This document shows, piece after piece, positions 1-64,000 of a DNA stretch of 64,000 nucleotides. The notes below the pieces were generated by a model, which saw nothing but the letters and a program-made list of their open reading frames with translations, had not been told where the DNA came from and ran no database searches. The DNA is from Bacilli bacterium (lineage in GTDB: Bacteria; Bacillota_I; Bacilli_A; ML615J-28; CAG-313). The translations under genes were made by a program, and so were the position numbers. Position 1 is the first letter of the stretch; every line of letters begins with the position of its first letter. The stretch is from assembly GCA_045589955.1 (NCBI GenBank), contig JAZNQD010000009.1:118814-182813 (forward strand). The letters are read 5' to 3'.

Positions 1-425
1 TCTGAGCAAATGTGTCATTAGTACAATAAGGCATAAAGACAAAATTATCAACAACTTGCGGAGTATCATATACATTTACATTATTCCAATACTTAAAAGG
101 TACAATTTTATGTGCAATTTGGTTGTTAGTACCAGTGCTTAAATCATGGTTACCTACAAGTACATCTATAGGACAAACTTCTGTAATACGTCTAAAAAAC
201 TCTGTTACAGCCGTTAATACTTGACATGACATAACATCGCCAACAGGTCCCCATAAATCACCACCAAAAATTACTTTATCGATGTTGTGATTACGGTATA
301 ACTGAATTATTCTATCTGCGCACGAAATATGCTCTAATTCACGTACGCTAAAACCTTCTGGTGTAATGTGTGAAAAGCGATGAGTATGATGAAAATGTAT
401 ATCACTAAAAAACAAAATTCTCATT
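1..425 (-). CDS. SbcD/Mre11-like nuclease (T4 gp47-like), C-terminus beyond window start
   Basis: Minus-strand ORF starts at the ATG at 425..423 and reads MRILFFSDIHFHH...GGDLWGP...VGNHD, the calcineurin-like phosphoesterase motifs typical of SbcD. Its start overlaps the upstream SbcC stop (ATGA). It runs off the window at position 1. Confidence 0.8.
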
Positions 426-2283
426 GTTCAAATATCTCCGTTTTGCCCATTATTTTCTTACATATTATTTTATTTGGAATATTTTCACTTACCATCGAGT
501 TATTAGTAATCCAAAATGTACTTTCTACCTCATCACTCTTATCTTCAATTATTTCAATTAATTGTTGACAACCAAGTGGATCTAATTGAGTTTCTATTTC
601 ATCTAACCATAACAAATTAAAGCTAACTTGAGAAGTAGACTTAATTAAATCGTATAACGCTAATTGAATTGCCAAATTAAGGCGCTTTTTTTCACCACCG
701 GATAAGCTAGAAATATTTTTCTGAATACCACCACTGTTAATCAAAATATCAATCGCAGCGCCGTTTACACGCAATGTAACATCAGTATTCTTAAAGAAGC
801 GAGCAATGTATTTTTGCATACAAGAATTTAAGTACTCAACATCTTTATTTAACAAGTATGGACGTAATTCACCTTTACCACCAAGTAATTTATAAAAGTA
901 ATCAGATAATGACCGCTTCTTTTCTAAACTTTCAATAGTAACAGTTAAATTTTTAATATTAAGTGATAATTCTTGAGTTTTATTAGTATGCTCTTGAATT
1001 GTTTGTGATAACTTTTCCAACTCTTTATTATGATTATCACGTGTAGCCATTAATTTAATATTGTCTTGTGTATAACGATTAATGGTTATTCCTATTTGGT
1101 CTATCTTTTGGTTAATCGTTCTTTCTTTATCATATGCTTCTTTTTTAACCTTATCGAGACCATTTAATTCGGTACTAACCTTTGACCATTCTTGACGTTT
1201 GTTATTTATTTTTTGCTCAGTCTCAGTAATGGCTTTATTAATCTCTATTATCTGAGCTTCATATTTTTGTTTATCAGCAGTTTTTTGAGAAATGGTTTTT
1301 TCATCTCTTTCTAAAAGTCTACCACAAGTAGGACATCTATCTTCCTTGAACCACTTATCAATTATCTGAATTTCACGCTCGATATCACGTTTTTTATATT
1401 CCGAATCTCTATTAGTATTTTTTAAACTGTTAGCCTCTGTCATAATATCTTCTAATTTTTTATTTAATTCAGAAGTATCAGGGAACGTTTGATTCGCAAC
1501 AGCATTCTTTTCGAGTAATAATTGATCTTTTTCAGTTTCTAACTTTTTAATTTCACTCTGATTCATTGCAATTTGATTTTCAATGCTTTGTAAATTAAAA
1601 GTATTTTGTAAGTTAGCTAATTCGGCTTGAGTCTTATTTAACAATTGAAGGTGTGTATTTAAAGATCCTTCTAAACTACTAGCATTTAATTTAGCATCTT
1701 GAATTTCTTTATTATATTCTTTTATATCTTTATTTGCTTCGTCGCGTACCTTATCCCAAACAGAATAATCACGAATACTTTCAAGAGCTTGAATACGTTG
1801 TTGTGGAGATAATTCAGAAAAAGCAGATTTCATATCACTTGTCATCATAATGGTACTATGTAACAAATCAAATGGAATTTTAATTAATTGATTGATACGT
1901 TGTTGAGTATCTGCTATTTTATGACAAGACAAATCTTGGTTTGCAATCTCTAAAAATAAAGAGTTTCCAAGTTCGCTGTCTTTTCTGGTACGCATGATTT
2001 TGATTTCGCCTTGATTTGAATCAATATAAACTGTAACACGACAATCTTTACCAGTTTTAATATTAACCACTTCATCAGCAAGCACTTCATTTGTTAAAGC
2101 GCTACCGGTTAAACACCAATACAAAGCTGAAATCAAAGAAGATTTACCGCATCCGTTTTTAGAAGCAGGTTCGTCCATATTAATACCTTCAATACTAAAA
2201 AGCCCCGGTTTTATATCCAGGGTTATTTTAGTTTGAATACTTCTAAAGTTTTCTATTTCTAATCTTTTAACTGTAAATTGCAT
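421..2283 (-). CDS. SbcC/Rad50-like ATPase (T4 gp46-like)
   Basis: 620 aa. N-terminal Walker A (KNGCGKSS), long coiled-coil middle, CPTCGR zinc-hook-like motif, C-terminal ABC signature LSGGEKKR and Walker B LLWLDEIE. Gene order gp46 then gp47 matches T4. Confidence 0.85.
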   Translation of the reverse strand: MQFTVKRLEIENFRSIQTKITLDIKPGLFSIEGINMDEPASKNGCGKSSLISALYWCLTGSALTNEVLADEVVNIKTGKDCRVTVYIDSNQGEIKIMRTRKDSELGNSLFLEIANQDLSCHKIADTQQRINQLIKIPFDLLHSTIMMTSDMKSAFSELSPQQRIQALESIRDYSVWDKVRDEANKDIKEYNKEIQDAKLNASSLEGSLNTHLQLLNKTQAELANLQNTFNLQSIENQIAMNQSEIKKLETEKDQLLLEKNAVANQTFPDTSELNKKLEDIMTEANSLKNTNRDSEYKKRDIEREIQIIDKWFKEDRCPTCGRLLERDEKTISQKTADKQKYEAQIIEINKAITETEQKINNKRQEWSKVSTELNGLDKVKKEAYDKERTINQKIDQIGITINRYTQDNIKLMATRDNHNKELEKLSQTIQEHTNKTQELSLNIKNLTVTIESLEKKRSLSDYFYKLLGGKGELRPYLLNKDVEYLNSCMQKYIARFFKNTDVTLRVNGAAIDILINSGGIQKNISSLSGGEKKRLNLAIQLALYDLIKSTSQVSFNLLWLDEIETQLDPLGCQQLIEIIEDKSDEVESTFWITNNSMVSENIPNKIICKKIMGKTEIFEQ

Positions 2284-2343
2284 ATCAATACTCTATCTAA
2301 AATAACAATGTATTAAATAGAAGTATAATATGCAAGTTTTCTA

Positions 2344-2562
2344 CTAAAGATTATTTTCCGTTTTTTCAACTTCTACACGGTCTGGTAATTCTTCAACTTT
2401 TTCATCTACCATAATTTCAGCTCCGGCAAATAAAGTTCTGAATACATAATCACGCTCTAAACAACCGCGTATAATATTAAGAAGAGTAGTTTTACCGGCA
2501 CCTGCTGCTCCAGACACAGTAATTTTTAATTTACGATTTTTTAATTCTTCTGTATTTTCCAT
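2344..2562 (-). CDS. small P-loop protein (72 aa)
   Basis: GAAGAGKTT Walker A. SD TAGGAGA precedes the ATG. Too short for a complete kinase or ATPase. Confidence 0.4.
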   Translation of the reverse strand: MENTEELKNRKLKITVSGAAGAGKTTLLNIIRGCLERDYVFRTLFAGAEIMVDEKVEELPDRVEVEKTENNL

Positions 2563-2571
2563 AGTAATCTC

Positions 2572-3135
2572 CTAAAGTTCGCCTTTATCAACTAAATCAT
2601 ATAATTCATAGGCATTATCAACCAATTTATCAAATGTTAATGGTCTTTTAGCCGGATTTTCCTTGAATCGTCTATATTCTTCTATACAATCTAATTCAAT
2701 AGCTGTCATAAACATAGAATTAAACAATTCCATATTACGCAAAGCTTCTTTTTCAGTATCAAACACTACCCACATTTCAGTTTTATTTTTAAATTTATTT
2801 CTGGTGTGTTCAGCGTCTACTGTTGCAATATTCCAACCATATTGAGTCTTTAATTCTTTTGTAACTTCATCGACAGACATACCGGCAAAATTTTTCTTTT
2901 TCCAATTAACTCGTATCTTACATATACCATTTGGCTTACGTAAAACATCACGATCTTTATTAATCAAAGGCAAAACATTATTATAGTAATGCGTATCACC
3001 GAGTAATGTGGATTTTGTATCGACCTTAAATTTAGTTTTTTTAATAGTTTCTCTTAATTTATCAACTCTTGCTACTAATTTTTTATTTTTATCCGTGAAA
3101 GGTAGTGAAGATAATACAATGTGCATAAAATTCAT
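2572..3135 (-). CDS. hypothetical protein
   Basis: 187 aa ORF with SD AAGGAAG upstream. No motif recognised. Confidence 0.45.
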   Translation of the reverse strand: MNFMHIVLSSLPFTDKNKKLVARVDKLRETIKKTKFKVDTKSTLLGDTHYYNNVLPLINKDRDVLRKPNGICKIRVNWKKKNFAGMSVDEVTKELKTQYGWNIATVDAEHTRNKFKNKTEMWVVFDTEKEALRNMELFNSMFMTAIELDCIEEYRRFKENPAKRPLTFDKLVDNAYELYDLVDKGEL

Positions 3136-3156
3136 TGAAAGCTTCCTTATACAATG

Positions 3157-4059
3157 TTATTTATATTGTGTAAGCAAATCCCTATAACCACTACAAGACG
3201 GACCATCATAATCCAAATTTAAAAAGTAATTTGCCATACACTTTAATTTAGAAGTGCAGTTTCTACAAATTTTATCTCGCTTTTTTTCCATTTCTATAAA
3301 ATAGTTATTAATTTCGTCCAAATTATCCATCTCACGCAAAGAAAAATTATTATTTTCAAAGGTTTGTACTGCGAATTTATCATTTGGAGTCATATACAAC
3401 GTTTTAACATTATAATTATCTATATTTAAAATACCTTCTAATTGTAATTTATTTTGAAAAGCAAACTTCATTTTATGAGATAATCTTAAAAACGTTCGTA
3501 CAACTTCTTCGTATTCATCATAGCCCTTAAATTTATACCTAGTATGAATTGTTTGATGAAAAGGTACAATTTCCCAAGATTTTATTTTTAGGATATTTAA
3601 TTGCTCAATAATAGCACTCTGGTCAGTTTTACAAGATATATCTAAAGATTTTACATTTATTATTTTACCCGTATCAACAGCAGCTTTAATATTTGAAAAA
3701 ACTTGTTGTTTAAATGGACTATAATCATTAAAGTTGTATTTAACATTAATAATATCACAGTTATTGATTATGCCCTTTTTAAAATTAATAAAATTAGTTT
3801 CAACAATAATTTTTTTGCAATGTATCTTTAAAATATTATAAAGCATCTCAAAATATAAATCTGAAAGTAAAGCTATTTCACCACCAGATACTTTAATTTG
3901 AGCAATATCATATTTTCGACTGATACTTGATAAACTTTCATCTAACCAAGATAAACTCATTGTATTTTGGTTTTGTTTTTCGTGACTATATAAACAAAAA
4001 CCGCAATTTTGATTACAACGATAAAGAGGAATAAGATTTACTCTAATTTGAGGTTTCAT
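3157..4059 (-). CDS. radical SAM protein with SPASM-like C-terminal Cys cluster; paralog of 23573..24481
   Basis: CNQNCGFC (CxxxCxxC) near the N-terminus, SGGEIALL glycine motif. C-terminus CRNCTSKLKC...CSGYRDLL aligns with ...CHACKYYNKC...CSGLYNLL of the 23573 ORF. Track start at 4065 is TTG; ATG at 4059 has SD GGAGA. Confidence 0.7.
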   Translation of the reverse strand: MKPQIRVNLIPLYRCNQNCGFCLYSHEKQNQNTMSLSWLDESLSSISRKYDIAQIKVSGGEIALLSDLYFEMLYNILKIHCKKIIVETNFINFKKGIINNCDIINVKYNFNDYSPFKQQVFSNIKAAVDTGKIINVKSLDISCKTDQSAIIEQLNILKIKSWEIVPFHQTIHTRYKFKGYDEYEEVVRTFLRLSHKMKFAFQNKLQLEGILNIDNYNVKTLYMTPNDKFAVQTFENNNFSLREMDNLDEINNYFIEMEKKRDKICRNCTSKLKCMANYFLNLDYDGPSCSGYRDLLTQYK

Positions 4060-4061
4060 AT

Positions 4062-4634
4062 TCAATCTCCAAAAATCATAGTTAATTTTTTAGCCAAGTT
4101 ATCTGCTGCTTTATACGCTTTTTCGCCGAACTCTTTAGTTTTTATAATAAACAATCTAGCTTGCGGATCAGACTTATCCAAATTGATTTCATACCATATA
4201 TTCTTATCTAAGAAACGACCTAATTTCTCTACATAAGATATATTTTCAACAATGAATGATACCCACAATTCTTCTTTGCCATGTCCGCAACAACTTCCTT
4301 TTGTTGTAATCCCTGGAATTAAATTTAAACTTTTTACCAAAGAGACTACTTCCGAATCTAATTCAGTAATAGGATAGTCTATATATACATCTATACCACT
4401 AAACAAATCTACATACATAGCGGTATTAAGCATATCTATACTAGTAAGCTCTTTAACGATATGTTCTGGATTAGCTTCAACGCTATACCGAGGATTACCA
4501 TCTTCTATGAAGAATAAAGTATTATCGAAACTAATCAAGCCTTGTTTTTTAGTAGATATTATTTGACCAGCCGCAAAAACTTCACCTGTTTCACGCCAAC
4601 TTAGCTTTATCCAATCACCTTCACTATAAATCAT
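4062..4634 (-). CDS. hypothetical protein
   Basis: ORF inside the radical-SAM operon. Track start at 4664 is TTG; the first ATG (MIYSEGDW) is at 4634. Confidence 0.4.
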   Translation of the reverse strand: MIYSEGDWIKLSWRETGEVFAAGQIISTKKQGLISFDNTLFFIEDGNPRYSVEANPEHIVKELTSIDMLNTAMYVDLFSGIDVYIDYPITELDSEVVSLVKSLNLIPGITTKGSCCGHGKEELWVSFIVENISYVEKLGRFLDKNIWYEINLDKSDPQARLFIIKTKEFGEKAYKAADNLAKKLTMIFGD

Positions 4635-6237
4635 TACGTACCACCCATTTACTATTAAATACAACTCTATCCATATGTGGAGTACGTTTTAAAAAGGCTA
4701 TTGCTTGTTCTGGTGTTTCTATAATCGGCTCATTCTTACCATTAAATGATGTATTAATTAAGCAAGGAATACCAGTCGCTCTATAAAACGCCATTAAAAG
4801 TGAATATAATTCTGGATTTTGCTCTTTTTCTAAACACTGTGGTCTTGTAGTCATATCGATATGACAAACTGCACTTATTTTGCGTTGCCATTCTGGTCTA
4901 ATCTTTAAAGTACGTAGCATAAATTCTGTTAAATCTTTAGATGGTGTATCAAAAACCATATCAAATAATTCAGCCGGTACAATAGGAGCTAAAGGTCTCC
5001 AGTTTTCACGATGCTTAACATAATTGTTGATTACATACAAAGCATCTCTATCCGCCGGATTTGCTAAAATAGAACGATGACCTAAAGCACGCGGACCGAT
5101 TTCGGAACCACCTTGAAACCAACCAACTACCTTACTATTACGCAATGCTAATACCAATTCGTTTTCATCATAAGCATCTGGACTTTTTTCACAAGCTGCC
5201 AAAATTTCTTCATCAGAATACGTTTGACCGACATAAGAATTTTTTAAACGTACATTGTTAATTTTATCGCCATATTTTAAAGCAGCCGAAAAAGCGTGTC
5301 CCGCTGCAACCCCGGCATCATGTGGAGCAGGTCCAGCAAATACATTTTTAAATAATCCAGATTCTACTACTAGATTATTACCTATACAGTTTTGAATACA
5401 ACCACCTGATAAAATTAAATTTTCTTCATTAGTTAATTCTTTGGCATATTTAACTACTTCCATAAATATTTCATTATAGTTTTCTTGAATAGTAGCTGCC
5501 ATATCAATATAATATAAAATATTACATTCATCTGCTGTTCTGAGAGTATATGGATAAAAATTACGTTTTAAATAATATTGCATGTTTAAAGAAGCATCTT
5601 CATTAACAATATTCGTAAAATTAGCTATTATTTCACCATTTTCCCAACGTAAAACTCTAACAGGTGTAGGTCTACCATATGAAGATAAACCCATAAATTT
5701 ACCTTCACTAAATTCACCCAAATCCGCCATTGCAACTGAAGCACTATAATACATTTTACCAAGAGACACACCCTCTGTGTATTTCTTAAGTATTTTTATC
5801 TCATTGTCTTTACAATGTGCAATAGTAATACCATCTTTACCGTCACCGTTACCATCAACAATTACCGCAACAGCACTATCAAAACCACTTTGAAAAAACG
5901 AATCACAAACATGTCCCATGTGATGATCGTAATAATAAAATTCTGGAATTTTTTTACAATTAGGGTCAATTATATCTACCACTCGTTTCGCAAACCAATC
6001 ACGTACTCTTGCTTCATGTGGTATAGCAATTACATCGATATCATCTAACGTTAAATTATTGTCTTTTAAGATTTTTTGTACAGCTAATCGTGGAAATTGT
6101 TCACCAACAGAATGCTTTAATCTATTTAAACGCTCTTCTTCTAAATTAGCGATTAATTCCCCGTCTATTACTAGTGCTGCCGAAGCATCATGATTTTGTG
6201 GACAATCAAGACTACCGCTTATTCCTAATATTTTCAT
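4624..6237 (-). CDS. carbamoyltransferase (NodU/CmcH/TobZ family)
   Basis: N-terminus ILGISGSLDCPQNHDASAALVIDGEL...EERLNRLKH matches the NodU/CmcH N-terminal Kae1-like signature (LGIS..HDsAAAL..dG...EER..R.KH). C-terminal ENWRPLAPIV and SFNGKNEPII match the CmcH C-domain. ATG at 6237 has SD AAGGGGG; the track start at 6255 is TTG. Confidence 0.7.
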   Translation of the reverse strand: MKILGISGSLDCPQNHDASAALVIDGELIANLEEERLNRLKHSVGEQFPRLAVQKILKDNNLTLDDIDVIAIPHEARVRDWFAKRVVDIIDPNCKKIPEFYYYDHHMGHVCDSFFQSGFDSAVAVIVDGNGDGKDGITIAHCKDNEIKILKKYTEGVSLGKMYYSASVAMADLGEFSEGKFMGLSSYGRPTPVRVLRWENGEIIANFTNIVNEDASLNMQYYLKRNFYPYTLRTADECNILYYIDMAATIQENYNEIFMEVVKYAKELTNEENLILSGGCIQNCIGNNLVVESGLFKNVFAGPAPHDAGVAAGHAFSAALKYGDKINNVRLKNSYVGQTYSDEEILAACEKSPDAYDENELVLALRNSKVVGWFQGGSEIGPRALGHRSILANPADRDALYVINNYVKHRENWRPLAPIVPAELFDMVFDTPSKDLTEFMLRTLKIRPEWQRKISAVCHIDMTTRPQCLEKEQNPELYSLLMAFYRATGIPCLINTSFNGKNEPIIETPEQAIAFLKRTPHMDRVVFNSKWVVRNDL

Positions 6238-6259
6238 AATACCCCCTTTAAACAATCTT

Positions 6260-7219
6260 TTAAATATACATTTCTTGAATCATTTTTTTATCACACAACA
6301 TACACGCAGGTGAATCTGAATACGATGCATATATATCATTATGTCCGCATGGTAAATCTGTAAAAGGCTCATCTTCTTCAGACTCATGTAAGGTTTCTTT
6401 ATTACGTATAAATTTACGATTTCTTTTTGTTTCTAAATTATAATTTTTACGTACTTCTTCTGCTCGTAAATCTGTACTAATTAGCTTTTCGTATTCACCT
6501 ATACCTTCTTGCTCATAAAATTTTCTTAAAAACTTCAAAAACAATTTACGACTAGGGAAGAATGGTCCAAGCACTTTATTTATTTCAGCATTTTCTAAAT
6601 GTTGTAATCCTGTCGGTTTAACCGGATTTTTCAAAAAAATCGTTGTATGATATTTTTCTCTGAAATCTTTAAATTTGAGTTTACCATCTAAGTATTCATT
6701 TATATAAGCTTCAGTTAAAATACTAGTGGTATTAATACTAACTTCAGGATATTCAGCATGTAATTTAGCTAAATGATATTCCCAAGTTTCAAACATTTTC
6801 TCAGTGTGAAATCTTCCAAAAGTATCGTATGAAGTCAAAACCCAAACATTGGCTTTATCATCTATTCTATCTAAAGTTTCATATAAATGTTTTTGATCTC
6901 CGATTAATAAAGAAGCATTTAACCATATTTTCTTTATATATTTTTTATTAAGCATATCATTTGATACATCAATCATTTCCATGAATTTATTGTAAACAGC
7001 TTCTGTATTTAATTGTCCTTGAAAGAAGTCTCCTCCAATAAAACCTAAAACTTCATGCTCATCTGGTTTAAATTCTCTTATTTCATCAATGGCTGTTTGT
7101 AAAGATTGTAATTTTAACTTTTCAGCTGTATGTAAATTATCATTGCCCAATGTACAAAAAGTACACTTACAATTACATTCTCTCCACAATTCATATTGTA
7201 ACTGTTTACTCATTGGCAT
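6260..7219 (-). CDS. radical SAM protein, family 1 (ELW..CNxKCxFC type)
   Basis: ELWRECNCKCTFC (CxxxCxxC), FIGGDFFQGQLNTEAV glycine motif, C-terminal CGH...C..CD cluster. Paralog of the 10759, 7760 and 13542 ORFs. Confidence 0.75.
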   Translation of the reverse strand: MPMSKQLQYELWRECNCKCTFCTLGNDNLHTAEKLKLQSLQTAIDEIREFKPDEHEVLGFIGGDFFQGQLNTEAVYNKFMEMIDVSNDMLNKKYIKKIWLNASLLIGDQKHLYETLDRIDDKANVWVLTSYDTFGRFHTEKMFETWEYHLAKLHAEYPEVSINTTSILTEAYINEYLDGKLKFKDFREKYHTTIFLKNPVKPTGLQHLENAEINKVLGPFFPSRKLFLKFLRKFYEQEGIGEYEKLISTDLRAEEVRKNYNLETKRNRKFIRNKETLHESEEDEPFTDLPCGHNDIYASYSDSPACMLCDKKMIQEMYI

Positions 7220-7763
7220 CTTCTTTCAATTTAATATTTATAAAATTACCTTTTTCAAAATCTTCCGTGTACATAATGCTATCAATAGTATTTGGAACCT
7301 TTTCTTTTACAACTACGCCTAAATAATCATAAACCGTTGTACTAGCTTCTTCACGCTCAGCATTTACTACCTCTAAATAACCATTCGCATTACATTCTAA
7401 GAAAATTTCAGCAAGCTTTGTATCTTTTTTAATAATTAATTCCGACGCAGTTAAATTCTGAATAAACAAACAAATTGTATCACCATCATAACAGCATCCA
7501 CCTTTAATTATATACTTTGTAGGAATAGCCACATCTTCCTCGGTATCAGATTCACCAAAAGAAACGGCTTGTCCATATTTACCTAAATACAATTCATTTT
7601 CAATATCTAAGCGCATTTTAGTATCAAAGTAAACACCTTCTCTTGCGTTTAAATGGATATCTTGTTTGGCATATAATTGTTTTCTGCTAGAATCTTCGTC
7701 TAAGCATTCATTAGATAAATATACTAAGTCTGAATCACCAAATCTAAACATCTGATCTATCAT
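7206..7763 (-). CDS. hypothetical protein
   Basis: 185 aa. ATGA overlap with the upstream gene. No motif recognised. Confidence 0.45.
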   Translation of the reverse strand: MIDQMFRFGDSDLVYLSNECLDEDSSRKQLYAKQDIHLNAREGVYFDTKMRLDIENELYLGKYGQAVSFGESDTEEDVAIPTKYIIKGGCCYDGDTICLFIQNLTASELIIKKDTKLAEIFLECNANGYLEVVNAEREEASTTVYDYLGVVVKEKVPNTIDSIMYTEDFEKGNFINIKLKEDANE

Positions 7764-8686
7764 AAATAAGCATCCCTATCTAAATTATTTAAATCACATA
7801 ATACACACTTATCGCTGTCAGCATAGCATTTATATAAGATACTGTGTCCGCATTTTTCATTTATTACTTCTTTACCGTCAGATAATACCGGTTGAGCTGT
7901 TAAATCTGCAGTGTCTCTATCTTGTAAACCAGTATATTTAAACGTACAAGAATTTTTAGTAGATTGTAAAAAGTTATAATAGACTTCACTACAATTTGTT
8001 CTTAAATACTTCATAAATTCCAAAAAATCTACACGTTTGAAATTAAAATCTGTCAATTTAAAGCCTGTTTTTATGGGATGCGGATACAAAAATGTTAAAA
8101 TATTACCAGGGATAAATTCTTTCGTAAACTGATTTACTTCAAATTTACCTTCTTTCCAAGCATCGATTAAATATTGAGTAAGAATCATTTGAACGCCTAC
8201 TCTGTAATTATATCTTTTATGGAAATCATTAATATTATTTAAACACAATAACCTAGATTCCTCATCTTTAAAGCGATATTTTAAATCATACGAAAAGTTA
8301 ATATCTACCTTATCAATACCAACTGCATCCACAATCCTATCAACAACTCTATATAAAAACGTTGGATCATACAAACCATTGGTAACAGTTGAGTACTTAC
8401 AATATGGATTTGGGGAAACTTTTAATACTTTTTCAATAATGATATCAATTAACTCAATAAAAGAATCTTGTAATTTTTTATCAGTAATATAATAAAGCTC
8501 ACCACCAAGTAAAGATATACCGTTCGAGAATTTATCTTTAAAATCAATGTAGTTAATATTTTCTTTTATTTTATCTAATAGTACAAACTGTTTCTTTTTT
8601 GAATACGGAATTCTATCTGCACGTAAACAAAACTTACAGGCATTACAACAATTAGACCACACTGAATATTGTATCATATTAGACAT
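7760..8686 (-). CDS. radical SAM protein, family 1
   Basis: SVWSNCCNACKFC, LLGGELYY, C-terminal CGHSILYKCYADSDKCVLCD. SD GAGAG upstream. Confidence 0.75.
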   Translation of the reverse strand: MSNMIQYSVWSNCCNACKFCLRADRIPYSKKKQFVLLDKIKENINYIDFKDKFSNGISLLGGELYYITDKKLQDSFIELIDIIIEKVLKVSPNPYCKYSTVTNGLYDPTFLYRVVDRIVDAVGIDKVDINFSYDLKYRFKDEESRLLCLNNINDFHKRYNYRVGVQMILTQYLIDAWKEGKFEVNQFTKEFIPGNILTFLYPHPIKTGFKLTDFNFKRVDFLEFMKYLRTNCSEVYYNFLQSTKNSCTFKYTGLQDRDTADLTAQPVLSDGKEVINEKCGHSILYKCYADSDKCVLCDLNNLDRDAYL

Positions 8687-8688
8687 TA

Positions 8689-9711
8689 TTATTCTCTCAT
8701 TCTGTTTATAGCCAAATTCTTATTTATAATTTTTAACAATAGTTTTAAACCTTCTAAAGCCTTTTCTTTTGGGTGTCTAACAAATTCTTGATAACGAATA
8801 CGAATAAAGCCCATATAATTATCATGTTCACTCACACGAATTTTGTAACTATCAAGTTTGTCCCATTCGGCTTGTGTATATTTCATACCTTTAGTTTCAA
8901 TAGAAAAAATGTGGTCAACCGTTTGTGAATATAATCTAAACACTGAAGTATCTGCCACCAATTTACTGAAATACTGTATCATTATATTTTTAAATAGACT
9001 CATCTTATAACGATTTTGTAAAATGATATCCAAACGTCTAAGATATTCTTTGGCCCAATTATACGCTTTAATACCATAACCGTCTTCTTTAGTTATCATC
9101 ATTCCCATATCGTATTCAGGTACTAAAGAATGGGCAGTATATAAAACATAATCGTAAATTGAATAATCACGAGGTAACAAAAACATACCATGTACGTCGT
9201 CAATCATTATTTTGAAATTTACATTGTGTTCTTCTAATTCTTTTTTTAACTCAACATAAAAGTTTTGAGGTGTTATTTCACCAGTAGATAGCTGTGTACC
9301 AATAATATATACAAATACTTTTTTATAACCTTTTGTTTTTTGTACGATTTCTTTTGTCTTATATGAACGAATATCCTGTTCTGATTGTACAAATAACACA
9401 TTCTTACAATTTTCTAAGCATTTACGTACTGAACCATGCTCATATTGAGTAGAAATCACTAAGGTATCATCATCAACTTCTCTTTCAAATACTTGTTCGA
9501 TTAATGCGGTTCCACTATCATCAAATACCAAGTTTCTATCATGTATAGATACATTAGCAAATGGCATTCTGTTAAAATATTCTTGACACAAAGCCAAATA
9601 TTGCTCATCAGAAACAATTTCTGGTTCACCAGTTCTGCCTATACCTAGAAGTTCATTTTCTTCTTCACTAAACGGTTGAAAATCCAAATACCATTTAATC
9701 AATTCATCCAT
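8689..9711 (-). CDS. PLP-fold (class V aminotransferase / cysteine desulfurase-like) paralog A
   Basis: Motif string IIGTQLSTGEITP ... IMIDDVHGMF ... DYVLYTAHS resembles the fold-type-I pattern h..ETGhi.P ... hDavQs.G ... D.hs.SgHK (recalled from memory). The Schiff-base Lys position reads S. Track start is GTG at 9720; ATG at 9711 has SD GAAGGTG. Confidence 0.35.
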   Translation of the reverse strand: MDELIKWYLDFQPFSEEENELLGIGRTGEPEIVSDEQYLALCQEYFNRMPFANVSIHDRNLVFDDSGTALIEQVFEREVDDDTLVISTQYEHGSVRKCLENCKNVLFVQSEQDIRSYKTKEIVQKTKGYKKVFVYIIGTQLSTGEITPQNFYVELKKELEEHNVNFKIMIDDVHGMFLLPRDYSIYDYVLYTAHSLVPEYDMGMMITKEDGYGIKAYNWAKEYLRRLDIILQNRYKMSLFKNIMIQYFSKLVADTSVFRLYSQTVDHIFSIETKGMKYTQAEWDKLDSYKIRVSEHDNYMGFIRIRYQEFVRHPKEKALEGLKLLLKIINKNLAINRMRE

Positions 9712-9712
9712 A

Positions 9713-10759
9713 TCAGTCACCTTCTACAACTTGTTGTATAAAATCATCAGTTAAACTACTAGTCAAAGCTTTATCGATAATTTTTAAGCACTTAGGCAAC
9801 AAAGAATCATTATTTATAAACCAATGACTACGTAAAGAAATAAAACCTTCCCCATCAGTATCTGTTGTAATCAATAAATTTATTTTATTACACAATGCAA
9901 CACTATTTTCAGAAATATTAAACTCTTTTAAACGTAAATAAAATATATAAGGTGCAACTAATTCTCGTGATATTTTATCTAAGTTTTTTATATATTTACT
10001 GTAATATTGAATGCACAATGCTCTAAACAAATTAAATTTATTTGCACGTGATATCACAATTTCTAACCGTTTTAAATACAATTCACCCCAATTATAAGCG
10101 TTTATCCCTAGAAATTGTTGCTTACTAATTAGAATTCCCATATCAAAACCCATACAAACAGCATGAGCAGTACCTATTACGTAATCAAATAAAGTATAAT
10201 CACGTGGAATTAAAAACATACCTTGTACATCATCAAGTATTAGAATATGTTGTACATCATTTTTAATAAAAAGATTTTTCAACTCTACAAAAAACTCTTG
10301 AGGTGTTATTTCACCGGTAGCATTTTGAGTCCCAATTATATAAACAAATACTTTTTTATATTGTTTAATGCTCTGCTGTATTTTATGAAAATTAAATGCT
10401 CGAATATCATTGTATTGATTTATTTCCAAAACATTTTTATACTCATTTATAATATTTTTAACACTTGGATGTTCAGCATTGCTAGTAATAATTAAAGTAT
10501 CTTCATCGACATATTTTGCAAATAATTTCTTTATAAACGTAGTAGCAGATACCTCGAAAGTCAAAAAACTATTATTGATCGTACAATTTGAAGCAAGCAT
10601 CTTGTCAAAAAATCTCATAGATACACTTTTAAAAGCTTCGGTATTAAATTTTGGCTCGATATAACTTTTTTCAGACAAGTCATGTGATAAATTTGTCTTA
10701 ACGATTTCTTTATCAACATCACTTAAAGGTAAATATGTATTCCACCAGTTTAAAAGCAT
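9713..10759 (-). CDS. PLP-fold-like paralog B
   Basis: Paralog of 8689..9711 (IIGTQNATGEITP ... ILDDVQGMF ... DYVIGTAHA). Track start at 10762 is TTG; ATG at 10759 overlaps the upstream stop (TGATG). Confidence 0.35.
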   Translation of the reverse strand: MLLNWWNTYLPLSDVDKEIVKTNLSHDLSEKSYIEPKFNTEAFKSVSMRFFDKMLASNCTINNSFLTFEVSATTFIKKLFAKYVDEDTLIITSNAEHPSVKNIINEYKNVLEINQYNDIRAFNFHKIQQSIKQYKKVFVYIIGTQNATGEITPQEFFVELKNLFIKNDVQHILILDDVQGMFLIPRDYTLFDYVIGTAHAVCMGFDMGILISKQQFLGINAYNWGELYLKRLEIVISRANKFNLFRALCIQYYSKYIKNLDKISRELVAPYIFYLRLKEFNISENSVALCNKINLLITTDTDGEGFISLRSHWFINNDSLLPKCLKIIDKALTSSLTDDFIQQVVEGD

Positions 10760-11706
10760 CAAATCTCTAAGTCCCGTATCATTTGTTTATCGCATATCGC
10801 ACATTTATTACTATCAATATATGCACTATAAACAGATAAATGCCCACAATCCATGATATAATCTATTCTCGGATTATATGTTTCTGTACCATTTTCTTTA
10901 TTTCTATTTACTACTGCATCATGTTCTTCATACTCACAAATTAATGTATCTGCACGATATTGAATATTGAACAATTTGTCATAAAAAGCTAAACCTTCTT
11001 CTCGCTTTACTTTCTTTAAAAAACGTAAGAAGGCATCACGTTTCGGAAAAAAGTTACCGAGTACTTGATTTGTATGCTCTTTTGAAATATACATACCTTC
11101 TGGACCAGCACACAATTTAACAAACATCGAAGTATTATATGTTGACATTAAATTTTTAAATGAAAATTCATCTGCCAGATATTTGTCTATTAAATCGCCG
11201 GTTATAATTGTAGTTGTATTAAACTTTATTTTGGGATAGAGTTTTCCTATATTCAACATATGATATGACCAATTATCTTCCATTTTTTTAGTATGAAAGC
11301 GTCCCATTGTATCATATGAGGTTAATAACCAAAAATTATCCTGATAATCTTTGAAAATATCTAAAGTGGTATATAAATCAGTTTGTTCGCCTATTGTAAG
11401 TGTTGCATATAGCCAAGTTGTTTTTATGTAACCAGCTTTCATCAAATCGGCGGTCGTTTGCATTAATTCAAAAAATTTATTCTTTACAGCCTCTGTATTT
11501 AACTGTCCTTGAAAAAATTCACCGCCAATAAAAGCAATAGTATCATACTCCTTATAAATATCTAAATTTTTTATTGTAGATAAGGCTTTTTCTAAATTAT
11601 ACAGCTTTGTTTCTTCCGAAGTAAATCTATTTGTATTACCTAAGTAACAAAAAGTACATTTAGAGTTACATTCTTTCCATAATTCAAATTGTAATTGCTT
11701 TCCCAT
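10759..11706 (-). CDS. radical SAM protein, family 1
   Basis: ELWKECNSKCTFC, FIGGEFFQGQLNTEAV, C-terminal DCGHLSVYSAYIDSNKCAICD. Confidence 0.75.
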   Translation of the reverse strand: MGKQLQFELWKECNSKCTFCYLGNTNRFTSEETKLYNLEKALSTIKNLDIYKEYDTIAFIGGEFFQGQLNTEAVKNKFFELMQTTADLMKAGYIKTTWLYATLTIGEQTDLYTTLDIFKDYQDNFWLLTSYDTMGRFHTKKMEDNWSYHMLNIGKLYPKIKFNTTTIITGDLIDKYLADEFSFKNLMSTYNTSMFVKLCAGPEGMYISKEHTNQVLGNFFPKRDAFLRFLKKVKREEGLAFYDKLFNIQYRADTLICEYEEHDAVVNRNKENGTETYNPRIDYIMDCGHLSVYSAYIDSNKCAICDKQMIRDLEI

Positions 11707-11708
11707 AT

Positions 11709-12626
11709 TTAATTTCCATATAATTTAAAAAACATTTGTGCAACATCATACATCTTGTTATTAGAATCTATGAAGCCTATATCATATTTTTTAGTTTTAT
11801 CACTTAATTCACATCTACCGTCGCCGCTTCGTCTATCTTCTGCTACTCTAACTTTACCATTTTCTATAAAAAACAATGTGTTAGACCTCAATTCCATAGA
11901 CAAAAAAGAATCTCTATTAATCAAATCTTTATGAATAGCTTTCTTTAAAAATTTCAAAAAAGTTTCTTTTTTAGGAAAAAACCCCGGCAAATCCTTTTCA
12001 CAAGCATATTTATCTACATAATATAAGCCAGAAGAAGGCTCTATGTAATCAACTGAAGTATTAAACACTTCTTTAAAGGCTTTTAAATCAAATTCATCAT
12101 TTAATACAGCATTTAAAAACCATTCTGTTAAAATAATTTCAGTATGAAGACGTAACTCTGGATAGTTATCTTTTAAAAATAACATATTACGCTTCCACAA
12201 TTCTTTATGTTCTTGAGTTTTAAATCTATACTTGACATCAAAAGAGGTACATAATACAATTTTATCTAATAATTGTATTTTACGTAAATAATCCAAAAAT
12301 GGTATTAAATCAATATTAATATCGTAGATTAATGCCGCGGTTATGTATATCTTTGAAAAATTAAGTTTAGATACATCATAAAATAAATTATAAAAAACAG
12401 GCTTTATAAGTGGATCTAATTCGCCATTGAAAAATTCACCACCAATAAAGCCTATCTCATCGTGTTTTATGATTTGTAACTCTTTTAATTTAGCCGTAAT
12501 AAACTGTAAAGATTGTAACTTATCAATTTTAGGTTGACCTTTATTACAACAAAATTTACAACCTATCTTACAATCTTTCCATAATTCAAATTGAACAAAT
12601 GTATTTTCATTTTTAAAATTAGTCAT
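11709..12626 (-). CDS. radical SAM protein, family 1b (no C-terminal Cys cluster)
   Basis: ELWKDCKIGCKFC, FIGGEFFNGEL. The C-terminus lacks the CGH..C..CD motif. Close paralog of 12619..13542. The printed sequence differs from the track by 1 nt near the start. Confidence 0.7.
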   Translation of the reverse strand: MTNFKNENTFVQFELWKDCKIGCKFCCNKGQPKIDKLQSLQFITAKLKELQIIKHDEIGFIGGEFFNGELDPLIKPVFYNLFYDVSKLNFSKIYITAALIYDINIDLIPFLDYLRKIQLLDKIVLCTSFDVKYRFKTQEHKELWKRNMLFLKDNYPELRLHTEIILTEWFLNAVLNDEFDLKAFKEVFNTSVDYIEPSSGLYYVDKYACEKDLPGFFPKKETFLKFLKKAIHKDLINRDSFLSMELRSNTLFFIENGKVRVAEDRRSGDGRCELSDKTKKYDIGFIDSNNKMYDVAQMFFKLYGN

Positions 12627-13542
12627 TTACAAGCTTACACAATTCAGTTGCTATATCTTCCATAGAATCTTCGGAATCAATAAAACCTAATTCATATTTT
12701 TTAGATGTATCCCTACATTTTACTCTAAAACCTGGTTCACGTCTATCTTCATAACAAACGAAATCCCCACAATCTAAGTGATATATTCTACTTGCTCTGA
12801 TTTGATACGAAATTAAGCAGCTTAAGTCTATTTCTTTGTTTTTTAAACCAGCTTTCTTTAAAAATTCAATAAAACTTTTCTTTCTTGGAAAAAATCCAGG
12901 ACAAGCTTTTTCACAGTCCGCTTTTGTATTATAGTACATACCAGAAGAAGGTTCGATATAATCTACACGTGTTCTATATTTTTCACAAAACTCTTTAATA
13001 CTAAACGTATCATTTAATACTGCATCAATAAAATGTTGCGTCATAATAGTTTCAACATGTGTCTTTAAATCAGGATAATCTTTTAATAAAGCAAGCATAT
13101 TACTTTCCCATAACTCTTGCTTACCAGGTATATTAAAACGATATTTTAAATCATAAGAAGTACACAATAAAACCTTATCCATTATATTAATTTTACGCAA
13201 ATAATCTAAAAATGGCAATAAATACGGTTTCATATCATAAATTAAAGATGTAGCAACATAAATTTTATTAAAATGCATTCCTGCTAATTTATCTATTAAC
13301 TTATAAAATAATGCTCTAACTTCTTCATTTTCGATTTGATTATCAAATATTTCTCCACCGATAATACCTACTTCTTCATAATCAAATACTTCTGGATCAT
13401 CTAATTTATTTAACGTAAACTCTAATGCCCATTTTTTATCAACGGACATTTGACAACGCTCTGAACAAAATTTACAGCCATTTCTACAATCTTGCCATAG
13501 CTGATATTGAATAAACTTATTAGGTGCAATATATCTTTCCAT
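12619..13542 (-). CDS. radical SAM protein, family 1b
   Basis: QLWQDCRNGCKFC, IIGGEIFDNQ, YIEPSSGMYY region shared with the 11709 ORF. TAATG start/stop overlap. Confidence 0.7.
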   Translation of the reverse strand: MERYIAPNKFIQYQLWQDCRNGCKFCSERCQMSVDKKWALEFTLNKLDDPEVFDYEEVGIIGGEIFDNQIENEEVRALFYKLIDKLAGMHFNKIYVATSLIYDMKPYLLPFLDYLRKINIMDKVLLCTSYDLKYRFNIPGKQELWESNMLALLKDYPDLKTHVETIMTQHFIDAVLNDTFSIKEFCEKYRTRVDYIEPSSGMYYNTKADCEKACPGFFPRKKSFIEFLKKAGLKNKEIDLSCLISYQIRASRIYHLDCGDFVCYEDRREPGFRVKCRDTSKKYELGFIDSEDSMEDIATELCKLVND

Positions 13543-14408
13543 TACGCATACTCACTAAATACATCTAATAAATCACAACAGAAGCAGGTATTTTTTTCTG
13601 AATATCTTTTAAAGTTAACAGAATGCCCACAATCAGACATTGCGCAACTACAAAACTGAAATTCGTTATCTTTATACATATAAAGCCATTTTTCTTGTGT
13701 TATGGTCATGTTTGGCACATATTTAGCTAGATAGCCAGGTAAATCTAAATCTACGCGTTTAAGGGCTTTAAAAATGGCATTACGAGGAGCAGTTAATTCA
13801 GAATCTAAAACTATATAAGGTATTAAATTAATCCAACATTTATATTCAGCTGTAAATTCACTTAATTTAAAATTGCCATCTAAAATTTCTTGACAAACCT
13901 TTTTTGTAAGAATTGTATTTGTAACTATATTACATTTAGGATATACTCGATTAATCCATTTTAAATTAGATAGCATCAATTGTCTATCATCTTCAGTTCT
14001 GAATCTTCCTTCTAAATCATATGATGTAGTAAATTTAAGTCTATCAAATAAATTACATTTGGATATCATATTAAGCATGGAATTTAAACCGGTTAAATCT
14101 TTATAGATTAAGTTAGTATTTATATATAACAAATCTATAATACCAACTTCCATCAATCCAACGATTTGATTAAAAAATTCTTCTAAAGCATTGAAATCAC
14201 TAGGTTTATCAAATATCTCACCACCACAAATGAGTATATGACTACCTTTTATGAATTTATCACTATCTATAAATGATAAAACTTCATTTAAAATAAATTT
14301 TCTTTTTTCTTGATTGTATAAACGGGGTTTTTCGCGTTGGAAACAAAACTTACAATTATTATTACAGTTATCCCAAACGAGAAATTCATAAATCTTTTTA
14401 TATTTCAC
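13542..14408 (-). CDS. radical SAM protein, family 1
   Basis: LVWDNCNNNCKFC, ICGGEIFDKP, C-terminal CAMSDCGHSVNF...CFCCD. Start is GTG at 14408, preceded by GGGGGG. Confidence 0.7.
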   Translation of the reverse strand: MKYKKIYEFLVWDNCNNNCKFCFQREKPRLYNQEKRKFILNEVLSFIDSDKFIKGSHILICGGEIFDKPSDFNALEEFFNQIVGLMEVGIIDLLYINTNLIYKDLTGLNSMLNMISKCNLFDRLKFTTSYDLEGRFRTEDDRQLMLSNLKWINRVYPKCNIVTNTILTKKVCQEILDGNFKLSEFTAEYKCWINLIPYIVLDSELTAPRNAIFKALKRVDLDLPGYLAKYVPNMTITQEKWLYMYKDNEFQFCSCAMSDCGHSVNFKRYSEKNTCFCCDLLDVFSEYA

Positions 14409-14428
14409 ATTCCCCCCTTATTTTTATT

Positions 14429-15001
14429 TTAATCCGCGGATAATGTAACCGAATATCTACAAGGTTGAATTCTAAACGTATGTTTTATTACATTCATCAA
14501 ACTATTTATAATATCATTTACATCTTGAGCAGTATCTAAACGAAAATATAAATCTATATCGGCATCTAATATCTTAATAGAAGGATAAGTTGTATTGCCA
14601 GTGTAATAAACTAAATATTTATTAGTGTTAAATTGACTAACTGTAAAACAGAATTTGGTACTACAAAAAGAAACCATGTCGTTTATAAAATTAATAAATT
14701 CGCGTGGTGGAATATTCGTATTTAGTTTTGTATCCACTTTTATCGTTTTTAAGAAATTAGTCATATCAGTATCAATAGTGGCACCGGTAACTTTAGCAAT
14801 AGATTTTGTAATAGTGTGTGTACAATATCCGTTTACACCAGCTTTTTTACCGTTATTAGAAATAATCACTTTATTACTATATCCAGATTTAAATTCTGCT
14901 GGTAAAGAATTATATTTATTATCTACGTTTTGACAATTGGTTTTAGCGTAGTTTTTTACCAGATTAACTATTGTATTGTATGTAATATTTCCTATTGGCA
15001 T
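14429..15001 (-). CDS. family-B paralog (untailed) of the Ser-tailed proteins
   Basis: Starts MPIGNITYNTIVNLVKNYAKTNCQNVD...LPAEFKSGYS; paralogous to the 16988 ORF and to the N-terminal cores of the 15002 and 17529 ORFs. Its ATG directly abuts the stop of 15002..15691 (TAAATG). Confidence 0.6.
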   Translation of the reverse strand: MPIGNITYNTIVNLVKNYAKTNCQNVDNKYNSLPAEFKSGYSNKVIISNNGKKAGVNGYCTHTITKSIAKVTGATIDTDMTNFLKTIKVDTKLNTNIPPREFINFINDMVSFCSTKFCFTVSQFNTNKYLVYYTGNTTYPSIKILDADIDLYFRLDTAQDVNDIINSLMNVIKHTFRIQPCRYSVTLSAD

Positions 15002-15691
15002 TTAAATATCCATATAAGCAATAAATGTAGATGAACTAGAAGAACAGCTTGAGCTTGATGAAGATGAAGATGAGGAACTAGAAGAACTCGAACTTGAACT
15101 AGAATAAGTTAAAAGAGTATTTGCATAGTGAATGTTCGATGTGTTGTTAACAGCGGCAAGTAACTCATTTACACTAGTTTGTATTTCTGTTGCACTAAAA
15201 TCTATATCATCATGACGTAAAGACACTGTTGAAAAATTACTAGCGTCATCATCGTAAAAGATAAATGTTCCTGCCCCAAAACTATTTGTAACAGCAATCA
15301 ACTTAACAGCCAAAAAAGATGCAAAGTTATTATAAAAATTCATAATACCTTTGAAAGACACAATTTCAGTCGGTTTAGTTGCAATTCCACGTAATTTCAA
15401 AAAGGAATTAAGTTGATTTTTTACAGTAGATGTAGAAACAACTTGCAACTTTGGATCATTAACTTGAGAATGTTGAATTAATGTCTTGGTTGTACGGGTA
15501 AAGTTACTATTTCTACCACCTATGACAAAAGCCACGGCCGTTGTTTTATTATTCCAACTATATCCGTGTTGTAATTGTTTTGGTACATCACTTCTAAACT
15601 TATCAATATTACAGCATTTACTCAAAATATATGATTGAGCACTATCTAATAAATCTTGATAAGTAATTGTATTATTGCTCTTTATCGCCAT
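15002..15691 (-). CDS. family-A protein with C-terminal poly-Ser/Cys tail (putative modification substrate)
   Basis: 229 aa ending ...[37 protein letters not shown] GAGGG upstream. N-terminal core shares the ITY...C.N.D...GYS pattern with the family. Confidence 0.7.
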   Translation of the reverse strand: [229 protein letters not shown]

Positions 15692-16400
15692 TAAAAAGTC
15701 CCTCTAAAAAGCCATCTAATAAAGTTACAGAGACAATACTCTTGCTTTGTAAAGCAATGATACATTCAATAGCATTATCTAAGTAAACACATTCTTCTGT
15801 AGAAAACTTTTCGGATACAGAAAAAATACCAGAAAGAGTTAACAAATCAGTTGACATGAAAATTGTACGATAAATCTTAGGTAATGGAATATGCGTATCT
15901 AACGGTGTATAAGTTGTTTTATTATAAGATTTAAACAACGAAATGAAATAAATACTTAACTGACGAATAAATTTGTTTAAACTAGATTGTAATTCAAGTT
16001 TTAAATCTAACAAATCTTCAATAGATGATACATAAATATTTTCATCATCAAAAAAGTCATCTTCTAAAGTATTATACAATTTAATCAAGTTAATAATATT
16101 CAAAATCATCAATGGATCACACAAATCTTCACGATTCATTGACATTTCGAAAATTCTAACCAAAGTTTCAAGTTCAACACCTTTAAGGAATAATTTAACA
16201 TTATTTCTTGCAAGTTCCGTTAACTCTGTTTCTAAACAATAAAGCTTTTCTAAAAATGGTATAATATCCATAACTTCAACGTATTTATCTACTCTAATTT
16301 CAATAAATTCATTTTCAGCAAAAGAAATTCCTTTAGTTCCTTCAACTAAAGTTTTAATATCATCACGAATTGCTTCATAGTTACGTAAATTTTCAGTCAT
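15672..16400 (-). CDS. hypothetical protein
   Basis: 242 aa. Strong SD AAGGAG. Confidence 0.5.
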   Translation of the reverse strand: MTENLRNYEAIRDDIKTLVEGTKGISFAENEFIEIRVDKYVEVMDIIPFLEKLYCLETELTELARNNVKLFLKGVELETLVRIFEMSMNREDLCDPLMILNIINLIKLYNTLEDDFFDDENIYVSSIEDLLDLKLELQSSLNKFIRQLSIYFISLFKSYNKTTYTPLDTHIPLPKIYRTIFMSTDLLTLSGIFSVSEKFSTEECVYLDNAIECIIALQSKSIVSVTLLDGFLEGLFNGDKEQ

Positions 16401-16447
16401 AAAAGCTCCTTTTTATAAATATCTAATGCTTATGTATTTAGAACTAA

Positions 16448-16975
16448 TTAAGCCTTAGGAAAACCAGCCAAGTATTCATCATAAATTTCTGAAATATCAA
16501 ACTTATTATCAGATACCGTCAATCTAGTGTTTATAAAATCATAATGGTAAATATATACAGAATCACGATATTTTAAAGCAGATTTTGCATCGTCTTTCCA
16601 CTTTTTAACAGAAGAATTATACCAAGATATCATAGTATAAATATTATCATAACCATATTTATTACTAAATTTTAATAAAGCATCTTCAATATAATTTTCA
16701 GCTTGTATAATAAAGTTATGATATACGATTTCTTTATCTAGCTTATTTTGTTGAGCTTCTATTTCATTAATAACTGAGTTTTTTAATACAATTTTACCTT
16801 TAAATTCAACAAAATCTTCATTAGTAGCGTATATATCTTTACCGTACCATTCTAAATTATCTTTATCTGCAACGTATTTTTCTGCTAATTTTAAAGAAGG
16901 TACCCACTGAATATTTCCAGTCGAATCAATAATATAAAATTTGTCAGCGTTTTTATAATCCCCAAGAATAGACAT
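16448..16975 (-). CDS. hypothetical protein
   Basis: 175 aa. SD AAAGGAG. Confidence 0.5.
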   Translation of the reverse strand: MSILGDYKNADKFYIIDSTGNIQWVPSLKLAEKYVADKDNLEWYGKDIYATNEDFVEFKGKIVLKNSVINEIEAQQNKLDKEIVYHNFIIQAENYIEDALLKFSNKYGYDNIYTMISWYNSSVKKWKDDAKSALKYRDSVYIYHYDFINTRLTVSDNKFDISEIYDEYLAGFPKA

Positions 16976-16987
16976 ATTTTCTCCTTT

Positions 16988-17527
16988 TTATGCCAATGTT
17001 ACGCTATATGTACAAACATACGGTCTAATATTTTGTCTTACCACACTTGTTATAAAATTAATTAAAGTTGTAATATCTGCATCATCAATAAGTCGATAAG
17101 TGGTAGTCGTAGTAATATTCTTTAGTGATGAATAAGTAGTATTTCCTGTTAGATATACCATGTAATTTGTAGTTGAATATTGACTAGCTGCTACTCCAAT
17201 TTTAGTACTACAGAATGAAATGATATCCTCAACGAAATTTAAAAATTCGTTTGCTACAATATTAGTATTTAGTTTATCATTTACCTTTATTGTCGTTAAA
17301 AAATTCGTCATATCTGTAGCAACTGTTGTACTAGCTACTTGAGATACGCCTTTTGAAATTGTAACTGTAGACTTAGCGTTTGTAGTGATTGTTGTTACTA
17401 CACTATATCCTGTTTTAAAACAAGCCGGTAAGTTAGCAATGGTTGTATCAAAATTCATACAATTTGCCAAGATCCAACTTTTAACGTGCTCAACTACAGT
17501 ATTATAAGTTATTGCACTAAGAGCCAT
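16988..17527 (-). CDS. family-B paralog (untailed)
   Basis: Starts MALSAITYNTVVEHVKSWILANCMNFD...LPACFKTGYS; paralog of 14429..15001. Follows the 17529 ORF with a one-base gap. Confidence 0.6.
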   Translation of the reverse strand: MALSAITYNTVVEHVKSWILANCMNFDTTIANLPACFKTGYSVVTTITTNAKSTVTISKGVSQVASTTVATDMTNFLTTIKVNDKLNTNIVANEFLNFVEDIISFCSTKIGVAASQYSTTNYMVYLTGNTTYSSLKNITTTTTYRLIDDADITTLINFITSVVRQNIRPYVCTYSVTLA

Positions 17528-17528
17528 T

Positions 17529-18209
17529 TTAGATATCCATATAAGCTATAAACGTAGAAGAACTAGAAGAACAACTTGAACTACTCGAGCTTGATGAAGA
17601 CGAAGAGCTAGAAGAAGAGCAACTTGAACTATAAGATAGCATTACGTTTACTAAGCGATGTTGAATTGGTTTATTGATACAGTTTAACAAATCAGTAAAT
17701 GATACCTTTATTTGATCAGCCGTAAAGTTTGCATCTGCTGGAGTTAAATTACTTAAAGTTGGAAAATTAGTTGCTTCACTATTATAGAAAACGTATTTAT
17801 TATTTGAATAAGCACTTGTTAAAAAAACTACTTTGGTTGCAATAAATGCCGAAACAACATTACAAAAAATCATTAAATTTTTAAATGAAATCAATTCGCC
17901 AGTATTATCTGCAATTCCATTTGAAGTAAGAAAAGAATTAAATTGAGAATTAACTGTAGAAGATGGTACTGCTTTTAAAATTGTATCGTTTACCGTAGCA
18001 GTAGCTGTTAATGTAAATGTACCTGTTGTACTATTACCCGTTACATATGATACTTCCTTACTAGCCACTTGCCAAGAACTATTATTTACAAAAGCACTAG
18101 GTAAACCAGATGGAAGTGCATCAATATTTTGACAAACCTTTTTAATCTGAGTTAATACAGCATCAACAGCGTCTTTATATTTAATCGTTTGTCCTGTTGC
18201 GAGAGACAT
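17529..18209 (-). CDS. family-A protein with C-terminal poly-Ser/Cys tail (putative modification substrate)
   Basis: 226 aa ending ...[37 protein letters not shown]. The last 14 residues are identical to those of 15002..15691. First gene of the minus-strand operon. Confidence 0.7.
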   Translation of the reverse strand: [226 protein letters not shown]

Positions 18210-18245
18210 ATTTAAAACCCTTATAATGTTTATTATTTATAATTA

Positions 18246-18268
18246 TAGAACTAGAAAGTTAAGTTCTA
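18246..18268. promoter_or_regulatory. divergent pair of AGTTCTA motifs (tagaact ... agttcta) in the 65-nt region between the two radical-SAM operons
   Basis: Inverted copies of the recurrent 7-mer, one facing each operon. Confidence 0.35.
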
Positions 18269-18274
18269 AAAACC

Positions 18275-18691
18275 ATGAATGAAAATCTAAAAAATAGAAG
18301 AAAATTAGCATATTACATAAACAAATGGGACGACATAAATCTACCATATCATGAAGATTACAAAAATATACCCGAACAAGTGATTTCTTTTTTCAAAACT
18401 GAATCTAACTTGGTATATCCGGCAAAGACAATCTTCGTAGCTATAATTTATGCTAAATGCTTGGAACAATACTTTGATGTGCCTTTTTATGAAAGTTTAG
18501 ATGATATCGAATTGTTATTTGATGACAAATATTTTAACAAGTATACATATTCTCAATTCAAAAATGAATATGATTATATACTAAGTACTCTAACAGATAT
18601 TTTAAACTATCCGGCAGCACAAAAAACGATAGACTATTTTAAAAAAGAGTTTCTCTATGGAATTGATTATAAAACCAACCGGTCGTTGTAA
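18275..18691 (+). CDS. hypothetical protein
   Basis: 138 aa. First gene of the plus-strand operon. Overlaps the next gene by 35 nt. Confidence 0.45.
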   Translation: MNENLKNRRKLAYYINKWDDINLPYHEDYKNIPEQVISFFKTESNLVYPAKTIFVAIIYAKCLEQYFDVPFYESLDDIELLFDDKYFNKYTYSQFKNEYDYILSTLTDILNYPAAQKTIDYFKKEFLYGIDYKTNRSL

Positions 18692-19613
18692 TTTTAATTG
18701 TAAATTTTGCAGTGCGAATTTATTAGATATTAAACACAGTACAACAGTTTCTACTCAATTAAAAACTGTTTTAAATACAATAAAACCTGATAATATTATT
18801 TTTACCGGTGGAGATCCATTACTTGTAAGTCCTGACTATTATAATGAAATCTTATCGCTTGGAAACTGGAATATTGCTTTTACTACCAATTTAAAAGATT
18901 TTTATTTAAATCCCACAAAATGGATATCACTGTTTAAAAATCCGAGAGTTGGCATAGGAACCTCTTTTCAATATGGAAACAAAAGATTATGGGATAACAA
19001 CGCTCCTTATACCGAAAAACTATTTATTGATGTTATGCAAAAATTTTATAATGAAATTGGATATACTCCTCCTTTTATTTCATTAATAGATACAGATAAC
19101 GAAGATAAAGCTTTGGACCATGTATACTTAGCTAAAAAATTAAATACAAAATGTAAACTTAACGGTACATTGCCTCTTGGTAAGTCAAAATGTTTTTATC
19201 CAACTTATAAAATGATAAAAATATGGTTAGAAATCAAAGACTTAGGTTTAGAAGAATATTTAGATACACAAATACAGTTTTATGAAGGGGGTTGTAATTT
19301 CAACACAAGCCTTTATTGTGAATCTACTATTCGTACATTTTGGTTAAACGAACATGGTGAAGTACAATATGGAAATTGTGAAGATTGTTCAACACTAGGG
19401 CAACGTATTCCTTTAGATAAAATCAGACCAATACCGGTAAAAAAACAAATTGAAATAAATGATACTATAAACGATAAATGTTGTTATTGTGAATTATTTA
19501 AATTGTGTAACGCTTGTCGTTCCTTACAACGCATAAATAAACAAACCCCCGAGCACTGTGAAGAAATGCTAAAATTAAAACCAAGAATAATAGAGGCAAA
19601 ATGGAAGATATAA
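18657..19613 (+). CDS. radical SAM / SPASM-like protein, family 2
   Basis: GRCNFNCKFC, FTGGDPLL, C-terminal CCYCELFKLCNACR Cys cluster. Confidence 0.75.
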   Translation: MELIIKPTGRCNFNCKFCSANLLDIKHSTTVSTQLKTVLNTIKPDNIIFTGGDPLLVSPDYYNEILSLGNWNIAFTTNLKDFYLNPTKWISLFKNPRVGIGTSFQYGNKRLWDNNAPYTEKLFIDVMQKFYNEIGYTPPFISLIDTDNEDKALDHVYLAKKLNTKCKLNGTLPLGKSKCFYPTYKMIKIWLEIKDLGLEEYLDTQIQFYEGGCNFNTSLYCESTIRTFWLNEHGEVQYGNCEDCSTLGQRIPLDKIRPIPVKKQIEINDTINDKCCYCELFKLCNACRSLQRINKQTPEHCEEMLKLKPRIIEAKWKI

Positions 19614-20401
19614 AGACATTATATGCTATCCCACATTATAATTGTAACTTAGCATGTCCACATTGTGATTTATTTAAAAAACAAACAAATTATGATGAAG
19701 AGCATTTTATGTATTCATTAAATAATGTAAAAGCAGAAGAAATCGTTTTGTTTGGTGGTGAACCTCTTTTATATAAAGACAAATTACTAAAAATACTACA
19801 AACAAATAAAATATCATCTATTTCAACAAATCTATTAAACATTGATTTAGATATCTTAAATAATCTAAAAAAATATAATATACACATAGCTACATCATGG
19901 AATAATATACGATTAAATAAACAACAATATATAACATGGATAAATAATATACATAAAATAAATATATATAATATTGACTGTATTGTACTTATAACTCTGA
20001 CGGATGATCTGATACACAATACTGAGAAACTGACTGATACGCTGACTGATTTAGATAAAACAAGAATAAGAGGTGTATTATTTGAACAACTATTGGATTA
20101 TTCTAAAGACCAAAGTTTTTATGAAAAAGTAGACACGTTCCTATGTAAGATATCCGAAAATTGGCAATATTCGTTCAAAAACTTAATTATTGACAAATTA
20201 AATACTTGGAATTGTGATTGTAAAAAAACATATACTCTCGAACCAACCGGAATAATCCGTAAAGGTTGTCCACAATATATTCAACCACAAATAGTCAATG
20301 AATGCTTATCATGTTCTTTAGCAAATATATGTAAACCTTGTCCGTTACAAAAGCACTGTTCTTTTCCTAAAAAATTATACGTGATGTTTAAAAATGCTTA
20401 A
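19601..20401 (+). CDS. radical SAM / SPASM-like protein, family 2
   Basis: HYNCNLACPHC, FGGEPLL, C-terminal CLSCSLANICKPCPLQKHC. Confidence 0.7.
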   Translation: MEDIKTLYAIPHYNCNLACPHCDLFKKQTNYDEEHFMYSLNNVKAEEIVLFGGEPLLYKDKLLKILQTNKISSISTNLLNIDLDILNNLKKYNIHIATSWNNIRLNKQQYITWINNIHKINIYNIDCIVLITLTDDLIHNTEKLTDTLTDLDKTRIRGVLFEQLLDYSKDQSFYEKVDTFLCKISENWQYSFKNLIIDKLNTWNCDCKKTYTLEPTGIIRKGCPQYIQPQIVNECLSCSLANICKPCPLQKHCSFPKKLYVMFKNA

Positions 20402-21404
20402 TACTAAATATGCTTTAGATATTGTACTTTTTTCTGACTGTAACTTAAATTGTTTACATTGCTTTCAAACACACATAAAAAATGATATAGATAAACAATA
20501 CTTAAATGACTTGCCACAAATTATACATAAACATTTATTAGAAAAGCTTAAAGCAAATCCTAATATAAATGAAATAACTTTATCATTACGTGGCGGTGAA
20601 ATTTTTCAAGATAGATTTTCCGAAGACCAATTAGAACAATACCTTAATGTCTTTAAATTCGTCATACATAATTCACACGAATATTACCCTCATATAAAAT
20701 TTAATTTACATTGTATGTCAAATGGAATTTTTACAAAAACGAATCGTATCATAGATTTTTTAAAACATAACAATATTTCAATATCTTTATCTTATGACGG
20801 TTACGGTAGATTTAATACAAATACACTTTCTAAATTCAAAGAAAATTGTTTGGAACTAAAATCATTTATTAAAGACATTAGTATAACCTTAACCAAGCCT
20901 TCTGTTGAACAATACCTTTCCTCTGATGAATTACTTTTCTTCACTAATCATAATCTATTACTGGACTTTAACTATTACATTCCAACAAAAAATATCGATG
21001 ACTTAATAATATCAGATGAAGTATTATACGCCTTTTACAATTACTTATTAGAAAAGCATATATTTAATTGCAAATATTTAATCGATTTATTTGAAAGTCT
21101 TCTTACAAATAAAAAAATATATCCTTCTTGTAATTGTCAAAATACCGAAGTTTTAGTTAATGGAAAATATTATACAAACTGTACACTTAATAGTTCTTTA
21201 TCAAATATACAAATAAAAAACAAAGCTTTAAACAAAAGACAATGCTTATTTTGTGAAAATTATAATAATTGTTATGGTTATTGTTGGTTATCTATTCTTC
21301 ATGATAAATATATAATTTCAGAATGTCCACACAAAAAACTATTAATACAGATTAAAACGAACCCAATTTATATCAATAATTACTTAAAATGGAAAACACA
21401 ATGA
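20394..21404 (+). CDS. radical SAM / SPASM-like protein, family 2a
   Basis: SDCNLNCLHC, RGGEIFQD, C-terminal RQCLFCENYNNCYGYCWLSIL. Confidence 0.75.
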   Translation: MLNTKYALDIVLFSDCNLNCLHCFQTHIKNDIDKQYLNDLPQIIHKHLLEKLKANPNINEITLSLRGGEIFQDRFSEDQLEQYLNVFKFVIHNSHEYYPHIKFNLHCMSNGIFTKTNRIIDFLKHNNISISLSYDGYGRFNTNTLSKFKENCLELKSFIKDISITLTKPSVEQYLSSDELLFFTNHNLLLDFNYYIPTKNIDDLIISDEVLYAFYNYLLEKHIFNCKYLIDLFESLLTNKKIYPSCNCQNTEVLVNGKYYTNCTLNSSLSNIQIKNKALNKRQCLFCENYNNCYGYCWLSILHDKYIISECPHKKLLIQIKTNPIYINNYLKWKTQ

Positions 21405-22507
21405 CTTTCTCAATTATTCCATTCTATACTCAACCTAAATCATATGAAATAGCTTGTATGTTATTTGAAAGCTGTAATCTTCGTTGTAAATTTTGCTTTG
21501 AACCACATACCAATAATAAAATTGATACAGCATATATCGAAAGTATTCCAGATTTATTATTACCAGAATTCGAAAAGGTATATCAAAAAGATCCTACTAT
21601 TGAACAAATATATCTTATGTTATGGGGAGGAGAAGTTTTCTATGATAGTTTATCCGATGAAGTATTTCAAACATATTATCGGTTTGTAGATAAGTTAACT
21701 GCATTGTTTAATGAACATTTTCCTAAAGTCAAAATACTATTTTCTTGGTTATCAAATGGTGTATTTACAAAAAGAGAACGCGTTGAAAAGATAGTAAGAT
21801 ATTCAAAAGGTATAATAAATTTCAGTTATGATCCAGTAAATCGATTCTCATCACCAAAACAATTACAGATTATGTTAGAAACGGCTATTTATTTTAAAAA
21901 AATTGGATTAGGCGATAAAATTTCAATTACTTTAACAAAAGATTCTATACACGGTTTTATAACTAACAAATCACATTTAATATTCTTTAATAGTTTAGGA
22001 TATAACATAGATGTTAATTACTATATAGCCAATCCAAACTGGAAAGAATTATTACCAACAGATAATGAAATATTTACATTTATTAAATGGGCTTTAGATA
22101 ACCGTTTATTTAATATGAAAATCTTACAAAAACTCTTACTTCCATATCTAAATCAACCGGTCTCACATTATTGTGATTGTAAATATTGTTCACAGCTAAC
22201 CTATGGTGAATGGAGTGTAGATTGTGCAAAATGTAGCTCTGTATTACCAGCAAAAGATTTTTATGGTGAAGCAACTGAAATTATAAATGAAGAAAATACA
22301 AATGATATAAAAGCAACATTAGGTATACGAAAAAGAAAATGCTTATTGTGTAAATATTATAATTCTTGTCAAATGCCTTGTTGGATTTCAATTTTATTTA
22401 AAGGTTTTGAACCCACAGAGTGTTTTTATAAACAAGCTTTTGAATATATCGAACAGCATCCTACTTTTGTAAAAGAGTTTGAAAGGTGGTTGAAAAACAA
22501 TGATTAA
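21389..22507 (+). CDS. radical SAM / SPASM-like protein, family 2a
   Basis: ESCNLRCKFC, WGGEVFYD, RKCLLCKYYNSCQMPCWISIL. An alternative ATG at 21401 gives an ATGA overlap with the upstream stop. Confidence 0.75.
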   Translation: MENTMTFSIIPFYTQPKSYEIACMLFESCNLRCKFCFEPHTNNKIDTAYIESIPDLLLPEFEKVYQKDPTIEQIYLMLWGGEVFYDSLSDEVFQTYYRFVDKLTALFNEHFPKVKILFSWLSNGVFTKRERVEKIVRYSKGIINFSYDPVNRFSSPKQLQIMLETAIYFKKIGLGDKISITLTKDSIHGFITNKSHLIFFNSLGYNIDVNYYIANPNWKELLPTDNEIFTFIKWALDNRLFNMKILQKLLLPYLNQPVSHYCDCKYCSQLTYGEWSVDCAKCSSVLPAKDFYGEATEIINEENTNDIKATLGIRKRKCLLCKYYNSCQMPCWISILFKGFEPTECFYKQAFEYIEQHPTFVKEFERWLKNND

Positions 22508-23585
22508 TATTCCTTCAGAAAATAGATTTGGTTTTGATTGCTTACTTTTCGAGGCTTGTAATTTAAATTGTACGTTTTGTTTAGAAGCACATAATAATAC
22601 TAAAATTGATTATAATTGGATTCAGTCTATTCCTTTACGTCTAGTAGAAAGATTTAAAAAAGAATATGTAAAATTTCCAAATACTAAATTGATTACTATT
22701 AGATTATGGGGTGGAGAACTGTTTTATGATGCTTTACCAGATTCAATATTCCAAGTATATACAGATTTAGTACAATCTTTTATTACTGAATTTGGAATAG
22801 CCTTTCCTGATATTACACTTTCATTTGCTTGGGTATCAAACGGGGTATTCACAAAAACAGAGCGCTTAATTAAATTATTAAAAAACACAAATAGTCTGTT
22901 AAATATTAGTTACGACCCGGTTGGCAGATATAAGACTAAAAAACAAGAAGAATTAATGTTAGCTAATTGTAAATTATTTACGGACTTAAATCTCTTAGAT
23001 GAAATTTCAATAACTTTAACCAAACCTAATATTCAAGCTTATATTACTAATAAATCTAGATTATTTGATCTTAATTTTGTAAAAAAGATAGATATTAATT
23101 ACTATATACCAAATCCACTTTGGAAAGAATTATTACCAAATGATGAAGATTTGTTTATGTTTTTTAAATGGTGTGCCGATAATAGATTTTTTACAATTTT
23201 AGATTTTAAACGAGTTTTAGATACTTTAACTAAACCAAATGAAAAAGTAGAATTAGTATGTAATTGTCATAAACATCTATCTGCTTGTAAAGACTGTATT
23301 ACCTATAATTGTGTTACAAGCTCTTCTATTTTACCACAAAACCTATTTTATGATAAATATACAAATGAAATAAACGAAGATAATGTTAGTGATATAAAAC
23401 GTAAATTAAGTTTGCATAAAAGAGGTTGTTTATTCTGTGAATATGCTAACATTTGTCCTAAAATCTGTTGGACTTCAATTTTATTTAAAGAATATATAGC
23501 AACAGAATGCCCAATGCAACGTTTATATAAATATCTACAAGACAATAAACAAATATTAGAGGATTATAAAAAATGGAGTTATTAA
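22500..23585 (+). CDS. radical SAM / SPASM-like protein, family 2a
   Basis: EACNLNCTFC, WGGELFYD, RGCLFCEYANICPKICWTSIL. SD AAGGTGG. Confidence 0.75.
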   Translation: MINIPSENRFGFDCLLFEACNLNCTFCLEAHNNTKIDYNWIQSIPLRLVERFKKEYVKFPNTKLITIRLWGGELFYDALPDSIFQVYTDLVQSFITEFGIAFPDITLSFAWVSNGVFTKTERLIKLLKNTNSLLNISYDPVGRYKTKKQEELMLANCKLFTDLNLLDEISITLTKPNIQAYITNKSRLFDLNFVKKIDINYYIPNPLWKELLPNDEDLFMFFKWCADNRFFTILDFKRVLDTLTKPNEKVELVCNCHKHLSACKDCITYNCVTSSSILPQNLFYDKYTNEINEDNVSDIKRKLSLHKRGCLFCEYANICPKICWTSILFKEYIATECPMQRLYKYLQDNKQILEDYKKWSY

Positions 23586-24481
23586 ACGGTTTATCTATAA
23601 TGCCCTCTTTATATTGTAACTATAACTGTGAGTATTGCTATTTAGGGGATTTAAGAAAAAACAAAACTCTTTTAGATTTAGATATACTCGCTAATCGTTT
23701 AAATGAAATAACACAAAACTATACAATTCAACATACAACTTTATATGGTGGTGAAATATCTCTATTACCACAAACATACTTAAATGATTTATTGCAACTT
23801 GTAAAAGATTATAATCCAGCGTTTGTAACAAATTTATCCCAAGAATGGTTTTTAAATTACTGCTTAATAAACAATGTTAAACTTAGTATATCGTTAAATG
23901 AAGAAAGAACCAATTACAATAAAACGTTGCAGATTCTTAAGACGTTAAAAGGTATTAAATCAATTTGTTTATCTGTTGTTGTTTTACCTAGTTTACTAAA
24001 GAAAGATTCTTTTGAAATTCTAGATTTTTTTGAAGATTTAGGGTTTGATGTTATTTTTATTCAATATCACCCTTCTATTCATTCTAAAGTCGTTTATAAT
24101 ATCACAACAAAAGATTACAGTGATTTTTTATTACGTATCCTAAAAGCTAAATACGAACGCGACTACAAATTCAAAATACAAAATGAGATTGTGCTTAGAG
24201 ATACAACATACCGAGCAACGGCTGACAGTTTTATGTTTATTAATCAAAATGGTAATTTCAGTTCAATTAAATATAACGAGAAAGAAGAAGAATATTTCGT
24301 AGAATTTAATACTTTACAAGAATGGAAAGACTTTTGTAAGCAAGAACAAAAACTATATTATACAAAGTGTCATGCTTGTAAATATTATAATAAATGTAAA
24401 GCTGAACATTTAGTCAATCTAGAAAAAGATAATTGTTCAGGTCTATATAATTTATTAGAAGAATATTCACAAATTGGATAA
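23573..24481 (+). CDS. radical SAM / SPASM-like protein (paralog of 3157..4059)
   Basis: LYCNYNCEYC, YGGEISLL, C-terminal CHACKYYNKC...CSGLYNLL. SD AGAGGA. Confidence 0.75.
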   Translation: MELLNGLSIMPSLYCNYNCEYCYLGDLRKNKTLLDLDILANRLNEITQNYTIQHTTLYGGEISLLPQTYLNDLLQLVKDYNPAFVTNLSQEWFLNYCLINNVKLSISLNEERTNYNKTLQILKTLKGIKSICLSVVVLPSLLKKDSFEILDFFEDLGFDVIFIQYHPSIHSKVVYNITTKDYSDFLLRILKAKYERDYKFKIQNEIVLRDTTYRATADSFMFINQNGNFSSIKYNEKEEEYFVEFNTLQEWKDFCKQEQKLYYTKCHACKYYNKCKAEHLVNLEKDNCSGLYNLLEEYSQIG

Positions 24482-24487
24482 CAAGAG

Positions 24488-25168
24488 ATGACTGTAACAA
24501 CTGGACAACTTATCGTAAAAACTAGTCGTGATTCATTAGTCGGTGCAATAAATGACTTTAACGATAGAGTGACAAATGCAATTTATAATCAAGTTGCATA
24601 CAATTCTTCAACGTATCCTTATTTTTCTGGATCGGTGACTTATGGTACAACAGGTGCATCATCAGTAGAAGCATTTGTAAATCCTATTGCTATTCCATCT
24701 GGTCAACTCGCTGCTGTTGATACACGTCCTACATGGTCAATCGGTGATACTATAATTACTGCCTCTACACTTTGGAATAATATGTTATCTATTACTAAAA
24801 CTCTCATAAAAATAAGAGGTTTTACTGCAAATTGGTATCATAGAACAGATAGTACAGATAATTTAAAGCAAACAATAAATAGTGTTGGATTTTTTAATTT
24901 AAGTTGGCCAGCAGTGCCCACAGGTACATTAACTGCAGCTACAGCAACATCAAATTGGACCAGAACAGGAACCTTAAATCCTACACTTTCTCCTGCAACA
25001 CAAATTACATCGGGTGCAACAGCTACAGCCGCTACAATGAATAATACTATTCAAAATTGTTATAATGCTTGGAAAACAAATTGCCTTGACAGTAGAGTAG
25101 TATATAATTTTTATACTTGTCATCAAAATTGTCATAGTAGTTGTCATAGTAGTAGAGGACGTAGATAA
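24488..25168 (+). CDS. family-A-like protein with Cys/His/Ser-rich C-terminal tail (putative substrate)
   Basis: Starts MTVTTGQLIVKT...; family A of 17529 starts MSLATGQTIKYK... The body is T/S/A/N-rich. It ends ...NCYNAWKTNCLDSRVVYNFYTCHQNCHSSCHSSRGRR. Confidence 0.55.
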   Translation: MTVTTGQLIVKTSRDSLVGAINDFNDRVTNAIYNQVAYNSSTYPYFSGSVTYGTTGASSVEAFVNPIAIPSGQLAAVDTRPTWSIGDTIITASTLWNNMLSITKTLIKIRGFTANWYHRTDSTDNLKQTINSVGFFNLSWPAVPTGTLTAATATSNWTRTGTLNPTLSPATQITSGATATAATMNNTIQNCYNAWKTNCLDSRVVYNFYTCHQNCHSSCHSSRGRR

Positions 25169-25882
25169 ATGATATATACTGGTCTACCTTATGATATGGA
25201 TATACTTGGTAATATTGACAATGAAGGTGCGGTTGTTGATATGTCAAACTTAAATTACCCTGGTATACAAAAAGAAGATAATGTTAGAGTAAGTTATATT
25301 TATTTAAGAAATACTGCTTTTAATAATGTTACTTTGGATTTTAATCAAACCTCTTATGAATTTAAACGAGATTTCCTTTTATTTTATATAAATGGTGATA
25401 TATTTTATGAAATCGAATCCTGTACAAACACTTGGATTAAGATACTCGGTTTATATAATCAACAAGATTTTCCAATTGATACGATTTTTACACAAGATGA
25501 ATTATGTCAATTTATAAAAGAGAATTTAACTGAGATCATAAAATTAAATAACATCATAGCATCTTTACCTGTATATTTATTTTTACGTTTAAATATTGAA
25601 GATCCTGAAAATTTTAATTTTAATGATATAGAAACAGATGATACTACAACCTGTAACGATAATATCATTTTTATCATTAAAAACCAATTTTTTAATTTTT
25701 TATATGAAGCTTTAAATGCAGATACACCAAGGATATATTCAAAATTATTCACTGAAACGAATAATCTTTTATTTGAAACAATAATGCAATATACACCTTT
25801 CGGTATTTTATTATATGGAATGAATCAACCAGATTGGTCTAAGTTTGTAGATGGATTAGAAACTATTTGTAAGGATATCTAA
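25169..25882 (+). CDS. hypothetical protein
   Basis: 237 aa. ATG immediately follows the upstream stop. Confidence 0.45.
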   Translation: MIYTGLPYDMDILGNIDNEGAVVDMSNLNYPGIQKEDNVRVSYIYLRNTAFNNVTLDFNQTSYEFKRDFLLFYINGDIFYEIESCTNTWIKILGLYNQQDFPIDTIFTQDELCQFIKENLTEIIKLNNIIASLPVYLFLRLNIEDPENFNFNDIETDDTTTCNDNIIFIIKNQFFNFLYEALNADTPRIYSKLFTETNNLLFETIMQYTPFGILLYGMNQPDWSKFVDGLETICKDI

Positions 25883-25884
25883 AT

Positions 25885-26889
25885 ATGCTTAAACAAATAA
25901 AACCTTTATCAATAGAAACAGTATTACAAGATCCATTATATAAATTTGATTATAGTGCAGATTACACAGAAGAAATTTCTATAGATATACCTAATGTTGA
26001 AACATATACAACACCAAATCAATATTTGCGTTATTTAGTAAATAAATTAAGTACTAATATTTCAGAGTATAAATTAAAATACAATAAAATTAATATCGCT
26101 CATAACAATTTAGATGCTTTTTGTACAAAGTCTAAATATATAACCGTAACATTATTAAAGAGTGATTTAACTACCTTTTCAAACCTTATTCTTACAGATT
26201 CAGAGGATTTGGAATACTTATTACAGCATCAATTACAAGAAATATATTATTTTGGAAATACTGATACTTTAGTTTTACCAACTTGTATCCATGAATATCT
26301 ACAAAACAATTCTTATTTAAAATGTAGTATTTTGGCTTATGATTTACACTTAAGTACAAATAAACTACTCAAAACATATAGTGTTCCTTTTGATATTCCA
26401 ACTTTAAAATTTTCCTGTTTATCAAATACTGCATATTATCCTACATTTAAAGAAAAACATTATTTAGAAATACCTACTCCTAAAGAAATTGATTATATAG
26501 ATTGTTATGCATTATATACCAATTTACCAAAAGAATTATATACTAATATAATCTTTGAAAATAAAACTTTACATTACAATATCACTAATAAACAATTTTA
26601 TGGTGCAGAAGGAATAAATGAAACTAATTTAGCTTTATGCTGTAAACATTTATCTGAAAATCCATTAGATAGAGTTATTGTATTACGTTTAACAAAAGAT
26701 GGTCATTTTATACCTCTTTGGAGTACTAAACAATTATTAGCTTCTTTATATATTGGATATCCTGAAATACCTGTATGTATATTAAGTGAACAATATCATT
26801 TACCTACTTCTTTTATTTCTAAGAAAAATGATATTGACATAGAAAAAACAAAAGATTTCTTAAAACCTTACTTTATGTTACATGACTAA
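25885..26889 (+). CDS. hypothetical protein
   Basis: 334 aa. SD AAGGATA. Confidence 0.45.
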   Translation: MLKQIKPLSIETVLQDPLYKFDYSADYTEEISIDIPNVETYTTPNQYLRYLVNKLSTNISEYKLKYNKINIAHNNLDAFCTKSKYITVTLLKSDLTTFSNLILTDSEDLEYLLQHQLQEIYYFGNTDTLVLPTCIHEYLQNNSYLKCSILAYDLHLSTNKLLKTYSVPFDIPTLKFSCLSNTAYYPTFKEKHYLEIPTPKEIDYIDCYALYTNLPKELYTNIIFENKTLHYNITNKQFYGAEGINETNLALCCKHLSENPLDRVIVLRLTKDGHFIPLWSTKQLLASLYIGYPEIPVCILSEQYHLPTSFISKKNDIDIEKTKDFLKPYFMLHD

Positions 26890-27862
26890 AAAAGTAATTT
26901 ATATAAAACTGACAAATGCTTGTAATTTAAAATGTAAACATTGCTATAATGAGATTATGCAAAATCATAATTTTATGTCAGATAATGTTTTAAATCAAAC
27001 AATACAATATATAAAGACTTTTAAAAACACTGAAATAGATTTACATATACATGGTGGAGAACCTCTTTTATTTGATCTTGATAAAATTGAATATCTTATT
27101 TCTGAATTAAAAGATTATACCTTTAAATGGACAGTTACTACTAATCTAATATATGAAATAACAGATAAGCATTTAAATATTTTTAAGAAGATGCTTCCTT
27201 ATGATAATAATCCTTTAATATTAACTTCTTGGGATTATAAAATTCGTTTTAAAGATAATCAACAATCTTTATGGGAAAATAATGTAAGATATCTAATTGA
27301 AAAAGGTATACAAGTACAACCAATTGTATGTTTAACAAATCTTCTTATAGAAAATTTAAAACCAGAAGATATATTTTTGTATTTTAAAAGATTTAATATT
27401 AAACGTTTTAATTTTGAAAGAATAACTAATACTGGAAATGCTTTAGTAAATAATCTTAGACCTACAAATGAAAATTTACAGAATTGGTTATTAGATGCTT
27501 ATAAAATATATGAAAAACGAAAAGATATTGAAATTCCTTTATTTACAGGTTTAGAGTATTCTTTAAAAGGTATTTTTTTAGGTTGTAGAAATAGACAATG
27601 TACTAATAATGTTATAACGATAAATCCAAATGGTACTATAGCTAGTTGTCCTAATACTGCTGATTATACTTTTAATGATATTTTTACTAATAATCTTCAA
27701 ATATCAAAAAAGGACTATATTACAAATAAAGAAAATTCAAAAGATTTAAGATGTTTAATTTGTGAATTTTATAAATATTGTAATGGAGATTGTTTTCAAT
27801 TAGAATTTGATGATACTAATTGTCCTGGATTAAAAAAACTTTATAAGTACCTTTTAAAATAA
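26882..27862 (+). CDS. radical SAM / SPASM-like protein, family 2
   Basis: NACNLKCKHC, HGGEPLLFD, C-terminal LRCLICEFYKYCNGDCFQLEF. Confidence 0.75.
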   Translation: MTKKVIYIKLTNACNLKCKHCYNEIMQNHNFMSDNVLNQTIQYIKTFKNTEIDLHIHGGEPLLFDLDKIEYLISELKDYTFKWTVTTNLIYEITDKHLNIFKKMLPYDNNPLILTSWDYKIRFKDNQQSLWENNVRYLIEKGIQVQPIVCLTNLLIENLKPEDIFLYFKRFNIKRFNFERITNTGNALVNNLRPTNENLQNWLLDAYKIYEKRKDIEIPLFTGLEYSLKGIFLGCRNRQCTNNVITINPNGTIASCPNTADYTFNDIFTNNLQISKKDYITNKENSKDLRCLICEFYKYCNGDCFQLEFDDTNCPGLKKLYKYLLK

Positions 27863-28135
27863 ATTTTTTTCTTTCTAAATCAATACTTTAATATAACAAT
27901 TGGAAATTTAATTTTTTATTTTTCATTTGTAATTCATTTCTATTATATATATTATATAAACAAATTAGGTTTTAGTAGGGTTTTATTAGGATCTCGTTTA
28001 TTTTTTATTGTCTAAATGACATATCGTCCAAATGACGTCTTAGATTCAGATAAATAATTGTTTACTTTATATCCATATTGATTGTTCCATAATTTTTAGT
28101 TTTACGTTTTAATAAAATATATATATTATTCATAT

Positions 28136-28465
28136 ATGCACACACGTACACATGACGCGAGGAACCAGGAAATGTTGTTAAAAGTAGAAAAAGCTAAAAG
28201 TAAATATAGTTTAGGTGAAGTTTATCGTCTCATTGCTGGTAACTATTATTTGGAAATAGGTGGTAAAAGTAACTTAGTTGGATTATATACTGTTTTTACA
28301 AATTTTATGAATGGTAATTTAAAAAACACAAATCCTTTATTTAAGTTAAGTTTTAATGATAATTTCTTTTATATAAAATATACACCATCTAATAAGTTTT
28401 TAGGTATTAAGCGCGAAGAAGTCGAAAATTTATATAAACTCATTCAAGCTGAAATTTGTAAGTAA
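28136..28465 (+). CDS. hypothetical protein
   Basis: 109 aa. An alternative ATG at about 28173 (MLLKVEK) has AGGAACCAGGA upstream. Confidence 0.4.
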   Translation: MHTRTHDARNQEMLLKVEKAKSKYSLGEVYRLIAGNYYLEIGGKSNLVGLYTVFTNFMNGNLKNTNPLFKLSFNDNFFYIKYTPSNKFLGIKREEVENLYKLIQAEICK

Positions 28466-28470
28466 AAAGA

Positions 28471-28500
28471 AAGGGCTAACAAAAATTAGCCCTTTTTATA
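28471..28500. terminator. bidirectional rho-independent terminator
   Basis: Stem AAGGGCTAA / TTAGCCCTT with a 6-nt loop, followed by TTTTATA. Lies between convergent genes. Confidence 0.6.
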
Positions 28501-28516
28501 ATATTTATCTTTTTGT

Positions 28517-30976
28517 TTAGATATCAATTTCATCTAAAGTTTTAGTTTCAATTTCACCAGTTTCTATATTTTGTACTTTTATTTTAATATCACTGTCATC
28601 TTGTTCATTAACTAAGATATCAACAATTTTATAATCAGGTAAATCTACAGCCGGCATTTCGACGTTATCTTCCTCTGGACTATAATCTCCACCCATATCA
28701 CCTATGTTAATATCTCCAAAAGAAGCCGCTGGACTATCGATATTAGGTTCAGCAGCTAAATCTATATCAGGTCCATCATTCGTTGTTTCTGGAGCTTCTG
28801 GTGAGGCATCTGGAGTAGTTTCTGGTTGTGCTGATGCTTGATTATTTAAATTTGTTGCAAAATCTTCTGGTTTATCATCTTCTGTTAAAGTGATATCCTT
28901 TGAATCATTATCTAATATTTTAGAAAATTCATCTTTGAAGCAAGCTTCTGTCTTTACTTTTAATACCGGAAGAACAGCACCTACACCATCACTTAAATTT
29001 AATTCAGCATTTTTAATTGCTTCCATTGTTTTATCGATTAAAGCATTAAATTCTTTTGGACTAAGTGTGTTTTTATATCCCATTAATTCTTCAACAACTT
29101 GTGTATCTGTTGCAAAGTCATTTTCTAGCATATCATCAAAGTGTTTGATAATAGCATCTAAATCTGTTAAATTTTTATTAGTTTCTATTTCAGATTTAGC
29201 AGCATTTAAAGGCTCTAACCACGATGGATTTTTAATAGTAGAATATTTATTATTTCTAAACCATTGGTCATAAGCTTTATATTGTGCTTCATTATGATCT
29301 GAGCGTTTAGCGTAGTCAGCAGCAGTACGTTCAGGAAAATTTGGGTCCTGTTTAAATTTTTTACTTAAAACATCTTCATCTGGATTAATATCTAACCCGT
29401 GTGTAGGATTGACTACTTTTGTAACGTAATCGTGGAATTCTTTTTTATTTAAAGCTTTACCTGTTTTAGGGTCAAGATATTTTTTAAATAATTTCATCCA
29501 ACTATCATGTACAGCATTAATCATCATTTCTCTGTTAAATGCTGCTTTAGCTAATTCTTCATGTTCAGCTGCTTTTGGATCTAATTGTAATCCATATTTA
29601 CCGTTTTTATCTTTAGTGCTTAACCATTTTAAATATTCTTTAGCCATATCTAAAGGTTTTGCATACGAAACATTTTCAAAGGGTGTACCAGGATAACCGC
29701 GAACTTCTTTTATGTCTTGTTCTTCGGTTAAACTTTCTTCTTTTTTATCGCCTGTATATTGAACAGCTGCTCCTAAACCAGCAGTAGTTACTCCACCAAA
29801 ACATTCATTCATATTATCTAATTGAATAGGTTTTAATGGAGCTTCTGTATCGTGAATAGCATAAATAGCATCTAATATATTCATTGCTTCATCACGAGAC
29901 ATAAATGTTGCAGCTTGAGAAATATTATTAGTTAAAAGATTACCTTCTTCCCATTCTGAATTTAGATATAGGTTTTCATCTTTATTGGCATCTTCATAGC
30001 TCAAATACCAATTTACGCTATCAGCAAACGGAAAGTCTCTAATTATTTCTTCATCTGGATCTTTTTTGTTTGGATTCATAAATTGTGTAGCGTATTTATA
30101 AGCATCTCTACCCATTTTACCAGGTTTTTTAGTATTTTGCATTTTAGCGTTATACAAATCTTCTTGAGTAAATGGTCTAGTGTCTCCGATTTTATCTCCA
30201 GCAGAAGTAGTTTTTGTATTTAAAATTTTATACCAAGGACTAGAAGGTTTGATGTTTAATCCTAAATTACGACGATTTGTAGGTATTTCTTCATCATCTT
30301 CTTCTGTTAAGTCAGCACTTTCAGCTTTACCCCACATTACTTCTTGTAATTGAGATACTAAATTACCTAAAAGTTCTTTAGCTTTTAACTCATCTATTTC
30401 TTCGTGTTCAAATGAGTTATATATTTCGTGAGCTTTTTTAAATAACCAACTACCAGAACCAACGTTTGAAATAATGAATTGAAATTGTTGCCATGGATGT
30501 ACATCAGATGTATATTCGGTACCTTCATGTAATTTAATGTTTTTTGGTAAAGGTAGATTATTTGATTTTAACCAGGCGTGTAATTCAGCAACAGAATCGA
30601 ATATTTTAACCTTACCATCCATAGATAAACATAATTTTGCATTTTGTTTAAATATTCTGGCGTTTTTATTTTTTAAGATTGCTGTGTTACCTTCTTCGTT
30701 GATTTTCCAATTACCAGCATCTTCGTCAGTATTTAATTTTTTAATTTGATTTAAAATAGATTGTAATTCATCAGATACTTCTAAAGACTGTGTAATTTTA
30801 TCTATTGCTTGTTTAGTTAAAGCATCTTTATCTACGTTTTGAGGATTTGTATCTTCATCATCAAACATATTAAGATCTGGTTTATTTGGATTAAAAGCAT
30901 CTTGTTTTTTAGCAATAGATAAGTATTTTTCTTCTGCTTCTAACAAGGCTTTAGCAAGTCTAGATTTGTTTGTCAT
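28517..30976 (-). CDS. large hypothetical protein (819 aa), acidic C-terminus
   Basis: Long uninterrupted ORF, translationally coupled (TAATG) to the 30976 gene. No motif recognised. Confidence 0.55.
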   Translation of the reverse strand: MTNKSRLAKALLEAEEKYLSIAKKQDAFNPNKPDLNMFDDEDTNPQNVDKDALTKQAIDKITQSLEVSDELQSILNQIKKLNTDEDAGNWKINEEGNTAILKNKNARIFKQNAKLCLSMDGKVKIFDSVAELHAWLKSNNLPLPKNIKLHEGTEYTSDVHPWQQFQFIISNVGSGSWLFKKAHEIYNSFEHEEIDELKAKELLGNLVSQLQEVMWGKAESADLTEEDDEEIPTNRRNLGLNIKPSSPWYKILNTKTTSAGDKIGDTRPFTQEDLYNAKMQNTKKPGKMGRDAYKYATQFMNPNKKDPDEEIIRDFPFADSVNWYLSYEDANKDENLYLNSEWEEGNLLTNNISQAATFMSRDEAMNILDAIYAIHDTEAPLKPIQLDNMNECFGGVTTAGLGAAVQYTGDKKEESLTEEQDIKEVRGYPGTPFENVSYAKPLDMAKEYLKWLSTKDKNGKYGLQLDPKAAEHEELAKAAFNREMMINAVHDSWMKLFKKYLDPKTGKALNKKEFHDYVTKVVNPTHGLDINPDEDVLSKKFKQDPNFPERTAADYAKRSDHNEAQYKAYDQWFRNNKYSTIKNPSWLEPLNAAKSEIETNKNLTDLDAIIKHFDDMLENDFATDTQVVEELMGYKNTLSPKEFNALIDKTMEAIKNAELNLSDGVGAVLPVLKVKTEACFKDEFSKILDNDSKDITLTEDDKPEDFATNLNNQASAQPETTPDASPEAPETTNDGPDIDLAAEPNIDSPAASFGDINIGDMGGDYSPEEDNVEMPAVDLPDYKIVDILVNEQDDSDIKIKVQNIETGEIETKTLDEIDI

Positions 30977-31518
30977 TACAATATACTCTTATTATAATTA
31001 GTTTTAACTCTATTTAAATATTCTGAGAAAGATTCATTTACATTGGCTTTGAGATAATCATAATTCTTTTTCTTTGAATTTTTCCATTTTTGTAACCAAT
31101 CTTCTTCGCATAATGTAGATTCTGCTGCAACTTCAGAAGCAAATCTATCTTCTCTTTCTAAATATTTAGCATACATAAATACATCATTCATAGGAATACG
31201 AATCTTACCTTTTTTAGATGTATTAAATACTAAATCATCTTCTCTGTTTGCAAATTCTAATATTTTTGCGAAATCATCATTATCGATATAAGACCTAGCT
31301 AAAGTTGCTACAGCATTTGTTGTATCGCTAGGGTCGGTAATTAAACTGTCAATGTAATCACTAGTTGCCGTATCAAAAATGTATTGTTTATTTCCATTTT
31401 TCATTGGGCGAACTTGAATGGCTTCATTTGAGTTAGTAGTAATATCCATTCTTTGAGGATCTAACAAATCACCTTGTGAATGAATATCTTCTTTGATATC
31501 ATTTAAATTTTGATCCAT
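30976..31518 (-). CDS. hypothetical protein
   Basis: 180 aa. SD AAAGG. Confidence 0.5.
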   Translation of the reverse strand: MDQNLNDIKEDIHSQGDLLDPQRMDITTNSNEAIQVRPMKNGNKQYIFDTATSDYIDSLITDPSDTTNAVATLARSYIDNDDFAKILEFANREDDLVFNTSKKGKIRIPMNDVFMYAKYLEREDRFASEVAAESTLCEEDWLQKWKNSKKKNYDYLKANVNESFSEYLNRVKTNYNKSIL

Positions 31519-31554
31519 TGGTATACCTTTTTATGTTTTTTTTTAATGCTTGTT

Positions 31555-31563
31555 TATTAGAAC
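31555..31563 (-). promoter_or_regulatory. variant copy of the AGTTCTA motif (minus-strand GTTCTAATA), about 40 nt upstream of 31518
   Basis: Plus-strand tattagaac. GTTCTAATA matches the downstream portion of the 41814 copy (aaGTTCTAATA). Confidence 0.25.
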
Positions 31564-31660
31564 ATTTTTATAATGAATTGGAAATATTTATAAAAATTGC
31601 CATAAGTACCTGGTGTTCAAATAAATAACTTAAGTATTTTAAGCGAAAAAAGGAGTAAAA

Positions 31661-32362
31661 ATGTCTTGGAACGGTAATAACGAATCGCTTACTTTTCAAT
31701 CTTATAAAAATTATATGTATGGTGATAAAGTATTTATATTAGATGAGATAACTTCAGATAATTGTGCGTATTTAATTGGTGATTTAACTCAATATGTTTT
31801 AAGTGAAGCAAATATGGGCAAAAAGCTAATGTTTGTTATAAATAGTCCAGGTGGTGATGTTAGTGTAATGATTACCATATTGGGTTTAATGAATATGGCA
31901 CGTTTAAATAATATTCAAATTTATACTTTTGTTTTAGGTTCAGCTGGTAGTGCCGCTTCTGTATTAGCCGCTAACGGTGACCAACGTATGATAAATCGTT
32001 TATCTAAGCATTTTATTCATTTTGGTTGTATTTGGGACGTTACTACTAAGCATAGTGAAATTGAAAAAGCTTACGTTCAGAACAAAGAATATGCGGAAAA
32101 TATGACAAAATTATATTTAGATGCGTGTAAAGGTAAATTAAAATTAGAAAAATTATTAGAAATTCAAGCAGACGAACGAGGATATTTAAACGCTGAACAA
32201 TGCTTAAAGTACGGTTTATGCGATTTAATTATAGAAGATGATTTAGATACAAAACTTAAAAAAGAAGAAGAATTTGCTGAATTTGAAGATACTTTTGACG
32301 ATTGGTTAAAAGCTAAGAATAAAAAATCATCTAAAAAACCCGCAAGAAAAACAGGTAAATAA
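31661..32362 (+). CDS. ClpP-family serine protease (possible prohead protease)
   Basis: INSPGGDV, GSAASVLAANGD (catalytic Ser context), IHFG His, YGLCDLII. These align with ClpP INSPGG / GqAASmG / IHQP / YGLVDsIL. Lys-rich C-terminal tail. SD AAAGGAG. Confidence 0.75.
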   Translation: MSWNGNNESLTFQSYKNYMYGDKVFILDEITSDNCAYLIGDLTQYVLSEANMGKKLMFVINSPGGDVSVMITILGLMNMARLNNIQIYTFVLGSAGSAASVLAANGDQRMINRLSKHFIHFGCIWDVTTKHSEIEKAYVQNKEYAENMTKLYLDACKGKLKLEKLLEIQADERGYLNAEQCLKYGLCDLIIEDDLDTKLKKEEEFAEFEDTFDDWLKAKNKKSSKKPARKTGK

Positions 32363-32364
32363 AT

Positions 32365-33861
32365 ATGGATAAGCAAGCGATTTTACAATATTATAATGAT
32401 TTATGTACATCTATTGGGCATAAATTATCAAGAGCTGAATATAGAGAAGTTAAGCCGATATATACTTCTTCTTTGATTGAAAAGTTATGGGGTAATTGGA
32501 CTAATTTTGTTAATAGTGCTATTGTAGATGTAATTGTTACACGTAAAGATGTTCGGCGTGTTATTTCAGCTAAGAAAGATAAAGTTGTAGTATCTTATGT
32601 TAACGATGGTTCGGTAGTTAATTGGGAAGTATTTGAAACTCTTGAAAATTATTGTAAAGAAAATAAAGCAGAATTGGTCCTTTTATGGGGTAAAAATATT
32701 AGACACGATGATAGATTTACCGAAGAGGCTTTTCTTAGACTACAGCCATATTTGGTAACTAAACTTACATTTGAGAAAGATCCTTATTGTATAGTACAAG
32801 ATTTTCTTATTTCACCTACACAAAAGAATCCGTTGTTGAATCTTGATAAACTGTCCACGGATATCAAAACAATAGTAGTTGGTTCAAATAAACAATACTT
32901 GAGAATTTTACCGTATAAACAATATTCGACTTATAGAGTAGCTTGTTCAACAGGTAGTATATCATCTATTGATTACAGAGAAACCGTATCTGGACAAATT
33001 GATTCAAAATATCATAAATTTGGAGCAATTTTATTAGATTGGAATGAAAAACAAGAAAGATATGTTATCCGTAATCTTATTTATAAAAACGGTTGTATTT
33101 GTGATTTAAATAAAAAATATACGACAGATAAGGTAACTAAAATTGATACTTTACCTGCAATGGTTTTAGGCGATTTGCATTTACCAGATGAAGATACAGA
33201 TGCTTTGAGTGATACTATTAAATTTATTAACAAGTATAAACCAAAAGAAGTTATGTTACACGATTTAGCTTCTTGGAATAGCATCTCACATCATTGTTTT
33301 AATCATTATTTATCAAAAGTTATGAATGATACACCGGAAACATCAGATTTACAAACAGAAATAGATGCTGTTGTAGAGCGTTTAACTAAATTTATCAAAG
33401 CTTGTCCTGATAGTAAGTTTAAAGTAGTTAATTCAAATCATGACGCATTTATCGAAAAGTGGTTAGAAGCTGGTGAATTTGTAAAAGATAAACAAAACGC
33501 TGTTCTTGGTGCTAAGTTATTTATAGAATATGCACAAGGACGTAGTATTTTTGACATGTTTTTACCTAAAAATTGCGTAGCTTTAGCAAAAAATACTAGT
33601 TTTGAAGTAAATGGCTTTGAATTAAGTGAACATGGTGACGCTGGTATATCTGGTTTTAGAGGAAATGTTAATTCCTTTAATAAAACTTTTGAGAATTGTA
33701 TTTGTGGTCATACCCATAGTCCAGAAATCTTTGAAAAAACCGTTTATGTCGGAACCTTATCTAAATTAAAATTGAATTATAATCAAAAAGGTATGACAAA
33801 ATGGGTCCATTGTAATGCAATAATACAAGAAAATGGAAGTTTTCAATTAATTTTTGTGTAA
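32365..33861 (+). CDS. protein with C-terminal calcineurin-like metallophosphoesterase motifs
   Basis: Ordered GDLH ... NHD ... GHTH motifs (VLGDLHLPDEDTD, SNHDAF, CGHTHSP). Confidence 0.45.
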   Translation: MDKQAILQYYNDLCTSIGHKLSRAEYREVKPIYTSSLIEKLWGNWTNFVNSAIVDVIVTRKDVRRVISAKKDKVVVSYVNDGSVVNWEVFETLENYCKENKAELVLLWGKNIRHDDRFTEEAFLRLQPYLVTKLTFEKDPYCIVQDFLISPTQKNPLLNLDKLSTDIKTIVVGSNKQYLRILPYKQYSTYRVACSTGSISSIDYRETVSGQIDSKYHKFGAILLDWNEKQERYVIRNLIYKNGCICDLNKKYTTDKVTKIDTLPAMVLGDLHLPDEDTDALSDTIKFINKYKPKEVMLHDLASWNSISHHCFNHYLSKVMNDTPETSDLQTEIDAVVERLTKFIKACPDSKFKVVNSNHDAFIEKWLEAGEFVKDKQNAVLGAKLFIEYAQGRSIFDMFLPKNCVALAKNTSFEVNGFELSEHGDAGISGFRGNVNSFNKTFENCICGHTHSPEIFEKTVYVGTLSKLKLNYNQKGMTKWVHCNAIIQENGSFQLIFV

Positions 33862-33902
33862 GGTTTAGTATTCTATTATATACGTTTAAAAAGGAGTATA
33901 CT

Positions 33903-34100
33903 ATGGCTGAAAATACTGTCAAAAAACAGACAAAAAAGAAAAAAGTAGTTAAAAAAAGCGAAAATGTTAATAAAAAGCTGAAAAAAGAAGAGATTGAAGA
34001 AGAATTTGGTAAATCAACTGTTAAATGGGAACCGGTTTCAAATTTAGATAAGAAAAAAGGCAATTTCTTTTCTAACGCATTAAAATTTTTAGGTTTTTAA
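33903..34100 (+). CDS. small Lys-rich protein (65 aa)
   Basis: Strong SD AAAGGAG. Composition KKKKVVKK, suggesting nucleic-acid binding. Confidence 0.45.
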   Translation: MAENTVKKQTKKKKVVKKSENVNKKLKKEEIEEEFGKSTVKWEPVSNLDKKKGNFFSNALKFLGF

Positions 34101-34113
34101 AAAGGAGAGAACT

Positions 34114-34329
34114 ATGCAACTGTTTGTTGGAAAGCATTGTATTCCGTGTAAAAATTTAAAAGCACGCTTACAAGAAGAAAACATTGTAGTTGAGCAAATA
34201 ATAGCTGAAGAAAATCAAGAATTGGCAAAAAAGTTTAATGTTAAAGTTTTGCCTACCTTGGTTTTAGATGATGGATCACTGGTTAAAGGCGGTGATGAAA
34301 TTTATGAATGTCTGAAAGGGAGTTTATAA
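34114..34329 (+). CDS. glutaredoxin/NrdH-like redoxin
   Basis: 71 aa with a CIPC (CxxC) active site near the N-terminus and a VLPTLVLDDG...GGDEI pattern typical of small glutaredoxins. SD AAAGGAG. Confidence 0.6.
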   Translation: MQLFVGKHCIPCKNLKARLQEENIVVEQIIAEENQELAKKFNVKVLPTLVLDDGSLVKGGDEIYECLKGSL

Positions 34330-34652
34330 TGTCAGATAAGAAAATTTATATAGCTTTGGGACCAAATGTTTTTGTGAAAGAAGCTGAAAAAGAAGTTAAA
34401 AAGGGCGATTGGATTATTCCTGATTCCTTAGATGTGGATTTTACTTTTGGCGAAGTAATTTCTTGTAGTGAAGGTTATTTTGAAAAAGGTAGCTTTATTC
34501 CAGCAAATGTACGTATTGGTGATAAGGTTGCATTTCCTAAAGTATCCGGTACAAAAGTTACATTTAATGGTCAAAAATTAATTCGTGTTTATATGGCAGA
34601 TATTGTCGCTAAAGAAGTATCTGGTGAAATCTTAGAAGATGAAAAGGAATAA
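34329..34652 (+). CDS. groES: co-chaperonin GroES (Cpn10)
   Basis: About 107 aa immediately upstream of GroEL. IALGPNVFVKEAEKE...GDKVAF...G..V pattern. ATG at 34329 has SD AAAGGGAG (the track ORF starts 21 nt earlier). Confidence 0.65.
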   Translation: MSDKKIYIALGPNVFVKEAEKEVKKGDWIIPDSLDVDFTFGEVISCSEGYFEKGSFIPANVRIGDKVAFPKVSGTKVTFNGQKLIRVYMADIVAKEVSGEILEDEKE

Positions 34653-34655
34653 TAC

Positions 34656-36302
34656 ATGAGTACATCTGCTTATTTTAATAAAGAAACAGAAAAGTATTTG
34701 GTTGATGGTCTAAATTTAGTAGCAAATGCTGTTAAGTCAACCTTAGGTCCAGCTGGTAATACTGTAGTTATTCAACGTGAAGATAAAACCCCATTAATTA
34801 CTAAAGATGGTGTTTCTGTTGCTAAAGAAGTTAAACCGAAAGATGAAAAAGTTAAATTAGGTGCAGACTTAGCGATTTCTTTGGCTCAAAAACAAATGAA
34901 TAACTGTGGTGATGGTACTACAACTGCAACTGTTTTAGGTCAAGCTATTGTAAACAGTGGCGTACGTTTGATTGAATTGAGTGAAAACAAAGTAAATCGC
35001 ACTTCTTTACGTAAAGGTATTGAAAAAGCTAAAGATTATGTAATTGGGCAATTAAATACTTTGGGTAGAGAAATTAAAACTGATGAAGAATTAGTTAATA
35101 TTGCAACAGTTTCTGCAAACGGTGATGAAAAATTAGGTAAAATTGTAGCCGAAGCTTATAGAAAAGTTGGAAAAGCTGGTGTAGTATTAGTCGAAGAAAC
35201 TAAAGACAGAGAAATTAGACTTGATTTTAAAGAAGGTATGACCTTAAATAAAGGTTGGACTTCACAATTTTTTGTAAATAATCATGAAGAACAAGTTGCT
35301 GAATATGATAATCCTAGAATCGTATTGTGTAATTCTAAGATTTCTAACTTGAATTCATTGATTGACGTTATTCAAGAGCCTGTTTCTAAAGGAAATCCTG
35401 TTGTTGTAATTGCAGAATCTTTTGATACAAGCGTTACTCAAGGTTTGGCTATGAATATTATTCGTTCTGGTGGTCAAATTAAAGTTGCTTGTGTTGAGGC
35501 TCCTGGATATGGGGATCGTCGTTTGGATATCTTGCGTGATTTAGGAATTTATGTTGGCGCAGATGTTGGTGATGATCCTATGGGTATCAAATTTGAATCT
35601 ATGTCTACTGCTTCATTTGGTACTTGTGAAAAAATCATCATTAAAAAAGATGAGACTATTATTCGCGGTGGTAAAGGCGATCAAACTAAAATCAATGCTA
35701 GAGTGGAAGCCATTGAAGGTTTGATTAATAATCTTAAAGAGAATGATAGTTATGAGCGTGAACAACTTGGTAAACGTTTAGCTTCTCTCACGACTGGCGT
35801 TGCTGTAATTCAAGTTGGTGGTTCTTCAGAAGAAGAAATTAAAGAATTGCGTGATAGATTAGATGATGCGCAATGGGCAGTTAAAGCAGCATTAGAAGAA
35901 GGTTATTTACCTGGTGCTGGTAATACATTGCTTCATTTATCAGAAAAAGTAGTAGACAACGTTGAAACAACTGACGTTGATGAGGCTTTGGGTGTAAATA
36001 TCTTTGCAAATGCTTTAAAAGCACCGTTTAAAACAATACTTGAGAATGCTGGTGTTAATGTAAACGGTATAATGAAGGTTGTTCTTGAAAAAGGCGATTA
36101 TAATATTGGTTATAACGCAAAAACTTTACGGGTTGTTAATTTACTAGAAAATGGTATTATCGATCCTGTTAAAGTGGTTAAAGGAACGGTTTATGCCGCT
36201 TCTTCTATTGCATCTGTAGTACTCACATCTAGCGTGATGATTTGTACAGATCCGGTTGAAAATAAAGGTTTATCCTTGAATATGATGCCGGGTATGATGT
36301 AA
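34656..36302 (+). CDS. groEL: chaperonin GroEL (Cpn60)
   Basis: GPAGNTVVI, ITKDGVSVAKEV, GDGTTTATVL, C-terminal Met-rich MMPGMM. Confidence 0.9.
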   Translation: MSTSAYFNKETEKYLVDGLNLVANAVKSTLGPAGNTVVIQREDKTPLITKDGVSVAKEVKPKDEKVKLGADLAISLAQKQMNNCGDGTTTATVLGQAIVNSGVRLIELSENKVNRTSLRKGIEKAKDYVIGQLNTLGREIKTDEELVNIATVSANGDEKLGKIVAEAYRKVGKAGVVLVEETKDREIRLDFKEGMTLNKGWTSQFFVNNHEEQVAEYDNPRIVLCNSKISNLNSLIDVIQEPVSKGNPVVVIAESFDTSVTQGLAMNIIRSGGQIKVACVEAPGYGDRRLDILRDLGIYVGADVGDDPMGIKFESMSTASFGTCEKIIIKKDETIIRGGKGDQTKINARVEAIEGLINNLKENDSYEREQLGKRLASLTTGVAVIQVGGSSEEEIKELRDRLDDAQWAVKAALEEGYLPGAGNTLLHLSEKVVDNVETTDVDEALGVNIFANALKAPFKTILENAGVNVNGIMKVVLEKGDYNIGYNAKTLRVVNLLENGIIDPVKVVKGTVYAASSIASVVLTSSVMICTDPVENKGLSLNMMPGMM

Positions 36303-36330
36303 TTTAATTTTTTGCTTTCTTCTAAATAAT

Positions 36331-36362
36331 GGGGGAATACTTTTATAGTATTCCCTTTTATA
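36331..36362 (+). terminator. rho-independent terminator after groEL
   Basis: Stem GGGAATAC / GTATTCCC with loop TTTTATA, followed by a T-run. Confidence 0.6.
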
Positions 36363-36395
36363 AATTGTTTTCTTGAATTCGGTATATGTATTTTA

Positions 36396-36402
36396 AGTTC
36401 TA
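36396..36402 (+). promoter_or_regulatory. AGTTCTA motif upstream of 36433
   Basis: Recurrent 7-mer, about 35 nt upstream of the start. Confidence 0.3.
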
Positions 36403-36432
36403 AGATATATTAGGTTTAAAAGATTGAAGAAC

Positions 36433-37563
36433 ATGGCAAAAAAACAAACTACTTCACGCTTAAAAGAAACAGATTTTTCTCAATATAACTTACGTGATGC
36501 ATATATTACGGAGCAGGCTGATTATATCGCAGCTATTCGTGATGAAGCGCTGTTTAGTAATTGGGGTATAAAAGTTTTAATAAAAATTCCTGTAGATAAT
36601 TTTGGGGATTTAGATGAAAATAATGTAGATGAATATAGCAATTTTGTAGATACAGAATGGCTTGATACTACTGAAACTGTTATACCTAAATTTACTGAAT
36701 ATCGTCAAAATATATCTGAAGAAGGTATGTCTGCAGACGGTACAGATGGTTTGTATCCATTAGAAGTATTGATACCAACTAAATTACATCTTCCTAGAAA
36801 CTCACGTATTATTTTTAGTGAGTATAATTCAAGAGAAGAACAGATTGCTAGAGAATGGGTAGTTTTAGGTACAATTCAAAAACAATTAAGTGGAAGTAAA
36901 ACATATACACGTATTGCTAATTGTGTACCTGCTCGTCAAACAATATTCAATTCATCAAATCCGAGTATTGGTACTATTTGGTTTGATAGTAAAGTAGATC
37001 ACTATTCTAACTATAACAACATTAGAGCACAAGGTATAATTTGGTTTTTACGTTCTGGTGTTTGTATGGATAAGATTTCTAAAGCTTATAAGGATTCTAT
37101 TCAAGAGCAAGTTCCAGACTTCCCAGTGTTTGATGAACAATTATTTGTTTTGTTATATTATGATGATAGAGCAAAGCACATTATTAATGCTGGTTCAGGT
37201 TTTAAAGTAGGTTCTGAGATTCCGTTGATAGATAATGACGGTAATCCTATTATGATTTTAACCGATTTTGAACAAGATATTGAAATTCCACTTACAATTA
37301 AGATAACTAAAGTCAATGCGGAAGGTGGAATAGTTGAATATAAGTTTAATACAAATAAGGGTTATACAGAATTAGGTCCAGTTGATGGAATGGTAGTTAA
37401 TGTTAATGATGCTGTTATTGAATTGGCATATACTACTTGGGATGAGAATTTATATCAAGAAACAATTGATACCGCAGTTATTGAGAATCCAAAATATATT
37501 ACTCCATATCGTATGGATGCAGTATTTAAAGCAAAGAAGATTGCCGTATCGGTTCTAAATTAA
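36433..37563 (+). CDS. hypothetical (possibly structural) protein
   Basis: Track start at 36424 is TTG; the first ATG is at 36433. 376 aa. Confidence 0.5.
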   Translation: MAKKQTTSRLKETDFSQYNLRDAYITEQADYIAAIRDEALFSNWGIKVLIKIPVDNFGDLDENNVDEYSNFVDTEWLDTTETVIPKFTEYRQNISEEGMSADGTDGLYPLEVLIPTKLHLPRNSRIIFSEYNSREEQIAREWVVLGTIQKQLSGSKTYTRIANCVPARQTIFNSSNPSIGTIWFDSKVDHYSNYNNIRAQGIIWFLRSGVCMDKISKAYKDSIQEQVPDFPVFDEQLFVLLYYDDRAKHIINAGSGFKVGSEIPLIDNDGNPIMILTDFEQDIEIPLTIKITKVNAEGGIVEYKFNTNKGYTELGPVDGMVVNVNDAVIELAYTTWDENLYQETIDTAVIENPKYITPYRMDAVFKAKKIAVSVLN

Positions 37564-37596
37564 TAAGAGAATTAAATAATTTAAAAGGTATTTGTA

Positions 37597-38052
37597 ATGG
37601 CTATTTATGGTTTGCAAACAGATTTTATGAATCAATTATTACGAGCATATTTTGGTTTTGAAGTACCAGATGGCGTACAACGTGAAATTTATGTTGGTTT
37701 AGGTTTAACACAACAAGGCGCTGCTATCAATACTGAAAATTTTGATGAAGTATTTGCTGGTAGACCTTTGGGTAATTATAAAAGAGCACGTGCTGTATTT
37801 AATCGTGCTATTAATAACGTAATTGTTAATGAAAATGAAATTGTATTTAATACAGCCGAAGAAGATTGGACAGATCAAAATCATAAAATAGAAATGCTTG
37901 GTTTATTCGATACTTTAGATTATGAAAACGAATTACATGAGTTAGTAAAGCCTTTAGTTGTATTACGCTTACCTAGATATGAAACTGTATTAAAAGGTGA
38001 AACTCTTCTTTTGTCGCCAGGTGCTATTGAATTGAGTTTAACTGATTTATAG
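37597..38052 (+). CDS. hypothetical protein (paralog of 38063..38563)
   Basis: FGFEVPDGVQREIYVGLGL; the 38063 ORF has FGIPSRNFQSTEIYVGLGI. Confidence 0.5.
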   Translation: MAIYGLQTDFMNQLLRAYFGFEVPDGVQREIYVGLGLTQQGAAINTENFDEVFAGRPLGNYKRARAVFNRAINNVIVNENEIVFNTAEEDWTDQNHKIEMLGLFDTLDYENELHELVKPLVVLRLPRYETVLKGETLLLSPGAIELSLTDL

Positions 38053-38062
38053 GAATAAAAGA

Positions 38063-38563
38063 ATGACACGTTTTATGTTATCACCTACTTTTATTGATAC
38101 CATTTTAGATAATAGCTTTGGTATACCTAGTAGAAATTTTCAATCTACTGAAATTTATGTTGGTTTAGGTATTGAATTCGATGAAGAAAAGTTTGAATTC
38201 ACTAAAGAGCCTGTAAGTAAAGGTTATACGATAGTTTCGAATCCAGTTACATTTAATGAGCCAGTCAACGGGATTTTGAGAAACGCTGAAGCTATTGAGT
38301 GGGATAAAGCTACTCAAGATTGGACAACTGGTGATGAAAAAATAAAATATATTGGTTTATACTATCGTTTATATAATGAGAATTCGAGTGGAGCAAGTGG
38401 AAGTTATACTGAAACTGAAGAAACTTCTTTGGATGATACCGCTCCAGAATATAATTATGAATTACTCGCTGTTTTACCATTAGTTCCAAGTGAAACAGTA
38501 TTAATGAATGAAAAAATGGTTTTGAATGCAAATGCTATTCAAATTCGTTTAGCTAATAGATAG
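38063..38563 (+). CDS. hypothetical protein (paralog of 37597..38052)
   Basis: Shared N-terminal motif and a shared C-terminal pattern (...LLLSPGAIELSLTDL / ...VLNANAIQIRLANR). Confidence 0.5.
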   Translation: MTRFMLSPTFIDTILDNSFGIPSRNFQSTEIYVGLGIEFDEEKFEFTKEPVSKGYTIVSNPVTFNEPVNGILRNAEAIEWDKATQDWTTGDEKIKYIGLYYRLYNENSSGASGSYTETEETSLDDTAPEYNYELLAVLPLVPSETVLMNEKMVLNANAIQIRLANR

Positions 38564-38574
38564 GAGTTAATTTA

Positions 38575-38760
38575 ATGACTGAAAAGACTAGATTAATCAT
38601 CGCTGAATCTACTAAAGATTTTGTAGAAAAAGAATTGGATGAAAATTTAGAAGAATTAAGCGAAGAAGAAATTATCAGTAGATTAAAACAATCTAAATTT
38701 GTTACAACAAAAGTTGAATCAACTGGTGAAATTAAAATTCGTCGTGTATTGAATGGATAA
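38575..38760 (+). CDS. small acidic protein (61 aa)
   Basis: SD AGGAG. Confidence 0.4.
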   Translation: MTEKTRLIIAESTKDFVEKELDENLEELSEEEIISRLKQSKFVTTKVESTGEIKIRRVLNG

Positions 38761-38766
38761 CGCATA

Positions 38767-39237
38767 ATGTCTACTAATCTTGAACCTTTAGAAAATATAA
38801 TTGGTACGCGTTGTATTTCATATTATGCTAGCGACAAGTCTGCTTTAGATGGTAAGCATAGTTATGAATTTTGGACACGCAGTAAATTAACTCGTATCGT
38901 ATGTAATAAACCTTTTGGACGCGGTGATACACTTCAAATTGATGATGTAAAAGAAACCTCCAGTGGTATATTGATTGAAACCACTTTAATTAATGAATGG
39001 GAGCAAGGCTATCCTGTATTAAATTTTATTAGTGGTCGTCTTATTTATAATAAATGGGCAGATTTTGAGTGTACACCGACAGAAGGCATCCAAATTGTTA
39101 AGCAGATTGAACAAATTTTAGCAGATAATTATTCTATAGGCTTTGTTATATTAGCGTATAAATCTGGTAAAATCTCTTGTGTCGATAAAGTTACAAATAA
39201 TAAATTCGATATACATATTCGTTTAGATTGGGAATAA
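38767..39237 (+). CDS. hypothetical protein
   Basis: 156 aa. Confidence 0.45.
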   Translation: MSTNLEPLENIIGTRCISYYASDKSALDGKHSYEFWTRSKLTRIVCNKPFGRGDTLQIDDVKETSSGILIETTLINEWEQGYPVLNFISGRLIYNKWADFECTPTEGIQIVKQIEQILADNYSIGFVILAYKSGKISCVDKVTNNKFDIHIRLDWE

Positions 39238-39250
39238 ATAGGGAAATATC

Positions 39251-41047
39251 ATGGATAGAGAAACACGTTTATTTAAGAGTTTGGCAAAACGTATTGTTGA
39301 AAATTCTTATCATGACAGAGAAAATAATACTTTGTTTGTTACTAACCCAGGTATTTCATTCGACGTATTAAAAGGTTTAGCCAAAAAGCATAATTTTACA
39401 GTAGGTCAAACAAATACTGGAGAATATGTCAGTATTCCATTGGCATATAAACACAGTGCATTAGATGGTGATGACTTTAGTATTTATGATGATTTCATGA
39501 GTACGTATACCTACTATAATAAAAATTATAATACATTATTATCTGCTTATCAAACGTTTGATTTAATGCAAGAAAATTTATCTGAAGTTGATTTAATTTT
39601 AGATACATATGTAGGTGAAGTTTTGAGTCAAGGTTTTATTGAAAATCCACTCGAAATAAAAATATCAAACACTAAAGCTCAAAGCTTAATTGAAAAAGTA
39701 TTTTATAAGAATAAAATTTATCAGAAATTACCGAATATTACCAAATCTATTGCTAAATATGGTAATTTTGGTATGACTTTATCTTATCCATATTTAGAGA
39801 GTTGGATGACAGAAGATGGTGAAGTCGATTTATCACAAATCGATATCTTAGAAGATTTAGTAATCAATTTTATTAATCCTAAGAATTTTGAAATTAATTG
39901 TGATGAATATATGAATCCTATTAATTATAAAACTACTACACCGAATGTATATGTAAATCAAACGGCACAATCTAGAGAAATTTATAAGTTATGGCAACCA
40001 TGGCAATTTGTACATTTCTTGATTCCAGATGAAATTACTGAACCATATGGTAAATCTATGCTTTGGTCAATGCGTTCTGCTTTTGATCAGTTGACTACTT
40101 TAGAAGCATTATTAGGTATTTCACGTGCTTCTAAGATTCAAAGATTAGTCTTTTATGTACCAATGCCAAACGGAATAAATTTGGTAGATTCTTACGGTTA
40201 TTTACAAGAATTCCGTGCACAATACTTAAACTCTGTATTTACCGACCAAGGTAGTGCAAAAGCTGGACGTAAGATGCCGGGTGCTATGTCAATTTTAACT
40301 TTACCTATGTCACATGATGGTAAAAAAGTTGAAGTAGACCATATCGAATCTAATATTGATTTAAGTTCGGTTGAAGACGTAGAATATTTCTTAGATAAAA
40401 TTTTAAGAAATTCTAGTTTGCCAAAAGGTTATTTAGTAGGTGAAGATGTTATTACAACTGCTCAAACCTTAGAGGCACAAGACCTTAAATTACGTCGTAC
40501 ATTAATTCCATTAAAACGTGCTTTGTTAACAGGTATTATGAATCTTGTTGAAAATGTATTGACACATGCTGGTTTTGATGTATCTAAATTAGAAGTTGAA
40601 GTTAATTTAAACGAACCTATTCAAATTCCGGCTGATGTGATTAGTAAGTATAATGACATTGGAGAATTACTTGGTGCGTTTTCTCAAATTAATCCAAATA
40701 TGCCGGATATAAACAAGTTCCAATTTTTAGTAAAGATGGGTATGCCTGTTGATATAGCATCTTTGGTAATTTCTAAGGTAAGTATCAACGCAATGGATAC
40801 AACTGATGATTTGGCTAAGTTTTTATTGGGACAAAAATTGAAAAATGGTAACACTCAAATTGAAAACCCAGAATTAGAAGAAACTGTAAAATATTCATTA
40901 AATTCAAAACAGTTTTTAAAAGAACATTATAACTTGAGTACAAATCTAAAGAATTTCCATGATACAATGCGCACTAGTTTAGATAGGTCTTTGAAAGAAA
41001 GCTTGTTAAAGAGTGAACGTAAAGTTTTAACTGAAGATGCAGAATAA
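39251..41047 (+). CDS. portal protein (T4 gp20-like)
   Basis: 598 aa. The segment SILTLPMSHDGKKVEVDHIESNIDLSSVEDVEYFLDKILRNSSLPKGYL resembles the T4 gp20 region ...[38 protein letters not shown] (from memory). Confidence 0.5.
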   Translation: MDRETRLFKSLAKRIVENSYHDRENNTLFVTNPGISFDVLKGLAKKHNFTVGQTNTGEYVSIPLAYKHSALDGDDFSIYDDFMSTYTYYNKNYNTLLSAYQTFDLMQENLSEVDLILDTYVGEVLSQGFIENPLEIKISNTKAQSLIEKVFYKNKIYQKLPNITKSIAKYGNFGMTLSYPYLESWMTEDGEVDLSQIDILEDLVINFINPKNFEINCDEYMNPINYKTTTPNVYVNQTAQSREIYKLWQPWQFVHFLIPDEITEPYGKSMLWSMRSAFDQLTTLEALLGISRASKIQRLVFYVPMPNGINLVDSYGYLQEFRAQYLNSVFTDQGSAKAGRKMPGAMSILTLPMSHDGKKVEVDHIESNIDLSSVEDVEYFLDKILRNSSLPKGYLVGEDVITTAQTLEAQDLKLRRTLIPLKRALLTGIMNLVENVLTHAGFDVSKLEVEVNLNEPIQIPADVISKYNDIGELLGAFSQINPNMPDINKFQFLVKMGMPVDIASLVISKVSINAMDTTDDLAKFLLGQKLKNGNTQIENPELEETVKYSLNSKQFLKEHYNLSTNLKNFHDTMRTSLDRSLKESLLKSERKVLTEDAE

Positions 41048-41378
41048 AGTATTAATATCAGGAATATTTGTTGTTGAAAAGAAATGGGGCCTTGTTTGGT
41101 TAAATAATAAGGTTGAGAATAAAAGTGAGAATTTAAACTATTTTAAATTTGAAACTCTTCTCCATCAAAGCTTCGATGAATCTACTATAAAGAAAATATT
41201 AGAAGCGATTAATTGTGAAAAGAAATTATTAATTGATTTTGATAATTCGTTTGTAAAAGTAATTAAAGAACCAGAAGTTAAATTTGAAGATTGTTTTTCT
41301 AAATATTTTAATACGCAATATGTGGAAGAATGGTTAGAAAACGGTGAGCATATTGAATCTGATTTATACAATTTATAA
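41037..41378 (+). CDS. hypothetical protein
   Basis: 113 aa, out of frame but overlapping the portal stop. Confidence 0.3.
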   Translation: MQNKVLISGIFVVEKKWGLVWLNNKVENKSENLNYFKFETLLHQSFDESTIKKILEAINCEKKLLIDFDNSFVKVIKEPEVKFEDCFSKYFNTQYVEEWLENGEHIESDLYNL

Positions 41379-41397
41379 TAATGGAGTCTAATTTATA

Positions 41398-41757
41398 ATG
41401 AAGCATCTAAATATATTTGGTGATGATAGAAAAATACCCAAGTTATCAATAAATGTACGAATTAAAGTAAAAACGAATACTGCCGAAGAGAATAAAGCTT
41501 GGAATACTGTATTTGGGTATATTATGAAAAAACCTCGTACTAAATTAGAGTTTTTAACAGTAAGTACGATAAGAAGTTTAACCTTAGATAAAATTACACT
41601 AGAAGCGATTAAAAAGAATATATCAGAAGAAGATTATATCCAGTTACAGAAAGTAGAAAATGTATTTAATAATAACCTAACAGATGATATAAAAGCCTTC
41701 ATTTTGGCAATTCTAAAGATACCAGTTAATGTATTAGAAAACATATGTAAAGCTTAG
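41398..41757 (+). CDS. hypothetical protein
   Basis: 119 aa. SD GGAG. Confidence 0.45.
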   Translation: MKHLNIFGDDRKIPKLSINVRIKVKTNTAEENKAWNTVFGYIMKKPRTKLEFLTVSTIRSLTLDKITLEAIKKNISEEDYIQLQKVENVFNNNLTDDIKAFILAILKIPVNVLENICKA

Positions 41758-41766
41758 TTTTAAGAG

Positions 41767-41802
41767 TCTCCTTTTGAATCATTACAAAAGGAGATTTCTC
41801 AT
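41767..41802 (+). terminator. rho-independent terminator
   Basis: Perfect 10-bp stem TCTCCTTTTG / CAAAAGGAGA with an 8-nt loop, followed by TTTCTCATTT. Confidence 0.6.
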
Positions 41803-41813
41803 TTATAGATTAA

Positions 41814-41820
41814 AGTTCTA
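41814..41820 (+). promoter_or_regulatory. AGTTCTA motif upstream of 41851, with TATAAT 13 nt downstream
   Basis: aaagttctaataataaaagtatataattgg. Confidence 0.3.
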
Positions 41821-41850
41821 ATAATAAAAGTATATAATTGGAAGATAAAT

Positions 41851-44334
41851 ATGTCAATCAAAGATTTGCTGTTTGAATACTCTGGTGATTCAGATTTTGA
41901 GTCATATACTGGTATTGTTTTAGATAAAGAAAATAACGCTTTTAAAGTAATTAAAGGCATGTTTCGTGATAAAAAAGATTTTTACGAAAAAATGCATAAG
42001 CAAGGTTATATTTTAAGAAAATGCTTTGAGACAGATATCTTTGAATGGATTGAAAGAAATGCTGAAGATGATTTAACTACATATTTGATGTTCAGTACAG
42101 CATTTTCTAAATGGAGAGGTAATAACGTGTTATCTGATTATTATGTAAAGCTTTTGAATGATATTCCTCATCTTAACCGTGAAACTCAAAAAGGTAATCC
42201 TAAAAGTAAAGGCAAAGAGAAAGGTGGTTGGAATGAATCTGTTTTAGAAGATGGTCCAATCAAAGAAGCTTTTGATACAGAAGCCTTAGCTAATAGAGCA
42301 GCAGTATATAGAAGTTTACCTAATGTGGATAAACATACTATTAGTATTTATCCTGTAGGATATAGTGGTGAAATTATTAAGTCTGCTAAAGCTAAACCTA
42401 TTGTTTTGGATGCTTGGTATCCTTTTGATGCTGAAGGTAAAGATAAATTTAAAGATCCGTTGTTTTTACGTCAATTATATGTACAATTAAATCAACCAAA
42501 CTATGCTTCTCAAAAATTTCCGTCTTTTGCATTTATTGTAGATGGTAATTACTCAGATCCTACTTATATGACATATCGTGATATTTCCAGTGCATATAAT
42601 ACTATTACAAAAAATCCAAATTGGAAGCTGGCTGATAAAAACACTGCTATTAATCAATTAAATAAAAAAATAAAAGATATTAATACAAAGTTAAATCCAG
42701 ACTCAAAAGAATACAATGCTTTATCACAAGATGAAAAAGATCAATTATTCTTTGATAGAGATACTTTAAAACAACAGAGAGCTAGTGTTGGAAGAGATGC
42801 TGTAGATAATACAAAATACACTAAGCAAGAAATAGAAACTTTGAAAGATTTGCGTGACAATTTACGTAGATATCAGTCAAATCCAGGTGATGAAGATTTA
42901 GCAAAATTTATTCAAGACGAAATTGATAATATTAAAGACACTGCTCGTAAGCGTACTGCTATTATGAGTCCAGCTAAAACAACTAAACGTCAAGCTTTGG
43001 ATAGATATGATGATTTAACACACGGTTTAGCTGTTAATGCAAATCCAGTTCCTTCTAATCCTATACACGGCGGTGATTCGGAAGGTACGTTTTTAAAGCG
43101 TTTCGATAAAAAAAGATCAGATGCTGAAAAATTAAAGTTGTTGCGCCAAAAATTTGATTTAAATGAACCAGTAAAAATTAAACGTACTGATAATTTTGTT
43201 TTACCAAAAGACATGGCAACTAAAGCAGACGAATTATCTAAACAAAATACAAAAGATTTCTTCAAGGGTATTCAACCACTTAAAAACCAAGAACCTGCTG
43301 CATATGATGTTGTTAATACTTTGACTAAAACAAAACAATATACACATGGCAATATTAGCGATAAAGATATGGATTCTTTGGTTTTGGATATCTTTAAAAC
43401 ATATACTAAGGACCAAAATACCGATGCTCAAACTGTACGTAAGTATTTTATTGAAAATCCAAAAGTATATATGAAAGAATTAGATAAGCGTTTGGCAAGA
43501 TTTGATAAAGGTGAGAGATTTGGTAAAGAAGCTCCACAAGAAGAATCTGCTCCGGTAAACGCTGGTGTTAATGTTTTATATGCTGACGAAATTGCACAAG
43601 GTAAAACTCCTTTTAGAGGAGCATTGCCTTTGGGTGGTACAATTACAGAAGATTATACTCATTCTGAATTAAATACTAACTTGTTTGATGGTGATAAACT
43701 CAAACCGGAAGTACGTGCGGCTTTGCTAGAAATTGCTAATAAGTTTGAAGAGTCTTTAGAATTACCAATAAAACCGGTTGATATATACTTTACTGGAAGT
43801 TGTGCAAATTATAATTACAATGATAAAAGTGATATTGATTTACATTTAGTATATGATTTTGAAAAAGTAGGCTTACATGCTGAAATTGTTGCTAATTATA
43901 TGAAAGCTTCTAAAAAAATATTTAATAAAAACTATGATATTACAATAAAAGGAATTCCGGTTGAAGTTGGTTGTGAAAATACTGCTGAGCCTGTTGTTGC
44001 TACCGCTGTATATTCAATTTTAAATAATAAATGGATAAAAAAACCAGAAGATGCTAATAAAGAATATCCTGGCGTAGATTTACCGATATATAATGAATTA
44101 ACTTTACAAATAGAAGATGCGATTGAAAGTCAAGATTCTTCAGTTATTGGTAATTTGTGGAAAATGCTTGGTAAGTTACGTAAAGATAGTTTAGCACAAG
44201 AAGGTGAATTTGGTGTAGGTAATGCTATTTTCAAAAAGTTACGTAACATGGAATATTTAAATCGTTTAAAAGATGCTTATTATGCTTCAGCTAGTAAGGA
44301 ATTATCGCTAGAAGCTTTGGAGGATATTATATAA
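41851..44334 (+). CDS. large hypothetical protein with Pol-beta-type nucleotidyltransferase motif
   Basis: 827 aa. Near 43790..43850 it reads YFTGSCANYNYNDKSDIDLHLV, which fits the minimal nucleotidyltransferase pattern GS-x(9-13)-Dh[DE]. Confidence 0.5.
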   Translation: MSIKDLLFEYSGDSDFESYTGIVLDKENNAFKVIKGMFRDKKDFYEKMHKQGYILRKCFETDIFEWIERNAEDDLTTYLMFSTAFSKWRGNNVLSDYYVKLLNDIPHLNRETQKGNPKSKGKEKGGWNESVLEDGPIKEAFDTEALANRAAVYRSLPNVDKHTISIYPVGYSGEIIKSAKAKPIVLDAWYPFDAEGKDKFKDPLFLRQLYVQLNQPNYASQKFPSFAFIVDGNYSDPTYMTYRDISSAYNTITKNPNWKLADKNTAINQLNKKIKDINTKLNPDSKEYNALSQDEKDQLFFDRDTLKQQRASVGRDAVDNTKYTKQEIETLKDLRDNLRRYQSNPGDEDLAKFIQDEIDNIKDTARKRTAIMSPAKTTKRQALDRYDDLTHGLAVNANPVPSNPIHGGDSEGTFLKRFDKKRSDAEKLKLLRQKFDLNEPVKIKRTDNFVLPKDMATKADELSKQNTKDFFKGIQPLKNQEPAAYDVVNTLTKTKQYTHGNISDKDMDSLVLDIFKTYTKDQNTDAQTVRKYFIENPKVYMKELDKRLARFDKGERFGKEAPQEESAPVNAGVNVLYADEIAQGKTPFRGALPLGGTITEDYTHSELNTNLFDGDKLKPEVRAALLEIANKFEESLELPIKPVDIYFTGSCANYNYNDKSDIDLHLVYDFEKVGLHAEIVANYMKASKKIFNKNYDITIKGIPVEVGCENTAEPVVATAVYSILNNKWIKKPEDANKEYPGVDLPIYNELTLQIEDAIESQDSSVIGNLWKMLGKLRKDSLAQEGEFGVGNAIFKKLRNMEYLNRLKDAYYASASKELSLEALEDII

Positions 44335-45923
44335 TGGTTAATGCTAAAGAAGCTGATTTAAATTCTAAGATAAGTGTAGTGGCAAATATTCCTTCTAATC
44401 TATTTAATTTGTCTCAAGATGAATTTGTAGATGGGTTGATTAAGCATTGTAATAATAGTGAAGATACCGCATTAAAAACTATAAAAGATTGTTTAGCATC
44501 TATTAAAGATGGTTATAATGATAAAGCTAAATATTTAAGTGACGCAAAGAATAAGTTAGAAAAAATGATTGAGGCAAAAAATATGACATTTCGTGACAAG
44601 TGTGCTAAATTGATTAAAGAGTATAAACTTGAAGAGCGTGAATTACCTAGAGCTAAATCATTAACTGCCCCTGGTGAATATTTTCCAGATAAAAATAGTG
44701 CCGTAGATGAAGAGATATATCAATTAATAACTAATAATATTCACCCTAATGTATTATATTCAAGACGTTATTGGCGCTATGAAGATAAAAATGGCAATCG
44801 TTATGTTTTCCAATTACAAGGCATAGATAAAAAAGAATTAAATAAAGATGGAAAAGCCAATGTAAAGGTCGTAACAAAAGAAGTTGGCGAAACAGAGAAT
44901 GGTAGACAATTTATTACTGATGGTCAAGTATTTAATATGCCAGCTTCTCGTTTTGTTGAAATAATTAAGTCACCTATAAATAAAGATATATATTCACATG
45001 TTATGAAAGGTGAATCTGAAGATAATTCTGATTGGATGATTGATTATACTGCTGCCAAAACAAATATGAAAAACGATTTTAATAACTGGTATGATGCAAA
45101 TAAAGAAGCATATGATTTAGACACATATAATCGTTTTGACGTTATGAAAGTTTACCAATTAACGAGAAAAGGTTTTACTATTCCACAAGCTTTTCGTAGA
45201 ACAACTGTAAGAGCAAACGAGTCTGTATTAGATGAAGCAGAAAAATTACCAATGAATAAAGATGCTAAAACTGTACAAGAGGTTTTAAGTAATTTTGGTA
45301 TTGATGATAGATTTATGACTATGCCTTTTACTGTTAAAGATACTACAAATATGCGTGATGAAGATAAAGAACCTGACAGACATTTTGTTATTGTTGGTAC
45401 GCAAGAAGATTTGAGTAAACCTGTTGAATCTATGTTTATAAAAGATTACGATAAGGGCGGTCGTGCTATTGAAATATCTATGAATGAATTATTAGAAATT
45501 TTAGATAGACCAGAAAACACTAATCCTAAAATTAATTTGTGGGACCGTGCTTCTACTATTCGTAAACAAAATATGCCATTAAGTGTAGGTAAAGACGGTA
45601 AATTTCACGAATTAACTAAAGATGAAATATTAGCTGCTTTAGAATTAGTACAAAATGATGAACGTTTTAAAGATATCGATTTAAAAGCTGCATATTTAGA
45701 GCCTCAAAGCTATGAGCGTAGAAATGCAATCGTTGGAATGGCATTAAAAGCGGTTGATCCAGATTATTTGGTCAAAGCTATCAGAACAACAAATGGATTT
45801 AATGGAATTTCATATCAAATCTTTATACCTAATTGGGATAATCCTAAGACTAAACCTTCTACATCTGGGTATAAATTTATGAATCCATATCAACAAATTA
45901 AAAAAGATTGGTTTAATGCATAA
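44334..45923 (+). CDS. hypothetical protein
   Basis: 529 aa. SD GGAGG, TAATG coupling. Confidence 0.5.
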   Translation: MVNAKEADLNSKISVVANIPSNLFNLSQDEFVDGLIKHCNNSEDTALKTIKDCLASIKDGYNDKAKYLSDAKNKLEKMIEAKNMTFRDKCAKLIKEYKLEERELPRAKSLTAPGEYFPDKNSAVDEEIYQLITNNIHPNVLYSRRYWRYEDKNGNRYVFQLQGIDKKELNKDGKANVKVVTKEVGETENGRQFITDGQVFNMPASRFVEIIKSPINKDIYSHVMKGESEDNSDWMIDYTAAKTNMKNDFNNWYDANKEAYDLDTYNRFDVMKVYQLTRKGFTIPQAFRRTTVRANESVLDEAEKLPMNKDAKTVQEVLSNFGIDDRFMTMPFTVKDTTNMRDEDKEPDRHFVIVGTQEDLSKPVESMFIKDYDKGGRAIEISMNELLEILDRPENTNPKINLWDRASTIRKQNMPLSVGKDGKFHELTKDEILAALELVQNDERFKDIDLKAAYLEPQSYERRNAIVGMALKAVDPDYLVKAIRTTNGFNGISYQIFIPNWDNPKTKPSTSGYKFMNPYQQIKKDWFNA

Positions 45924-45935
45924 GGATATATTATA

Positions 45936-46385
45936 ATGAGTAAATTTAGAGATTTGGTTGAAGCTAAGTTAAAAGAGTTCGGTTTACCAAGTAGTTATGA
46001 CTATTGGCGTACAACTGATCCTGCATACGAAAGACAAGGTCAATATGAAGACTGGTTAGAAAATCAAGATGTAGCTACTAAATACGCTGTTTATGTTCGT
46101 AATGAAGACCGTTATGGCAAAATGTTCGCTTGCTTAGATTTAAGTATACCTGAAGAACAAAACGATTGGGATGTTGTAAACGAATTGAATTCTGAATATA
46201 ACGATGAATTAAAATGTTTATGGAATACCGAACAAGAAGCAGCTGTTGCAGCCCAAGAATATAAAAAATATCACCCAGAATCTGAACCAAAAGTAGTAAC
46301 AGTTTGGTCTAAAGATGAAGACGGTATTTATTACGATGATCTTGAAGATGTATATACTTATGAAGATTGGGAAAACGATAGATAA
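45936..46385 (+). CDS. acidic hypothetical protein
   Basis: 149 aa, D/E/W/Y-rich. Confidence 0.45.
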   Translation: MSKFRDLVEAKLKEFGLPSSYDYWRTTDPAYERQGQYEDWLENQDVATKYAVYVRNEDRYGKMFACLDLSIPEEQNDWDVVNELNSEYNDELKCLWNTEQEAAVAAQEYKKYHPESEPKVVTVWSKDEDGIYYDDLEDVYTYEDWENDR

Positions 46386-46396
46386 GCGAGGAATAA

Positions 46397-47203
46397 ATGG
46401 CAAGTTTTAGTCCAATTAGAGATATAATAGATAAAGCGATTAACTTAGATTTGGCTAATCCTAATCTTGCTATATCTACAAAAGAGGCTTTATTAAAAGA
46501 AGATGCTATTACATTAGGAACTTTAGACTATTATCGTTCGTTTCCTTTACGCGTTGTTTATTGTACTACTTATAATTCAAGTGGCGGTGGTAAGACTAGC
46601 TTTGATTGGGCAGGTTTAGATACACCTATGCTTGATAATGGAGCCATGTATATTCCTTTTGAAAAATTTTTCACAGGTGGTACTCCTAAAGTTCCTCAAT
46701 CTCAAATTAAAAACGCGTATTTTCTTGGTGTTATTCGCATTGAGCGTCCTTATTGGTCAAATTACTCGAATCCCTCTATGTGGGAAAAACAGATGTTCGG
46801 ATTCCAAGTTAGTGGTTCTAATAGTTATAGTAACTATAACATTATGGATACTATTTTGAGCAATACTTTAGATGATTTATCTACTGGTCAACCTAGATGT
46901 TGGATTAACCGTATGGAAAATCGTGTTGAAGTACAAGCTCCTTGGGGTTTCGGTCAAATGGCACTAGATGCAGCTATTGGTTTTAATAGTCCAGAATATG
47001 TAGAAATGTCTAAGGTTGATTGGTTATGTAAATTTATTTCGAAACGTTTTATTGAAGCTATTATTCAAGCACGTGACGGAGTAAGTTTTGATGCAGATTT
47101 CAATATTTCAACAGAGCATTTACAAAAGCGTCTTGAAAAACTGACAGAACAAGTTGAAAGCATACAAAATCATAGTGTATTGCATCAAGCACAGTGGTCA
47201 TAA
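46397..47203 (+). CDS. hypothetical protein
   Basis: 268 aa. SD GAGGAA. Confidence 0.5.
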   Translation: MASFSPIRDIIDKAINLDLANPNLAISTKEALLKEDAITLGTLDYYRSFPLRVVYCTTYNSSGGGKTSFDWAGLDTPMLDNGAMYIPFEKFFTGGTPKVPQSQIKNAYFLGVIRIERPYWSNYSNPSMWEKQMFGFQVSGSNSYSNYNIMDTILSNTLDDLSTGQPRCWINRMENRVEVQAPWGFGQMALDAAIGFNSPEYVEMSKVDWLCKFISKRFIEAIIQARDGVSFDADFNISTEHLQKRLEKLTEQVESIQNHSVLHQAQWS

Positions 47204-47226
47204 AATTAGCTTTACTTTTAAAACAG

Positions 47227-47260
47227 AACCTCATATATGTATAATATGAGGTTTTTTATT
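47227..47260 (+). terminator. rho-independent terminator
   Basis: Stem AACCTCATAT / ATATGAGGTT with loop ATGTATA, followed by TTTTTTATTT. Confidence 0.6.
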
Positions 47261-47279
47261 TATGGTATAAGAAGGTCGA

Positions 47280-47654
47280 ATGGTATCTAGTGGTGTTTTA
47301 TTTAAAGAGAAAAATCGTTATTGGTTAAGTATTAATTTAGATAATACTCCAGTGGGTATATGTGCATTAGAGCGTGTTTATGATGTCTCTAAAGAATACG
47401 GTTTACCAAAAGGAAGTGTACTTGATAGCAGTGACGATATATGGGAAGTATTGGTAACGAGTAAGTCTTTTAAAGATTTACGTAAAGTAGATGAAGGATA
47501 TAAATTGGCTAGAGTTCAAGGTCAATATATTTATGTAAAACCAAAGGAAATGCAAAATAAAGTTATAGTTGATTTTGCAAAGTGTCATTCTTATAAACAA
47601 ATAGTCAAATTTTATTTAAAATGGAAGTGGTACCTATCTTATAATACAGATTAA
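47280..47654 (+). CDS. hypothetical protein
   Basis: 124 aa. SD GAAGG. Confidence 0.45.
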   Translation: MVSSGVLFKEKNRYWLSINLDNTPVGICALERVYDVSKEYGLPKGSVLDSSDDIWEVLVTSKSFKDLRKVDEGYKLARVQGQYIYVKPKEMQNKVIVDFAKCHSYKQIVKFYLKWKWYLSYNTD

Positions 47655-47664
47655 AAGTGATAGT

Positions 47665-47693
47665 TTGTTGATATTTATAAAGTTCTATACAAT
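47665..47693 (+). promoter_or_regulatory. candidate sigma-70-type promoter plus AGTTCTA motif
   Basis: TTGTTG - 17 nt - TACAAT. The AGTTCTA motif (47681..47687) lies in the spacer. Confidence 0.3.
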
Positions 47694-47729
47694 AATTGAG
47701 TACTCTTCAGAAAATATAGGATTTTATAA

Positions 47730-50519
47730 ATGACAAATATCAATAAAAAAGATACACGTAAGTTATTGATTGAATCTGCAGAATTCGTTTCAAAAATAGA
47801 ATTATCAAATGAATTAAAAGAAGCTGTTAAGTTAGCTAACAGTAAATCAGGTACATTAATTGTAAAGAATATTCCTTGTACAATTTTAAACCGTGTAAAT
47901 CAAAATGGACGCATTTATTCAACTGATGTAGTTAATAGTGCATTAATTGAGGCTAAAAACGCTTTTGCTGCTAAACAATTATTGAGTCAAGCTGATGAAC
48001 ACCCAGAAGGTTCTTTTGTTGCACCTTCTCATGCGTCTCACGTTGTAATCAATTCATATATTAAAAAGAATGTAAACATTGTTGTTGAAGGTAATGAAGA
48101 ACAACATGACGTATTATTTATGGATTGGGAAATTTTAAATACTCAAGAAGGTAAAAATTTAAGAGCATTATTTGAAGCTGAGTGCTCAATAGGTACTTCT
48201 ATTCGTGGTGTAGGTGATATGAATGGTAAATATGTAGAAAATTATGAATTGTTAGGTTGTGACTGTGTTGGTAATCCATCTTCTTCTACATTTACTCGTA
48301 TGCCAGTATCTGAATCTGTACAACTAGAAGTTTTAGATCCACGTGATTTGAAAGAAACCTTTACAATTACAACTTCATCTACAAATGTTGTTAAAGATTT
48401 AGATTCTGCTTCTACATTACAAGCTCAATTAGATAACATTGGTTATGGTACTGTTACTAAAACTTCTACCAAAGTGGATGAAGAAACTGATCCTAAAACT
48501 GGTGCAATGACATCTATTACTACATTAGAGGCTGAAACTTCAGATGATGTTGCTGATTTAGATCAAGCTTTGACTATGGCACGTAACGCAATGTTAAATG
48601 GTGTAGTTAACGTAGATAGTATTACTATTGAAAACATTAAAGAAGAACAACCAGAAGAAGCTACAGAAAATGAAGAAGCTCCTCTTACTGAAGATGCTTT
48701 ACGTGTAGCTTTAGATTATAAACCTACAGCTTATGGTTATGAAGTGGCTTTAAAAGGATCTGCTGAAAATTTACGTTATATTAAAAAGAATTTGCCTCAA
48801 CCAATATCTGGAGCATATACAACATTTGGTCCATATAACACTGAAGACCATGATGTTAAAGTTTTGGAATTTGCTTATCCTTTTGCTGAAAATGAATTAA
48901 ATAACTTATTAAAAACTCTTCAAAATGGTATGCATGTACGTATTGCTGAATCTTTAATGACTGAAGCAAAAGAAGACGAAGATCCAAAAGCTGGTAAAAA
49001 GTTTGTATTAAAATGTCCGGCCGGTTTTGTTGCTATGGACGGTAATGCATTAGTATTCAAAGACGATCCAAAAGAAGCATTACATTTTATAGTTGGTAAA
49101 GAAGAATCTGGTTTAGTACATTTATCTGGCGTTGAAAAGATTCTTGATACAATGGGTGTATATGATGTTGAAAAGTATTATCGTAAAGATATAACTGATA
49201 TAAGTGCTTCCGAAACGCCTATTGAACAACCGGCTGAAAAAGAATCCGTTCCAGTTGCTGAAGATAATGGCAGTGCTACTCGTTTTGTTGCTCAATTGAC
49301 TATTGGTAATGAATCTGGTATGCCTGAAACTTCTACTATTCCTGTTTCTGGTGTTGAGTTAGATGCTGTAGTAAACGAAGTAAGTAATCTGTGGAAACAA
49401 AAAGCAGAAAATGAAAAAGGTCAAGTATCAATAACTGTTACTGATACAAGTACAAATGAACAATATGCTTATAATCCAGGTAATAATAGTTTAGATCCTA
49501 TGAATAACTTACCACAACAAGAAGCTACTGGTGATATTGAACAAAAAGATGAAACATTGTCTTTGGAATTTGATAATGGCGTAGAAGTCGAAAAGCAATT
49601 TGATAATGAAGCTCAAGCAACTGTAGCAAAAGCTGGCTTAGAACAAGGTAAATTGCCAGGTGATTTGATGTTATCTGAAGAAGATAAACCTGAAGACTTA
49701 ACAACTTGTGAATGGTGTGGTAAAAAAGTACCTACAAATCAAATCCGTAATGAAAAAGAGTTAGGTAAAATTTGTTTTGCTTGCCGTCAATCATTAAATC
49801 AACGTGGTCATAAATTAGCCTATAATGAAGCTAATCCAGAATACGAAGATATTCAACCGGGTTGGTATGCAGCTGCTCAAGGAATTGGTGTTACTGGTCC
49901 GTTTGCAAGTGAACAAGAAGCTTGGCATGGTTTAGAAGATGTTAAGGACTTTGTAAGTGTTGAATATATAAGTCCTGAAATGTTAGCTGCTGAATCTGCA
50001 GATATGAATGAAGTTTTGTATACTAGAGCTACTGATGCTTCTGATCCAGAGGTTGAACAGCCTTTAAAAGATGCTTCTGAAGATGATGAATTTGAAAGAA
50101 CAGACGTTTGTGCTTGGTGTGGCGAAGAATTTCCATTGTCTGATTTAAGAACAGAAAAAGATTTGGGTAAAATTTGCCATCATTGTGCACACGGTTTAGA
50201 ATCACGTGAAGGTCCATTAGAATATACAGATACAATCTATGAGGCAGATGAAGACGTAAATGTAGTCTTGTCTAATATTGATTGGGATGTTGATTCTATT
50301 TCAAATTCATTCATGGCAAATTCTCAACCAGATGATGTAGCAACTATTGGTGATTTAGAATCATTAATTCGTGATTTACCTGATACATTAAATGTTAAAT
50401 TAACCGCCAAAGATTTAGAAAGTGATGATATTGAAGCTGTTAAACAATTAATATTTGATAAAGCGGGCGAACAATCTGGTTTAGTTATTAAAAACGCTGT
50501 AATTTCTAGTGTAGAATAA
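47730..50519 (+). CDS. large acidic protein with duplicated CxxC...CxxC zinc-ribbon-like motif
   Basis: 929 aa. Two repeats: CEWCGKKVPTNQIRNEKELGKICFACRQ (about 49700) and CAWCGEEFPLSDLRTEKDLGKICHHCAHG (about 50110). Confidence 0.55.
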   Translation: MTNINKKDTRKLLIESAEFVSKIELSNELKEAVKLANSKSGTLIVKNIPCTILNRVNQNGRIYSTDVVNSALIEAKNAFAAKQLLSQADEHPEGSFVAPSHASHVVINSYIKKNVNIVVEGNEEQHDVLFMDWEILNTQEGKNLRALFEAECSIGTSIRGVGDMNGKYVENYELLGCDCVGNPSSSTFTRMPVSESVQLEVLDPRDLKETFTITTSSTNVVKDLDSASTLQAQLDNIGYGTVTKTSTKVDEETDPKTGAMTSITTLEAETSDDVADLDQALTMARNAMLNGVVNVDSITIENIKEEQPEEATENEEAPLTEDALRVALDYKPTAYGYEVALKGSAENLRYIKKNLPQPISGAYTTFGPYNTEDHDVKVLEFAYPFAENELNNLLKTLQNGMHVRIAESLMTEAKEDEDPKAGKKFVLKCPAGFVAMDGNALVFKDDPKEALHFIVGKEESGLVHLSGVEKILDTMGVYDVEKYYRKDITDISASETPIEQPAEKESVPVAEDNGSATRFVAQLTIGNESGMPETSTIPVSGVELDAVVNEVSNLWKQKAENEKGQVSITVTDTSTNEQYAYNPGNNSLDPMNNLPQQEATGDIEQKDETLSLEFDNGVEVEKQFDNEAQATVAKAGLEQGKLPGDLMLSEEDKPEDLTTCEWCGKKVPTNQIRNEKELGKICFACRQSLNQRGHKLAYNEANPEYEDIQPGWYAAAQGIGVTGPFASEQEAWHGLEDVKDFVSVEYISPEMLAAESADMNEVLYTRATDASDPEVEQPLKDASEDDEFERTDVCAWCGEEFPLSDLRTEKDLGKICHHCAHGLESREGPLEYTDTIYEADEDVNVVLSNIDWDVDSISNSFMANSQPDDVATIGDLESLIRDLPDTLNVKLTAKDLESDDIEAVKQLIFDKAGEQSGLVIKNAVISSVE

Positions 50520-50545
50520 GTAAGTCTTATAATTCAAGATTTTAT

Positions 50546-50552
50546 AGTTCTA
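50546..50552 (+). promoter_or_regulatory. AGTTCTA motif upstream of 50620
   Basis: attttatagttctatatatag. Confidence 0.3.
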
Positions 50553-50619
50553 TATATAGAAAATAGTTTATAAACTAATTTTTACATTTTTCTAGATTAT
50601 ATAACGAGGAATTAAACAC

Positions 50620-51339
50620 ATGACTAAAGAAGAAATGTTGAAAGCATTAAAAGAAAGCAATGCTTTGAATGTTAAAAAAGCAGAGGATACTTTGCAAAAC
50701 ATTGAAACCAAAGAAGTAAAAGAAGCTCCTAAGGCTGAAGGTATTACTGGTTTAGATTCAGAATTGCCTACACAAAAAGAAATTGAAAAAGAAGTTGCTA
50801 AAGATGAAGGTCCAATGATCCCTGTTGATAAAGATGGTGTATCTAAAGACGGTGGTGAAGATGACCGCATGCAAGCTGATAAAGTTGAAGCTGAACGTAA
50901 AAGAGAAGATAACGGCATGAAAGATGTTATCAACGTTTCTAGTCGTAAGGTTGAAGAAACAGCTGAAGTTAACAACGAATTGTTAGATCAGTTGAAAGAA
51001 GCTGCTGACCGTGAAGAAAACTATAAAGAAAAAATTAAAGAAATTACAGCTTTGTGTGAAAAAGCTCTTGTTTCTCAACAAGAATCTTTGACAAAAGAAC
51101 ATGCAGCTGAAATGAATAAAGTTTTCGAAGCTGTTATTGCTGAAGGTGAAAAAATGGAAAAAGAATTAACTGAAGCTGCAGCAAGAAATGAAAAAATGTA
51201 TAAAACAGCTCAAAAATTGTATGAAAATTCAACAAAATTAAACAAGATTTTGATTGAAGCTGTTAAGAAAGCTCAACCTGAGAAACAAATGACTCGTTAT
51301 ATGACACCTGCTCGCCGTGCAGTTGAATCATTGCGCTAA
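50620..51339 (+). CDS. K/E-rich coiled-coil protein (scaffold-like)
   Basis: 239 aa, highly charged and Ala/Glu/Lys-rich. SD GAGGAA. Confidence 0.45.
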   Translation: MTKEEMLKALKESNALNVKKAEDTLQNIETKEVKEAPKAEGITGLDSELPTQKEIEKEVAKDEGPMIPVDKDGVSKDGGEDDRMQADKVEAERKREDNGMKDVINVSSRKVEETAEVNNELLDQLKEAADREENYKEKIKEITALCEKALVSQQESLTKEHAAEMNKVFEAVIAEGEKMEKELTEAAARNEKMYKTAQKLYENSTKLNKILIEAVKKAQPEKQMTRYMTPARRAVESLR

Positions 51340-51364
51340 TATTTAGTTTTTTAACGAGAGCGTA

Positions 51365-51396
51365 GGGGATTAGATTATGTCTAGTCCCCTTTTTAT
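51365..51396 (+). terminator. rho-independent terminator
   Basis: Stem GGGGATTAG / CTAGTCCCC (one G-U pair), followed by TTTTTAT. Confidence 0.55.
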
Positions 51397-51425
51397 ATAA
51401 GTTCTGATAAATAGGAGGGGAATTG

Positions 51426-52112
51426 ATGTGTAAATTAATAAAAATGTTATTACGACTATTTTTTGGTAAAACAGAAGAAGTTGAGGTTAAACAAATGTTG
51501 TCTTTAGAGCAATTATATAAAATAAATGGTAATTTAAATAAAAAAGAATGTGAATATTATTTAGAAAGTTTAAATGTTGTTTTACCAAATAAAGAGATTA
51601 ATACTTCTTTGAGATTATGCCATTTTTTAGCACAAATTATTCATGAGAGTGGACATTTTAAATATAAATCTGAAAATTTAAATTATTCTGCTAATGCATT
51701 AAAGAGTGTTTTCTGTAAATATTTTAAAACTGATGCCATTGCCAATGAATACGCCAGAAAACCGGAGAAGATTGCTAATAGAGTATATGCAAATCGTATG
51801 GGTAATGGTGACGAAGCAAGTGGTGATGGATGGAAATATAGAGGTAGAGGTTTAATTCAATTAACAGGTAAATGTAATTATGACGCTTGTGGAAAAGCAA
51901 TTGGATTAGGTTTAATAAATAATCCAGATTTATTGACTGAATCGGCTGAGGCTAGTGTTTTGGCAGCTTGTTGGTTTTGGAATAAAAATAATTTAAATCA
52001 ATTTGCAGATAAAGATGATATTGTAACTATTACTAAACGCATTAATGGTGGTACTAACGGTTTAGAAGATAGAAAGAGTAATCTGGCTAAGGCTAAGTGC
52101 GAATTGCTATAA
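51426..52112 (+). CDS. endolysin, glycoside hydrolase family 19 (chitinase-like lysozyme)
   Basis: HFLAQIIHESGHF and GRGLIQLTGKCNY...AACWFWNKNN match the GH19 signatures. ATG at 51426 has SD AGGAGGGG (the track start at 51423 is TTG). Confidence 0.7.
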   Translation: MCKLIKMLLRLFFGKTEEVEVKQMLSLEQLYKINGNLNKKECEYYLESLNVVLPNKEINTSLRLCHFLAQIIHESGHFKYKSENLNYSANALKSVFCKYFKTDAIANEYARKPEKIANRVYANRMGNGDEASGDGWKYRGRGLIQLTGKCNYDACGKAIGLGLINNPDLLTESAEASVLAACWFWNKNNLNQFADKDDIVTITKRINGGTNGLEDRKSNLAKAKCELL

Positions 52113-52188
52113 TTAGAAATATTTATTCTAATTTTCGTATATATCGATATTCTATATAGTAGTTAAATAAATACCTCGGGATATATAA

Positions 52189-52653
52189 ATGGCAAGAGGA
52201 AACAATCAGAATAATATATTAGATGAAATCTTCACAGATGAATGGTATGCTGATGTAATAAATGCTACTAATTTTGCTATGGAATATCAAAGTAAATTGG
52301 GTATAGATGAAATTACGCTTGCTCATCAAATAATTGATTATAATATAAATAAGCGTTTAGAAGAAAAGTTAGTAAATAATTTAGTTAAGTTATTGCCAAA
52401 AAATTTAAATTGGGAGCATTCAGATATTTTACGTGCTTTCGATGAATTTAAAAGTATTATCGATAGCTGTAATGCATGTCCAAAATTTAAAACGTATACC
52501 GTTAAGATAAATGTTGGTAAATCGGCTTTACTTTTAAAAGAATTTATATTGTGGAAAGATTTGGTTAGTTTAGATTATCCCGCTTTACACATCGAAGCGA
52601 TTCCAATGAAGACAAAAAATCATTATAAACTAGAAATTAAACGGATAGACTAA
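52189..52653 (+). CDS. hypothetical protein
   Basis: 154 aa. Confidence 0.4.
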   Translation: MARGNNQNNILDEIFTDEWYADVINATNFAMEYQSKLGIDEITLAHQIIDYNINKRLEEKLVNNLVKLLPKNLNWEHSDILRAFDEFKSIIDSCNACPKFKTYTVKINVGKSALLLKEFILWKDLVSLDYPALHIEAIPMKTKNHYKLEIKRID

Positions 52654-52873
52654 AATAAGCATTGGGCATGGGAATAAATAGCTGATCTAATGCTTCAGTA
52701 TTGACAATAGTGCGTAATAAACCACCTGGAATTCGTGTATAAACAATATGATAGCCTAAATCGTTAAAATTGCCATCAACTGACTCAAACATTCCAAGGC
52801 TTTTTAATTTATTTTCATCTATTTCTAAATATTTCTTACTTTTTTTAGCCATTTTAATAAATTTTATTTTCAA
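52637..52873 (-). CDS. small hypothetical protein
   Basis: 78 aa, convergent with the 52189 ORF. Confidence 0.3.
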   Translation of the reverse strand: MKIKFIKMAKKSKKYLEIDENKLKSLGMFESVDGNFNDLGYHIVYTRIPGGLLRTIVNTEALDQLFIPMPNAYFSLSV

Positions 52874-53144
52874 AATTGCTTTTTATGTAATCAACAATAT
52901 TAGGAAATTCTAGTATATCTTTTTCAGATAATGTTAACTTCTTTTGATCCAGGGTTAAAACATTGTCGATTAAGGTATATTTTTTTGCAATGAATTCTTT
53001 TATTTCATCTAGAGATAAATACATCTGTTTTTTAGTTGATGTTATTAATTTTATTCCTGTTTCATCTAAATTTATAATGCGCATATGTACCTCTCTTTTT
53101 AATACAAAACATGCTATTATTATAGAATACAAAAGTAAAATCAT
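52854..53144 (-). CDS. small hypothetical protein
   Basis: 96 aa. Confidence 0.3.
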   Translation of the reverse strand: MILLLYSIIIACFVLKREVHMRIINLDETGIKLITSTKKQMYLSLDEIKEFIAKKYTLIDNVLTLDQKKLTLSEKDILEFPNIVDYIKSNFENKIY

Positions 53145-53227
53145 AATTTTCCAATATATTTAAATTTTTTAGTAGAAAACTTCCAAAGTTAAATTCCATT
53201 AAACATAATGCATGATGGAGATTTAAT

Positions 53228-55618
53228 ATGGGTTTAAGACCAATCAGAAAAAAATTAAGTCATAAAGGAAAACAGAAAAAAACAGGAGTAATTTTTGGTA
53301 TGTTTAATGCTCAACCGGTAGTGGAAAAAGATACAAAAAGCACAGAGCACCACAATAAATCGTTTGAATTTAGCTTTTGTATGGTAACTAATTTACTCGA
53401 AACAAAAGATGACGAATTTGAGAGTGAACAAGGATACAGCGATAGAGCTATGGCTGTTCCTGTCTATCAAAATCTATGTTTATACGAAAAATACTTATTA
53501 ATAAGATATAGTCAAAACTATCATCGTAAAAAAATCAACAGTTTCAAAAAAGATAAAGCTGAAATGTTGATTAAATATATTGATTATATATATTTTATGG
53601 CTAGTTGTGATATTTTTCCATTACAAAGACGTTTATCACCTTACAGAACAGAAAAATTAGAGAAAGTAATTGATAAATTGAGTATTGTACGAGAAATGCT
53701 CAAACAATATGACGGCGGCGTAGATTATCCTATGCTAGAAATCCGTATTTTAGCTAAACATTCGGAATTTGTAGCTGTATTAGAAGAGGCTGTTTCAAAA
53801 GGTATGCGTATAATAGATGATTGGTTAGAAATGTGTGCTAAAAGTGATTTAAAAAAGAGCTTTTATATGGAGAATTTACACACATATCTTCAGTTGATTG
53901 GCGCTACTTCTAAAACTGTAAAAGCTGCCGCCGAATATGCTTGCTTATGTAAAAATAAAAGAGCTTATCATAGGATATGTGGCGACGAAAGAATTAGTTC
54001 GATGGTAGATGCACTTGGTTTAAAATCATTTAACATTCAAACTCTAAAAAAATATAATACTATTTTGTTTAATTTTATGAGTGATAGATCAACAAACGAT
54101 AAAACGACGATAGAGTTAGATAATTGGGTAATAGAAGGTTGCTTTACTAAACACAATTCAAAAGAAGATTTACTCAATTACTATATGCCAAGATTAAAAC
54201 AAAGTGATTTAACCAAAACTGATTTTTTACACGTTACTCAATATGACTATCTTAAGAGCATTTTAAGCAATGCGTTGGCTAAACATAGTAAAGGTATTAA
54301 CATTTTAATATATGGCAAGCCAGGAGGCGGAAAAACAGCCTTATCTCGCGTGTTGATTGATGATGTAAAAGCAGAAGGATATGAAGTTTATTCTGCCGGA
54401 AAAAATAACAAAGATGTAGTGTTATTTAAAGGTGATAGTTTAAAAAATGACTTACGTATTAATAGTTTTGTTACAATGCGTACAATGTTAAAGAATAATA
54501 AAAATTGTGTAATACTATATGACGAAGCAGAAGACTTTTTTAGAAAATCAGATGCAGCAAGCCAAGCTAAAGCAACTGTAAATGATTTTTTAGAAGACAA
54601 TGAAAATCCTACTATTTGGACTACTAATTCTTTAACATGTATGGAACGATCTTTTTTACGTAGATTTACATATGTTTTAAAGTTAGATGATTTACCAACA
54701 AACGTATATTTAGACATTGTAAATAAATTGTGCATAAAACATAACGTATCTCTAAATGATGAAGTATATGGATTAATAAAAGCCTATAAACCTAATTTTG
54801 GTATTGTAGAAAAGGTACTAAAAAATTATGTGCTTTCTGGGTCATCCGATTTCAATAATATTAAACAAGATATCTTAGATTCTCTTAAAGGCATTAATTA
54901 CGGTGAATCTATTGAAAAGTTGGCAATAAATAAATTTAAATTTAATCCTGAGTTATTAAATACTTCGGTTGATTTAAATGACCTTACAGCACGTTTAAAG
55001 CAAAATGGTAGGTTAGACTTCAGTTTATTGCTATATGGTGTCCCAGGGAGCTCTAAAACAAGTTTTGGACGCTATTTAGCAGAAGAATTGGGATTAAGTG
55101 TAATAAATAAGAATTATGCGGACCTTTCTAGTATGTGGGTTGGTGAAACAGAAAAAAATATTCGAAACCTATTTGAACAAGCCGAAGCAGAAAAAGCCTT
55201 AATTATTCTCGATGAGTGTGATGTTCTTTTACGAGATAGAGGTAAAGCTATGCGCTCATGGGAAATTTCACAAACCGAAGCTTTATTAACATGTATGGAA
55301 TTTCACCCGTATCCATTTATAATGACTACTAATTTATATGACGATTTAGATCCAGCTGTAATGCGTAGAATATTATATAAGGTAAAACATGATTATTTAA
55401 CAGATGATCAAGTTAAGTTAGCTTTTAAATACTTCTTTGATATCGAAATTACAGAACGTTTGAATTTATCTAGGTTAACAAGTGGTGATTTCGCGGTAGT
55501 TAAAAAACAAGCTGAATTTTCTGGATATTTAAATGATAAAGATTTGCTTATTAAAAAACTTACTGAGGAAATGAATCAGAAGAAGATGTTAGAGCATGTA
55601 CCAGAAATAACGATGTAA
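53228..55618 (+). CDS. tandem AAA+ ATPase (CbxX/SpoVK-like)
   Basis: Two Walker A motifs (ILIYGKPGGGKTA; LLLYGVPGSSKTS), each followed by a Walker B (ILYDEAED; IILDECDVLL). Confidence 0.7.
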   Translation: MGLRPIRKKLSHKGKQKKTGVIFGMFNAQPVVEKDTKSTEHHNKSFEFSFCMVTNLLETKDDEFESEQGYSDRAMAVPVYQNLCLYEKYLLIRYSQNYHRKKINSFKKDKAEMLIKYIDYIYFMASCDIFPLQRRLSPYRTEKLEKVIDKLSIVREMLKQYDGGVDYPMLEIRILAKHSEFVAVLEEAVSKGMRIIDDWLEMCAKSDLKKSFYMENLHTYLQLIGATSKTVKAAAEYACLCKNKRAYHRICGDERISSMVDALGLKSFNIQTLKKYNTILFNFMSDRSTNDKTTIELDNWVIEGCFTKHNSKEDLLNYYMPRLKQSDLTKTDFLHVTQYDYLKSILSNALAKHSKGINILIYGKPGGGKTALSRVLIDDVKAEGYEVYSAGKNNKDVVLFKGDSLKNDLRINSFVTMRTMLKNNKNCVILYDEAEDFFRKSDAASQAKATVNDFLEDNENPTIWTTNSLTCMERSFLRRFTYVLKLDDLPTNVYLDIVNKLCIKHNVSLNDEVYGLIKAYKPNFGIVEKVLKNYVLSGSSDFNNIKQDILDSLKGINYGESIEKLAINKFKFNPELLNTSVDLNDLTARLKQNGRLDFSLLLYGVPGSSKTSFGRYLAEELGLSVINKNYADLSSMWVGETEKNIRNLFEQAEAEKALIILDECDVLLRDRGKAMRSWEISQTEALLTCMEFHPYPFIMTTNLYDDLDPAVMRRILYKVKHDYLTDDQVKLAFKYFFDIEITERLNLSRLTSGDFAVVKKQAEFSGYLNDKDLLIKKLTEEMNQKKMLEHVPEITM

Positions 55619-55622
55619 AATA

Positions 55623-55652
55623 AAAGCTCCTTTTTATGGGAGCTTTTTTATA
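55623..55652. terminator. bidirectional rho-independent terminator
   Basis: Stem AAAAGCTCC / GGAGCTTTT, with T-runs on both sides. Confidence 0.6.
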
Positions 55653-55655
55653 AGT

Positions 55656-57215
55656 TTAATTTACACCTTTGAATGGAATATAATACGTTTCTTGAGAACC
55701 CGCTACAACATTTGGTGTGTATGTATCATCTTTATCTAGATTAAAACTAAAATGTGTCTGTCCGTTTGTCATTGGTGCTGTTGCACCTGCAGGAATACTT
55801 CCGTTTATATATCCATAAATCGCGGATGAACCACTACCATAACATCTGCCCATTACACAACATTTACAAGGTGCTGTCCACGTCTGATTTACCGTAAATG
55901 TAATTGCAACTTTCGCATTATAATCTGGCATACCTAAGCCAACAATATACTCATTGCTTAACTCTGCCATTCTTGTTAAAACACCGCTTGCGTTTATAAT
56001 ATTGGCATCTTGGATTGTTTCACCAACATAAAAGTAAAGATATAGATCATTGTTAGCTAATACTAATCCTGATTTTTCCAGGTCTGTGGTTAAACCGATG
56101 ATTTTATCATTACCCCAACGAGAATAAGAATCCTTACTAGCACTTGAACCTACATCTGCGCCAAAAGAGTTATTTGCTGGCTTTAATGCGTTACCGCCTG
56201 CATCACTACCATTCCAATCTACTGAAGAGGTTATATTACAATCACTTGAACCATCTGTTATTCCAATACCTATACCATTACCGATAACAGCATTGCTACT
56301 CGCAAGTTTTACTTTAGTGGGTAATCTGAAAGTTATATCTGTTGTGTTGATAATAAAATCTGTATCAGTATATTCTTCTGTGCTTAACTTAACAGACACA
56401 CCTTCTTTTGTTTCTGTTCCATTATAAATTCTTAATAACAATTCATAAACGGCGAGATATGTAGTACCATTATAGAATGTACCATTACTTAACAACCAAG
56501 AAGCATTACTCAATTCGTATTCGGACCATTTATAGTCTAACAATGAGAATGGATTATTAAGCTCAATTTCTCTTGTTACATCAACTGTTTCTTCAACGCC
56601 GGTTGCTACTTGAATAAAGTACGGGTATTGGATAGCCTCTTGTTGAACTGGAGCATTGTCTTGATATGCTGATGAACTACGAGAAGCATCGAAGGACCAA
56701 TCTCTCATTCTATTTACTGAGGTAGCTCCCTGCCACATAGCGCCATTATAAGCAGAGTCATTTACAATAGCACCACTTGCAGAACTTTGTGAGATATCTC
56801 CGGTGACGGTAGCGGTAATATTTGGTAAACTCTCGGCCTTAATGCTTCCTATTAGAGATAAATCTTGTAAACCATTAATGTTTACTACTTTAGGAAGTCT
56901 GATGGTGCCTAATTCATCATCAATAACAAACTTACCACACTGACCTAGTTTAGAGTTAGTAACTTCCGCTTGCCAGTTTTCCTCAGAAGTAACTAAACTT
57001 GGATATAAAGCTGATCTTTCTTTTACCCAAGATGTAAAGCTTTCAAATTGAGATTGGCTAATTACTTGACCATTTAAGTAACGTCTTTTATTCTGAGTCT
57101 CATCAATACCCAATGGAGCGAAACCTATATCGCCTACTTCAAGACCACCACCGCTACCACTATCGGTATTTTTATTAACAGTGGCTATAATTGTATTACC
57201 TACTCTAATAGTCAT
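55656..57215 (-). CDS. tail fibre / receptor-binding protein, paralog 1
   Basis: Shares about 330 aa of core with the 57595 ORF (GDIGFAPLGIDETQNKRRYLNGQVISQSQF...ENWQAEVTNS.LGQCGKFVIDDE.GTIRLPKV...). Divergent C-terminus ending PFKGVN. Confidence 0.65.
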   Translation of the reverse strand: MTIRVGNTIIATVNKNTDSGSGGGLEVGDIGFAPLGIDETQNKRRYLNGQVISQSQFESFTSWVKERSALYPSLVTSEENWQAEVTNSKLGQCGKFVIDDELGTIRLPKVVNINGLQDLSLIGSIKAESLPNITATVTGDISQSSASGAIVNDSAYNGAMWQGATSVNRMRDWSFDASRSSSAYQDNAPVQQEAIQYPYFIQVATGVEETVDVTREIELNNPFSLLDYKWSEYELSNASWLLSNGTFYNGTTYLAVYELLLRIYNGTETKEGVSVKLSTEEYTDTDFIINTTDITFRLPTKVKLASSNAVIGNGIGIGITDGSSDCNITSSVDWNGSDAGGNALKPANNSFGADVGSSASKDSYSRWGNDKIIGLTTDLEKSGLVLANNDLYLYFYVGETIQDANIINASGVLTRMAELSNEYIVGLGMPDYNAKVAITFTVNQTWTAPCKCCVMGRCYGSGSSAIYGYINGSIPAGATAPMTNGQTHFSFNLDKDDTYTPNVVAGSQETYYIPFKGVN

Positions 57216-57229
57216 TTTATTTTATCTCT

Positions 57230-57592
57230 TTATAAACTTTCTTCTTCTGGATATGGATAATTTTCTTCGATATAAGCCGTAACTTCAGCATCAAGGGCCA
57301 AATAAGCTTGTTCATCTTCTTCAGTCCAAGTATTATTAGCTTGTTTACGCATACGAGCAATAGTCTTATTATCAATATTTGCTTGACGATAAGCTACACG
57401 TAAAGCCTCTATTTCTTCATATGTTAATTCTGGCTTTATTGGTGCAAATCCTTCTAAATACCAAGAACCATTGTAAGCTTGTTCTACATCCATTTCAGTC
57501 ATACCAATAGACTGATAAAATTTTGAGTTAGTACCTAAACCAACTTCACAAGCCTTTGTTTCTTCATTTACGATTTTTGCATATTTTTTCAT
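57230..57592 (-). CDS. small protein between tail-fibre genes (possible fibre chaperone)
   Basis: 120 aa. SD AAAGGAG, which is encoded inside the C-terminal KGVN codons of the upstream fibre gene. Confidence 0.4.
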   Translation of the reverse strand: MKKYAKIVNEETKACEVGLGTNSKFYQSIGMTEMDVEQAYNGSWYLEGFAPIKPELTYEEIEALRVAYRQANIDNKTIARMRKQANNTWTEEDEQAYLALDAEVTAYIEENYPYPEEESL

Positions 57593-57594
57593 TT

Positions 57595-59613
57595 TTAATT
57601 AACTCCTTTTAATGGGGCATAATAGCAATAGTTAATTGTACCTACACCTTGAATGTTAATTACTCTACCTTTATCAATAATAGCAGTTGCAGAACAAATT
57701 TTAGATTGTGTATTTGTATTATCATTTCGGCTAATCCAATCACCAGATTTTTTATCAATAATACTAGCTACACAATTTCCTGTAGATTGAGCTGAGATAT
57801 GTACAAAGCAATCATAAGGGGCTGTCCAATCTAACGCAGTTCCAGAAGTAATATTAATGCTCACCTTGGAATCATAGTCTGGTATGCCCCAACCGACAAC
57901 CGTTTCTCTGTCAGCAGAACTATTCTTCATAATTGCGTTGGTAAGCACATTACTAGCAGCGATAACATTTGCATCTTGAATAGTTTCACCAACGTAGAAG
58001 TAGAGTGAACCATTACCCTTACAAACTGTATAACTTATGTAGGTGTATGAATTACCTCCTTCACTGTGAACCAATGTTCCTTTTGGCAATACTGGAGATG
58101 TGTACACATTATACCCGGTATCATGTTGCCATAAAGTAAAAGTTTTTCCATCTGGTCTTGTCACAAGAACTTTAGCGTCATCAGACCCACTTTCGCTGTA
58201 ACCAGTGCACCACACAATAGCATTACAAGGTAACGTAAAGTCAGTACCCCAAGTTTTTCCTATATCTGTATTTGATATTTTATCTTCACTACCATTTAAT
58301 AACGGCAATCTGAACGTTGTATCTGCTGTATTGATAACATAATCATAGTCATCATAGGTATCTGTACTGACTTTAACAGAAACACCCTTGACAATTTCAG
58401 TTCCATTGTAAATCTTTAACAACCATTCATAAAAGCTTACATAAATTGCTCCGCTATGAAAAGAGCCATTAGAGATCAACCAAGAAGCGTTGTTAGGCTC
58501 GCTTTCAAAGTATTGCGACATACCTAAAAAGAATGGATTATTAAGCTCAATCTCGCGAGTTATATCAACACTGTCTTCTGAACCCTTGGCCACTTGGATA
58601 AAGTATGGGTATTGGATAGCTTCTTGTTGAACAGGAGCATTGTCTTGGTAGGTTGATGAACTGCGGGAAGCGTCAAACTTCATTTTATAACCAGAACCGC
58701 TTGCTCCACTAACATAATTTGACACAAACTGTTCATCTATATAAAAAGCACCTGTCCTTTCACCCCCAGAGGCATAGCCCGCTGTTTCTCTTGGGGTAAA
58801 ACTACCAGTAATATTCGGTAAACTCTCAGTCTTAGTACTTCCCATCAAAGCTAAATCTTGTAAACCATTAATATTTATAACTTTAGGCAAACGGATAGTA
58901 CCGGCTTCATCATCAATCACAAATTTACCGCATTGTCCTAAGACTGAATTTGTTACTTCAGCTTGCCAATTTTCTTCTGTTGCTGCAAGGTTAGGGTTTA
59001 ATTGAATAACAGCTTTAATTCTATCTGTGAAAGATACGAATTGTGATTGACTAATGACTTGACCGTTTAAATAGCGTCTTTTATTTTGTGTTTCATCGAT
59101 TCCAAAAGGCGCAATACCAATATCACCAATTTCTAAACCACCAGAACTTTCACCTGAAATATCAATTACACCGTCTTTAGTAAAATAAACTGTATTTTCA
59201 TCTTTTGTTTCAACAGCTTCATAATCTTCTTCTGAACCTAACCATAATTTAATATTAGCGTTCGGATCATTTTGGTTTATGAGTGAAATAGCTTGTAGTG
59301 TATTTTCTGCAGTTTTTATAATTGTTTGATCGTCTGGAGTACCTGCTTTTGCTAATTCTTGTTGTAAATCGGTTTGTTCTGCGATATTACCTGTAATTTT
59401 ACCCCATTCTGGTTTTGTTTGAGTATTACTGATTACGCCGTCTACAATTTCTATACCTGTACCAGCACTTAACTTAGATTGTACATTTAAATCGTCAAGA
59501 GTTATTTCTCCTGATAATTCAATACCATCAATTTTAGGCTTATTTTCTAGTAAATCATAATTGCGTGTACCTTGCGTATTGGCTATGATTTGTTTACCTT
59601 GTCTAATGGTCAT
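57595..59613 (-). CDS. tail fibre / receptor-binding protein, paralog 2
   Basis: 672 aa. Extra ~155 aa N-terminal region, shared core, divergent C-terminus ending PLKGVN. Confidence 0.65.
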   Translation of the reverse strand: MTIRQGKQIIANTQGTRNYDLLENKPKIDGIELSGEITLDDLNVQSKLSAGTGIEIVDGVISNTQTKPEWGKITGNIAEQTDLQQELAKAGTPDDQTIIKTAENTLQAISLINQNDPNANIKLWLGSEEDYEAVETKDENTVYFTKDGVIDISGESSGGLEIGDIGIAPFGIDETQNKRRYLNGQVISQSQFVSFTDRIKAVIQLNPNLAATEENWQAEVTNSVLGQCGKFVIDDEAGTIRLPKVININGLQDLALMGSTKTESLPNITGSFTPRETAGYASGGERTGAFYIDEQFVSNYVSGASGSGYKMKFDASRSSSTYQDNAPVQQEAIQYPYFIQVAKGSEDSVDITREIELNNPFFLGMSQYFESEPNNASWLISNGSFHSGAIYVSFYEWLLKIYNGTEIVKGVSVKVSTDTYDDYDYVINTADTTFRLPLLNGSEDKISNTDIGKTWGTDFTLPCNAIVWCTGYSESGSDDAKVLVTRPDGKTFTLWQHDTGYNVYTSPVLPKGTLVHSEGGNSYTYISYTVCKGNGSLYFYVGETIQDANVIAASNVLTNAIMKNSSADRETVVGWGIPDYDSKVSINITSGTALDWTAPYDCFVHISAQSTGNCVASIIDKKSGDWISRNDNTNTQSKICSATAIIDKGRVINIQGVGTINYCYYAPLKGVN

Positions 59614-59650
59614 TTGTTAATATTCCTTACCTAATATATAAACTAATTTA

Positions 59651-59657
59651 TAGAACT
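59651..59657 (-). promoter_or_regulatory. AGTTCTA motif (minus orientation) about 45 nt upstream of the 59613 start
   Basis: Plus-strand tttatagaactttt is the reverse complement of aaaagttctataaa. Confidence 0.3.
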
Positions 59658-59716
59658 TTTAAGAATGTGATTAAAGCTATGATTTAGTGATTATCTAACA
59701 CTATTGATAAATACAT

Positions 59717-60592
59717 TTACTTAAATTGATATAATGTAGATGATCCATTGCATATCGTCGGTATAGCGATAAGTGTATTTGTTGTTTGAGCGACTTGTGG
59801 GGTTAATTTAGTTATATTTCCAGATGCGGTTGTAAATTCAGCTATTTTAGTATAAGGCCAATATTCTGAATTTTCAAAATTAAAGTTTGTAGCTCTATCA
59901 TAAGAATATACGCGTATACCAGATGTTTTTGTACCATCGAATCCTAAAATATAATTGTTGTTACCATATGAGCTTAAATCACGAATTACAATATCATTAG
60001 CTGTCCAATTAATGTTTTTATAAATCGTTCCATCATAACCGTTTGGTATTAAGCCTTTAGTACCAGATATTAAGAAAACTGCACCACCGAGATACCCACA
60101 CCAATCAAATACTTGTTTTACTTTACTAAATTTTTCTTCTGAATTACCTTCTACAATACCGAGTGGAAAGCTGTATTGTCTTGTCCATGTTGTGCCACTG
60201 GCTGGTGAGTACATTATTTTATTTTCAGTCAAATTAAAATGTACTTGACTTTCGCCTTTAATACCTGCAATACTGCCAGTTGATGATGATGTTTCTGCTA
60301 TTAATATTGTTGAAATACGGTCTTCTTCTGGGTGATAAAATACAAAATAATCACCAGCAGCATCGTTAGTCGCCGCTCTAGTACAATCTACAGTATTTTG
60401 ATGCTTTTCAAATGTATTTGCTCCGTTTGGTCTATAAAAAACACTATTTGCGTGTAAAGTTAATACACCCTCTGCATTTACACTTAAATTTATTGTTTTT
60501 GGTGTATAGGTAAAGCAATTCGTTCTTCCAGGACAGAAAAACACACTATATTCACTATCTTTTATTTTGTTTTGACCTATATAGAGAGGCAT
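59717..60592 (-). CDS. receptor-binding-protein-like body domain (homologous to the C-terminal part of 61152..62456)
   Basis: Shares the GTKGLIPNGYDG / PGIKGLIPNG motif with the 61152 ORF. SD AAGGAA. Confidence 0.5.
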   Translation of the reverse strand: MPLYIGQNKIKDSEYSVFFCPGRTNCFTYTPKTINLSVNAEGVLTLHANSVFYRPNGANTFEKHQNTVDCTRAATNDAAGDYFVFYHPEEDRISTILIAETSSSTGSIAGIKGESQVHFNLTENKIMYSPASGTTWTRQYSFPLGIVEGNSEEKFSKVKQVFDWCGYLGGAVFLISGTKGLIPNGYDGTIYKNINWTANDIVIRDLSSYGNNNYILGFDGTKTSGIRVYSYDRATNFNFENSEYWPYTKIAEFTTASGNITKLTPQVAQTTNTLIAIPTICNGSSTLYQFK

Positions 60593-60594
60593 TA

Positions 60595-60783
60595 TTATTC
60601 CTTCACAAAATAAAATATGCCTTCAACAGGATTTTCTGGCAAAGCCTCTACGATTTGAAATCTTGCATTTATGATTTCATTAATAGAAGTATCTATATTG
60701 GTTAAATCTGATCGGGCTAATGTATCTACGAAAGATAAACTCTCTCCATCAGAATTTATTTTTAACGATTTGATTTCAGTCAT
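60595..60783 (-). CDS. stand-alone N-terminal anchor-like module (homologous to the N-terminus of 61152..62456)
   Basis: MTEIKSLKINSDGESLSFVDTLARSDL; the 61152 ORF starts MAGIKSLKIGNTGEPLEFIDQVSRTQI. Separated from the 59717 ORF by TAATAATG. Confidence 0.45.
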   Translation of the reverse strand: MTEIKSLKINSDGESLSFVDTLARSDLTNIDTSINEIINARFQIVEALPENPVEGIFYFVKE

Positions 60784-60791
60784 GGCAGTAT

Positions 60792-61142
60792 TTATTCTTT
60801 ATACGGAAATCTCTCTTTTATCTCGGCCACTTTATTTTGAATGGCTTTTATAAGTTCTTCTTCTTCACCCTCTTCAAACAAGTTAAAAGTCTTTTTACGG
60901 TTATATTCTGACATAAGAGGGTCAACTTCACGAGCATAAACAATGGCACGAGATTGTTTTATTTCTTCTATTTGTTGTTCGTAAGGTACCTCACAAACAT
61001 ATTCTCCATTGTGTAAGAAATATGTCTTATCGGTTTCTTCTATTCTATCTAAATGAAGACCTATTACTCTTGTTAATTTTGATAATTGTTCTCTATTGTC
61101 AGCTACTAAAGCTATTTTATCGTTTTGATAACCTAAAAGCAT
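60792..61142 (-). CDS. hypothetical protein
   Basis: 116 aa. SD AGGAAA. Confidence 0.45.
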   Translation of the reverse strand: MLLGYQNDKIALVADNREQLSKLTRVIGLHLDRIEETDKTYFLHNGEYVCEVPYEQQIEEIKQSRAIVYAREVDPLMSEYNRKKTFNLFEEGEEEELIKAIQNKVAEIKERFPYKE

Positions 61143-61151
61143 TTTCGTTTC

Positions 61152-62456
61152 CTATGAGCTAAACTCTATTTTTGTGGCGTATATAATATGACAACCATAT
61201 ACATCTGATGAATCAAGATTATGATTAAATGTAAATTTTGTTCCTCTTTTTATTGGTAAAAATATACTTTGTCTATATTCCCCTTTTTTTTCGGAAGATA
61301 TAACAGTATCATAATGATTAGTAGCACCTGATAATTCATTACCTATAGTTTGTAATTGAATATATTTGTTTTCTGAACCATTTACAGATACATAAATCCA
61401 ACAATCTTCATTTGCAGTATATATAGTTCCTGATGAACCTATACTAAAATAGTTAAAATATTCTGAAGGCATAGATAAACCATTTACATTGTTTTGTTCT
61501 AATGCCGTGAATGGGTATTTAATGTACAAATAATCTAAATTATATTGGTCATCATATTTTTCATAAACAGCATCTCCGATATAAACACCTTGATATGTTC
61601 TATTTGTAAAAAGGGTGTTCATGTTTAAATTATGTGAAACATTATAAAGATGGTTAGTGGCACCTGCTAAAATTATATCATCATTTGATAAGAATATTTT
61701 TACTTTTGTATAACCTGATGGTGATGATTTAACTAATACTTTTTCAATATTTAATATGTCATTTTTTAATGTACCATCTTCGTTTCTACCATTAGGTATT
61801 AATCCTTTTATACCTGGTGTTACAAAAATTGTATTTCCAAAATGACATACTCCCCTATCAAATAAATCATTTCTTGATGGTATTTGTGAAAATTTATTGC
61901 TTGCGTTACCGATGCAAATTGCTAATGGTAACGAATATGTTCCGATGGATGATTCACTGTTTTCTTTACGAATAATATTAAGAGATTCGTTATAATATAA
62001 CATATTAGTATGTATTTCCGTATCCGAACCACTCAAACAATTAAAAAAAAGAGTACTCTTTATTGACCATTCGTTGTTTTCATTATATAAATACAAAACA
62101 TAATAATCATTATTTCCAATGGAACTAATTGATAAATCGTTTTCCGTGACAATCACATCGAACTTTGGAGTTGTACCATCTTCTTCAAATCCATTGGGAA
62201 CATAAACTTTACTACCCGCTTTCAAAGTTAAAGTACCATTGCTGAGCTCAAATTTAATATCACGTGGAATTTCTGTTATGCAGTTAGTAATATTGGTGTA
62301 ATTAACAGCTGTTGCAATGTCCTGTTTGATATCTAATGAGGTATCAATGCTTTCGACTTGCTCACGTGTTTCTTCAATTTGTGTACGTGATACTTGGTCT
62401 ATAAATTCTAATGGTTCGCCTGTATTACCTATTTTTAATGATTTTATACCAGCCAT
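61152..62456 (-). CDS. receptor-binding / tail-spike-like protein
   Basis: 434 aa. N-terminal IKSLKI module fused to a body homologous to 59717..60592. SD AAGGAA, encoded in the last codons of the upstream gene. Confidence 0.55.
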   Translation of the reverse strand: MAGIKSLKIGNTGEPLEFIDQVSRTQIEETREQVESIDTSLDIKQDIATAVNYTNITNCITEIPRDIKFELSNGTLTLKAGSKVYVPNGFEEDGTTPKFDVIVTENDLSISSIGNNDYYVLYLYNENNEWSIKSTLFFNCLSGSDTEIHTNMLYYNESLNIIRKENSESSIGTYSLPLAICIGNASNKFSQIPSRNDLFDRGVCHFGNTIFVTPGIKGLIPNGRNEDGTLKNDILNIEKVLVKSSPSGYTKVKIFLSNDDIILAGATNHLYNVSHNLNMNTLFTNRTYQGVYIGDAVYEKYDDQYNLDYLYIKYPFTALEQNNVNGLSMPSEYFNYFSIGSSGTIYTANEDCWIYVSVNGSENKYIQLQTIGNELSGATNHYDTVISSEKKGEYRQSIFLPIKRGTKFTFNHNLDSSDVYGCHIIYATKIEFSS

Positions 62457-62460
62457 TTAT

Positions 62461-64000
62461 TTATTCCTTGATGAGCTCTACAGTTAAATTACCTTCTGCA
62501 TCAACGCTCGTAGTTAAATGCATATTATTTATAATATCTTGCAAATCTGCTATTTGATTAGTAAGAGAAGCGATCATATTATTAACTTCGTCTTTAGTAT
62601 ACAAACCTAATTCAGATGGTGTTTTGTTTCCAACTAATTCAACGCCGGCAACAGATGGTTTATTTTTTAATTGATTATAATCGTCAGTAAAGACGCCATC
62701 TGACGCATCATCGTCCGTAACAAAATATGTAATTGAGTCATTGTATTCACCTAACGCTTCGTATTCTGCGAGTGTGCCTTTCCATAAAGAAGCGTTGATA
62801 TAGTTACTAGAAGTTACTACATTATCTGGAGTATCTACTATTTTGGCATCTACTTCTTCTTTAGTATAAATTGTATCTTTTAAGTATTGTACGTTAGGGA
62901 TACTTTTATTTGTTGTTACCTGTAAATGTTCTGGTCCGATTAATTCAGCGTTAACAGAAGCAATATCAAATTTAAGAGTAGTTTTTGTATTTGTAACTTC
63001 AGCCGAAATTGCAGCTTCTGCTAACTCTGTTTGTGGATTTATGAATGAAAGTGTACCAATGTTAGCATATTGTTCAGTGTCACCGGATTCACCAGATTCA
63101 TTGATGTCAGCTATATTTAATTTAATATTAACAGCATCACTTATTGTTTGTGGTACTATAAATTCATTGTCTTTATTTGTTTTAGCAAACACTGAGGTAT
63201 CTGTATCGTTTAAGAATAATTCGTTTGCTTCATCTTTAGTATATACGTCTGATTTATTAGCTTTTGTATTAAGTAAAATGTTTACTTCTTGCTTATCGGC
63301 TTTAGTATTAAGTGAAGTATCGATTTCTTCTTTTGTATATGTGTTTGCAATGCCAGTTTCTAAAGCGTTTAATTTATCTGCGGTGATAGTAGAATTAACG
63401 GCTTCTAATTGTTCAGCAGTTAACTTGTCTTGTTTAGTGTTTAAAGCATTATCAATTTCAACTGTATTGTAAGCGTCAGTAATGCCATAACCTGCTAAAG
63501 TATCGGCTTGAGTAGCTTTAGTTGCAATTTCTGTATTTAATTCTTCTAAGTTTGTATTTACAGATGCTAACAGATTATCTACTTCATCTTTAGTGTATGC
63601 GTTTTCAATACCATAACCTAAAAGAGTAGTAGCATTATCAGCTTTTGTTAATTTTAAAGTTTCTATTTCTTGGTTAGTGGTATTGAGATTTGTTTGAAGA
63701 GTGTCAATATTAGTATTTGTATTTGCTAATTGCTTTACTACAACTACACTAGTTTCAGATGTACCTTCTGTTATTTCTTCGTCTGTTGCTAATTTTGTTA
63801 AACCCAAAACGCTTGTGGTTGCTGCTGGTATTTCTTTCCAATTTGCTACTGTGCCATCTGTAGTTAAGAATTTGCCTTCATTTCCTGGTTGAAGTGGTAA
63901 AGAATCTTTTTCTGCAATTTTTACATCAACTTCGCTCTTAGTATAGGCATCAGTAATATTATAACCAGCGAGTGTTGTTGCTTTATCTGCTTTTTCATCG
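62461..64000 (-). CDS. fibrous tail protein with ~35-aa tandem repeats, N-terminus beyond window end
   Basis: Open frame continues upstream of the track's TTG start at 63807 to the window edge. Three or more repeats TL[AL]GYGI.[DN]AY[TN]K.EVD, plus repeated TK[AQ][DN]K motifs. Confidence 0.6.
   Translation of the reverse strand, partial: DEKADKATTLAGYNITDAYTKSEVDVKIAEKDSLPLQPGNEGKFLTTDGTVANWKEIPAATTSVLGLTKLATDEEITEGTSETSVVVVKQLANTNTNIDTLQTNLNTTNQEIETLKLTKADNATTLLGYGIENAYTKDEVDNLLASVNTNLEELNTEIATKATQADTLAGYGITDAYNTVEIDNALNTKQDKLTAEQLEAVNSTITADKLNALETGIANTYTKEEIDTSLNTKADKQEVNILLNTKANKSDVYTKDEANELFLNDTDTSVFAKTNKDNEFIVPQTISDAVNIKLNIADINESGESGDTEQYANIGTLSFINPQTELAEAAISAEVTNTKTTLKFDIASVNAELIGPEHLQVTTNKSIPNVQYLKDTIYTKEEVDAKIVDTPDNVVTSSNYINASLWKGTLAEYEALGEYNDSITYFVTDDDASDGVFTDDYNQLKNKPSVAGVELVGNKTPSELGLYTKDEVNNMIASLTNQIADLQDIINNMHLTTSVDAEGNLTVELIKE

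Follow-up and report, generated by a model that had tools for sequence, protein, structure and literature searches.

Fourteen radical-SAM (rSAM) genes form an island in the genome of an uncultivated jumbo phage from gut or rumen, and the number of these genes, together with their arrangement in two conserved operons around tailed proteins, makes it most likely that the island is an undescribed phage system for the heavy chemical modification of the phage's own proteins. The island occupies positions 3157-27862 of the window, the 64,000-nucleotide stretch of DNA analysed here, and is composed of two modules. Module 1, on the minus strand, comprises two pairs of tailed (T) and untailed (U) proteins, six rSAM enzymes termed family A, the proteins P8689 and P9713, a TYW3-like protein and a carbamoyltransferase. 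Module 2, on the plus strand, comprises seven SPASM- or twitch-type rSAM enzymes around protein H. No description of such a system was found in the literature searched.

Radical-SAM genes and operon layout

Exactly fourteen ORFs of the window, 266-372 aa in length, carry a CxxxCxxC motif within residues 11-36. Seven lie on each strand, all fall inside the island with none in the rest of the window, and a GGE or GGD motif is found downstream of the cysteine motif in each of them (14/14). Residue shuffling of the 34 ORFs with 250 aa or more yields a chance expectation of 0.026 such ORFs on average, with a maximum of 1. The first-pass annotation of this DNA had reported fourteen such ORFs, seven per strand and each with the glycine motif, and its count and coordinates proved exact. 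The Radical_SAM search that it had proposed matched the Pfam family in 13 of the 14 ORFs, four of them above the gathering score; the remaining one (12619-13542) has no match alone and is 44% identical to 11709-12626. The fourteen ORFs are real rSAM enzymes.

Their C-termini carry a CX2CX5CX3C pattern in four cases, CX2CX5CX2C in two, a twitch-like set of four cysteines in two and a CGH...CxxC arrangement in four, and two ORFs have no conserved C-terminal cysteines. SPASM-type clusters, which had been suggested for the island, are borne out for the plus-strand set of module 2, but not for the six core minus-strand enzymes. The accompanying domain searches matched Pfam SPASM in none of the ORFs, and the NCBIfam SPASM model was passed by 26882-27862 only (30.1 bits; cut-off 27).

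As had been suggested, the two operons diverge from 18210-18274, a control region with inverted AGTTCTAWA elements at 18244-18252 (minus strand) and 18262-18270 (plus strand). Both the divergent layout and the motif recur in a related phage locus, L004; locus L011 has the motif at x18275 in common, and L021 has the divergent layout. A GTTCTA element is found upstream of T, x15672 and several genes of the morphogenesis block (p 2e-9); this motif is a promoter-like, clade-specific candidate. The plus-strand block is closed by a bidirectional hairpin resembling an intrinsic terminator (28468-28497). Module 1 lies among late genes in loci L019 and L020, and in L003 it has predicted tail proteins close by.

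A search for the same gene neighbourhood, also proposed in the first-pass annotation, showed that each of the two modules occurs again in contigs of 65-314 kb from uncultivated jumbo phages. In 22 of 24 related loci, T is found no more than 10 kb from family-A rSAM genes; the other two, L015 and L018, have an R13542-like gene with no T nearby, L015 being on the same contig as the T-bearing L020. The gene order x15672-T-U-R13542-R12619... is retained at 30-70% identity, and module 2 with H recurs in L004, L011 and L012 and partly in L021. Tails and enzyme sets are co-conserved across divergent jumbo phages.

The tailed proteins T and H

T1 (17529-18209, minus strand; 226 aa) has an N-domain of orphan fold and a tail, SSSCS(15)CSSSSS, that is followed by TFIAYMDI. 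T2 (15002-15691, minus strand; 229 aa) is 44% identical to T1, and its tail, S(20)CSSSSS, precedes the same TFIAYMDI terminus. Each is followed by an untailed paralog. U1 (16988-17527, minus strand; 179 aa) starts 1 nt past the T1 stop codon and matches T1 with an E-value of 1.6e-6; U2 (14429-15001, minus strand; 190 aa), to which U1 is 45% identical, abuts the stop codon of T2. A U gene lies downstream of T in most loci.

T proteins consist of a folded domain of ~190 aa and a disordered tail of 25-40 residues, which is mostly Ser (about 85%), contains 1-8 Cys and ends in [F/Y]I[A/V/G]YM[D/E/K][I/L]. The structure model of T1 has a pLDDT of 78 with the tail disordered, and no fold matches to it were found. 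With full-length T as the query, the Ser/Cys tail and conserved hydrophobic terminus are kept in 62 of 62 homologs, and a search with the N-domain only still retrieves tailed proteins. The T1 tail draws on five of the six Ser codons and the T2 tail on all six, so selection acts at the level of the protein rather than on repeated DNA. Among close relatives the tails differ widely in length and in number of Cys, and in locus L017 the T domain and tail form a single protein with a 390-aa repeat domain. Neither the T nor the H tail contains (C/S)xPxR, the motif targeted by anSME, and we know of no rSAM core sequence made of poly-Ser.

H (24488-25168, plus strand; 226 aa), the second substrate-like family, has the C-terminal end YTCHQNCHSSCHSSRGRR. 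Thirty-eight homologs were found, and a terminus of the form YTCHxNCHxx[C/W]xxxRxRR is kept in nearly all that are full-length; across the family the ends hold two to five CHxx repeats and R-x-R-R. By direct reading this terminus resembles a zinc knuckle. Judged by sequence comparison (hhalign E 0.25), H is a family unrelated to T. The first-pass annotation had counted five paralogous proteins, three of them tailed, at or beside the operon heads. The three Ser/Cys or Cys/His tails are present as described, but the paralogs number four (15002-15691, 17529-18209, 14429-15001 and 16988-17527) and the fifth protein is the unrelated H, which sits late in the plus operon. The conservation of tails across T and H homologs supports reading these proteins as dedicated partners of the rSAM enzymes.

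Enzymes and accessory proteins of the two modules

The six core minus-strand rSAMs form a new, undescribed subfamily, family A. Its members are R13542 (13542-14408; CNNNCKFC, GGE, C-terminal CGH...CxxCD), R12619 (12619-13542; CRNGCKFC, lacking a conserved C-terminal Cys set), its paralog R11709 (11709-12626; CKIGCKFC), present in some phages only, R10759 (10759-11706; CNSKCTFC, C-terminal CGH...CxxCD), R7760 (7760-8686; CCNACKFC) and R6260 (6260-7219; CNCKCTFC, C-terminal CGH...CxxCD). R7760 is the best conserved, at 55-72% identity across most loci and 46% in L017. The 821 relatives of R13542 are all unnamed. Its AlphaFold model (pLDDT 90.6) matches solved rSAM enzymes, with EpeE as the top Foldseek match (5e-6). 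A family-A profile (A7) built from R13542, its homologs and its paralogs in the window has YydG as its sole significant match in the PDB (6.3e-8), over the N-terminal 176 positions only. In the structure comparison, TM-scores are about 0.45-0.55, and viperin-like enzymes, DesII, QueE and MiaB, whose substrates are nucleotides or sugars, come almost as close; viperin is a recurrent weak NCBIfam match.

YydG/EpeE of Bacillus subtilis, the enzyme of the YydF/EpeX epipeptide, resembles family A in size (about 300-320 aa) and in the position of its CxxxCxxC motif (~14-21). Its hydrogen donor is Cys223. EpeE has a second [4Fe-4S] cluster and abstracts a C-alpha hydrogen from an adjacently encoded ribosomal peptide (PMC13012085). 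That peptide is 49 aa long with Val/Ile sites, whereas the island encodes a protein of ~220 aa with a poly-Ser/Cys tail; family A differs further in its six paralogous enzymes and its phage host. Matches to the NCBIfam model for YydG reach no more than 27.6 bits, where the cut-off is 300, and come from R23573 and R3157 but not from family A.

Module 2 begins with the conserved head gene x18275 (18275-18691), which has no family match. R18657 (18657-19613) and R19601 (19601-20401) carry the SPASM-like CX2CX5CX2C pattern and exceed the Radical_SAM gathering score (37.2 and 33.1 bits). Three family-B enzymes with CX2CX5CX3C follow; R20394 (20394-21404), R21389 (21389-22507) and R22500 (22500-23585). 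R23573 (23573-24481) has a twitch-like four-Cys C-terminus and a Radical_SAM score of 30.5 bits, also above gathering. Beyond H lie two further conserved proteins with no family match, x25169 (25169-25882) and x25885 (25885-26889), the latter lacking a CxxxCxxC motif, and then R26882 (26882-27862), a bona fide radical SAM/SPASM enzyme with a seven-Cys pattern. All of these genes are on the plus strand. The family-specific scores of module 2, which all fall far below curated cut-offs, include YhhB (1.6e-8) and a weak quino_hemo_SAM match (0.009) for R20394, a CXXX-repeat maturase (7.6e-5) for R21389, AmcB (4.5e-7) and YydG (1.9e-6) for R23573, and DynA (1.5e-16) and anSME (9e-14) for R26882. 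R26882 can be aligned from end to end with DynA, anSME and PapB, and it matches PDB entry 5WGG (1e-4), which we take to be the sactisynthase CteB. R21389 also matches ChlB (3.5e-4). Among characterised enzymes, those closest to the island rSAMs modify peptides, namely YydG/EpeE, DynA, PapB, anSME and CteB.

The remaining genes are all on the minus strand. R3157 (3157-4065), an rSAM with a twitch-like four-Cys C-terminus and a weak MftC match (0.018), is a paralog of 23573-24481 (E 7.5e-14); it has no ortholog in related loci and therefore lies outside the conserved core. P9713 (9713-10762), a cysteine-desulfurase-like protein of class V aminotransferase fold (SufS 5e-6), and the conserved P8689 (8689-9720) are 35% identical. 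Neither has a Pfam match, and P8689 matched no PDB sequence. These had been read as PLP-fold paralogs; the paralogy holds, while the fold is weakly supported by the SufS match and the family lacks the catalytic, PLP-binding lysine, with TAHA where SGHK is expected. The proposed carbamoyltransferase (4624-6255) was confirmed as NodU/CmcH-type (Carbam_trans_C 1e-56, Carbam_trans_N 2e-31). It is an optional member that adjoins module 1 in two divergent phages, those of the window and L017; the family is common in cyanophages. The conserved x4062 (4062-4664) bears the TYW3-like motif ETTGSCCGHG; TYW3 was matched in 6 of 6 family members and as the sole Pfam match in five (best E 0.002), and x4062 also matches PH1069 (E 0.03). 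Between R10759 and R6260, a conserved slot holds the small beta-rich x7206 (7206-7763), for which all dUTPase matches are sub-threshold. The 242-aa helical protein x15672 (15672-16400), with no Pfam match, heads module 1 in most phages and lies directly upstream of T in most loci. The 175-aa x16448 (16448-16975), likewise conserved with no Pfam match, has homologs adjoining T/U or R13542 in L004, L011, L015 and L021.

Taken as a whole, the first-pass annotation is partly upheld. Its counts and operons stand, as do real rSAM enzymes with partner-like tailed proteins; the fifth paralog, the extent of the SPASM signature and the PLP fold required correction.

Proposed tail maturation and alternative explanations

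We judge the chances to be slightly better than even that the island is a two-module, phage-encoded system, expressed late, that matures protein tails in a RiPP-like manner. The enzymes contribute the SAM-cleaving [4Fe-4S] motif and an rSAM fold; we infer that the tails are their substrates and that the installed chemistry is thioether formation, oxidation or epimerisation. T would be produced together with its untailed paralog U, and six orthologous groups of family-A rSAMs would act on the T tail, while H would be matured by the seven SPASM- or twitch-type rSAMs that surround it. In each reaction a 5'-deoxyadenosyl radical would take a C-alpha or C-beta hydrogen from a tail Ser or Cys, and recognition may depend on the C-terminal heptapeptide in T and on the RGRR end in H. 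For family A the most likely outcome would be C-alpha epimerisation to D-Ser or D-Cys; for the SPASM set it would be thioether or carbon crosslinks at Cys. The carbamoyltransferase may perform optional O-carbamoylation of Ser hydroxyls, with the TYW3-like and lysine-less desulfurase-like proteins as further optional tailoring factors. The modified tail would remain on the protein, the product probably being a protein made late or associated with the virion, with a protease-resistant or crosslinked tail. The late or virion link draws on the GTTCTA element, the surroundings of module 1 in L019, L020 and L003, and the repeat-domain fusion in L017. Several points weigh against the scheme: no RRE/PqqD-like domain, leader protease or exporter was detected, family A matches YydG over its N-terminal part only and is structurally almost as near to enzymes of nucleotides or sugars, and some accessory proteins (the TYW3-like, the possibly dUTPase-like and the carbamoyltransferase) lean towards nucleic acids or nucleotides. 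The T-less loci L015 and L018, the clade restriction of the promoter-like motif and the poly-Ser nature of the tail count on the same side.

Several known systems share parts of this scheme. CX2CX5CX3C-type sets, as in module 2, are found in SPASM RiPP maturases (CteB, PapB, DynA/DarE, YhhB/AmcB, and the CXXX-repeat and Cys-every-fifth systems), among which CteB is a sactisynthase, PapB a ranthipeptide enzyme and YhhB/AmcB cyclophane formers. The CHxx repeats of H likewise resemble a CXXX-repeat core beside its own enzymes. Unlike these systems, module 2 has seven enzymes per substrate-like protein and a folded candidate substrate of 226 aa, and the island is phage-encoded, with no RRE, protease or transporter. 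In proteusin/polytheonamide pathways, multiple rSAMs act repeatedly on one precursor, and epimerisation is a major modification; several rSAMs acting on one product with a large N-terminal part is also what we propose here. Proteusin precursors have a large leader (PMC10858898). T and H, however, lack an NHLP or Nif11 leader (no Pfam match), the N-domain of T has an orphan fold, and the island has no B12-dependent rSAM methyltransferases. As proposed here, QhpD/QhpC and anSME involve rSAM/SPASM action on Cys or Ser within a protein rather than a short exported peptide. In QhpD/QhpC the rSAM forms crosslinks between Cys and Asp/Glu of a protein subunit, and anSME converts a sulfatase Cys or Ser to formylglycine. 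The island differs in having no amine dehydrogenase or sulfatase context and scores below the curated cut-offs.

T and H could instead serve as carriers, with the rSAMs and tailoring enzymes turning their C-terminal residues into a diffusible small molecule or cofactor that is then excised, much as PqqA gives rise to PQQ and MftA to mycofactocin, or as in pearlin-type biosynthesis; such a product might be a toxin, signal or infection cofactor. Like the cores of PqqA and MftA, the invariant terminus [F/Y]IAYM[D/E]I combines Tyr with an acidic residue, the six to seven distinct conserved rSAMs with carbamoyltransferase, TYW3-like and PLP-fold proteins resemble a multistep pathway, and R3157 has its weak match to MftC (0.018). 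We nevertheless consider this explanation unlikely. No RRE/PqqD-like domain, leader protease or other peptidase, or exporter was detected in the island, variable tail length and Cys number are unexpected for a defined small-molecule precursor, and the 190-aa folded N-domain, the paired U and the repeat-domain fusion in L017 favour a protein end product.

Somewhat less probable still is hypermodification of phage DNA, nucleotide precursors or tRNA for evasion of host defence, with T, U and H as unrelated late proteins. The structural proximity of family A to viperin-like enzymes, DesII, QueE and MiaB, the recurrent viperin match, the TYW3-like motif of x4062 and the sub-threshold dUTPase matches in the x7206 slot are in keeping with it. 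Phage DNA hypermodification clusters, which act on thymidine and cytosine, exist with rSAM and PLP enzymes among their genes (PMC5889632, PMC8989533), cytosine-modifying phage carbamoyltransferases are described (PMC8670742), and the island has the same mix of rSAM, PLP-fold and carbamoyltransferase genes. Such clusters, however, have no counterpart to fourteen rSAMs and conserved tailed proteins, and the island is without their base-activating or transfer enzymes: no thymidylate-synthase/hydroxymethylase homolog, kinase, glycosylase-fold transferase or TET/JBP gene is present. The PLP-fold proteins lack the catalytic lysine, the SPASM/twitch-type enzymes of module 2 best match peptide maturases, and the sole significant PDB sequence match of family A is a peptide epimerase. 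Tail conservation and the linkage of T to rSAMs would be left unexplained.

Least probable, and improbable in itself, is that the tails work as encoded, as flexible linkers or in metal or Fe-S binding or delivery for Fe-S enzymes, while the rSAMs act on host targets in takeover or anti-defence: Cys/His tails could bind metals, the H terminus is zinc-knuckle-like and desulfurase-like proteins lie within the operon, but these are unlikely to mobilise sulfur because the PLP lysine is missing, T tails, roughly 85% Ser and in some cases with a single Cys, make a poor metal site, and the retained hydrophobic terminus and the six rSAM groups beside T fit an enzyme-substrate pairing better.

Radical-SAM genes and the two modules of the island

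The island (3157-27862) contains fourteen ORFs of 266-372 aa, seven on each strand, that carry a CxxxCxxC motif at residues 11-36 followed in every case by a GGE or GGD glycine motif, as the first-pass annotation had claimed for a set of radical-SAM (rSAM) genes. There are no other CxxxCxxC ORFs in the window, and the mean expected after residue shuffling of its 34 ORFs with 250 aa or more is 0.026. The Cys triad is 100% conserved in every alignment of rSAM orthologs. The Pfam Radical_SAM model (PF04055) matches 13 of the 14 ORFs at E ≤0.005, four of them above the gathering score, and a precomputed PF04055 match is present for many orthologs; the fourteenth ORF, 12619-13542 (R12619; rSAM genes are named here by their start), is 44% identical to 11709-12626. 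The carbamoyltransferase said to be embedded among these genes is unambiguous (4624-6255), with both domains of the NodU/CmcH family above the gathering score (PF02543 and PF16861; domain scores 110.4 and 191.6 bits). The motif, shuffling and Pfam results, the paralogy of R12619 and the carbamoyltransferase together confirm the core observation.

All-versus-all comparison, together with synteny in related contigs, resolves two modules within the island. Module 1 is read from the minus strand, from 18209 down to 3157, in the order T1, U1, x16448, x15672, T2, U2, R13542, R12619, R11709, R10759, P9713, P8689, R7760, x7206, R6260, carbamoyltransferase, x4062 and R3157, where T denotes a Ser/Cys-tailed protein, U its untailed paralog, and P and x accessory ORFs. 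Module 2 occupies the plus strand (18275-27862) and consists of x18275, R18657, R19601, R20394, R21389, R22500, R23573, H, x25169, x25885 and R26882, H being a second kind of tailed protein and R20394, R21389 and R22500 making up an rSAM family B.

Six of the module 1 enzymes, all on the minus strand (R13542, R12619, R11709, R10759, R7760 and R6260), form a family, family A, whose alignment has CxxxCxxC, GGE, TN..Y and S.D...RF as invariant features. A C-terminal C-G-H...C-x-x-C-D site is shared by four of its six groups and is missing from the other two, R12619 and R11709. A family-A profile search returns 821 relatives (clusters at 90% identity) at E ≤0.001, and the best 120 of these are all metagenomic, none with a functional name. 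The predicted model of R13542, the one member for which the fold was modeled, has a pLDDT of 90.6 and a partial TIM-barrel rSAM fold. All 23 of its Foldseek matches at E ≤0.001 are rSAM enzymes, with the peptide epimerase EpeE ranked first (5e-6), followed by viperin-like enzymes, anSME, DesII and MiaB at TM-scores of ~0.45-0.56. Likewise, YydG/EpeE is the sole return when the family-A profile is compared with all PDB sequences (6.3e-8). The relationship is visible at the profile and fold level only: individual family-A members do not match the YydG family model (TIGR04078, cut-off 300 bits), and the best scores against that cut-off of 300 are the 27.6 bits of R23573 and the 23.4 bits of R3157. 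EpeE is a two-cluster rSAM enzyme that epimerizes residues of a ribosomal peptide via a C-alpha radical, quenched by Cys223 on a flexible loop (PMC13012085); the sequence alignment of family A with EpeE ends before residue 223, the hydrogen-donor Cys.

SPASM-type Cys clusters had been ascribed to most of the fourteen proteins. An exact CX2CX5CX3C arrangement is indeed found in R20394, R21389, R22500 and R26882, with CX2CX5CX2C in R18657 and R19601 and a four-Cys twitch-like set in R23573 and R3157, but the six family-A genes do not bear the claim out. At the profile level the Pfam SPASM model (PF13186) gives no matches, and R26882 alone passes an HMM (TIGR04085; 30.1 bits against a cut-off of 27). 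Judged by full-length NCBIfam alignments to DynA (1.5e-16) and anSME (9e-14), R26882 is a genuine rSAM/SPASM protein; its anSME score is 51 bits against a cut-off of 349, and its best PDB match is 5WGG, which we take to be the sactisynthase CteB. The other six module 2 rSAMs have conserved SPASM-like or twitch-like Cys sets and weak matches to YhhB (1.6e-8), AmcB (4.5e-7), YydG (1.9e-6), a CXXX-repeat maturase (7.6e-5) and ChlB; because these scores are far below the family cut-offs, the six are placed in no named family. The enzymes of the island are real rSAMs, and their closest characterized relatives modify peptides.

Tailed proteins and accessory genes

The first-pass annotation described five paralogous proteins at or beside the operon heads. 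Four are paralogs, the tailed T1 (17529-18209) and T2 (15002-15691), which are 44% identical, and the untailed U1 (16988-17527) and U2 (14429-15001), which are 45% identical, with T and U related at E 1e-6 to 1e-9. The fifth, H (24488-25168), is unrelated, and its assignment as a T paralog was rejected (hhalign E 0.25 against the T family). In both pairs the start codon of U is separated by 1 nt at most from the stop codon of the T gene before it, an arrangement suggestive of translational coupling and of a T-U complex.

A database search with T1 yielded 62 metagenomic homologs, and in 62 of 62 a Ser/Cys run is followed by a near-invariant hydrophobic terminus, with the tail consensus CSSSSSSSSCSSSSS-x-F-I-A-Y-M-[D/E/K]-[I/L]. 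When the N-terminal domain of T was used by itself against 1.84 billion cluster representatives, 136 relatives were recovered, and, gene fragments and U-type proteins excluded, these also carry the tail; the tail is therefore not an artifact of low-complexity searching. The window tails use five kinds of Ser codon in T1 and six in T2, so that all six occur together, interleaved, and hence the poly-Ser is selected at the protein level; a microsatellite origin of the tail was rejected on the same mixture of codons. The number of Cys residues per T tail ranges from 1 to ~8 and the length also varies, even among close relatives. The 38 H homologs share a C-terminus of the form N-C-Y-N-x-W...Y-T-C-H-x-N-C-H-x-x-[C/W]-x-x-x-R-[G/S/N]-R-R, with 2-5 CHxx repeats. 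T and H represent two substrate-like families that are independent of each other, and in each the Cys-bearing terminus is conserved.

P8689 and P9713, which are 35% identical, had been called PLP-fold paralogs. There is a weak match to a cysteine desulfurase (SufS, 5e-6; 25.6 bits against an NCBIfam cut-off of 475), but the PLP lysine is missing. In an alignment of 13 members, compared with an IscS sequence, the His, Asp and Thr-x-His positions aligning with IscS are kept, and the Schiff-base Lys is replaced by Ala or Ser in 13 of 13 (TAHA/TAHS versus SGHK). The support for a PLP fold consists of NCBIfam and hhalign to this IscS sequence, and the P8689-family profile finds no match among PDB sequences. 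These proteins have a PLP fold at best and are probably not conventional PLP enzymes; they may be pseudo-enzymes or carry out unconventional chemistry.

The protein x4062 (4062-4664) has the motif ELD..V..LV..LN...GIETTGSCCGHG, which resembles TYW3; TYW3 (PF02676) is the top Pfam match in six of six family members and the sole match in five (best E 0.002), the window protein scores 11.8 bits against a gathering score of 27, and a motif-level match to the PDB TYW3 homolog PH1069 has E 0.03. We treat the resemblance as a lead only. A small beta-rich protein occupies a conserved slot between two family-A genes (x7206, 7206-7763; L001:16924-17400 and L003:17642-18157 in two related phage loci), and its candidacy as a dUTPase-like protein was dropped, the matches being sub-threshold only (E 0.5-0.9). 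Pfam, PHROG and NCBIfam assign no family to x15672, x16448, x18275, x25169, x25885, U or x7206. The carbamoyltransferase is 28-30% identical to annotated carbamoyltransferases of cyanophages and pelagiphages; it lies outside the conserved core of the island and recurs beside module 1 in a divergent locus (L017).

Phage setting, putative control elements and distribution

The window is AT-rich (GC ~22-35%) and is clearly phage DNA, encoding an SbcC-like nuclease subunit, a ClpP-like head-maturation protease (31661-32362), a GroEL-like chaperonin (34656-36302; phrog_5725, 2e-127), a portal protein and an endolysin. In addition to the ClpP-like protease, a 929-aa protein (47730-50519) matches the head-maturation-protease family phrog_207 over its N-terminal 310 aa (1.2e-14). 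An 819-aa protein of no matched family (28517-30976) is strongly acidic and rich in Pro, Asp and Glu in its C-terminal part, and its homolog in a related locus (L015) has 1309 aa. Searches of window 1-64000 gave neither a tRNA nor a tmRNA gene, and its ORFs, densely packed, are uninterrupted when read with genetic code 11, so nothing points to reassigned stop codons. Assignment of a host from MAG bins was rejected, as the five bins are of unrelated taxa and the contigs in them are probably mis-binned phage sequences.

The hexamer GTTCTA, often as AGTTCTAWA, is located 27-48 nt upstream, in the sense orientation, of T1, x15672 and six non-island genes of the morphogenesis block (30976, 36424, 37597, 41851, 47730 and 57595), and 12 nt upstream of x18275. 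Sites lie at 16437-16445, 18244-18252, 18262-18270, 31558-31563, 36397-36402, 37552-37557, 41815-41820, 47681-47689 and 59649-59657. Sense-upstream positions make up 2.9% of all positions and contain nine of the 20 copies (p 2e-9), and the element is kept upstream of T, x16448 or R13542 in closer relatives (L004, L011, L015 and L019). It is probably a phage-specific promoter element common to the island heads and the morphogenesis block, and its sharing points to their co-expression. A sigma-70 promoter scan gave no more matches than were obtained in shuffles. The plus-strand block is closed by a bidirectional terminator-like hairpin (28468-28497), whose perfect stem of 11-12 bp contains GC pairs and is accompanied by T-runs on either strand; no second site of this type was detected from 14000 to 29000.

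Among the INPHARED phages neither megablast with the island nor tblastn with T returned a match, and we conclude from these searches that no cultivated phage carries the island. Its relatives come from IMG/VR, JGI, ENA and MAG-binned contigs of 65-314 kb, in which a cassette of x15672-T-U-R13542-R12619-(R11709)-P8689-R7760-R10759-small-R6260-x4062 recurs in shuffled order at 30-72% protein identity. In 22 of 24 loci a family-A rSAM gene is found no more than 10 kb from T; the other two are L018 and L015, and the contig of L015 also carries L020, where T is present. Three loci (L004, L011 and L012) combine module 1 with module 2 and its H gene, part of module 2 can be seen on a short contig (L021), and the divergent layout of the window is kept in L004 and L021. 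The linkage of enzymes and tails holds across divergent phages. As in RiPP gene clusters, where the precursor gene adjoins those of its maturases, T stands beside the family-A rSAMs, H is inside module 2 and the tails are conserved.

The site in L015 that corresponds to window 2572-28465 (L015:9461-10882) lies between homologs of 2572-3135 and 28136-28465. It holds only x16448 and one R13542-like rSAM, and module 1 is inserted among homologs of the window's late genes in L020 and in L019. Because the L015 site is nearly empty while module 1 resides elsewhere on the same contig, and in L019, the modules move as units. The neighbors of module 1 in L003 include predicted tail proteins, and in phages of the L001 type one neighbor has a weak match to a discoidin domain.

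Proposed maturation of protein tails and competing explanations

The best-supported reading, in which we place moderate confidence, is that the island directs a RiPP-like maturation of protein tails. The tails of T and H would be the rSAM substrates and their conserved termini the recognition handles; family A would epimerize residues, the enzymes with SPASM sets would introduce thioether or carbon crosslinks, O-carbamoylation would be optional, and the product would stay on a late or virion-associated protein. As far as gene content can tell, the island works like an rSAM RiPP pathway and is a member of no named family, since the cut-offs for YydG, the SPASM-family equivalogs, anSME, SufS and TYW3 are not reached. 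Unlike known rSAM RiPP pathways, it has no RRE, protease or exporter: Pfam, NCBIfam and PHROG reveal no RRE/PqqD-like protein, leader peptidase or exporter among the accessory ORFs. The island rSAMs have no N-terminal extension ahead of CxxxCxxC. The anSME system recognizes the target motif (C/S)xPxR, which neither the T tails nor the H tails contain. The number of rSAM genes and the new rSAM subfamily set the island further apart from known cases, as do the poly-Ser cores, the folded precursors of orphan fold with a paired paralog, and the fact that it resides in the genomes of jumbo phages. The full-text literature searched offered no account of such an arrangement.

A more specific version of tail maturation can be put forward tentatively. 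Jumbo phages of one uncultivated clade, known from gut-type samples, would possess a new kind of protein maturation in which up to 14 rSAMs, among them a new subfamily with more than 800 metagenomic members, turn poly-Ser/Cys and CHxx tails of orphan-fold phage proteins into an appendage that is heavily epimerized and crosslinked, and carbamoylated in some phages; this appendage would serve in the virion or act at the surface of the host. If so, this would be the first RiPP-like pathway with a phage structural or host-interaction protein as its product. Were the tails modified as proposed, these phages would devote ~25 kb of their genomes to radical modification of proteins of their own, a chemistry seen until now chiefly in the biosynthesis of bacterial peptide natural products. 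A further possibility is that the island explains the proteolysis resistance or host binding of gut-phage virion proteins. Three families without annotation emerge from the island (T/U, H and the family-A rSAMs), and it thereby offers ready enzyme-substrate pairs for new rSAM reactions on Ser-/Cys-rich sequences.

It is unlikely that the pathway instead yields a small molecule built on a scaffold. Slightly less probable still is a pathway for nucleic-acid hypermodification, to which viperin, DesII and QueE as structural neighbors, the TYW3-like motif and the carbamoyltransferase would all be congenial. Phage DNA hypermodification clusters, however, encode base-activating and transfer enzymes, and Pfam, NCBIfam and PHROGs detect among the island ORFs no thymidylate-synthase-like hydroxymethylase, kinase, aGPT-Pplase, TET/JBP or glycosyltransferase; such a pathway would also leave the tails unexplained. 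That the tails work unmodified while the rSAMs act on host targets is the least probable explanation, and we regard it as improbable.

One related locus encodes an elaborated form of T. In L017:4398-6320, a 640-aa protein has ~390 aa of ~24-residue repeats fused ahead of the T domain and Ser/Cys tail. An LRR/BspA-like reading of the repeats was not borne out by Pfam, which finds nothing. They follow the pattern CY..MF..C..L...P.LPATTL, the tail ends in IFIAYFNI, and a second tailed T gene comes next.

Follow-up and report, generated by a model that had tools for sequence, protein, structure and literature searches.

Gut and rumen jumbo phages have repeatedly inserted a NodU/TobZ-type carbamoyltransferase into a radical-SAM operon beside genes for serine/cysteine-tailed proteins

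Introduction

TobZ, NovN, GdmN, NodU and CmcH are class III carbamoyltransferases from bacterial gene clusters, and the compounds they tailor are aminoglycosides, coumarins, ansamycins, Nod factors or cephalosporins. In TobZ and GdmN, the YrdC-like C-domain forms carbamoyl-AMP from carbamoyl phosphate and ATP, and the Kae1-like N-domain, with its bound Fe and a histidine base, transfers the carbamoyl group to the acceptor nucleophile. We know of no O-carbamoyl-serine in a ribosomal protein. The NodU-like carbamoyltransferase StdF, encoded in a Streptomyces RiPP cluster, carbamoylates a lysine amine (bioRxiv 2026, PMC13174530). A phage carbamoyltransferase acting on 5-hydroxymethylcytosine (5hmC) was found by MetaGPA (eLife 2021, PMC8670742), with the positions corresponding to TobZ W408, G421 and R423 discriminating modified contigs.

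Here we describe a carbamoyltransferase (CT, a term used for this protein and its relatives) encoded in the window, which is the whole stretch of 64,000 nucleotides that was analysed. The enzyme family is ordinary, and it is the location of the gene that is of interest. Gut and rumen jumbo phages have inserted CT genes repeatedly into a radical-SAM operon, and literature searches that paired radical-SAM enzymes with phages, polyserine or carbamoyltransferases gave no account of the corresponding cassette. The protein families of the cassette are designated F1, F2, F4, F6, F7, F12 and F13, and labels such as L001 or L123 denote relative loci compared with the window.

Results

The CT gene lies on the minus strand at 4624..6237 and encodes 537 aa from ATG 6237 to TAG 4624. 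The open reading frame listing holds a longer version, 4624..6255, with a TTG start; position 6237 is the better start because it is an ATG preceded at about 6 nt by AAGGGGG, and because the resulting length equals that of P0001, a database protein of 537 aa that is 99% identical to the window CT. The reading frame of the original prediction is real, and all of the motifs quoted for it were found (MKILGISGS..NHDASAALVIDGELIANLEEERLNRLKH, HRENWRPLAPIVPAEL and NTSFNGKNEPIIETP). The operon that holds the CT comprises 18 genes running in one direction, with gaps of at most 47 nt or overlaps. The CT stop and the start of the next gene (ATG 4634) overlap by 11 nt, the F1 radical-SAM gene at 6260..7219 ends 22 nt upstream of the CT, and in L001, L004 and L124 the CT and the flanking radical-SAM genes overlap by 4 nt. 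The placement of the CT among radical-SAM genes was borne out by this F1 gene and by another radical-SAM gene (3157..4065) beyond the next gene; its placement downstream of Ser-tailed genes was equally correct, as 17529..18209 and 15002..15691 are both 5' to it on the same strand. Promoter and terminator scans of the sequence gave no more sites than were found in shuffled sequence.

Both domains that define the class III family here (Pfam PF02543 and PF16861) are present. Carbam_trans_N was matched at 1.7e-31 (110 bits against a cutoff of 24) and Carbam_trans_C at 9.9e-57 (192 bits against a cutoff of 27), the latter over positions 3-168 of the 170 in the profile. The matches to PDB sequences were NovN at 2.3e-64, in an alignment covering CT residues 20-533, GdmN at 3.6e-64 and TobZ at 3.9e-63. 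By sequence, the window gene is a genuine NodU/TobZ-type carbamoyltransferase, as had been predicted. It is not a NodU orthologue, since the NodU equivalog NF041651 of NCBIfam gave only a partial match (residues 261-501) of 139 bits, far under its cutoff of 1000, nor is it HypF, a class II enzyme of four domains with acylphosphatase and zinc-finger, whose model has a cutoff of 466 bits and gave a short partial match of 15 bits (E 0.0049).

The Kae1-like N-domain and the YrdC-like C-domain are joined in a single polypeptide. Residues were mapped onto GdmN H27, H133, H137, D156 and D333 (PMC9633730). The key N-domain residues of the window CT are H22, which aligns with the catalytic histidine base H27, and the four Fe ligands H111, H115, D134 and D313, which align with H133, H137, D156 and D333 (HxxxH and two Asp). 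All 30 members of the CT clade that were compared have H111, H112, H115, D134 and D313, and at least 90% of them have H22. The YrdC-like site consists of GPRALGHRS (387-395), K414/R416/R420 and NTSFN (501-505), and by sequence alignment, as distinct from structure mapping, GPRAL-x-x-RS, K414/R416/R420-P-x-AP and NTS-x-N are invariant in the same 30 members. The metal ligands and the YrdC-like domain, whose conservation had been proposed as a check on the assignment, are all kept, and the CT is apparently active as an enzyme.

All genes of the operon are on the minus strand. Directly downstream of the CT is F6 (4062..4634, 190 aa), with an invariant T-x-GSC-x-GH motif. F6 is weakly TYW3/UPF0130-like and may be a methyltransferase: the best three matches of its profile to PDB were TYW3 homologues (E 0.08-0.44), and Pfam TYW3 matched 7 of 7 members with a best E of 0.0018, every score being under the cutoff. 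A dedicated partnership of F6 with the CT was ruled out by the presence of F6 in seven cassettes without a CT. The next gene, 3157..4065, encodes a second type of radical-SAM enzyme with CxxxCxxC and a Cys-rich C-terminus; it is a paralogue of 23573..24481, and its N-terminal region matches MoaA, HxsC and YydG-epimerase at E 1e-7 to 4e-5.

Directly upstream of the CT, the F1 radical-SAM protein of 6260..7219 (about 300 aa) has CxxxCxxC and a C-terminal CGH..Y..Y.DS..C..CD. It is preceded by F12 (7206..7763, 185 aa), which is kept in L001 and L123, and by the most conserved F1 paralogue (7760..8686), which served as the anchor for scans. The closest solved structures to the AF2 model of this paralogue are those of EpeE and CteB, peptide-modifying radical-SAM enzymes that are weak neighbours (TM 0.37-0.48); one of the window radical-SAM paralogues is DynA/PapB/anSME-like. 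Two F4 paralogues, at 8689..9720 (343 aa) and 9713..10762 (349 aa) in the order listed, have a class-V-aminotransferase-like fold in which the PLP-binding lysine is swapped for alanine or serine. This lysine is absent in 19 of 19 F4 members and the residues that bind the PLP ring are retained; only two of the 19 reach Aminotran_5, and the F4 profile had no match among PDB sequences. Further upstream are four successive F1 paralogues (10759..11706, 11709..12626, 12619..13542 and 13542..14408), a short F2 partner (14429..15001, 190 aa) that is an untailed homologue of the tailed protein, a tailed F2 protein (15002..15691, 229 aa), F7 (15672..16400, 242 aa), F13 (16448..16975, 175 aa), a second short F2 partner (16988..17527, 179 aa) and, as the first gene of the operon, a second tailed F2 protein (17529..18209, 226 aa). 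There is no glycosyltransferase or thymidylate-synthase-like gene in the window island, and no RRE, protease or exporter/transporter was recognised in the window cassette.

On the proteins adjoining CT-embedding radical-SAM genes, the tail is a Ser/Cys run followed by xFIAYMDI. The two window tails are encoded at 15005..15103 (S19-C-S5-TFIAYMDI) and 17532..17630 (SSSCS(15)CS(5)TFIAYMDI). In the family as a whole, a Ser/Cys-rich C-terminal run of 6-52 residues ends in x(F/Y)I(A/G/V)(Y/F)Mx(I/L), an end motif conserved across 66 tailed representatives. Cysteine is present in 64 of these 66 tails (median 3), and lysine is absent from the tails. The tail of L004/L005, in a CT-containing cassette, has zero Cys. 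The description of the tails as poly-Ser in the original prediction needs one amendment, the tails being Ser/Cys-rich family-wide and not pure poly-Ser. All six Ser codons occur mixed within the tails, which rules out a DNA triplet-repeat artefact, and because the end motif is also conserved, the tail is a feature at the protein level.

Word-indexed homologue searches with the tailed protein gave one and then five proteins, and an exhaustive HMMER search was required, by which the F2 family comprises 391 clusters. Neither PDB nor BFVD gave a significant match to the fold of the F2 N-domain in its AF2 model (17529..18209, pLDDT 74.7). The top matches, tail terminator and tail completion proteins at E 0.15-0.4 with TM <0.25, do not count as evidence. 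No tail feature that separates cassettes with a CT from those without was seen by eye.

A scan of IMG/VR for close relatives with the single CT protein returned nothing, and an alignment query was needed. At least 12 distinct loci have CTs of 31-62% identity embedded between genes of the same radical-SAM family, with Ser/Cys-tailed proteins as neighbours. The loci in which the CT lies between F1 genes and has tailed proteins beside it are the window, L001 and L125 (twice each), and L004/5, L007, L010, L075, L102, L107, L123 and L124; in L121 it lies twice between F1 genes, with tails out of range. L123 is the closest synteny partner of the window operon. Elsewhere in IMG/VR, 80 other phage CT loci have the radical-SAM family and the tails together in exactly three cases and neither in the remainder. 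The cassette-linked CTs cluster together in an NJ tree. Three clade members (L002/3, L122 and L006) have no cassette within 10 kb, which is a point against a role on the tail.

The cassette consists of F7, one or two tailed F2 proteins and between four and eight radical-SAM enzymes that are divergent from one another, F4 being a frequent addition, and it is carried on phage contigs of 140-310 kb from gut samples of human, chicken, rabbit and ruminant. Thirty-six cassettes were anchored on the radical-SAM gene, with a CT counted when within 10 kb. Tails stand next to F1 genes in 32 of them, and in 29 the tailed gene comes after F7; 19 have F4 and only 6 have a CT, which is absent from the other 30. 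The proposed connection between the CT and the Ser-tailed proteins is accordingly upheld as an association (at least 12 loci; 3 of 80 IMG/VR loci) but does not extend to the cassettes in general. Because tails occur in 32 of the 36 cassettes and a CT in six, the CT is an optional tailoring enzyme and not a core part, and in most phages the tails are therefore matured without it. Among the cultured-phage records of INPHARED, there was no tblastn match for the anchor radical-SAM protein and no megablast match for 14 kb of the structural region.

Discussion

Our preferred reading, which we hold tentatively and with slightly less than even confidence, is that the intact CT is an optional tailoring enzyme of the cassette whose likeliest acceptor is a hydroxyl on the Ser/Cys tail. 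By analogy with TobZ and GdmN, the YrdC-like C-domain would make carbamoyl-AMP from carbamoyl phosphate and ATP, and the Kae1-like N-domain, with Fe and the histidine base, would pass the carbamoyl group to the acceptor nucleophile. This could be the Ser O-gamma of the tail itself, or a hydroxyl that radical-SAM processing has left in place or newly made, and the product would be O-carbamoyl (+43 Da) adducts on the tail. O-carbamoylation of serine would be the simplest reading. A new protein modification is plausible because the CT recurs in a radical-SAM operon that has likely Ser/Cys-tailed substrates, and since cassettes with and without a CT exist, the modification is directly testable by mass spectrometry in a natural presence/absence comparison. 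If the tail is the acceptor, this would be the first enzymatic serine O-carbamoylation in a ribosomal protein, and the CT would join StdF as the second known NodU-like enzyme with a peptide substrate. The CT and its cassette also offer a way into a large system that has so far been an orphan.

A broader scheme, which is conceivable although we doubt it, would have gut and rumen jumbo phages rebuild Ser/Cys tails of 20-50 residues with as many as eight radical-SAM enzymes before swappable tailoring enzymes decorate them, with the CT installing O-carbamoyl-serine. The swappable enzymes would be the carbamoyltransferase, the TYW3-like methyltransferase or glycosyltransferases. O-carbamoyl-serine might be installed many times per tail, and the whole would amount to protein maturation of a new class, encoded by phages.

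The alternative that survives best, although we think it improbable, is that the CT carbamoylates a sugar or small molecule, for example a glycan on the Ser tail or another component of the virion or host surface, with the tail not being the direct acceptor. All of the nearest characterised enzymes act on small molecules or sugars, which counts against a role on the tail. In the L007 cassette, the CT is separated from the radical-SAM genes by DegT (4e-68), FdtA (6.5e-47) and two GT2 genes, which suggest a sugar acceptor there, and among the clade members that lack a cassette, the CTs of L002/3 and L122 are placed between GroEL and head-fibre genes, those of L002 and L122 near GT2/Stealth genes. 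However, neither the window operon nor L123 contains a glycosyltransferase or sugar-nucleotide gene, and most CT-containing cassettes show radical-SAM, F2, F4 and F7 genes only.

Less probable again is a tail acceptor other than a hydroxyl, either a cysteine thiol or an amine, the latter of lysine or derived from serine through radical-SAM oxidation and F4. The near-universal cysteine of the tails is consistent with a thiol, as is the weak partial match to HypF, which carbamoylates HypE's C-terminal cysteine, but the Cys-free tail of L004/L005 argues against it. For an amine, the NodU-like StdF makes homocitrulline on a peptide, and F4 has the PLP-ring-binding residues without the lysine, a pattern that occurs in PMP-dependent enzymes acting on carbonyl substrates. 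The tails nevertheless contain no lysine, the serine-derived amine is pure inference, and F4 and the CT are uncoupled, because F4 is found in 19 of the 36 cassettes and a CT in six.

It is very unlikely that the CT is a DNA/RNA 5hmC carbamoyltransferase hypermodifying the phage genome. Such a phage NodU-like enzyme does exist (PMC8670742), it belongs to the same superfamily, and the window is part of a genome, so a dCMP hydroxymethylase could be encoded elsewhere. The identity between the two proteins is only 24%, however, with a pairwise E of 2e-12 against about 1e-64 to NovN, GdmN and TobZ; W379/G392/R394 of the window CT (numbering inferred by spacing) are TobZ-like, whereas the 5hmC enzyme has I/C/T; no thymidylate-synthase/ThyA-like sequence was found in the window, and the CT gene is translationally coupled within the radical-SAM operon. 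A TsaD/Kae1-type tRNA t6A enzyme, the rival family named in the original prediction, shares the Kae1-like fold established for the superfamily of the CT N-domain, but this identity is refuted by the domain searches, in which neither Pfam nor NCBIfam gave a match to a TsaD/Peptidase_M22 model at E<=0.01 and both CT domains were far over cutoff.

Among phage proteins, the best PHROG match of the window CT (8.6e-101) is PHROG 1601, the 'Nol-like carbamoyltransferase' of cyanophages and pelagiphages, and the genes of P-SSM2, S-CAM1 and HTVC008M are 28-32% identical to it. Unlike in the window, both the radical-SAM family and tailed proteins are absent from all 77 PHROG 1601-type IMG/VR loci examined, and the PHROG 1601 CTs branch apart from the cassette-linked CTs. 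The cassette resembles the radical-SAM RiPP systems (YydG/EpeE, sactipeptide/ranthipeptide synthases, polytheonamide) in that an encoded, putative C-terminal core stands beside several radical-SAM enzymes. Instead of a short leader, however, there is a folded carrier domain about 190 aa long; a Ser/Cys run that is almost homopolymeric would serve as the core, and up to eight paralogous putative maturases are phage-borne with no recognised RRE, protease or exporter. StdF, as a NodU-like enzyme with a ribosomal peptide substrate in a multi-enzyme maturation cluster, is a precedent for our reading of the CT. StdF carries a fused S8/S53 peptidase, has YcaO/TfuA and MNIO partners and modifies lysine, whereas the window CT is unfused, has radical-SAM partners and Lys-free tails nearby, and has a phage as its host. 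The window CT has in common with TobZ, NovN, GdmN, NodU and CmcH the two domains, the Fe ligands, the catalytic histidine and the YrdC-like motifs, and at 537 aa lacks the C-terminal dimerisation domain of the 682-aa GdmN. In contrast to all five, it is phage-encoded, between radical-SAM genes and beside Ser/Cys-tailed proteins.

The carbamoyltransferase and its operon

The window, which is AT-rich (GC ~29%) and in which no tRNA genes were found, is phage DNA, carrying GroES and GroEL genes (34308-36302, plus strand), a portal-sized gene, tail fibres and a lysozyme-like gene. Two adjacent tail-fibre-like paralogues of 519 and 672 aa (55656-59613, minus strand) have long near-identical internal segments in common, which suggests receptor-binding diversification. 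An acidic 929-aa protein (47730-50519, plus strand) contains two repeated CxWCG...CxxC zinc-ribbon-like modules.

The class III carbamoyltransferase is encoded on the minus strand by an ORF listed as 4624..6255 with a TTG start. A better start is the ATG at 6237, which has AAGGGGG before it and yields 537 aa, the length of a 99%-identical database protein (P0001), so the coordinates of the original prediction, 4624..6237, are exact; every motif that it quoted is found in the ORF. Its assignment to the NodU/CmcH/TobZ-type enzymes was right: the protein matches Pfam Carbam_trans_N (1.7e-31) and Carbam_trans_C (9.9e-57), PHROG 'Nol-like carbamoyltransferase' (8.6e-101) and, among PDB sequences, NovN (2.3e-64), GdmN (3.6e-64) and TobZ (3.9e-63); NCBIfam NodU is matched at 2.2e-40, its 139 bits falling short of a cutoff of 1000. 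Placement in the TsaD/Kae1 family, which would have overturned that assignment, is ruled out because no TsaD model matched at E<=0.01 in the NCBIfam search. Judged by these matches, the enzyme belongs to a well-known family and its annotation in itself is ordinary.

In GdmN the catalytic base is H27 and the iron ligands are H133, H137, D156 and D333, residues conserved across class III enzymes (PMC9633730), and an HMMER alignment equates them with H22, H111, H115, D134 and D313 of the phage enzyme. Among 30 clade members of 36-62% identity, the Kae1-like metal ligands H111, H115, D134 and D313 are invariant, as is H112, and H22 is conserved in at least 90%. Also invariant in these 30 members, in the YrdC-like half, are GPRAL-x-x-RS (387-395), K414, R416, R420-P-x-A-P and N-T-S-x-N (501-505). 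Nothing in the sequence suggests a pseudo-enzyme.

The gene lies in an operon of 18 minus-strand genes, running from 18209 down to 3157 with overlaps or gaps of at most 47 nt. The operon opens with a tailed protein (17529..18209) of family F2, which comprises Ser/Cys-tailed proteins and short untailed partners, and its untailed homologue (16988..17527). There follow members of families F13 and F7, a second tailed F2 protein (15002..15691) and its untailed partner, four radical-SAM paralogues of family F1, two aminotransferase-like F4 paralogues, a further F1 gene, an F12 gene, another F1 gene, the carbamoyltransferase, the weakly TYW3-like F6 gene and, ending at 3157, a radical-SAM gene of a second type. 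The carbamoyltransferase start follows the end of the upstream radical-SAM gene by 22 nt, and the carbamoyltransferase stop and the F6 ATG (4634) overlap by 11 nt. This order agrees with the original placement of the enzyme among radical-SAM genes and downstream of Ser-tailed proteins. Immediately downstream of the cassette is an SbcC/Rad50-like ATPase gene (421-2283, minus strand); in the related locus L123 (10306-13220) such a gene is followed by one for an SbcD-like metallophosphatase.

A second radical-SAM island (18275-27862, plus strand) is transcribed divergently from the operon and may represent a second precursor type. The last of its seven radical-SAM or SPASM-like genes is DynA/PapB/anSME-like (E 1e-16 to 1e-13), and the seven lie around two orphan genes (25169-25882 and 25885-26889) and a 226-aa protein (24488-25168) that ends in YTCHQNCHSSCHSSRGRR; in L093, homologues of both orphans adjoin a Ser/Cys-tail cassette.

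Protein families of the cassette

An exhaustive profile search found 391 F2 clusters at E<=1e-3, and 66 of the best 150 are tailed. These 66 have Ser/Cys runs of 6-52 residues (median 20); Cys is present in 64 of the tails (median 3 each), and the end motif is x(F/Y)I(A/G/V)(Y/F)(M/F)x(I/L). In both window tails the Ser residues are encoded by a mixture of all six codons; a DNA repeat is therefore rejected as the source of the tails, and selection acts on the protein. Despite the mixed codons, tail length differs between close relatives, since P0121, 94% identical to the tailed protein, has an 11-residue run versus 27 in the window (17532-17630). A model of the F2 N-domain, of moderate confidence (pLDDT 74.7), gave no significant match to known structures. 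An L010 protein of 640 aa (3257-5179), which matches no Pfam family, carries the same Ser/Cys tail with an IFIAYFNI ending, and so the tail module is not confined to the ~190-aa carrier domain.

The F1 proteins have CxxxCxxC and GGE motifs, most with a C-terminal CGH..Y..Y.DS..C..CD, and only weak, generic radical-SAM matches in Pfam/NCBIfam. The PDB structures nearest to an AF2 model built from six window paralogues (pLDDT 67.8) are EpeE, a peptide epimerase (E 6e-4, TM 0.37), and CteB, a sactisynthase (TM 0.48), a likeness to peptide-modifying enzymes that is suggestive only. F4 is a class-V-aminotransferase-like family, with Aminotran_5 reached by 2 of 19 members (best 1.2e-5). E94-H95, D174 and T195-x-H197 are invariant in the 19, all of which have Ala or Ser where the PLP Schiff-base Lys is expected; the two window paralogues (8689-10762, minus strand) keep the PLP-ring-binding His and Asp. 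F6 (4062-4634, minus strand, 190 aa) has an invariant T-x-GSC-x-GH motif and is a weakly supported candidate methyltransferase resembling the TYW3 tRNA-wybutosine family: the first three matches of its profile are archaeal TYW3 homologues (E 0.08-0.44), and all seven members match Pfam TYW3 weakly, below cutoff (best E 0.0018).

Conservation of the cassette

Relatives of the carbamoyltransferase with 48-62% identity lie on contigs as long as 285 kb. In L001 the complete cassette is present twice, and each copy has a tailed protein and a carbamoyltransferase of its own; L123 has the gene order of the window; and L004/L005 have the order F7, tailed F2, partner, radical-SAM, carbamoyltransferase, radical-SAM, F4, radical-SAM, F6. 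The enzyme in L124 (Hadza human gut) and both enzymes in L125 are flanked by radical-SAM genes, with tailed proteins adjoining, and in L001, L004 and L124 the carbamoyltransferase shares 4 nt with a neighbouring radical-SAM gene. More distant enzymes from IMG/VR (L007, L010 and L075; 34, 37 and 31% identity) are embedded in the same way, as are those of L102, L107 and L121, found by radical-SAM scans. Among the best 80 IMG/VR carbamoyltransferase loci, three have F1 genes, and the same three have tails. In an NJ tree the cassette-linked enzymes lie on branches adjoining the window enzyme and cyanophage-type loci lie elsewhere. L002/L003 and L122 form one subclade with the order GroES-GroEL-carbamoyltransferase-head fibre, the enzyme gene in L002 and L122 being immediately 3' of GroEL; within 10 kb of the carbamoyltransferase, these loci and L006 have no radical-SAM gene or Ser-rich ORF. 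Related jumbo-phage contigs also encode, near the cassette, a ribosomal protein S21 homologue (L125, 5873-6073) and a Thg1-like tRNA-His guanylyltransferase (L004, 20554-21363).

Anchoring on radical-SAM genes gave 36 loci, 28 from IMG/VR and eight from mis-binned MAG contigs (chicken, rabbit, buffalo rumen and other samples). Tails are present in 32, F7 in 29, F4 in 19, F6 in seven and the carbamoyltransferase in six. The carbamoyltransferase is therefore an optional, at times duplicated, member of the cassette, though strongly associated with it. Conserved synteny across relatives supports the proposed link between enzyme and tails, with the enzyme as an accessory tailoring step rather than a core one. 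The counts also reject F6 as a dedicated partner of the carbamoyltransferase, because F6 occurs in cassettes with and without it.

Candidate acceptors

The simplest reading is that the enzyme carbamoylates a tail hydroxyl, either of Ser itself or of a radical-SAM-processed residue, because the Ser run with some Cys is the most constant candidate acceptor in the cassette, the cassette has repeatedly acquired hydroxyl-acting enzymes (the carbamoyltransferase, and GT2s in L007), and the window operon has no sugar pathway. The Ser or other hydroxyl acceptor first proposed is therefore plausible, with conserved synteny in its support. A sugar is a serious rival, given the GroEL-adjacent subclade and the L007 cassette (3994-7538, on a 231-kb IMG/VR phage contig), which adds a DegT aminotransferase (4e-68), an FdtA ketoisomerase (6.5e-47) and two GT2 glycosyltransferases; the window island has no such genes. 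The L007 gene content hints at possible O-glycosylation of the tails with an amino-deoxyhexose in some phages. For an amine acceptor StdF is a precedent, but the cassette offers no obvious site for it. The Cys thiols of the tails are unlikely to be the general target, since the tail of the carbamoyltransferase-containing L004/L005 cassette is Cys-free. Carbamoylation of DNA 5hmC is also unlikely, because the enzyme is only 24% identical to the characterised 5hmC enzyme (PMC8670742) and has TobZ-like W379, G392 and R394 at the positions occupied by I, C and T in the latter, and because no ThyA-like gene was found in the window with E. coli ThyA, validated by a 1e-77 match in L033, as query.

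No INPHARED record matches the anchor radical-SAM gene, and a literature search found no account of the cassette. The enzyme family is already known; what is new is the context in which this carbamoyltransferase occurs and the class of substrate on which it probably acts.

Follow-up and report, generated by a model that had tools for sequence, protein, structure and literature searches.

Six paralogous radical-SAM genes at 6260-14408 of the window (the whole 64,000-nt stretch of DNA that was analyzed) fall into four old clades, one of which, clade B, appears to have lost a C-terminal Cys/His site in a single early event while continuing to encode working enzymes. The genes lie in a conserved phage cassette with a putative role in maturing Ser/Cys-rich C-terminal protein tails. 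We give this account as a whole a probability of about 60%. The array belongs to an unnamed radical-SAM family (family-1 herein) that has turned up only in uncultured large phages; the array itself is part of the genome of such a phage, from gut or rumen.

The array and its relation to named radical-SAM families

The coordinates and translations of the six ORFs agree with the preliminary description of this region (Table 1). Its "tandem array" does comprise six paralogs but is not contiguous, being broken by three non-radical-SAM genes (7206-7763, 8689-9720, and 9713-10762). The CX3CX2C motif is kept in 6/6 ORFs, and W, G-G, S-x-D, and R-F are likewise invariant; the GG extends to GGE in five ORFs and to GGD in 6260. 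Pairwise identity ranges from 25% to 45%, and hhalign aligned clade D with clade B at a probability of 100% (E 6e-67). Chance likeness is no concern because the six ORFs are homologues. AlphaFold2 models of 10759 (clade D, pLDDT 94.1) and 12619 (type B1, pLDDT 95.9) have the same topology, with a (beta/alpha)6 core of six beta-alpha units, and the best Foldseek matches of both are radical-SAM enzymes.

As first proposed, the family fits no named radical-SAM subfamily: Pfam Radical_SAM (17-24 bits) and viperin, the best NCBIfam match, both fall below cut-off. Five ORFs scored 17.6-23.8 bits against PF04055 (E 5e-5 to 5e-3; cut-off 29.5 bits), which marks the family as divergent, and 12619 matched neither PF04055 nor any other Pfam or PHROG profile. 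The best score against viperin (NF038283) was 23.6 bits against a cut-off of 180, spanning the first ~65 residues alone, and KamA (TIGR00238; cut-off 199 bits) gave 18.5 bits, in the N-terminal region alone. Three ORFs (6260, 10759, and 13542) align with part of PHROG 1802, a phage radical SAM domain-containing protein, at E 1e-10 to 1e-11 over positions 42-285 of the 556-position profile; 11709, 12619, and 7760 gave no PHROG 1802 match.

SPASM domains are defined by seven Cys (CX9-15GX4C ... CX2CX5CX3C ... C) and two auxiliary clusters. Family-1 tails have three to five Cys plus a His in a stretch of at most 24 residues, or have no such set, and a PF13186 search of the tails found no match; weak Pfam matches there were limited to RING/YdjO-type zinc motifs. 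Plus-strand paralogues at 18657-27862 do carry CX2CX5CX3C tails, and hhalign (98.6%) showed homology between family-1 and the canonical SPASM-type paralogues of the same window. Twitch domains are defined by one auxiliary [4Fe-4S] cluster with three or four Cys around a post-core beta-hairpin. The topology of the clade D model is compatible with that layout, and the ligands are absent in clade B.

Table 1. Features of the radical-SAM array and adjoining genes (nt, counted from the first letter of the window)
Feature	Position (nt)	Strand	Description	Detail
ORF	13542..14408	(-)	Clade A radical-SAM protein, 288 aa	CX3CX2C at 14343-14366
ORF	12619..13542	(-)	Clade B1 radical-SAM protein, 307 aa	CX3CX2C at 13465-13488
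ORF	11709..12626	(-)	Clade B2 radical-SAM protein, 305 aa	CX3CX2C at 12549-12572
ORF	10759..11706	(-)	Clade D radical-SAM protein, 315 aa	CX3CX2C at 11647-11670
ORF	7760..8686	(-)	Clade C radical-SAM protein, 308 aa	CX3CX2C at 8627-8650
ORF	6260..7219	(-)	Clade D radical-SAM protein, 319 aa	CX3CX2C at 7154-7177
Tail motif of 13542	13575-13646		CAMSDCGHSVNFKRYSEKNTCFCC	C255-x4-C260-G-H262-x12-C275-x-C-C278-D
Tail motif of 10759	10792-10848		CGHLSVYSAYIDSNKCAIC	C287-G-H289-x12-C302-x2-C305-D
Tail motif of 7760	7796-7852		CGHSILYKCYADSDKCVLC	C279-G-H281..C287..C294-x2-C297-D
Tail motif of 6260	6293-6349		CGHNDIYASYSDSPACMLC	C291-G-H293-x12-C306-x2-C309-D
Tail of 11709 (B2)	11712-11843		AEDRRSGDGRCELSDKTKKYDIGFIDSNNKMYD	One Cys (C272), no metal motif
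B1-specific Cys, ORF 12619	within 12637-12819		C242, C263, C276, C302	
ORF	15672..16400	(-)	Acidic protein, 242 aa	Third member of conserved triad upstream of radical-SAM genes
ORF	15002..15691	(-)	229 aa, ends S19-C-S5-TFIAYMDI	Candidate substrate, directly upstream of A-B pair
ORF	14429..15001	(-)	Tail-less paralogue of poly-Ser protein, 190 aa	hhalign probability 99.8%, and synteny
Second pair	16988..18209	(-)	Poly-Ser/Cys-tailed protein and tail-less paralogue	17529-18209 and 16988-17527
ORF	9713..10762	(-)	349 aa, weakly SufS/class-V-aminotransferase-like	NCBIfam TIGR01979, E 5e-6, far below cut-off
ORF	8689..9720	(-)	Paralogue of 9713-10762, 343 aa	34% identity
ORF	7206..7763	(-)	185-aa protein within array	No Pfam or PHROG match
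ORF	4624..6255	(-)	NodU/CmcH-type carbamoyltransferase, 543 aa, at array end	Pfam Carbam_trans_C 1e-56, Carbam_trans_N 2e-31
ORF	4062..4664	(-)	200 aa, conserved GSC[CS]GH motif	Closes cassette in most related phages

Four clades and the C-terminal motif

Family-1 divides into four clades, all of them old: A holds 13542, B holds 12619 and 11709, C holds 7760, and D holds 10759 and 6260. A rooted NJ tree (200 bootstraps) has the topology (SPASM-type outgroup,(A,(C,(D,B)))). Bootstrap values are 98 for A, 82 for B, 100 for C, 70 for D, 84 for B+D, and 80 for C+B+D, those of 70-84 being moderate.

Four of the six ORFs (6260, 7760, 10759, and 13542) end in C-x-H-x12-C-x2-C-D. The translations bear out the earlier report that this motif is missing from 11709 and 12619, but not its D/S ahead of CGH as a general rule, the residues there being P, K, D, and D. 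Among orthologues from related loci, the motif occurs in 16/16 members of clade A; it occurs in 19/19 clade C orthologues, once as CSH, and in 69 of 70 full-length clade D representatives at 50% identity. C-x(1-3)-H..CxxC is near-universal among the clade D matches listed, with variants reading CKKGH (P0101) and CNH (P0117); P0094, the sole one to lack it, is a fragment that stops inside the motif. All of the clade D matches listed carry CX3CX2C. One more Cys is conserved in clades A and C, and the richest set is that of clade A. The Cys3His(+Cys) knuckle of clades A, C, and D comes after the core and a beta-hairpin. In the 10759 model, the hairpin (254-269) is followed by C287, H289, C302, and C305, with the last helix (303-312) capped at its N-terminus by the CxxC.

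Loss of the motif in clade B

No clade B sequence has the C-terminal motif, either among 120 clusters at 90% identity or among 58 full-length representatives at 50% identity, and CX3CX2C is present in 120/120 of the clusters. Profile-profile alignment of clades D and B revealed that ~10 residues are deleted across the CxH knuckle and that CxxC has given way to S/K..D. The ligand positions now read D, S/T, S/K, and D, the flanking YxxGFIDS is kept, and the rest of the tail is preserved as (D/N)RR ... KYEIGFIDS. The deletion and substitutions indicate that the motif is truly lost and not misaligned. The strings that 11709 and 12619 were said to share (DYIEPSSG[LM]YY, PGFFP[KR]K, and KY[DE][IL]GFIDS) are present as quoted.

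The preliminary description had noted the loss in these two neighboring genes. It is not confined to them but marks a widespread clade, and the adjacent pair results from an old duplication and not a recent local one, with 44% identity between 12619 and 11709 and separate orthologues in other phages; types B1 and B2 are apparently both present on some other contigs. Clade B is nested in the rooted tree and the motif is found in A, C, and D. The site therefore appears to have been lost once, before the clade diversified.

Clade B nevertheless retains GGE and other family-conserved residues, and its dN/dS in a comparison of loci L002 and L006 (0.18) is similar to that of its neighbors (A, 0.16; C, 0.10; D, 0.07-0.16). 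Adjacent ends overlap: the B1 start with the clade A stop (TAATG), and the B2 start, by 8 nt, with the B1 stop. Intact radical-SAM hallmarks and neighbor-like purifying selection thus argue for working enzymes, not decaying ones. The 12619 tail has five Cys (C242, C258, C263, C276, and C302), of which C242, C276, and C302 are conserved in 22/22 B1 clusters and C263 in 21/22. These four conserved Cys were acquired later by B1, at other positions than the lost ligands, and they may form a replacement metal site.

A conserved phage cassette

Family-1 genes in many phages are tightly packed in the order [acidic protein][poly-Ser/Cys-tailed protein][tail-less paralogue][A][B]...[C][D]. This synteny is kept across 18 loci, including a distant locus of higher GC (L016). 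In most loci, the stop of A and the start of B overlap, and A does not adjoin B in 3/18. Tailed proteins are co-located with the array, upstream of family-1 genes in nearly all 18 loci, and their tails are conserved as ...C-S(n)-x-FIAYMDI with mixed Ser codons. In one locus (L015), family-1 genes adjoin a homologue of the tailed protein that has no poly-Ser tail. This homologue and the separation of A from B in three loci count against the account as a whole.

An orthologue of the aminotransferase-like protein 9713..10762 occurs in most related cassettes; here it has TAHA in place of the expected SGHK lysine, and neither it nor 8689..9720 has a sequence match in the PDB. A carbamoyltransferase homologue also lies inside the array of L016.

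Nature of the site and alternative roles

The CxH..CxxC site may be a reduced twitch-type auxiliary [4Fe-4S] cluster, a more specific form of what the preliminary description suggested, to which we give close to even odds; its loss would have altered clade B chemistry, leaving no internal electron acceptor or no cluster-bound substrate. The modeled site sits where SPASM/twitch clusters do, past the core and beta-hairpin, in a family homologous to SPASM-type paralogues of its own window; clades A and C have an additional conserved Cys; and auxiliary clusters with three Cys and an Fe site left open are known, as in MoaA (PMC9012708). However, the tails match zinc motifs (weakly) and not SPASM in Pfam, the short 12-residue spacer combined with a His ligand and a CxxC at the start of a helix is what zinc knuckles usually show, and the fold is predicted as well without the ligands. 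Cys3His ligands at the very end of the protein, where CxxC caps a helix, fit a structural (treble-clef-like) zinc knuckle equally well. If so, clade B would have swapped in polar or charged packing and kept its reaction type, the clades differing in substrate position or partner alone. This is a serious possibility, if short of probable, and it suits the exchange of ligands for D, S/T, S/K, and D beside an unchanged YxxGFIDS flank and the high pLDDT of the clade B tail. Lysine 2,3-aminomutase, a structural neighbor, likewise has a C-terminal Cys-rich structural Zn site. Against a knuckle, the relatives are SPASM-type enzymes, and near-absolute conservation in A, C, and D, including the Asp after CxxC, suggests a role beyond stability. 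The cluster could also have been shifted and not lost, with 12619-type proteins binding metal through C242, C263, C276, and C302. These are near-invariant in the 22 B1 clusters, missing from B2, and placed before, in, and after the hairpin and in the last helix, a twitch-like layout, so a shift possibly applies to 12619. Neither 11709 nor most of clade B (0-2 non-conserved tail Cys) fits this reading, and in a B1 member farther removed (L011, 9070-10005) Ser replaces C276; we consider a shift unlikely.

That 11709 and 12619 are decaying or non-catalytic scaffolds is very improbable. Their C-terminal motif is gone and 12619 lacks profile matches, but the ORFs are intact and translationally coupled, the CX3CX2C and GGE residues persist, dN/dS is low, and the B1 model has a pLDDT of 96. 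A role in making or modifying a small molecule (a nucleotide, a sugar, or a hypermodified DNA base) and not the neighboring proteins seems doubtful, although the clade D model is nearest to small-molecule enzymes (viperin-like, lysine 2,3-aminomutase, and DesII), which counts against tail maturation. Carbamoyltransferase genes in the array, here and in L016, and aminotransferase-like genes would suit a sugar or nucleotide pathway, and phage thymidine hypermodification uses a radical-SAM enzyme and PLP enzymes (PMC8989533). However, neither a 5-hmU kinase nor an amino-acid:DNA transferase lies nearby, the aminotransferase-like proteins apparently lack the expected lysine (by eye) and match nothing solved, and tailed proteins are tied to the array in nearly every locus.

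We favor tail maturation, with the Ser/Cys-rich C-terminal tails as likely substrates. The B1 model is nearest to peptide-modifying enzymes (EpeE, 1.8e-6; SkfB; anSME, TM 0.50; CteB), the Foldseek TM-scores of all structural neighbors being ~0.5 or below. The four clades would form a multi-step maturation set acting on these tails, in which the clade B step would be independent of the C-terminal metal site. It has been proposed that SPASM/twitch auxiliary clusters accept electrons in two-electron oxidations (PMC9012708). If the site is such a cluster, the clade B step would be redox-neutral, for example H-atom abstraction and return; alternatively, clade B might act in complex with clade A, the owner of the richest Cys set. 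More tentatively, family-1 and the opposite-strand SPASM-type array could together constitute virus-encoded, RiPP-like maturation of Ser/Cys-rich (and CHxx-repeat) phage-protein tails, with A and B splitting oxidative and redox-neutral radical steps. Translationally coupled paralogues with and without a metal site would then share out the two kinds of step. The loss of the site is otherwise a real yet modest evolutionary detail within an uncharacterised phage gene cassette.

Comparison with known systems

SPASM/twitch maturases (anSME, EpeE/YydG, SkfB, and CteB; twitch BtrN and MoaA) resemble family-1 in their CX3CX2C core, beta-hairpin, Cys-bearing C-terminal extension, and gene location beside proteins with Cys/Ser-rich tails. 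They are the best structural neighbors of the clade B model (TM ~0.5 or below), and sequence homology to them runs through the SPASM-type paralogues of the window. Family-1 differs in having neither the seven-Cys motif nor a PF13186 match, in its Cys3His site over 19 residues (nothing in clade B), and in its candidate substrates, which are ~220-aa proteins and not short peptides. Viperin and viperin-like enzymes, which give the best Foldseek match of the clade D model (9dfn; E 3e-7, TM 0.51) and, with viperin, the best, though weak, NCBIfam match, are similar in size and in their single domain with a C-terminal extension, but viperin has no C-terminal Cys/His site, and identity is 14%-16%. Lysine 2,3-aminomutase (KamA; 2a5h) is also a structural neighbor of the clade D model; no PLP-binding region was found in family-1.

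The Campylobacter phages CP220 and CPt10 are likewise large phages with partly clustered radical-SAM genes, 11-12 in number and of unknown function (PMC2853527), and Campylobacter phage proteins are among the distant structural matches in BFVD. The neighboring genes differ, however, and no sequence similarity was detected; in tblastn searches of 50,697 phage records, 10759 had no match at E 1e-5 and 13542 had one weak match alone, to a Pseudomonas phage (E 4e-3). For the loss itself, a parallel comes from a different protein class: Makarova, Ponomarev and Koonin reportedly described, in 2001, zinc-ribbon ribosomal proteins with and without the Cys, paralogues in which all four metal ligands were shed, as in clade B, and both fold and function were kept.

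A radical-SAM family in a phage operon

The window is AT-rich (26%–35% GC) and codes for phage functions, including GroES/GroEL, a ClpP-like protease, tail-fibre-like proteins, and a portal distantly like T4 gp20. The region from 6260 to 14408 is a tightly packed minus-strand operon with start and stop codon overlaps at 13542 (TAATG), 12619–12626, and 10759–10762. Six of its ORFs (family-1, each named by its lower coordinate) are paralogous, with pairwise identities of 25%–45%. CX3CX2C is present in all six, as are the invariant residues W, G-G, S-x-D, and R-F. A preliminary description called the region a tandem array; the six paralogs stand, and three unrelated genes break up the array.

Features of the radical-SAM cassette and its surroundings, with counterparts in related phage loci
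Feature	Coordinates	Strand	Remarks
Family-1 radical-SAM ORFs	13542–14408, 12619–13542, 11709–12626, 10759–11706, 7760–8686, 6260–7219	-	
Poly-Ser/Cys-tailed proteins	15002–15691, 17529–18209	-	Likewise L002 2602–3249, L016 4048–4728, and others
Aminotransferase-like paralogs	8689–9720, 9713–10762	-	SufS/class-V resemblance weak (E 5e-6)
NodU/CmcH-type carbamoyltransferase	4624–6255	-	In the radical-SAM array here and in the distant, higher-GC L016 (6581–8134)
GSC[CS]GH-motif protein, 200 aa	4062–4664	-	Closes the cassette in most related phages; without family match
Further radical-SAM gene, different type	3157–4065	-	Downstream of the cassette; MoaA-like N-terminus (E 2e-7); product tail CRNCTSKLKC...C; 65% identity to an L008 gene
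Array of seven radical-SAM genes	18657–24481, 26882–27862	+	Several with canonical SPASM CX2CX5CX3C tails
CHxx-tailed protein	24488–25168	+	Within the plus-strand array; C-terminus YTCHxNCHxxC[HY]xxRxRR; likewise L018 1904–2623, L019 1678–2367
ClpP-like protease and the phage's own GroES/GroEL pair	31661–32362, 34308–36302	+	
Clade-C-like paralog in L016	4741–5697		CX4CX2C (CRENRCAFC) replaces CX3CX2C; CGH..CxxCD tail kept

Matches to Pfam Radical_SAM scored 17–24 bits, under the 29.5 cut-off, and 12619 was unmatched; the best NCBIfam match was viperin, at 23.6 bits where 180 are required. Three of the ORFs match PHROG 1802 at about 1e-10. Against the PDB, profile and single-sequence searches reached an E value of about 0.03 only, confined to the cluster-binding CX3CX2C loop. 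Among cultured phages, tblastn returned nothing for 10759 or the poly-Ser protein and a single marginal match for 13542. By their membership criteria, the viperin, KamA, and SPASM families exclude family-1. Because the curated-family, PDB, and cultured-phage searches claim none of these proteins, the N-terminal signature lies outside the named radical-SAM subfamilies, as originally proposed. No published work on family-1 was found in the literature on phage radical-SAM arrays, including RiPP, poly-Ser, and jumbo phage.

Among metagenome proteins, 525 relatives remain after clustering at 90%; at 50% identity there are 882 representatives (E ≤ 0.001), of which 268 fall below 1e-30. Their contigs reach about 290 kb and come from human gut and comparable samples. 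Gut and rumen phages of roughly 200–290 kb commonly carry the cassette, which has no cultured or characterized relative. Within GTDB genomes, family-1 is confined to MAG bins whose taxonomies conflict with one another; the contigs, up to 283 kb long, are most likely mis-binned phage. Fused homologs of 500–700 aa have N-terminal domains without an informative Pfam domain. Four double-length homologs of 650–670 aa (P0310, P0327, P0364, and P0134) align with the family profile at two places and represent either fusions of tandem radical-SAM genes or read-through in gene calling.

Ancient loss of the C-terminal motif in clade B

In L002, a locus of a related human-gut phage, genes corresponding one to one to 13542, 7760, 6260, and 10759 (the last in two copies) are present, and a single gene corresponds to the 12619/11709 pair. 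This correspondence defines clades A (13542), B (12619, or B1, and 11709, or B2), C (7760), and D (10759 and 6260). Four of the six ORFs end in C-G-H-x12-C-x2-C-D and two do not, which agrees with the preliminary description; the sequence strings it cited were right, but its constant D or S before CGH was wrong (the residue is P, K, D, and D in the four ORFs). The motif, written CxH..CxxC, is present in 16/16 clade A and 19/19 clade C orthologs. For clade D, it occurs in all full-length sequences among the matches listed, counting the variants CKKGH and CNH, and in 69 of 70 full-length representatives at 50% identity. None of 120 clade B clusters at 90% identity has it, while all 120 carry CX3CX2C, and it is likewise absent from all 58 full-length clade B representatives at 50% identity.

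A neighbor-joining tree (200 bootstraps, distances capped) was constructed with the plus-strand SPASM-type paralogs of the window as outgroup (core homology at an hhalign probability of 98.6%). The topology is (outgroup,(A,(C,(D,B)))), with bootstrap values of 98 for A, 82 for B, 100 for C, 70 for D, 84 for B+D, and 80 for C+B+D. Since B is nested among three motif-bearing clades, a single loss at its base is indicated. On these sequence comparisons, the loss is ancient, clade-wide, and phylogenetically polarized. The initial interpretation, sub-functionalization of an adjacent pair, is partly supported: the motif loss is real, but the event was not local and may be compensated in 12619.

Pairwise global alignment of the tails was unstable and misleading (DCGD of 12619, for example, was set against DCGH of 10759) and was rejected; tails were aligned instead by profile-profile alignment with conserved R251, R268, and D298 as anchors. 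When the D and B profiles were aligned globally (probability 100%, E 6e-67), B showed a deletion of ~10 residues over the CxH knuckle, and YIDSNKCAIC of D paired with FIDSEDSMED of B. At the two C-terminal Cys positions, clade B has mostly S/K/T and D/E. The deletion speaks against a cluster that is present but shifted in B, with the qualification that 12619 may have a replacement Cys site.

The 12619 and 11709 proteins share only 44% identity; compared with the product of the lone L002 B gene, both reach about 50%. Nearer orthologs occur elsewhere (up to 80% for the 12619 type and 69% for the 11709 type, near-identical copies aside), and three loci (L008, L011, and L012) hold both types. This divergence and the separate orthologs mark B1 and B2 as products of an old duplication, as opposed to local tandem copying.

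In a comparison of two related phages, dN/dS is 0.18 for B, 0.16 for A, 0.10 for C, and 0.07–0.16 for D. AlphaFold2 models of a D and a B1 protein (pLDDT 94.1 and 95.9) have the same order of elements, with six beta-alpha units, a beta-hairpin, a loop, and a C-terminal helix; CxxC is at the N-terminus of the last helix in the D model. The low dN/dS, confident models, and common topology argue that fold and radical-SAM machinery are intact in B and that the ligands alone were lost.

Nature and possible replacement of the metal site

Two identities for the lost site are about equally probable. An auxiliary [4Fe-4S] cluster, as first suggested, would match the position of twitch/SPASM clusters, SPASM enzymes are the nearest relatives, and MoaA provides a precedent for a three-Cys cluster with an open iron (PMC9012708). 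A structural zinc is favored by the Cys3His ligands, the short spacer, the geometry of a knuckle plus helix cap, and the prediction that clade B folds confidently without the ligands. The weak Pfam matches are also exclusively of zinc-finger types, and these were at noise level in a scan of isolated tails at E values up to 10 that returned nothing else.

As a correction to the preliminary description, 12619 carries five tail cysteines of its own. Across the 22 clusters of the B1 subclade, C242, C276, and C302 are present in all and C263 in 21; none is conserved in B2. Relative to the hairpin, one of these cysteines precedes it, one is inside it, and one follows it; the fourth is in the last helix. 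A more distant B1 member is missing one of the four. Tails of 11709 and deeper-branching B proteins have zero to two non-conserved cysteines, the exception being a B-like protein of L016 with four. Conserved-Cys patterns of this kind usually mark a metal site, so the sequences suggest that the site in 12619 may have been replaced and not merely lost.

Cassette organization and candidate substrates

Synteny was compared over 18 related loci from ENA and IMG/VR. The order is a ~240-aa acidic protein, a ~220-aa poly-Ser/Cys-tailed protein, its tail-less paralog, A, B, and then C and D, with a start/stop overlap between A and B in 15 loci. An aminotransferase-like protein is usually interleaved, and the GSC[CS]GH-motif protein is usually last. 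The 8689 and 9713 aminotransferase-like products have TAH[SA] where the SGHK PLP-binding lysine is expected, and a nine-ortholog profile and PDB searches matched them to no solved structure. The carbamoyltransferase is missing from L002-type cassettes. One phage has a duplicated cassette (L014, 5570–17411) with two tailed-protein triads and a separate group of B, C, D or A, B genes after each.

The tails have 20–30 consecutive Ser with 1–3 Cys, followed by x-FIAYMDI as the extreme C-terminus. They are kept among proteins only about 35% identical, including those of the higher-GC phage L016, and their Ser codons are mixed (AGY and TCN), which argues for conservation at the protein level. Nearly all related loci have the tailed proteins upstream of family-1 genes, mostly immediately ahead of the A-B pair. 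For the CHxx-tailed protein 24488, homology to the poly-Ser proteins was not supported (hhalign E 0.27).

Proposed role and comparison with known systems

Peptide-modifying radical-SAM enzymes (EpeE, SkfB, anSME, and CteB) are the nearest structural matches of the B1 model, which favors stepwise radical modification of the poly-Ser/Cys tails as the most likely role. Clade B would then perform a modification step independent of a C-terminal metal site or, alternatively, act jointly with clade A. A serious rival is a small-molecule or DNA-modification pathway, a comparable DNA-modification pathway having been described (PMC8989533). In favor of this rival, the D model most resembles viperin-like enzymes, lysine 2,3-aminomutase, and DesII; the array includes a carbamoyltransferase both here and in L016; and the neighboring protein in L015 is a tail-less version. 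If the tails are substrates, the tail-modification reading would imply a large body of unexplored protein-modification chemistry encoded by phages.

Radical-SAM enzymes that have auxiliary metal sites and those that lack them usually fall into separate families. Close paralogs in this operon differ cleanly in the metal-site feature alone, and this one-feature difference, together with the polarized loss, amounts to a natural experiment on the contribution of a minimal C-terminal Cys3His site. The motif loss is of moderate interest; the surrounding cassette, wholly uncharacterized, is more interesting. Campylobacter phages CP220 and CPt10 are a precedent for radical-SAM gene arrays in large phages, of likewise unknown function (PMC2853527); tblastn against cultured phages gave no sequence relationship between these phages and family-1.
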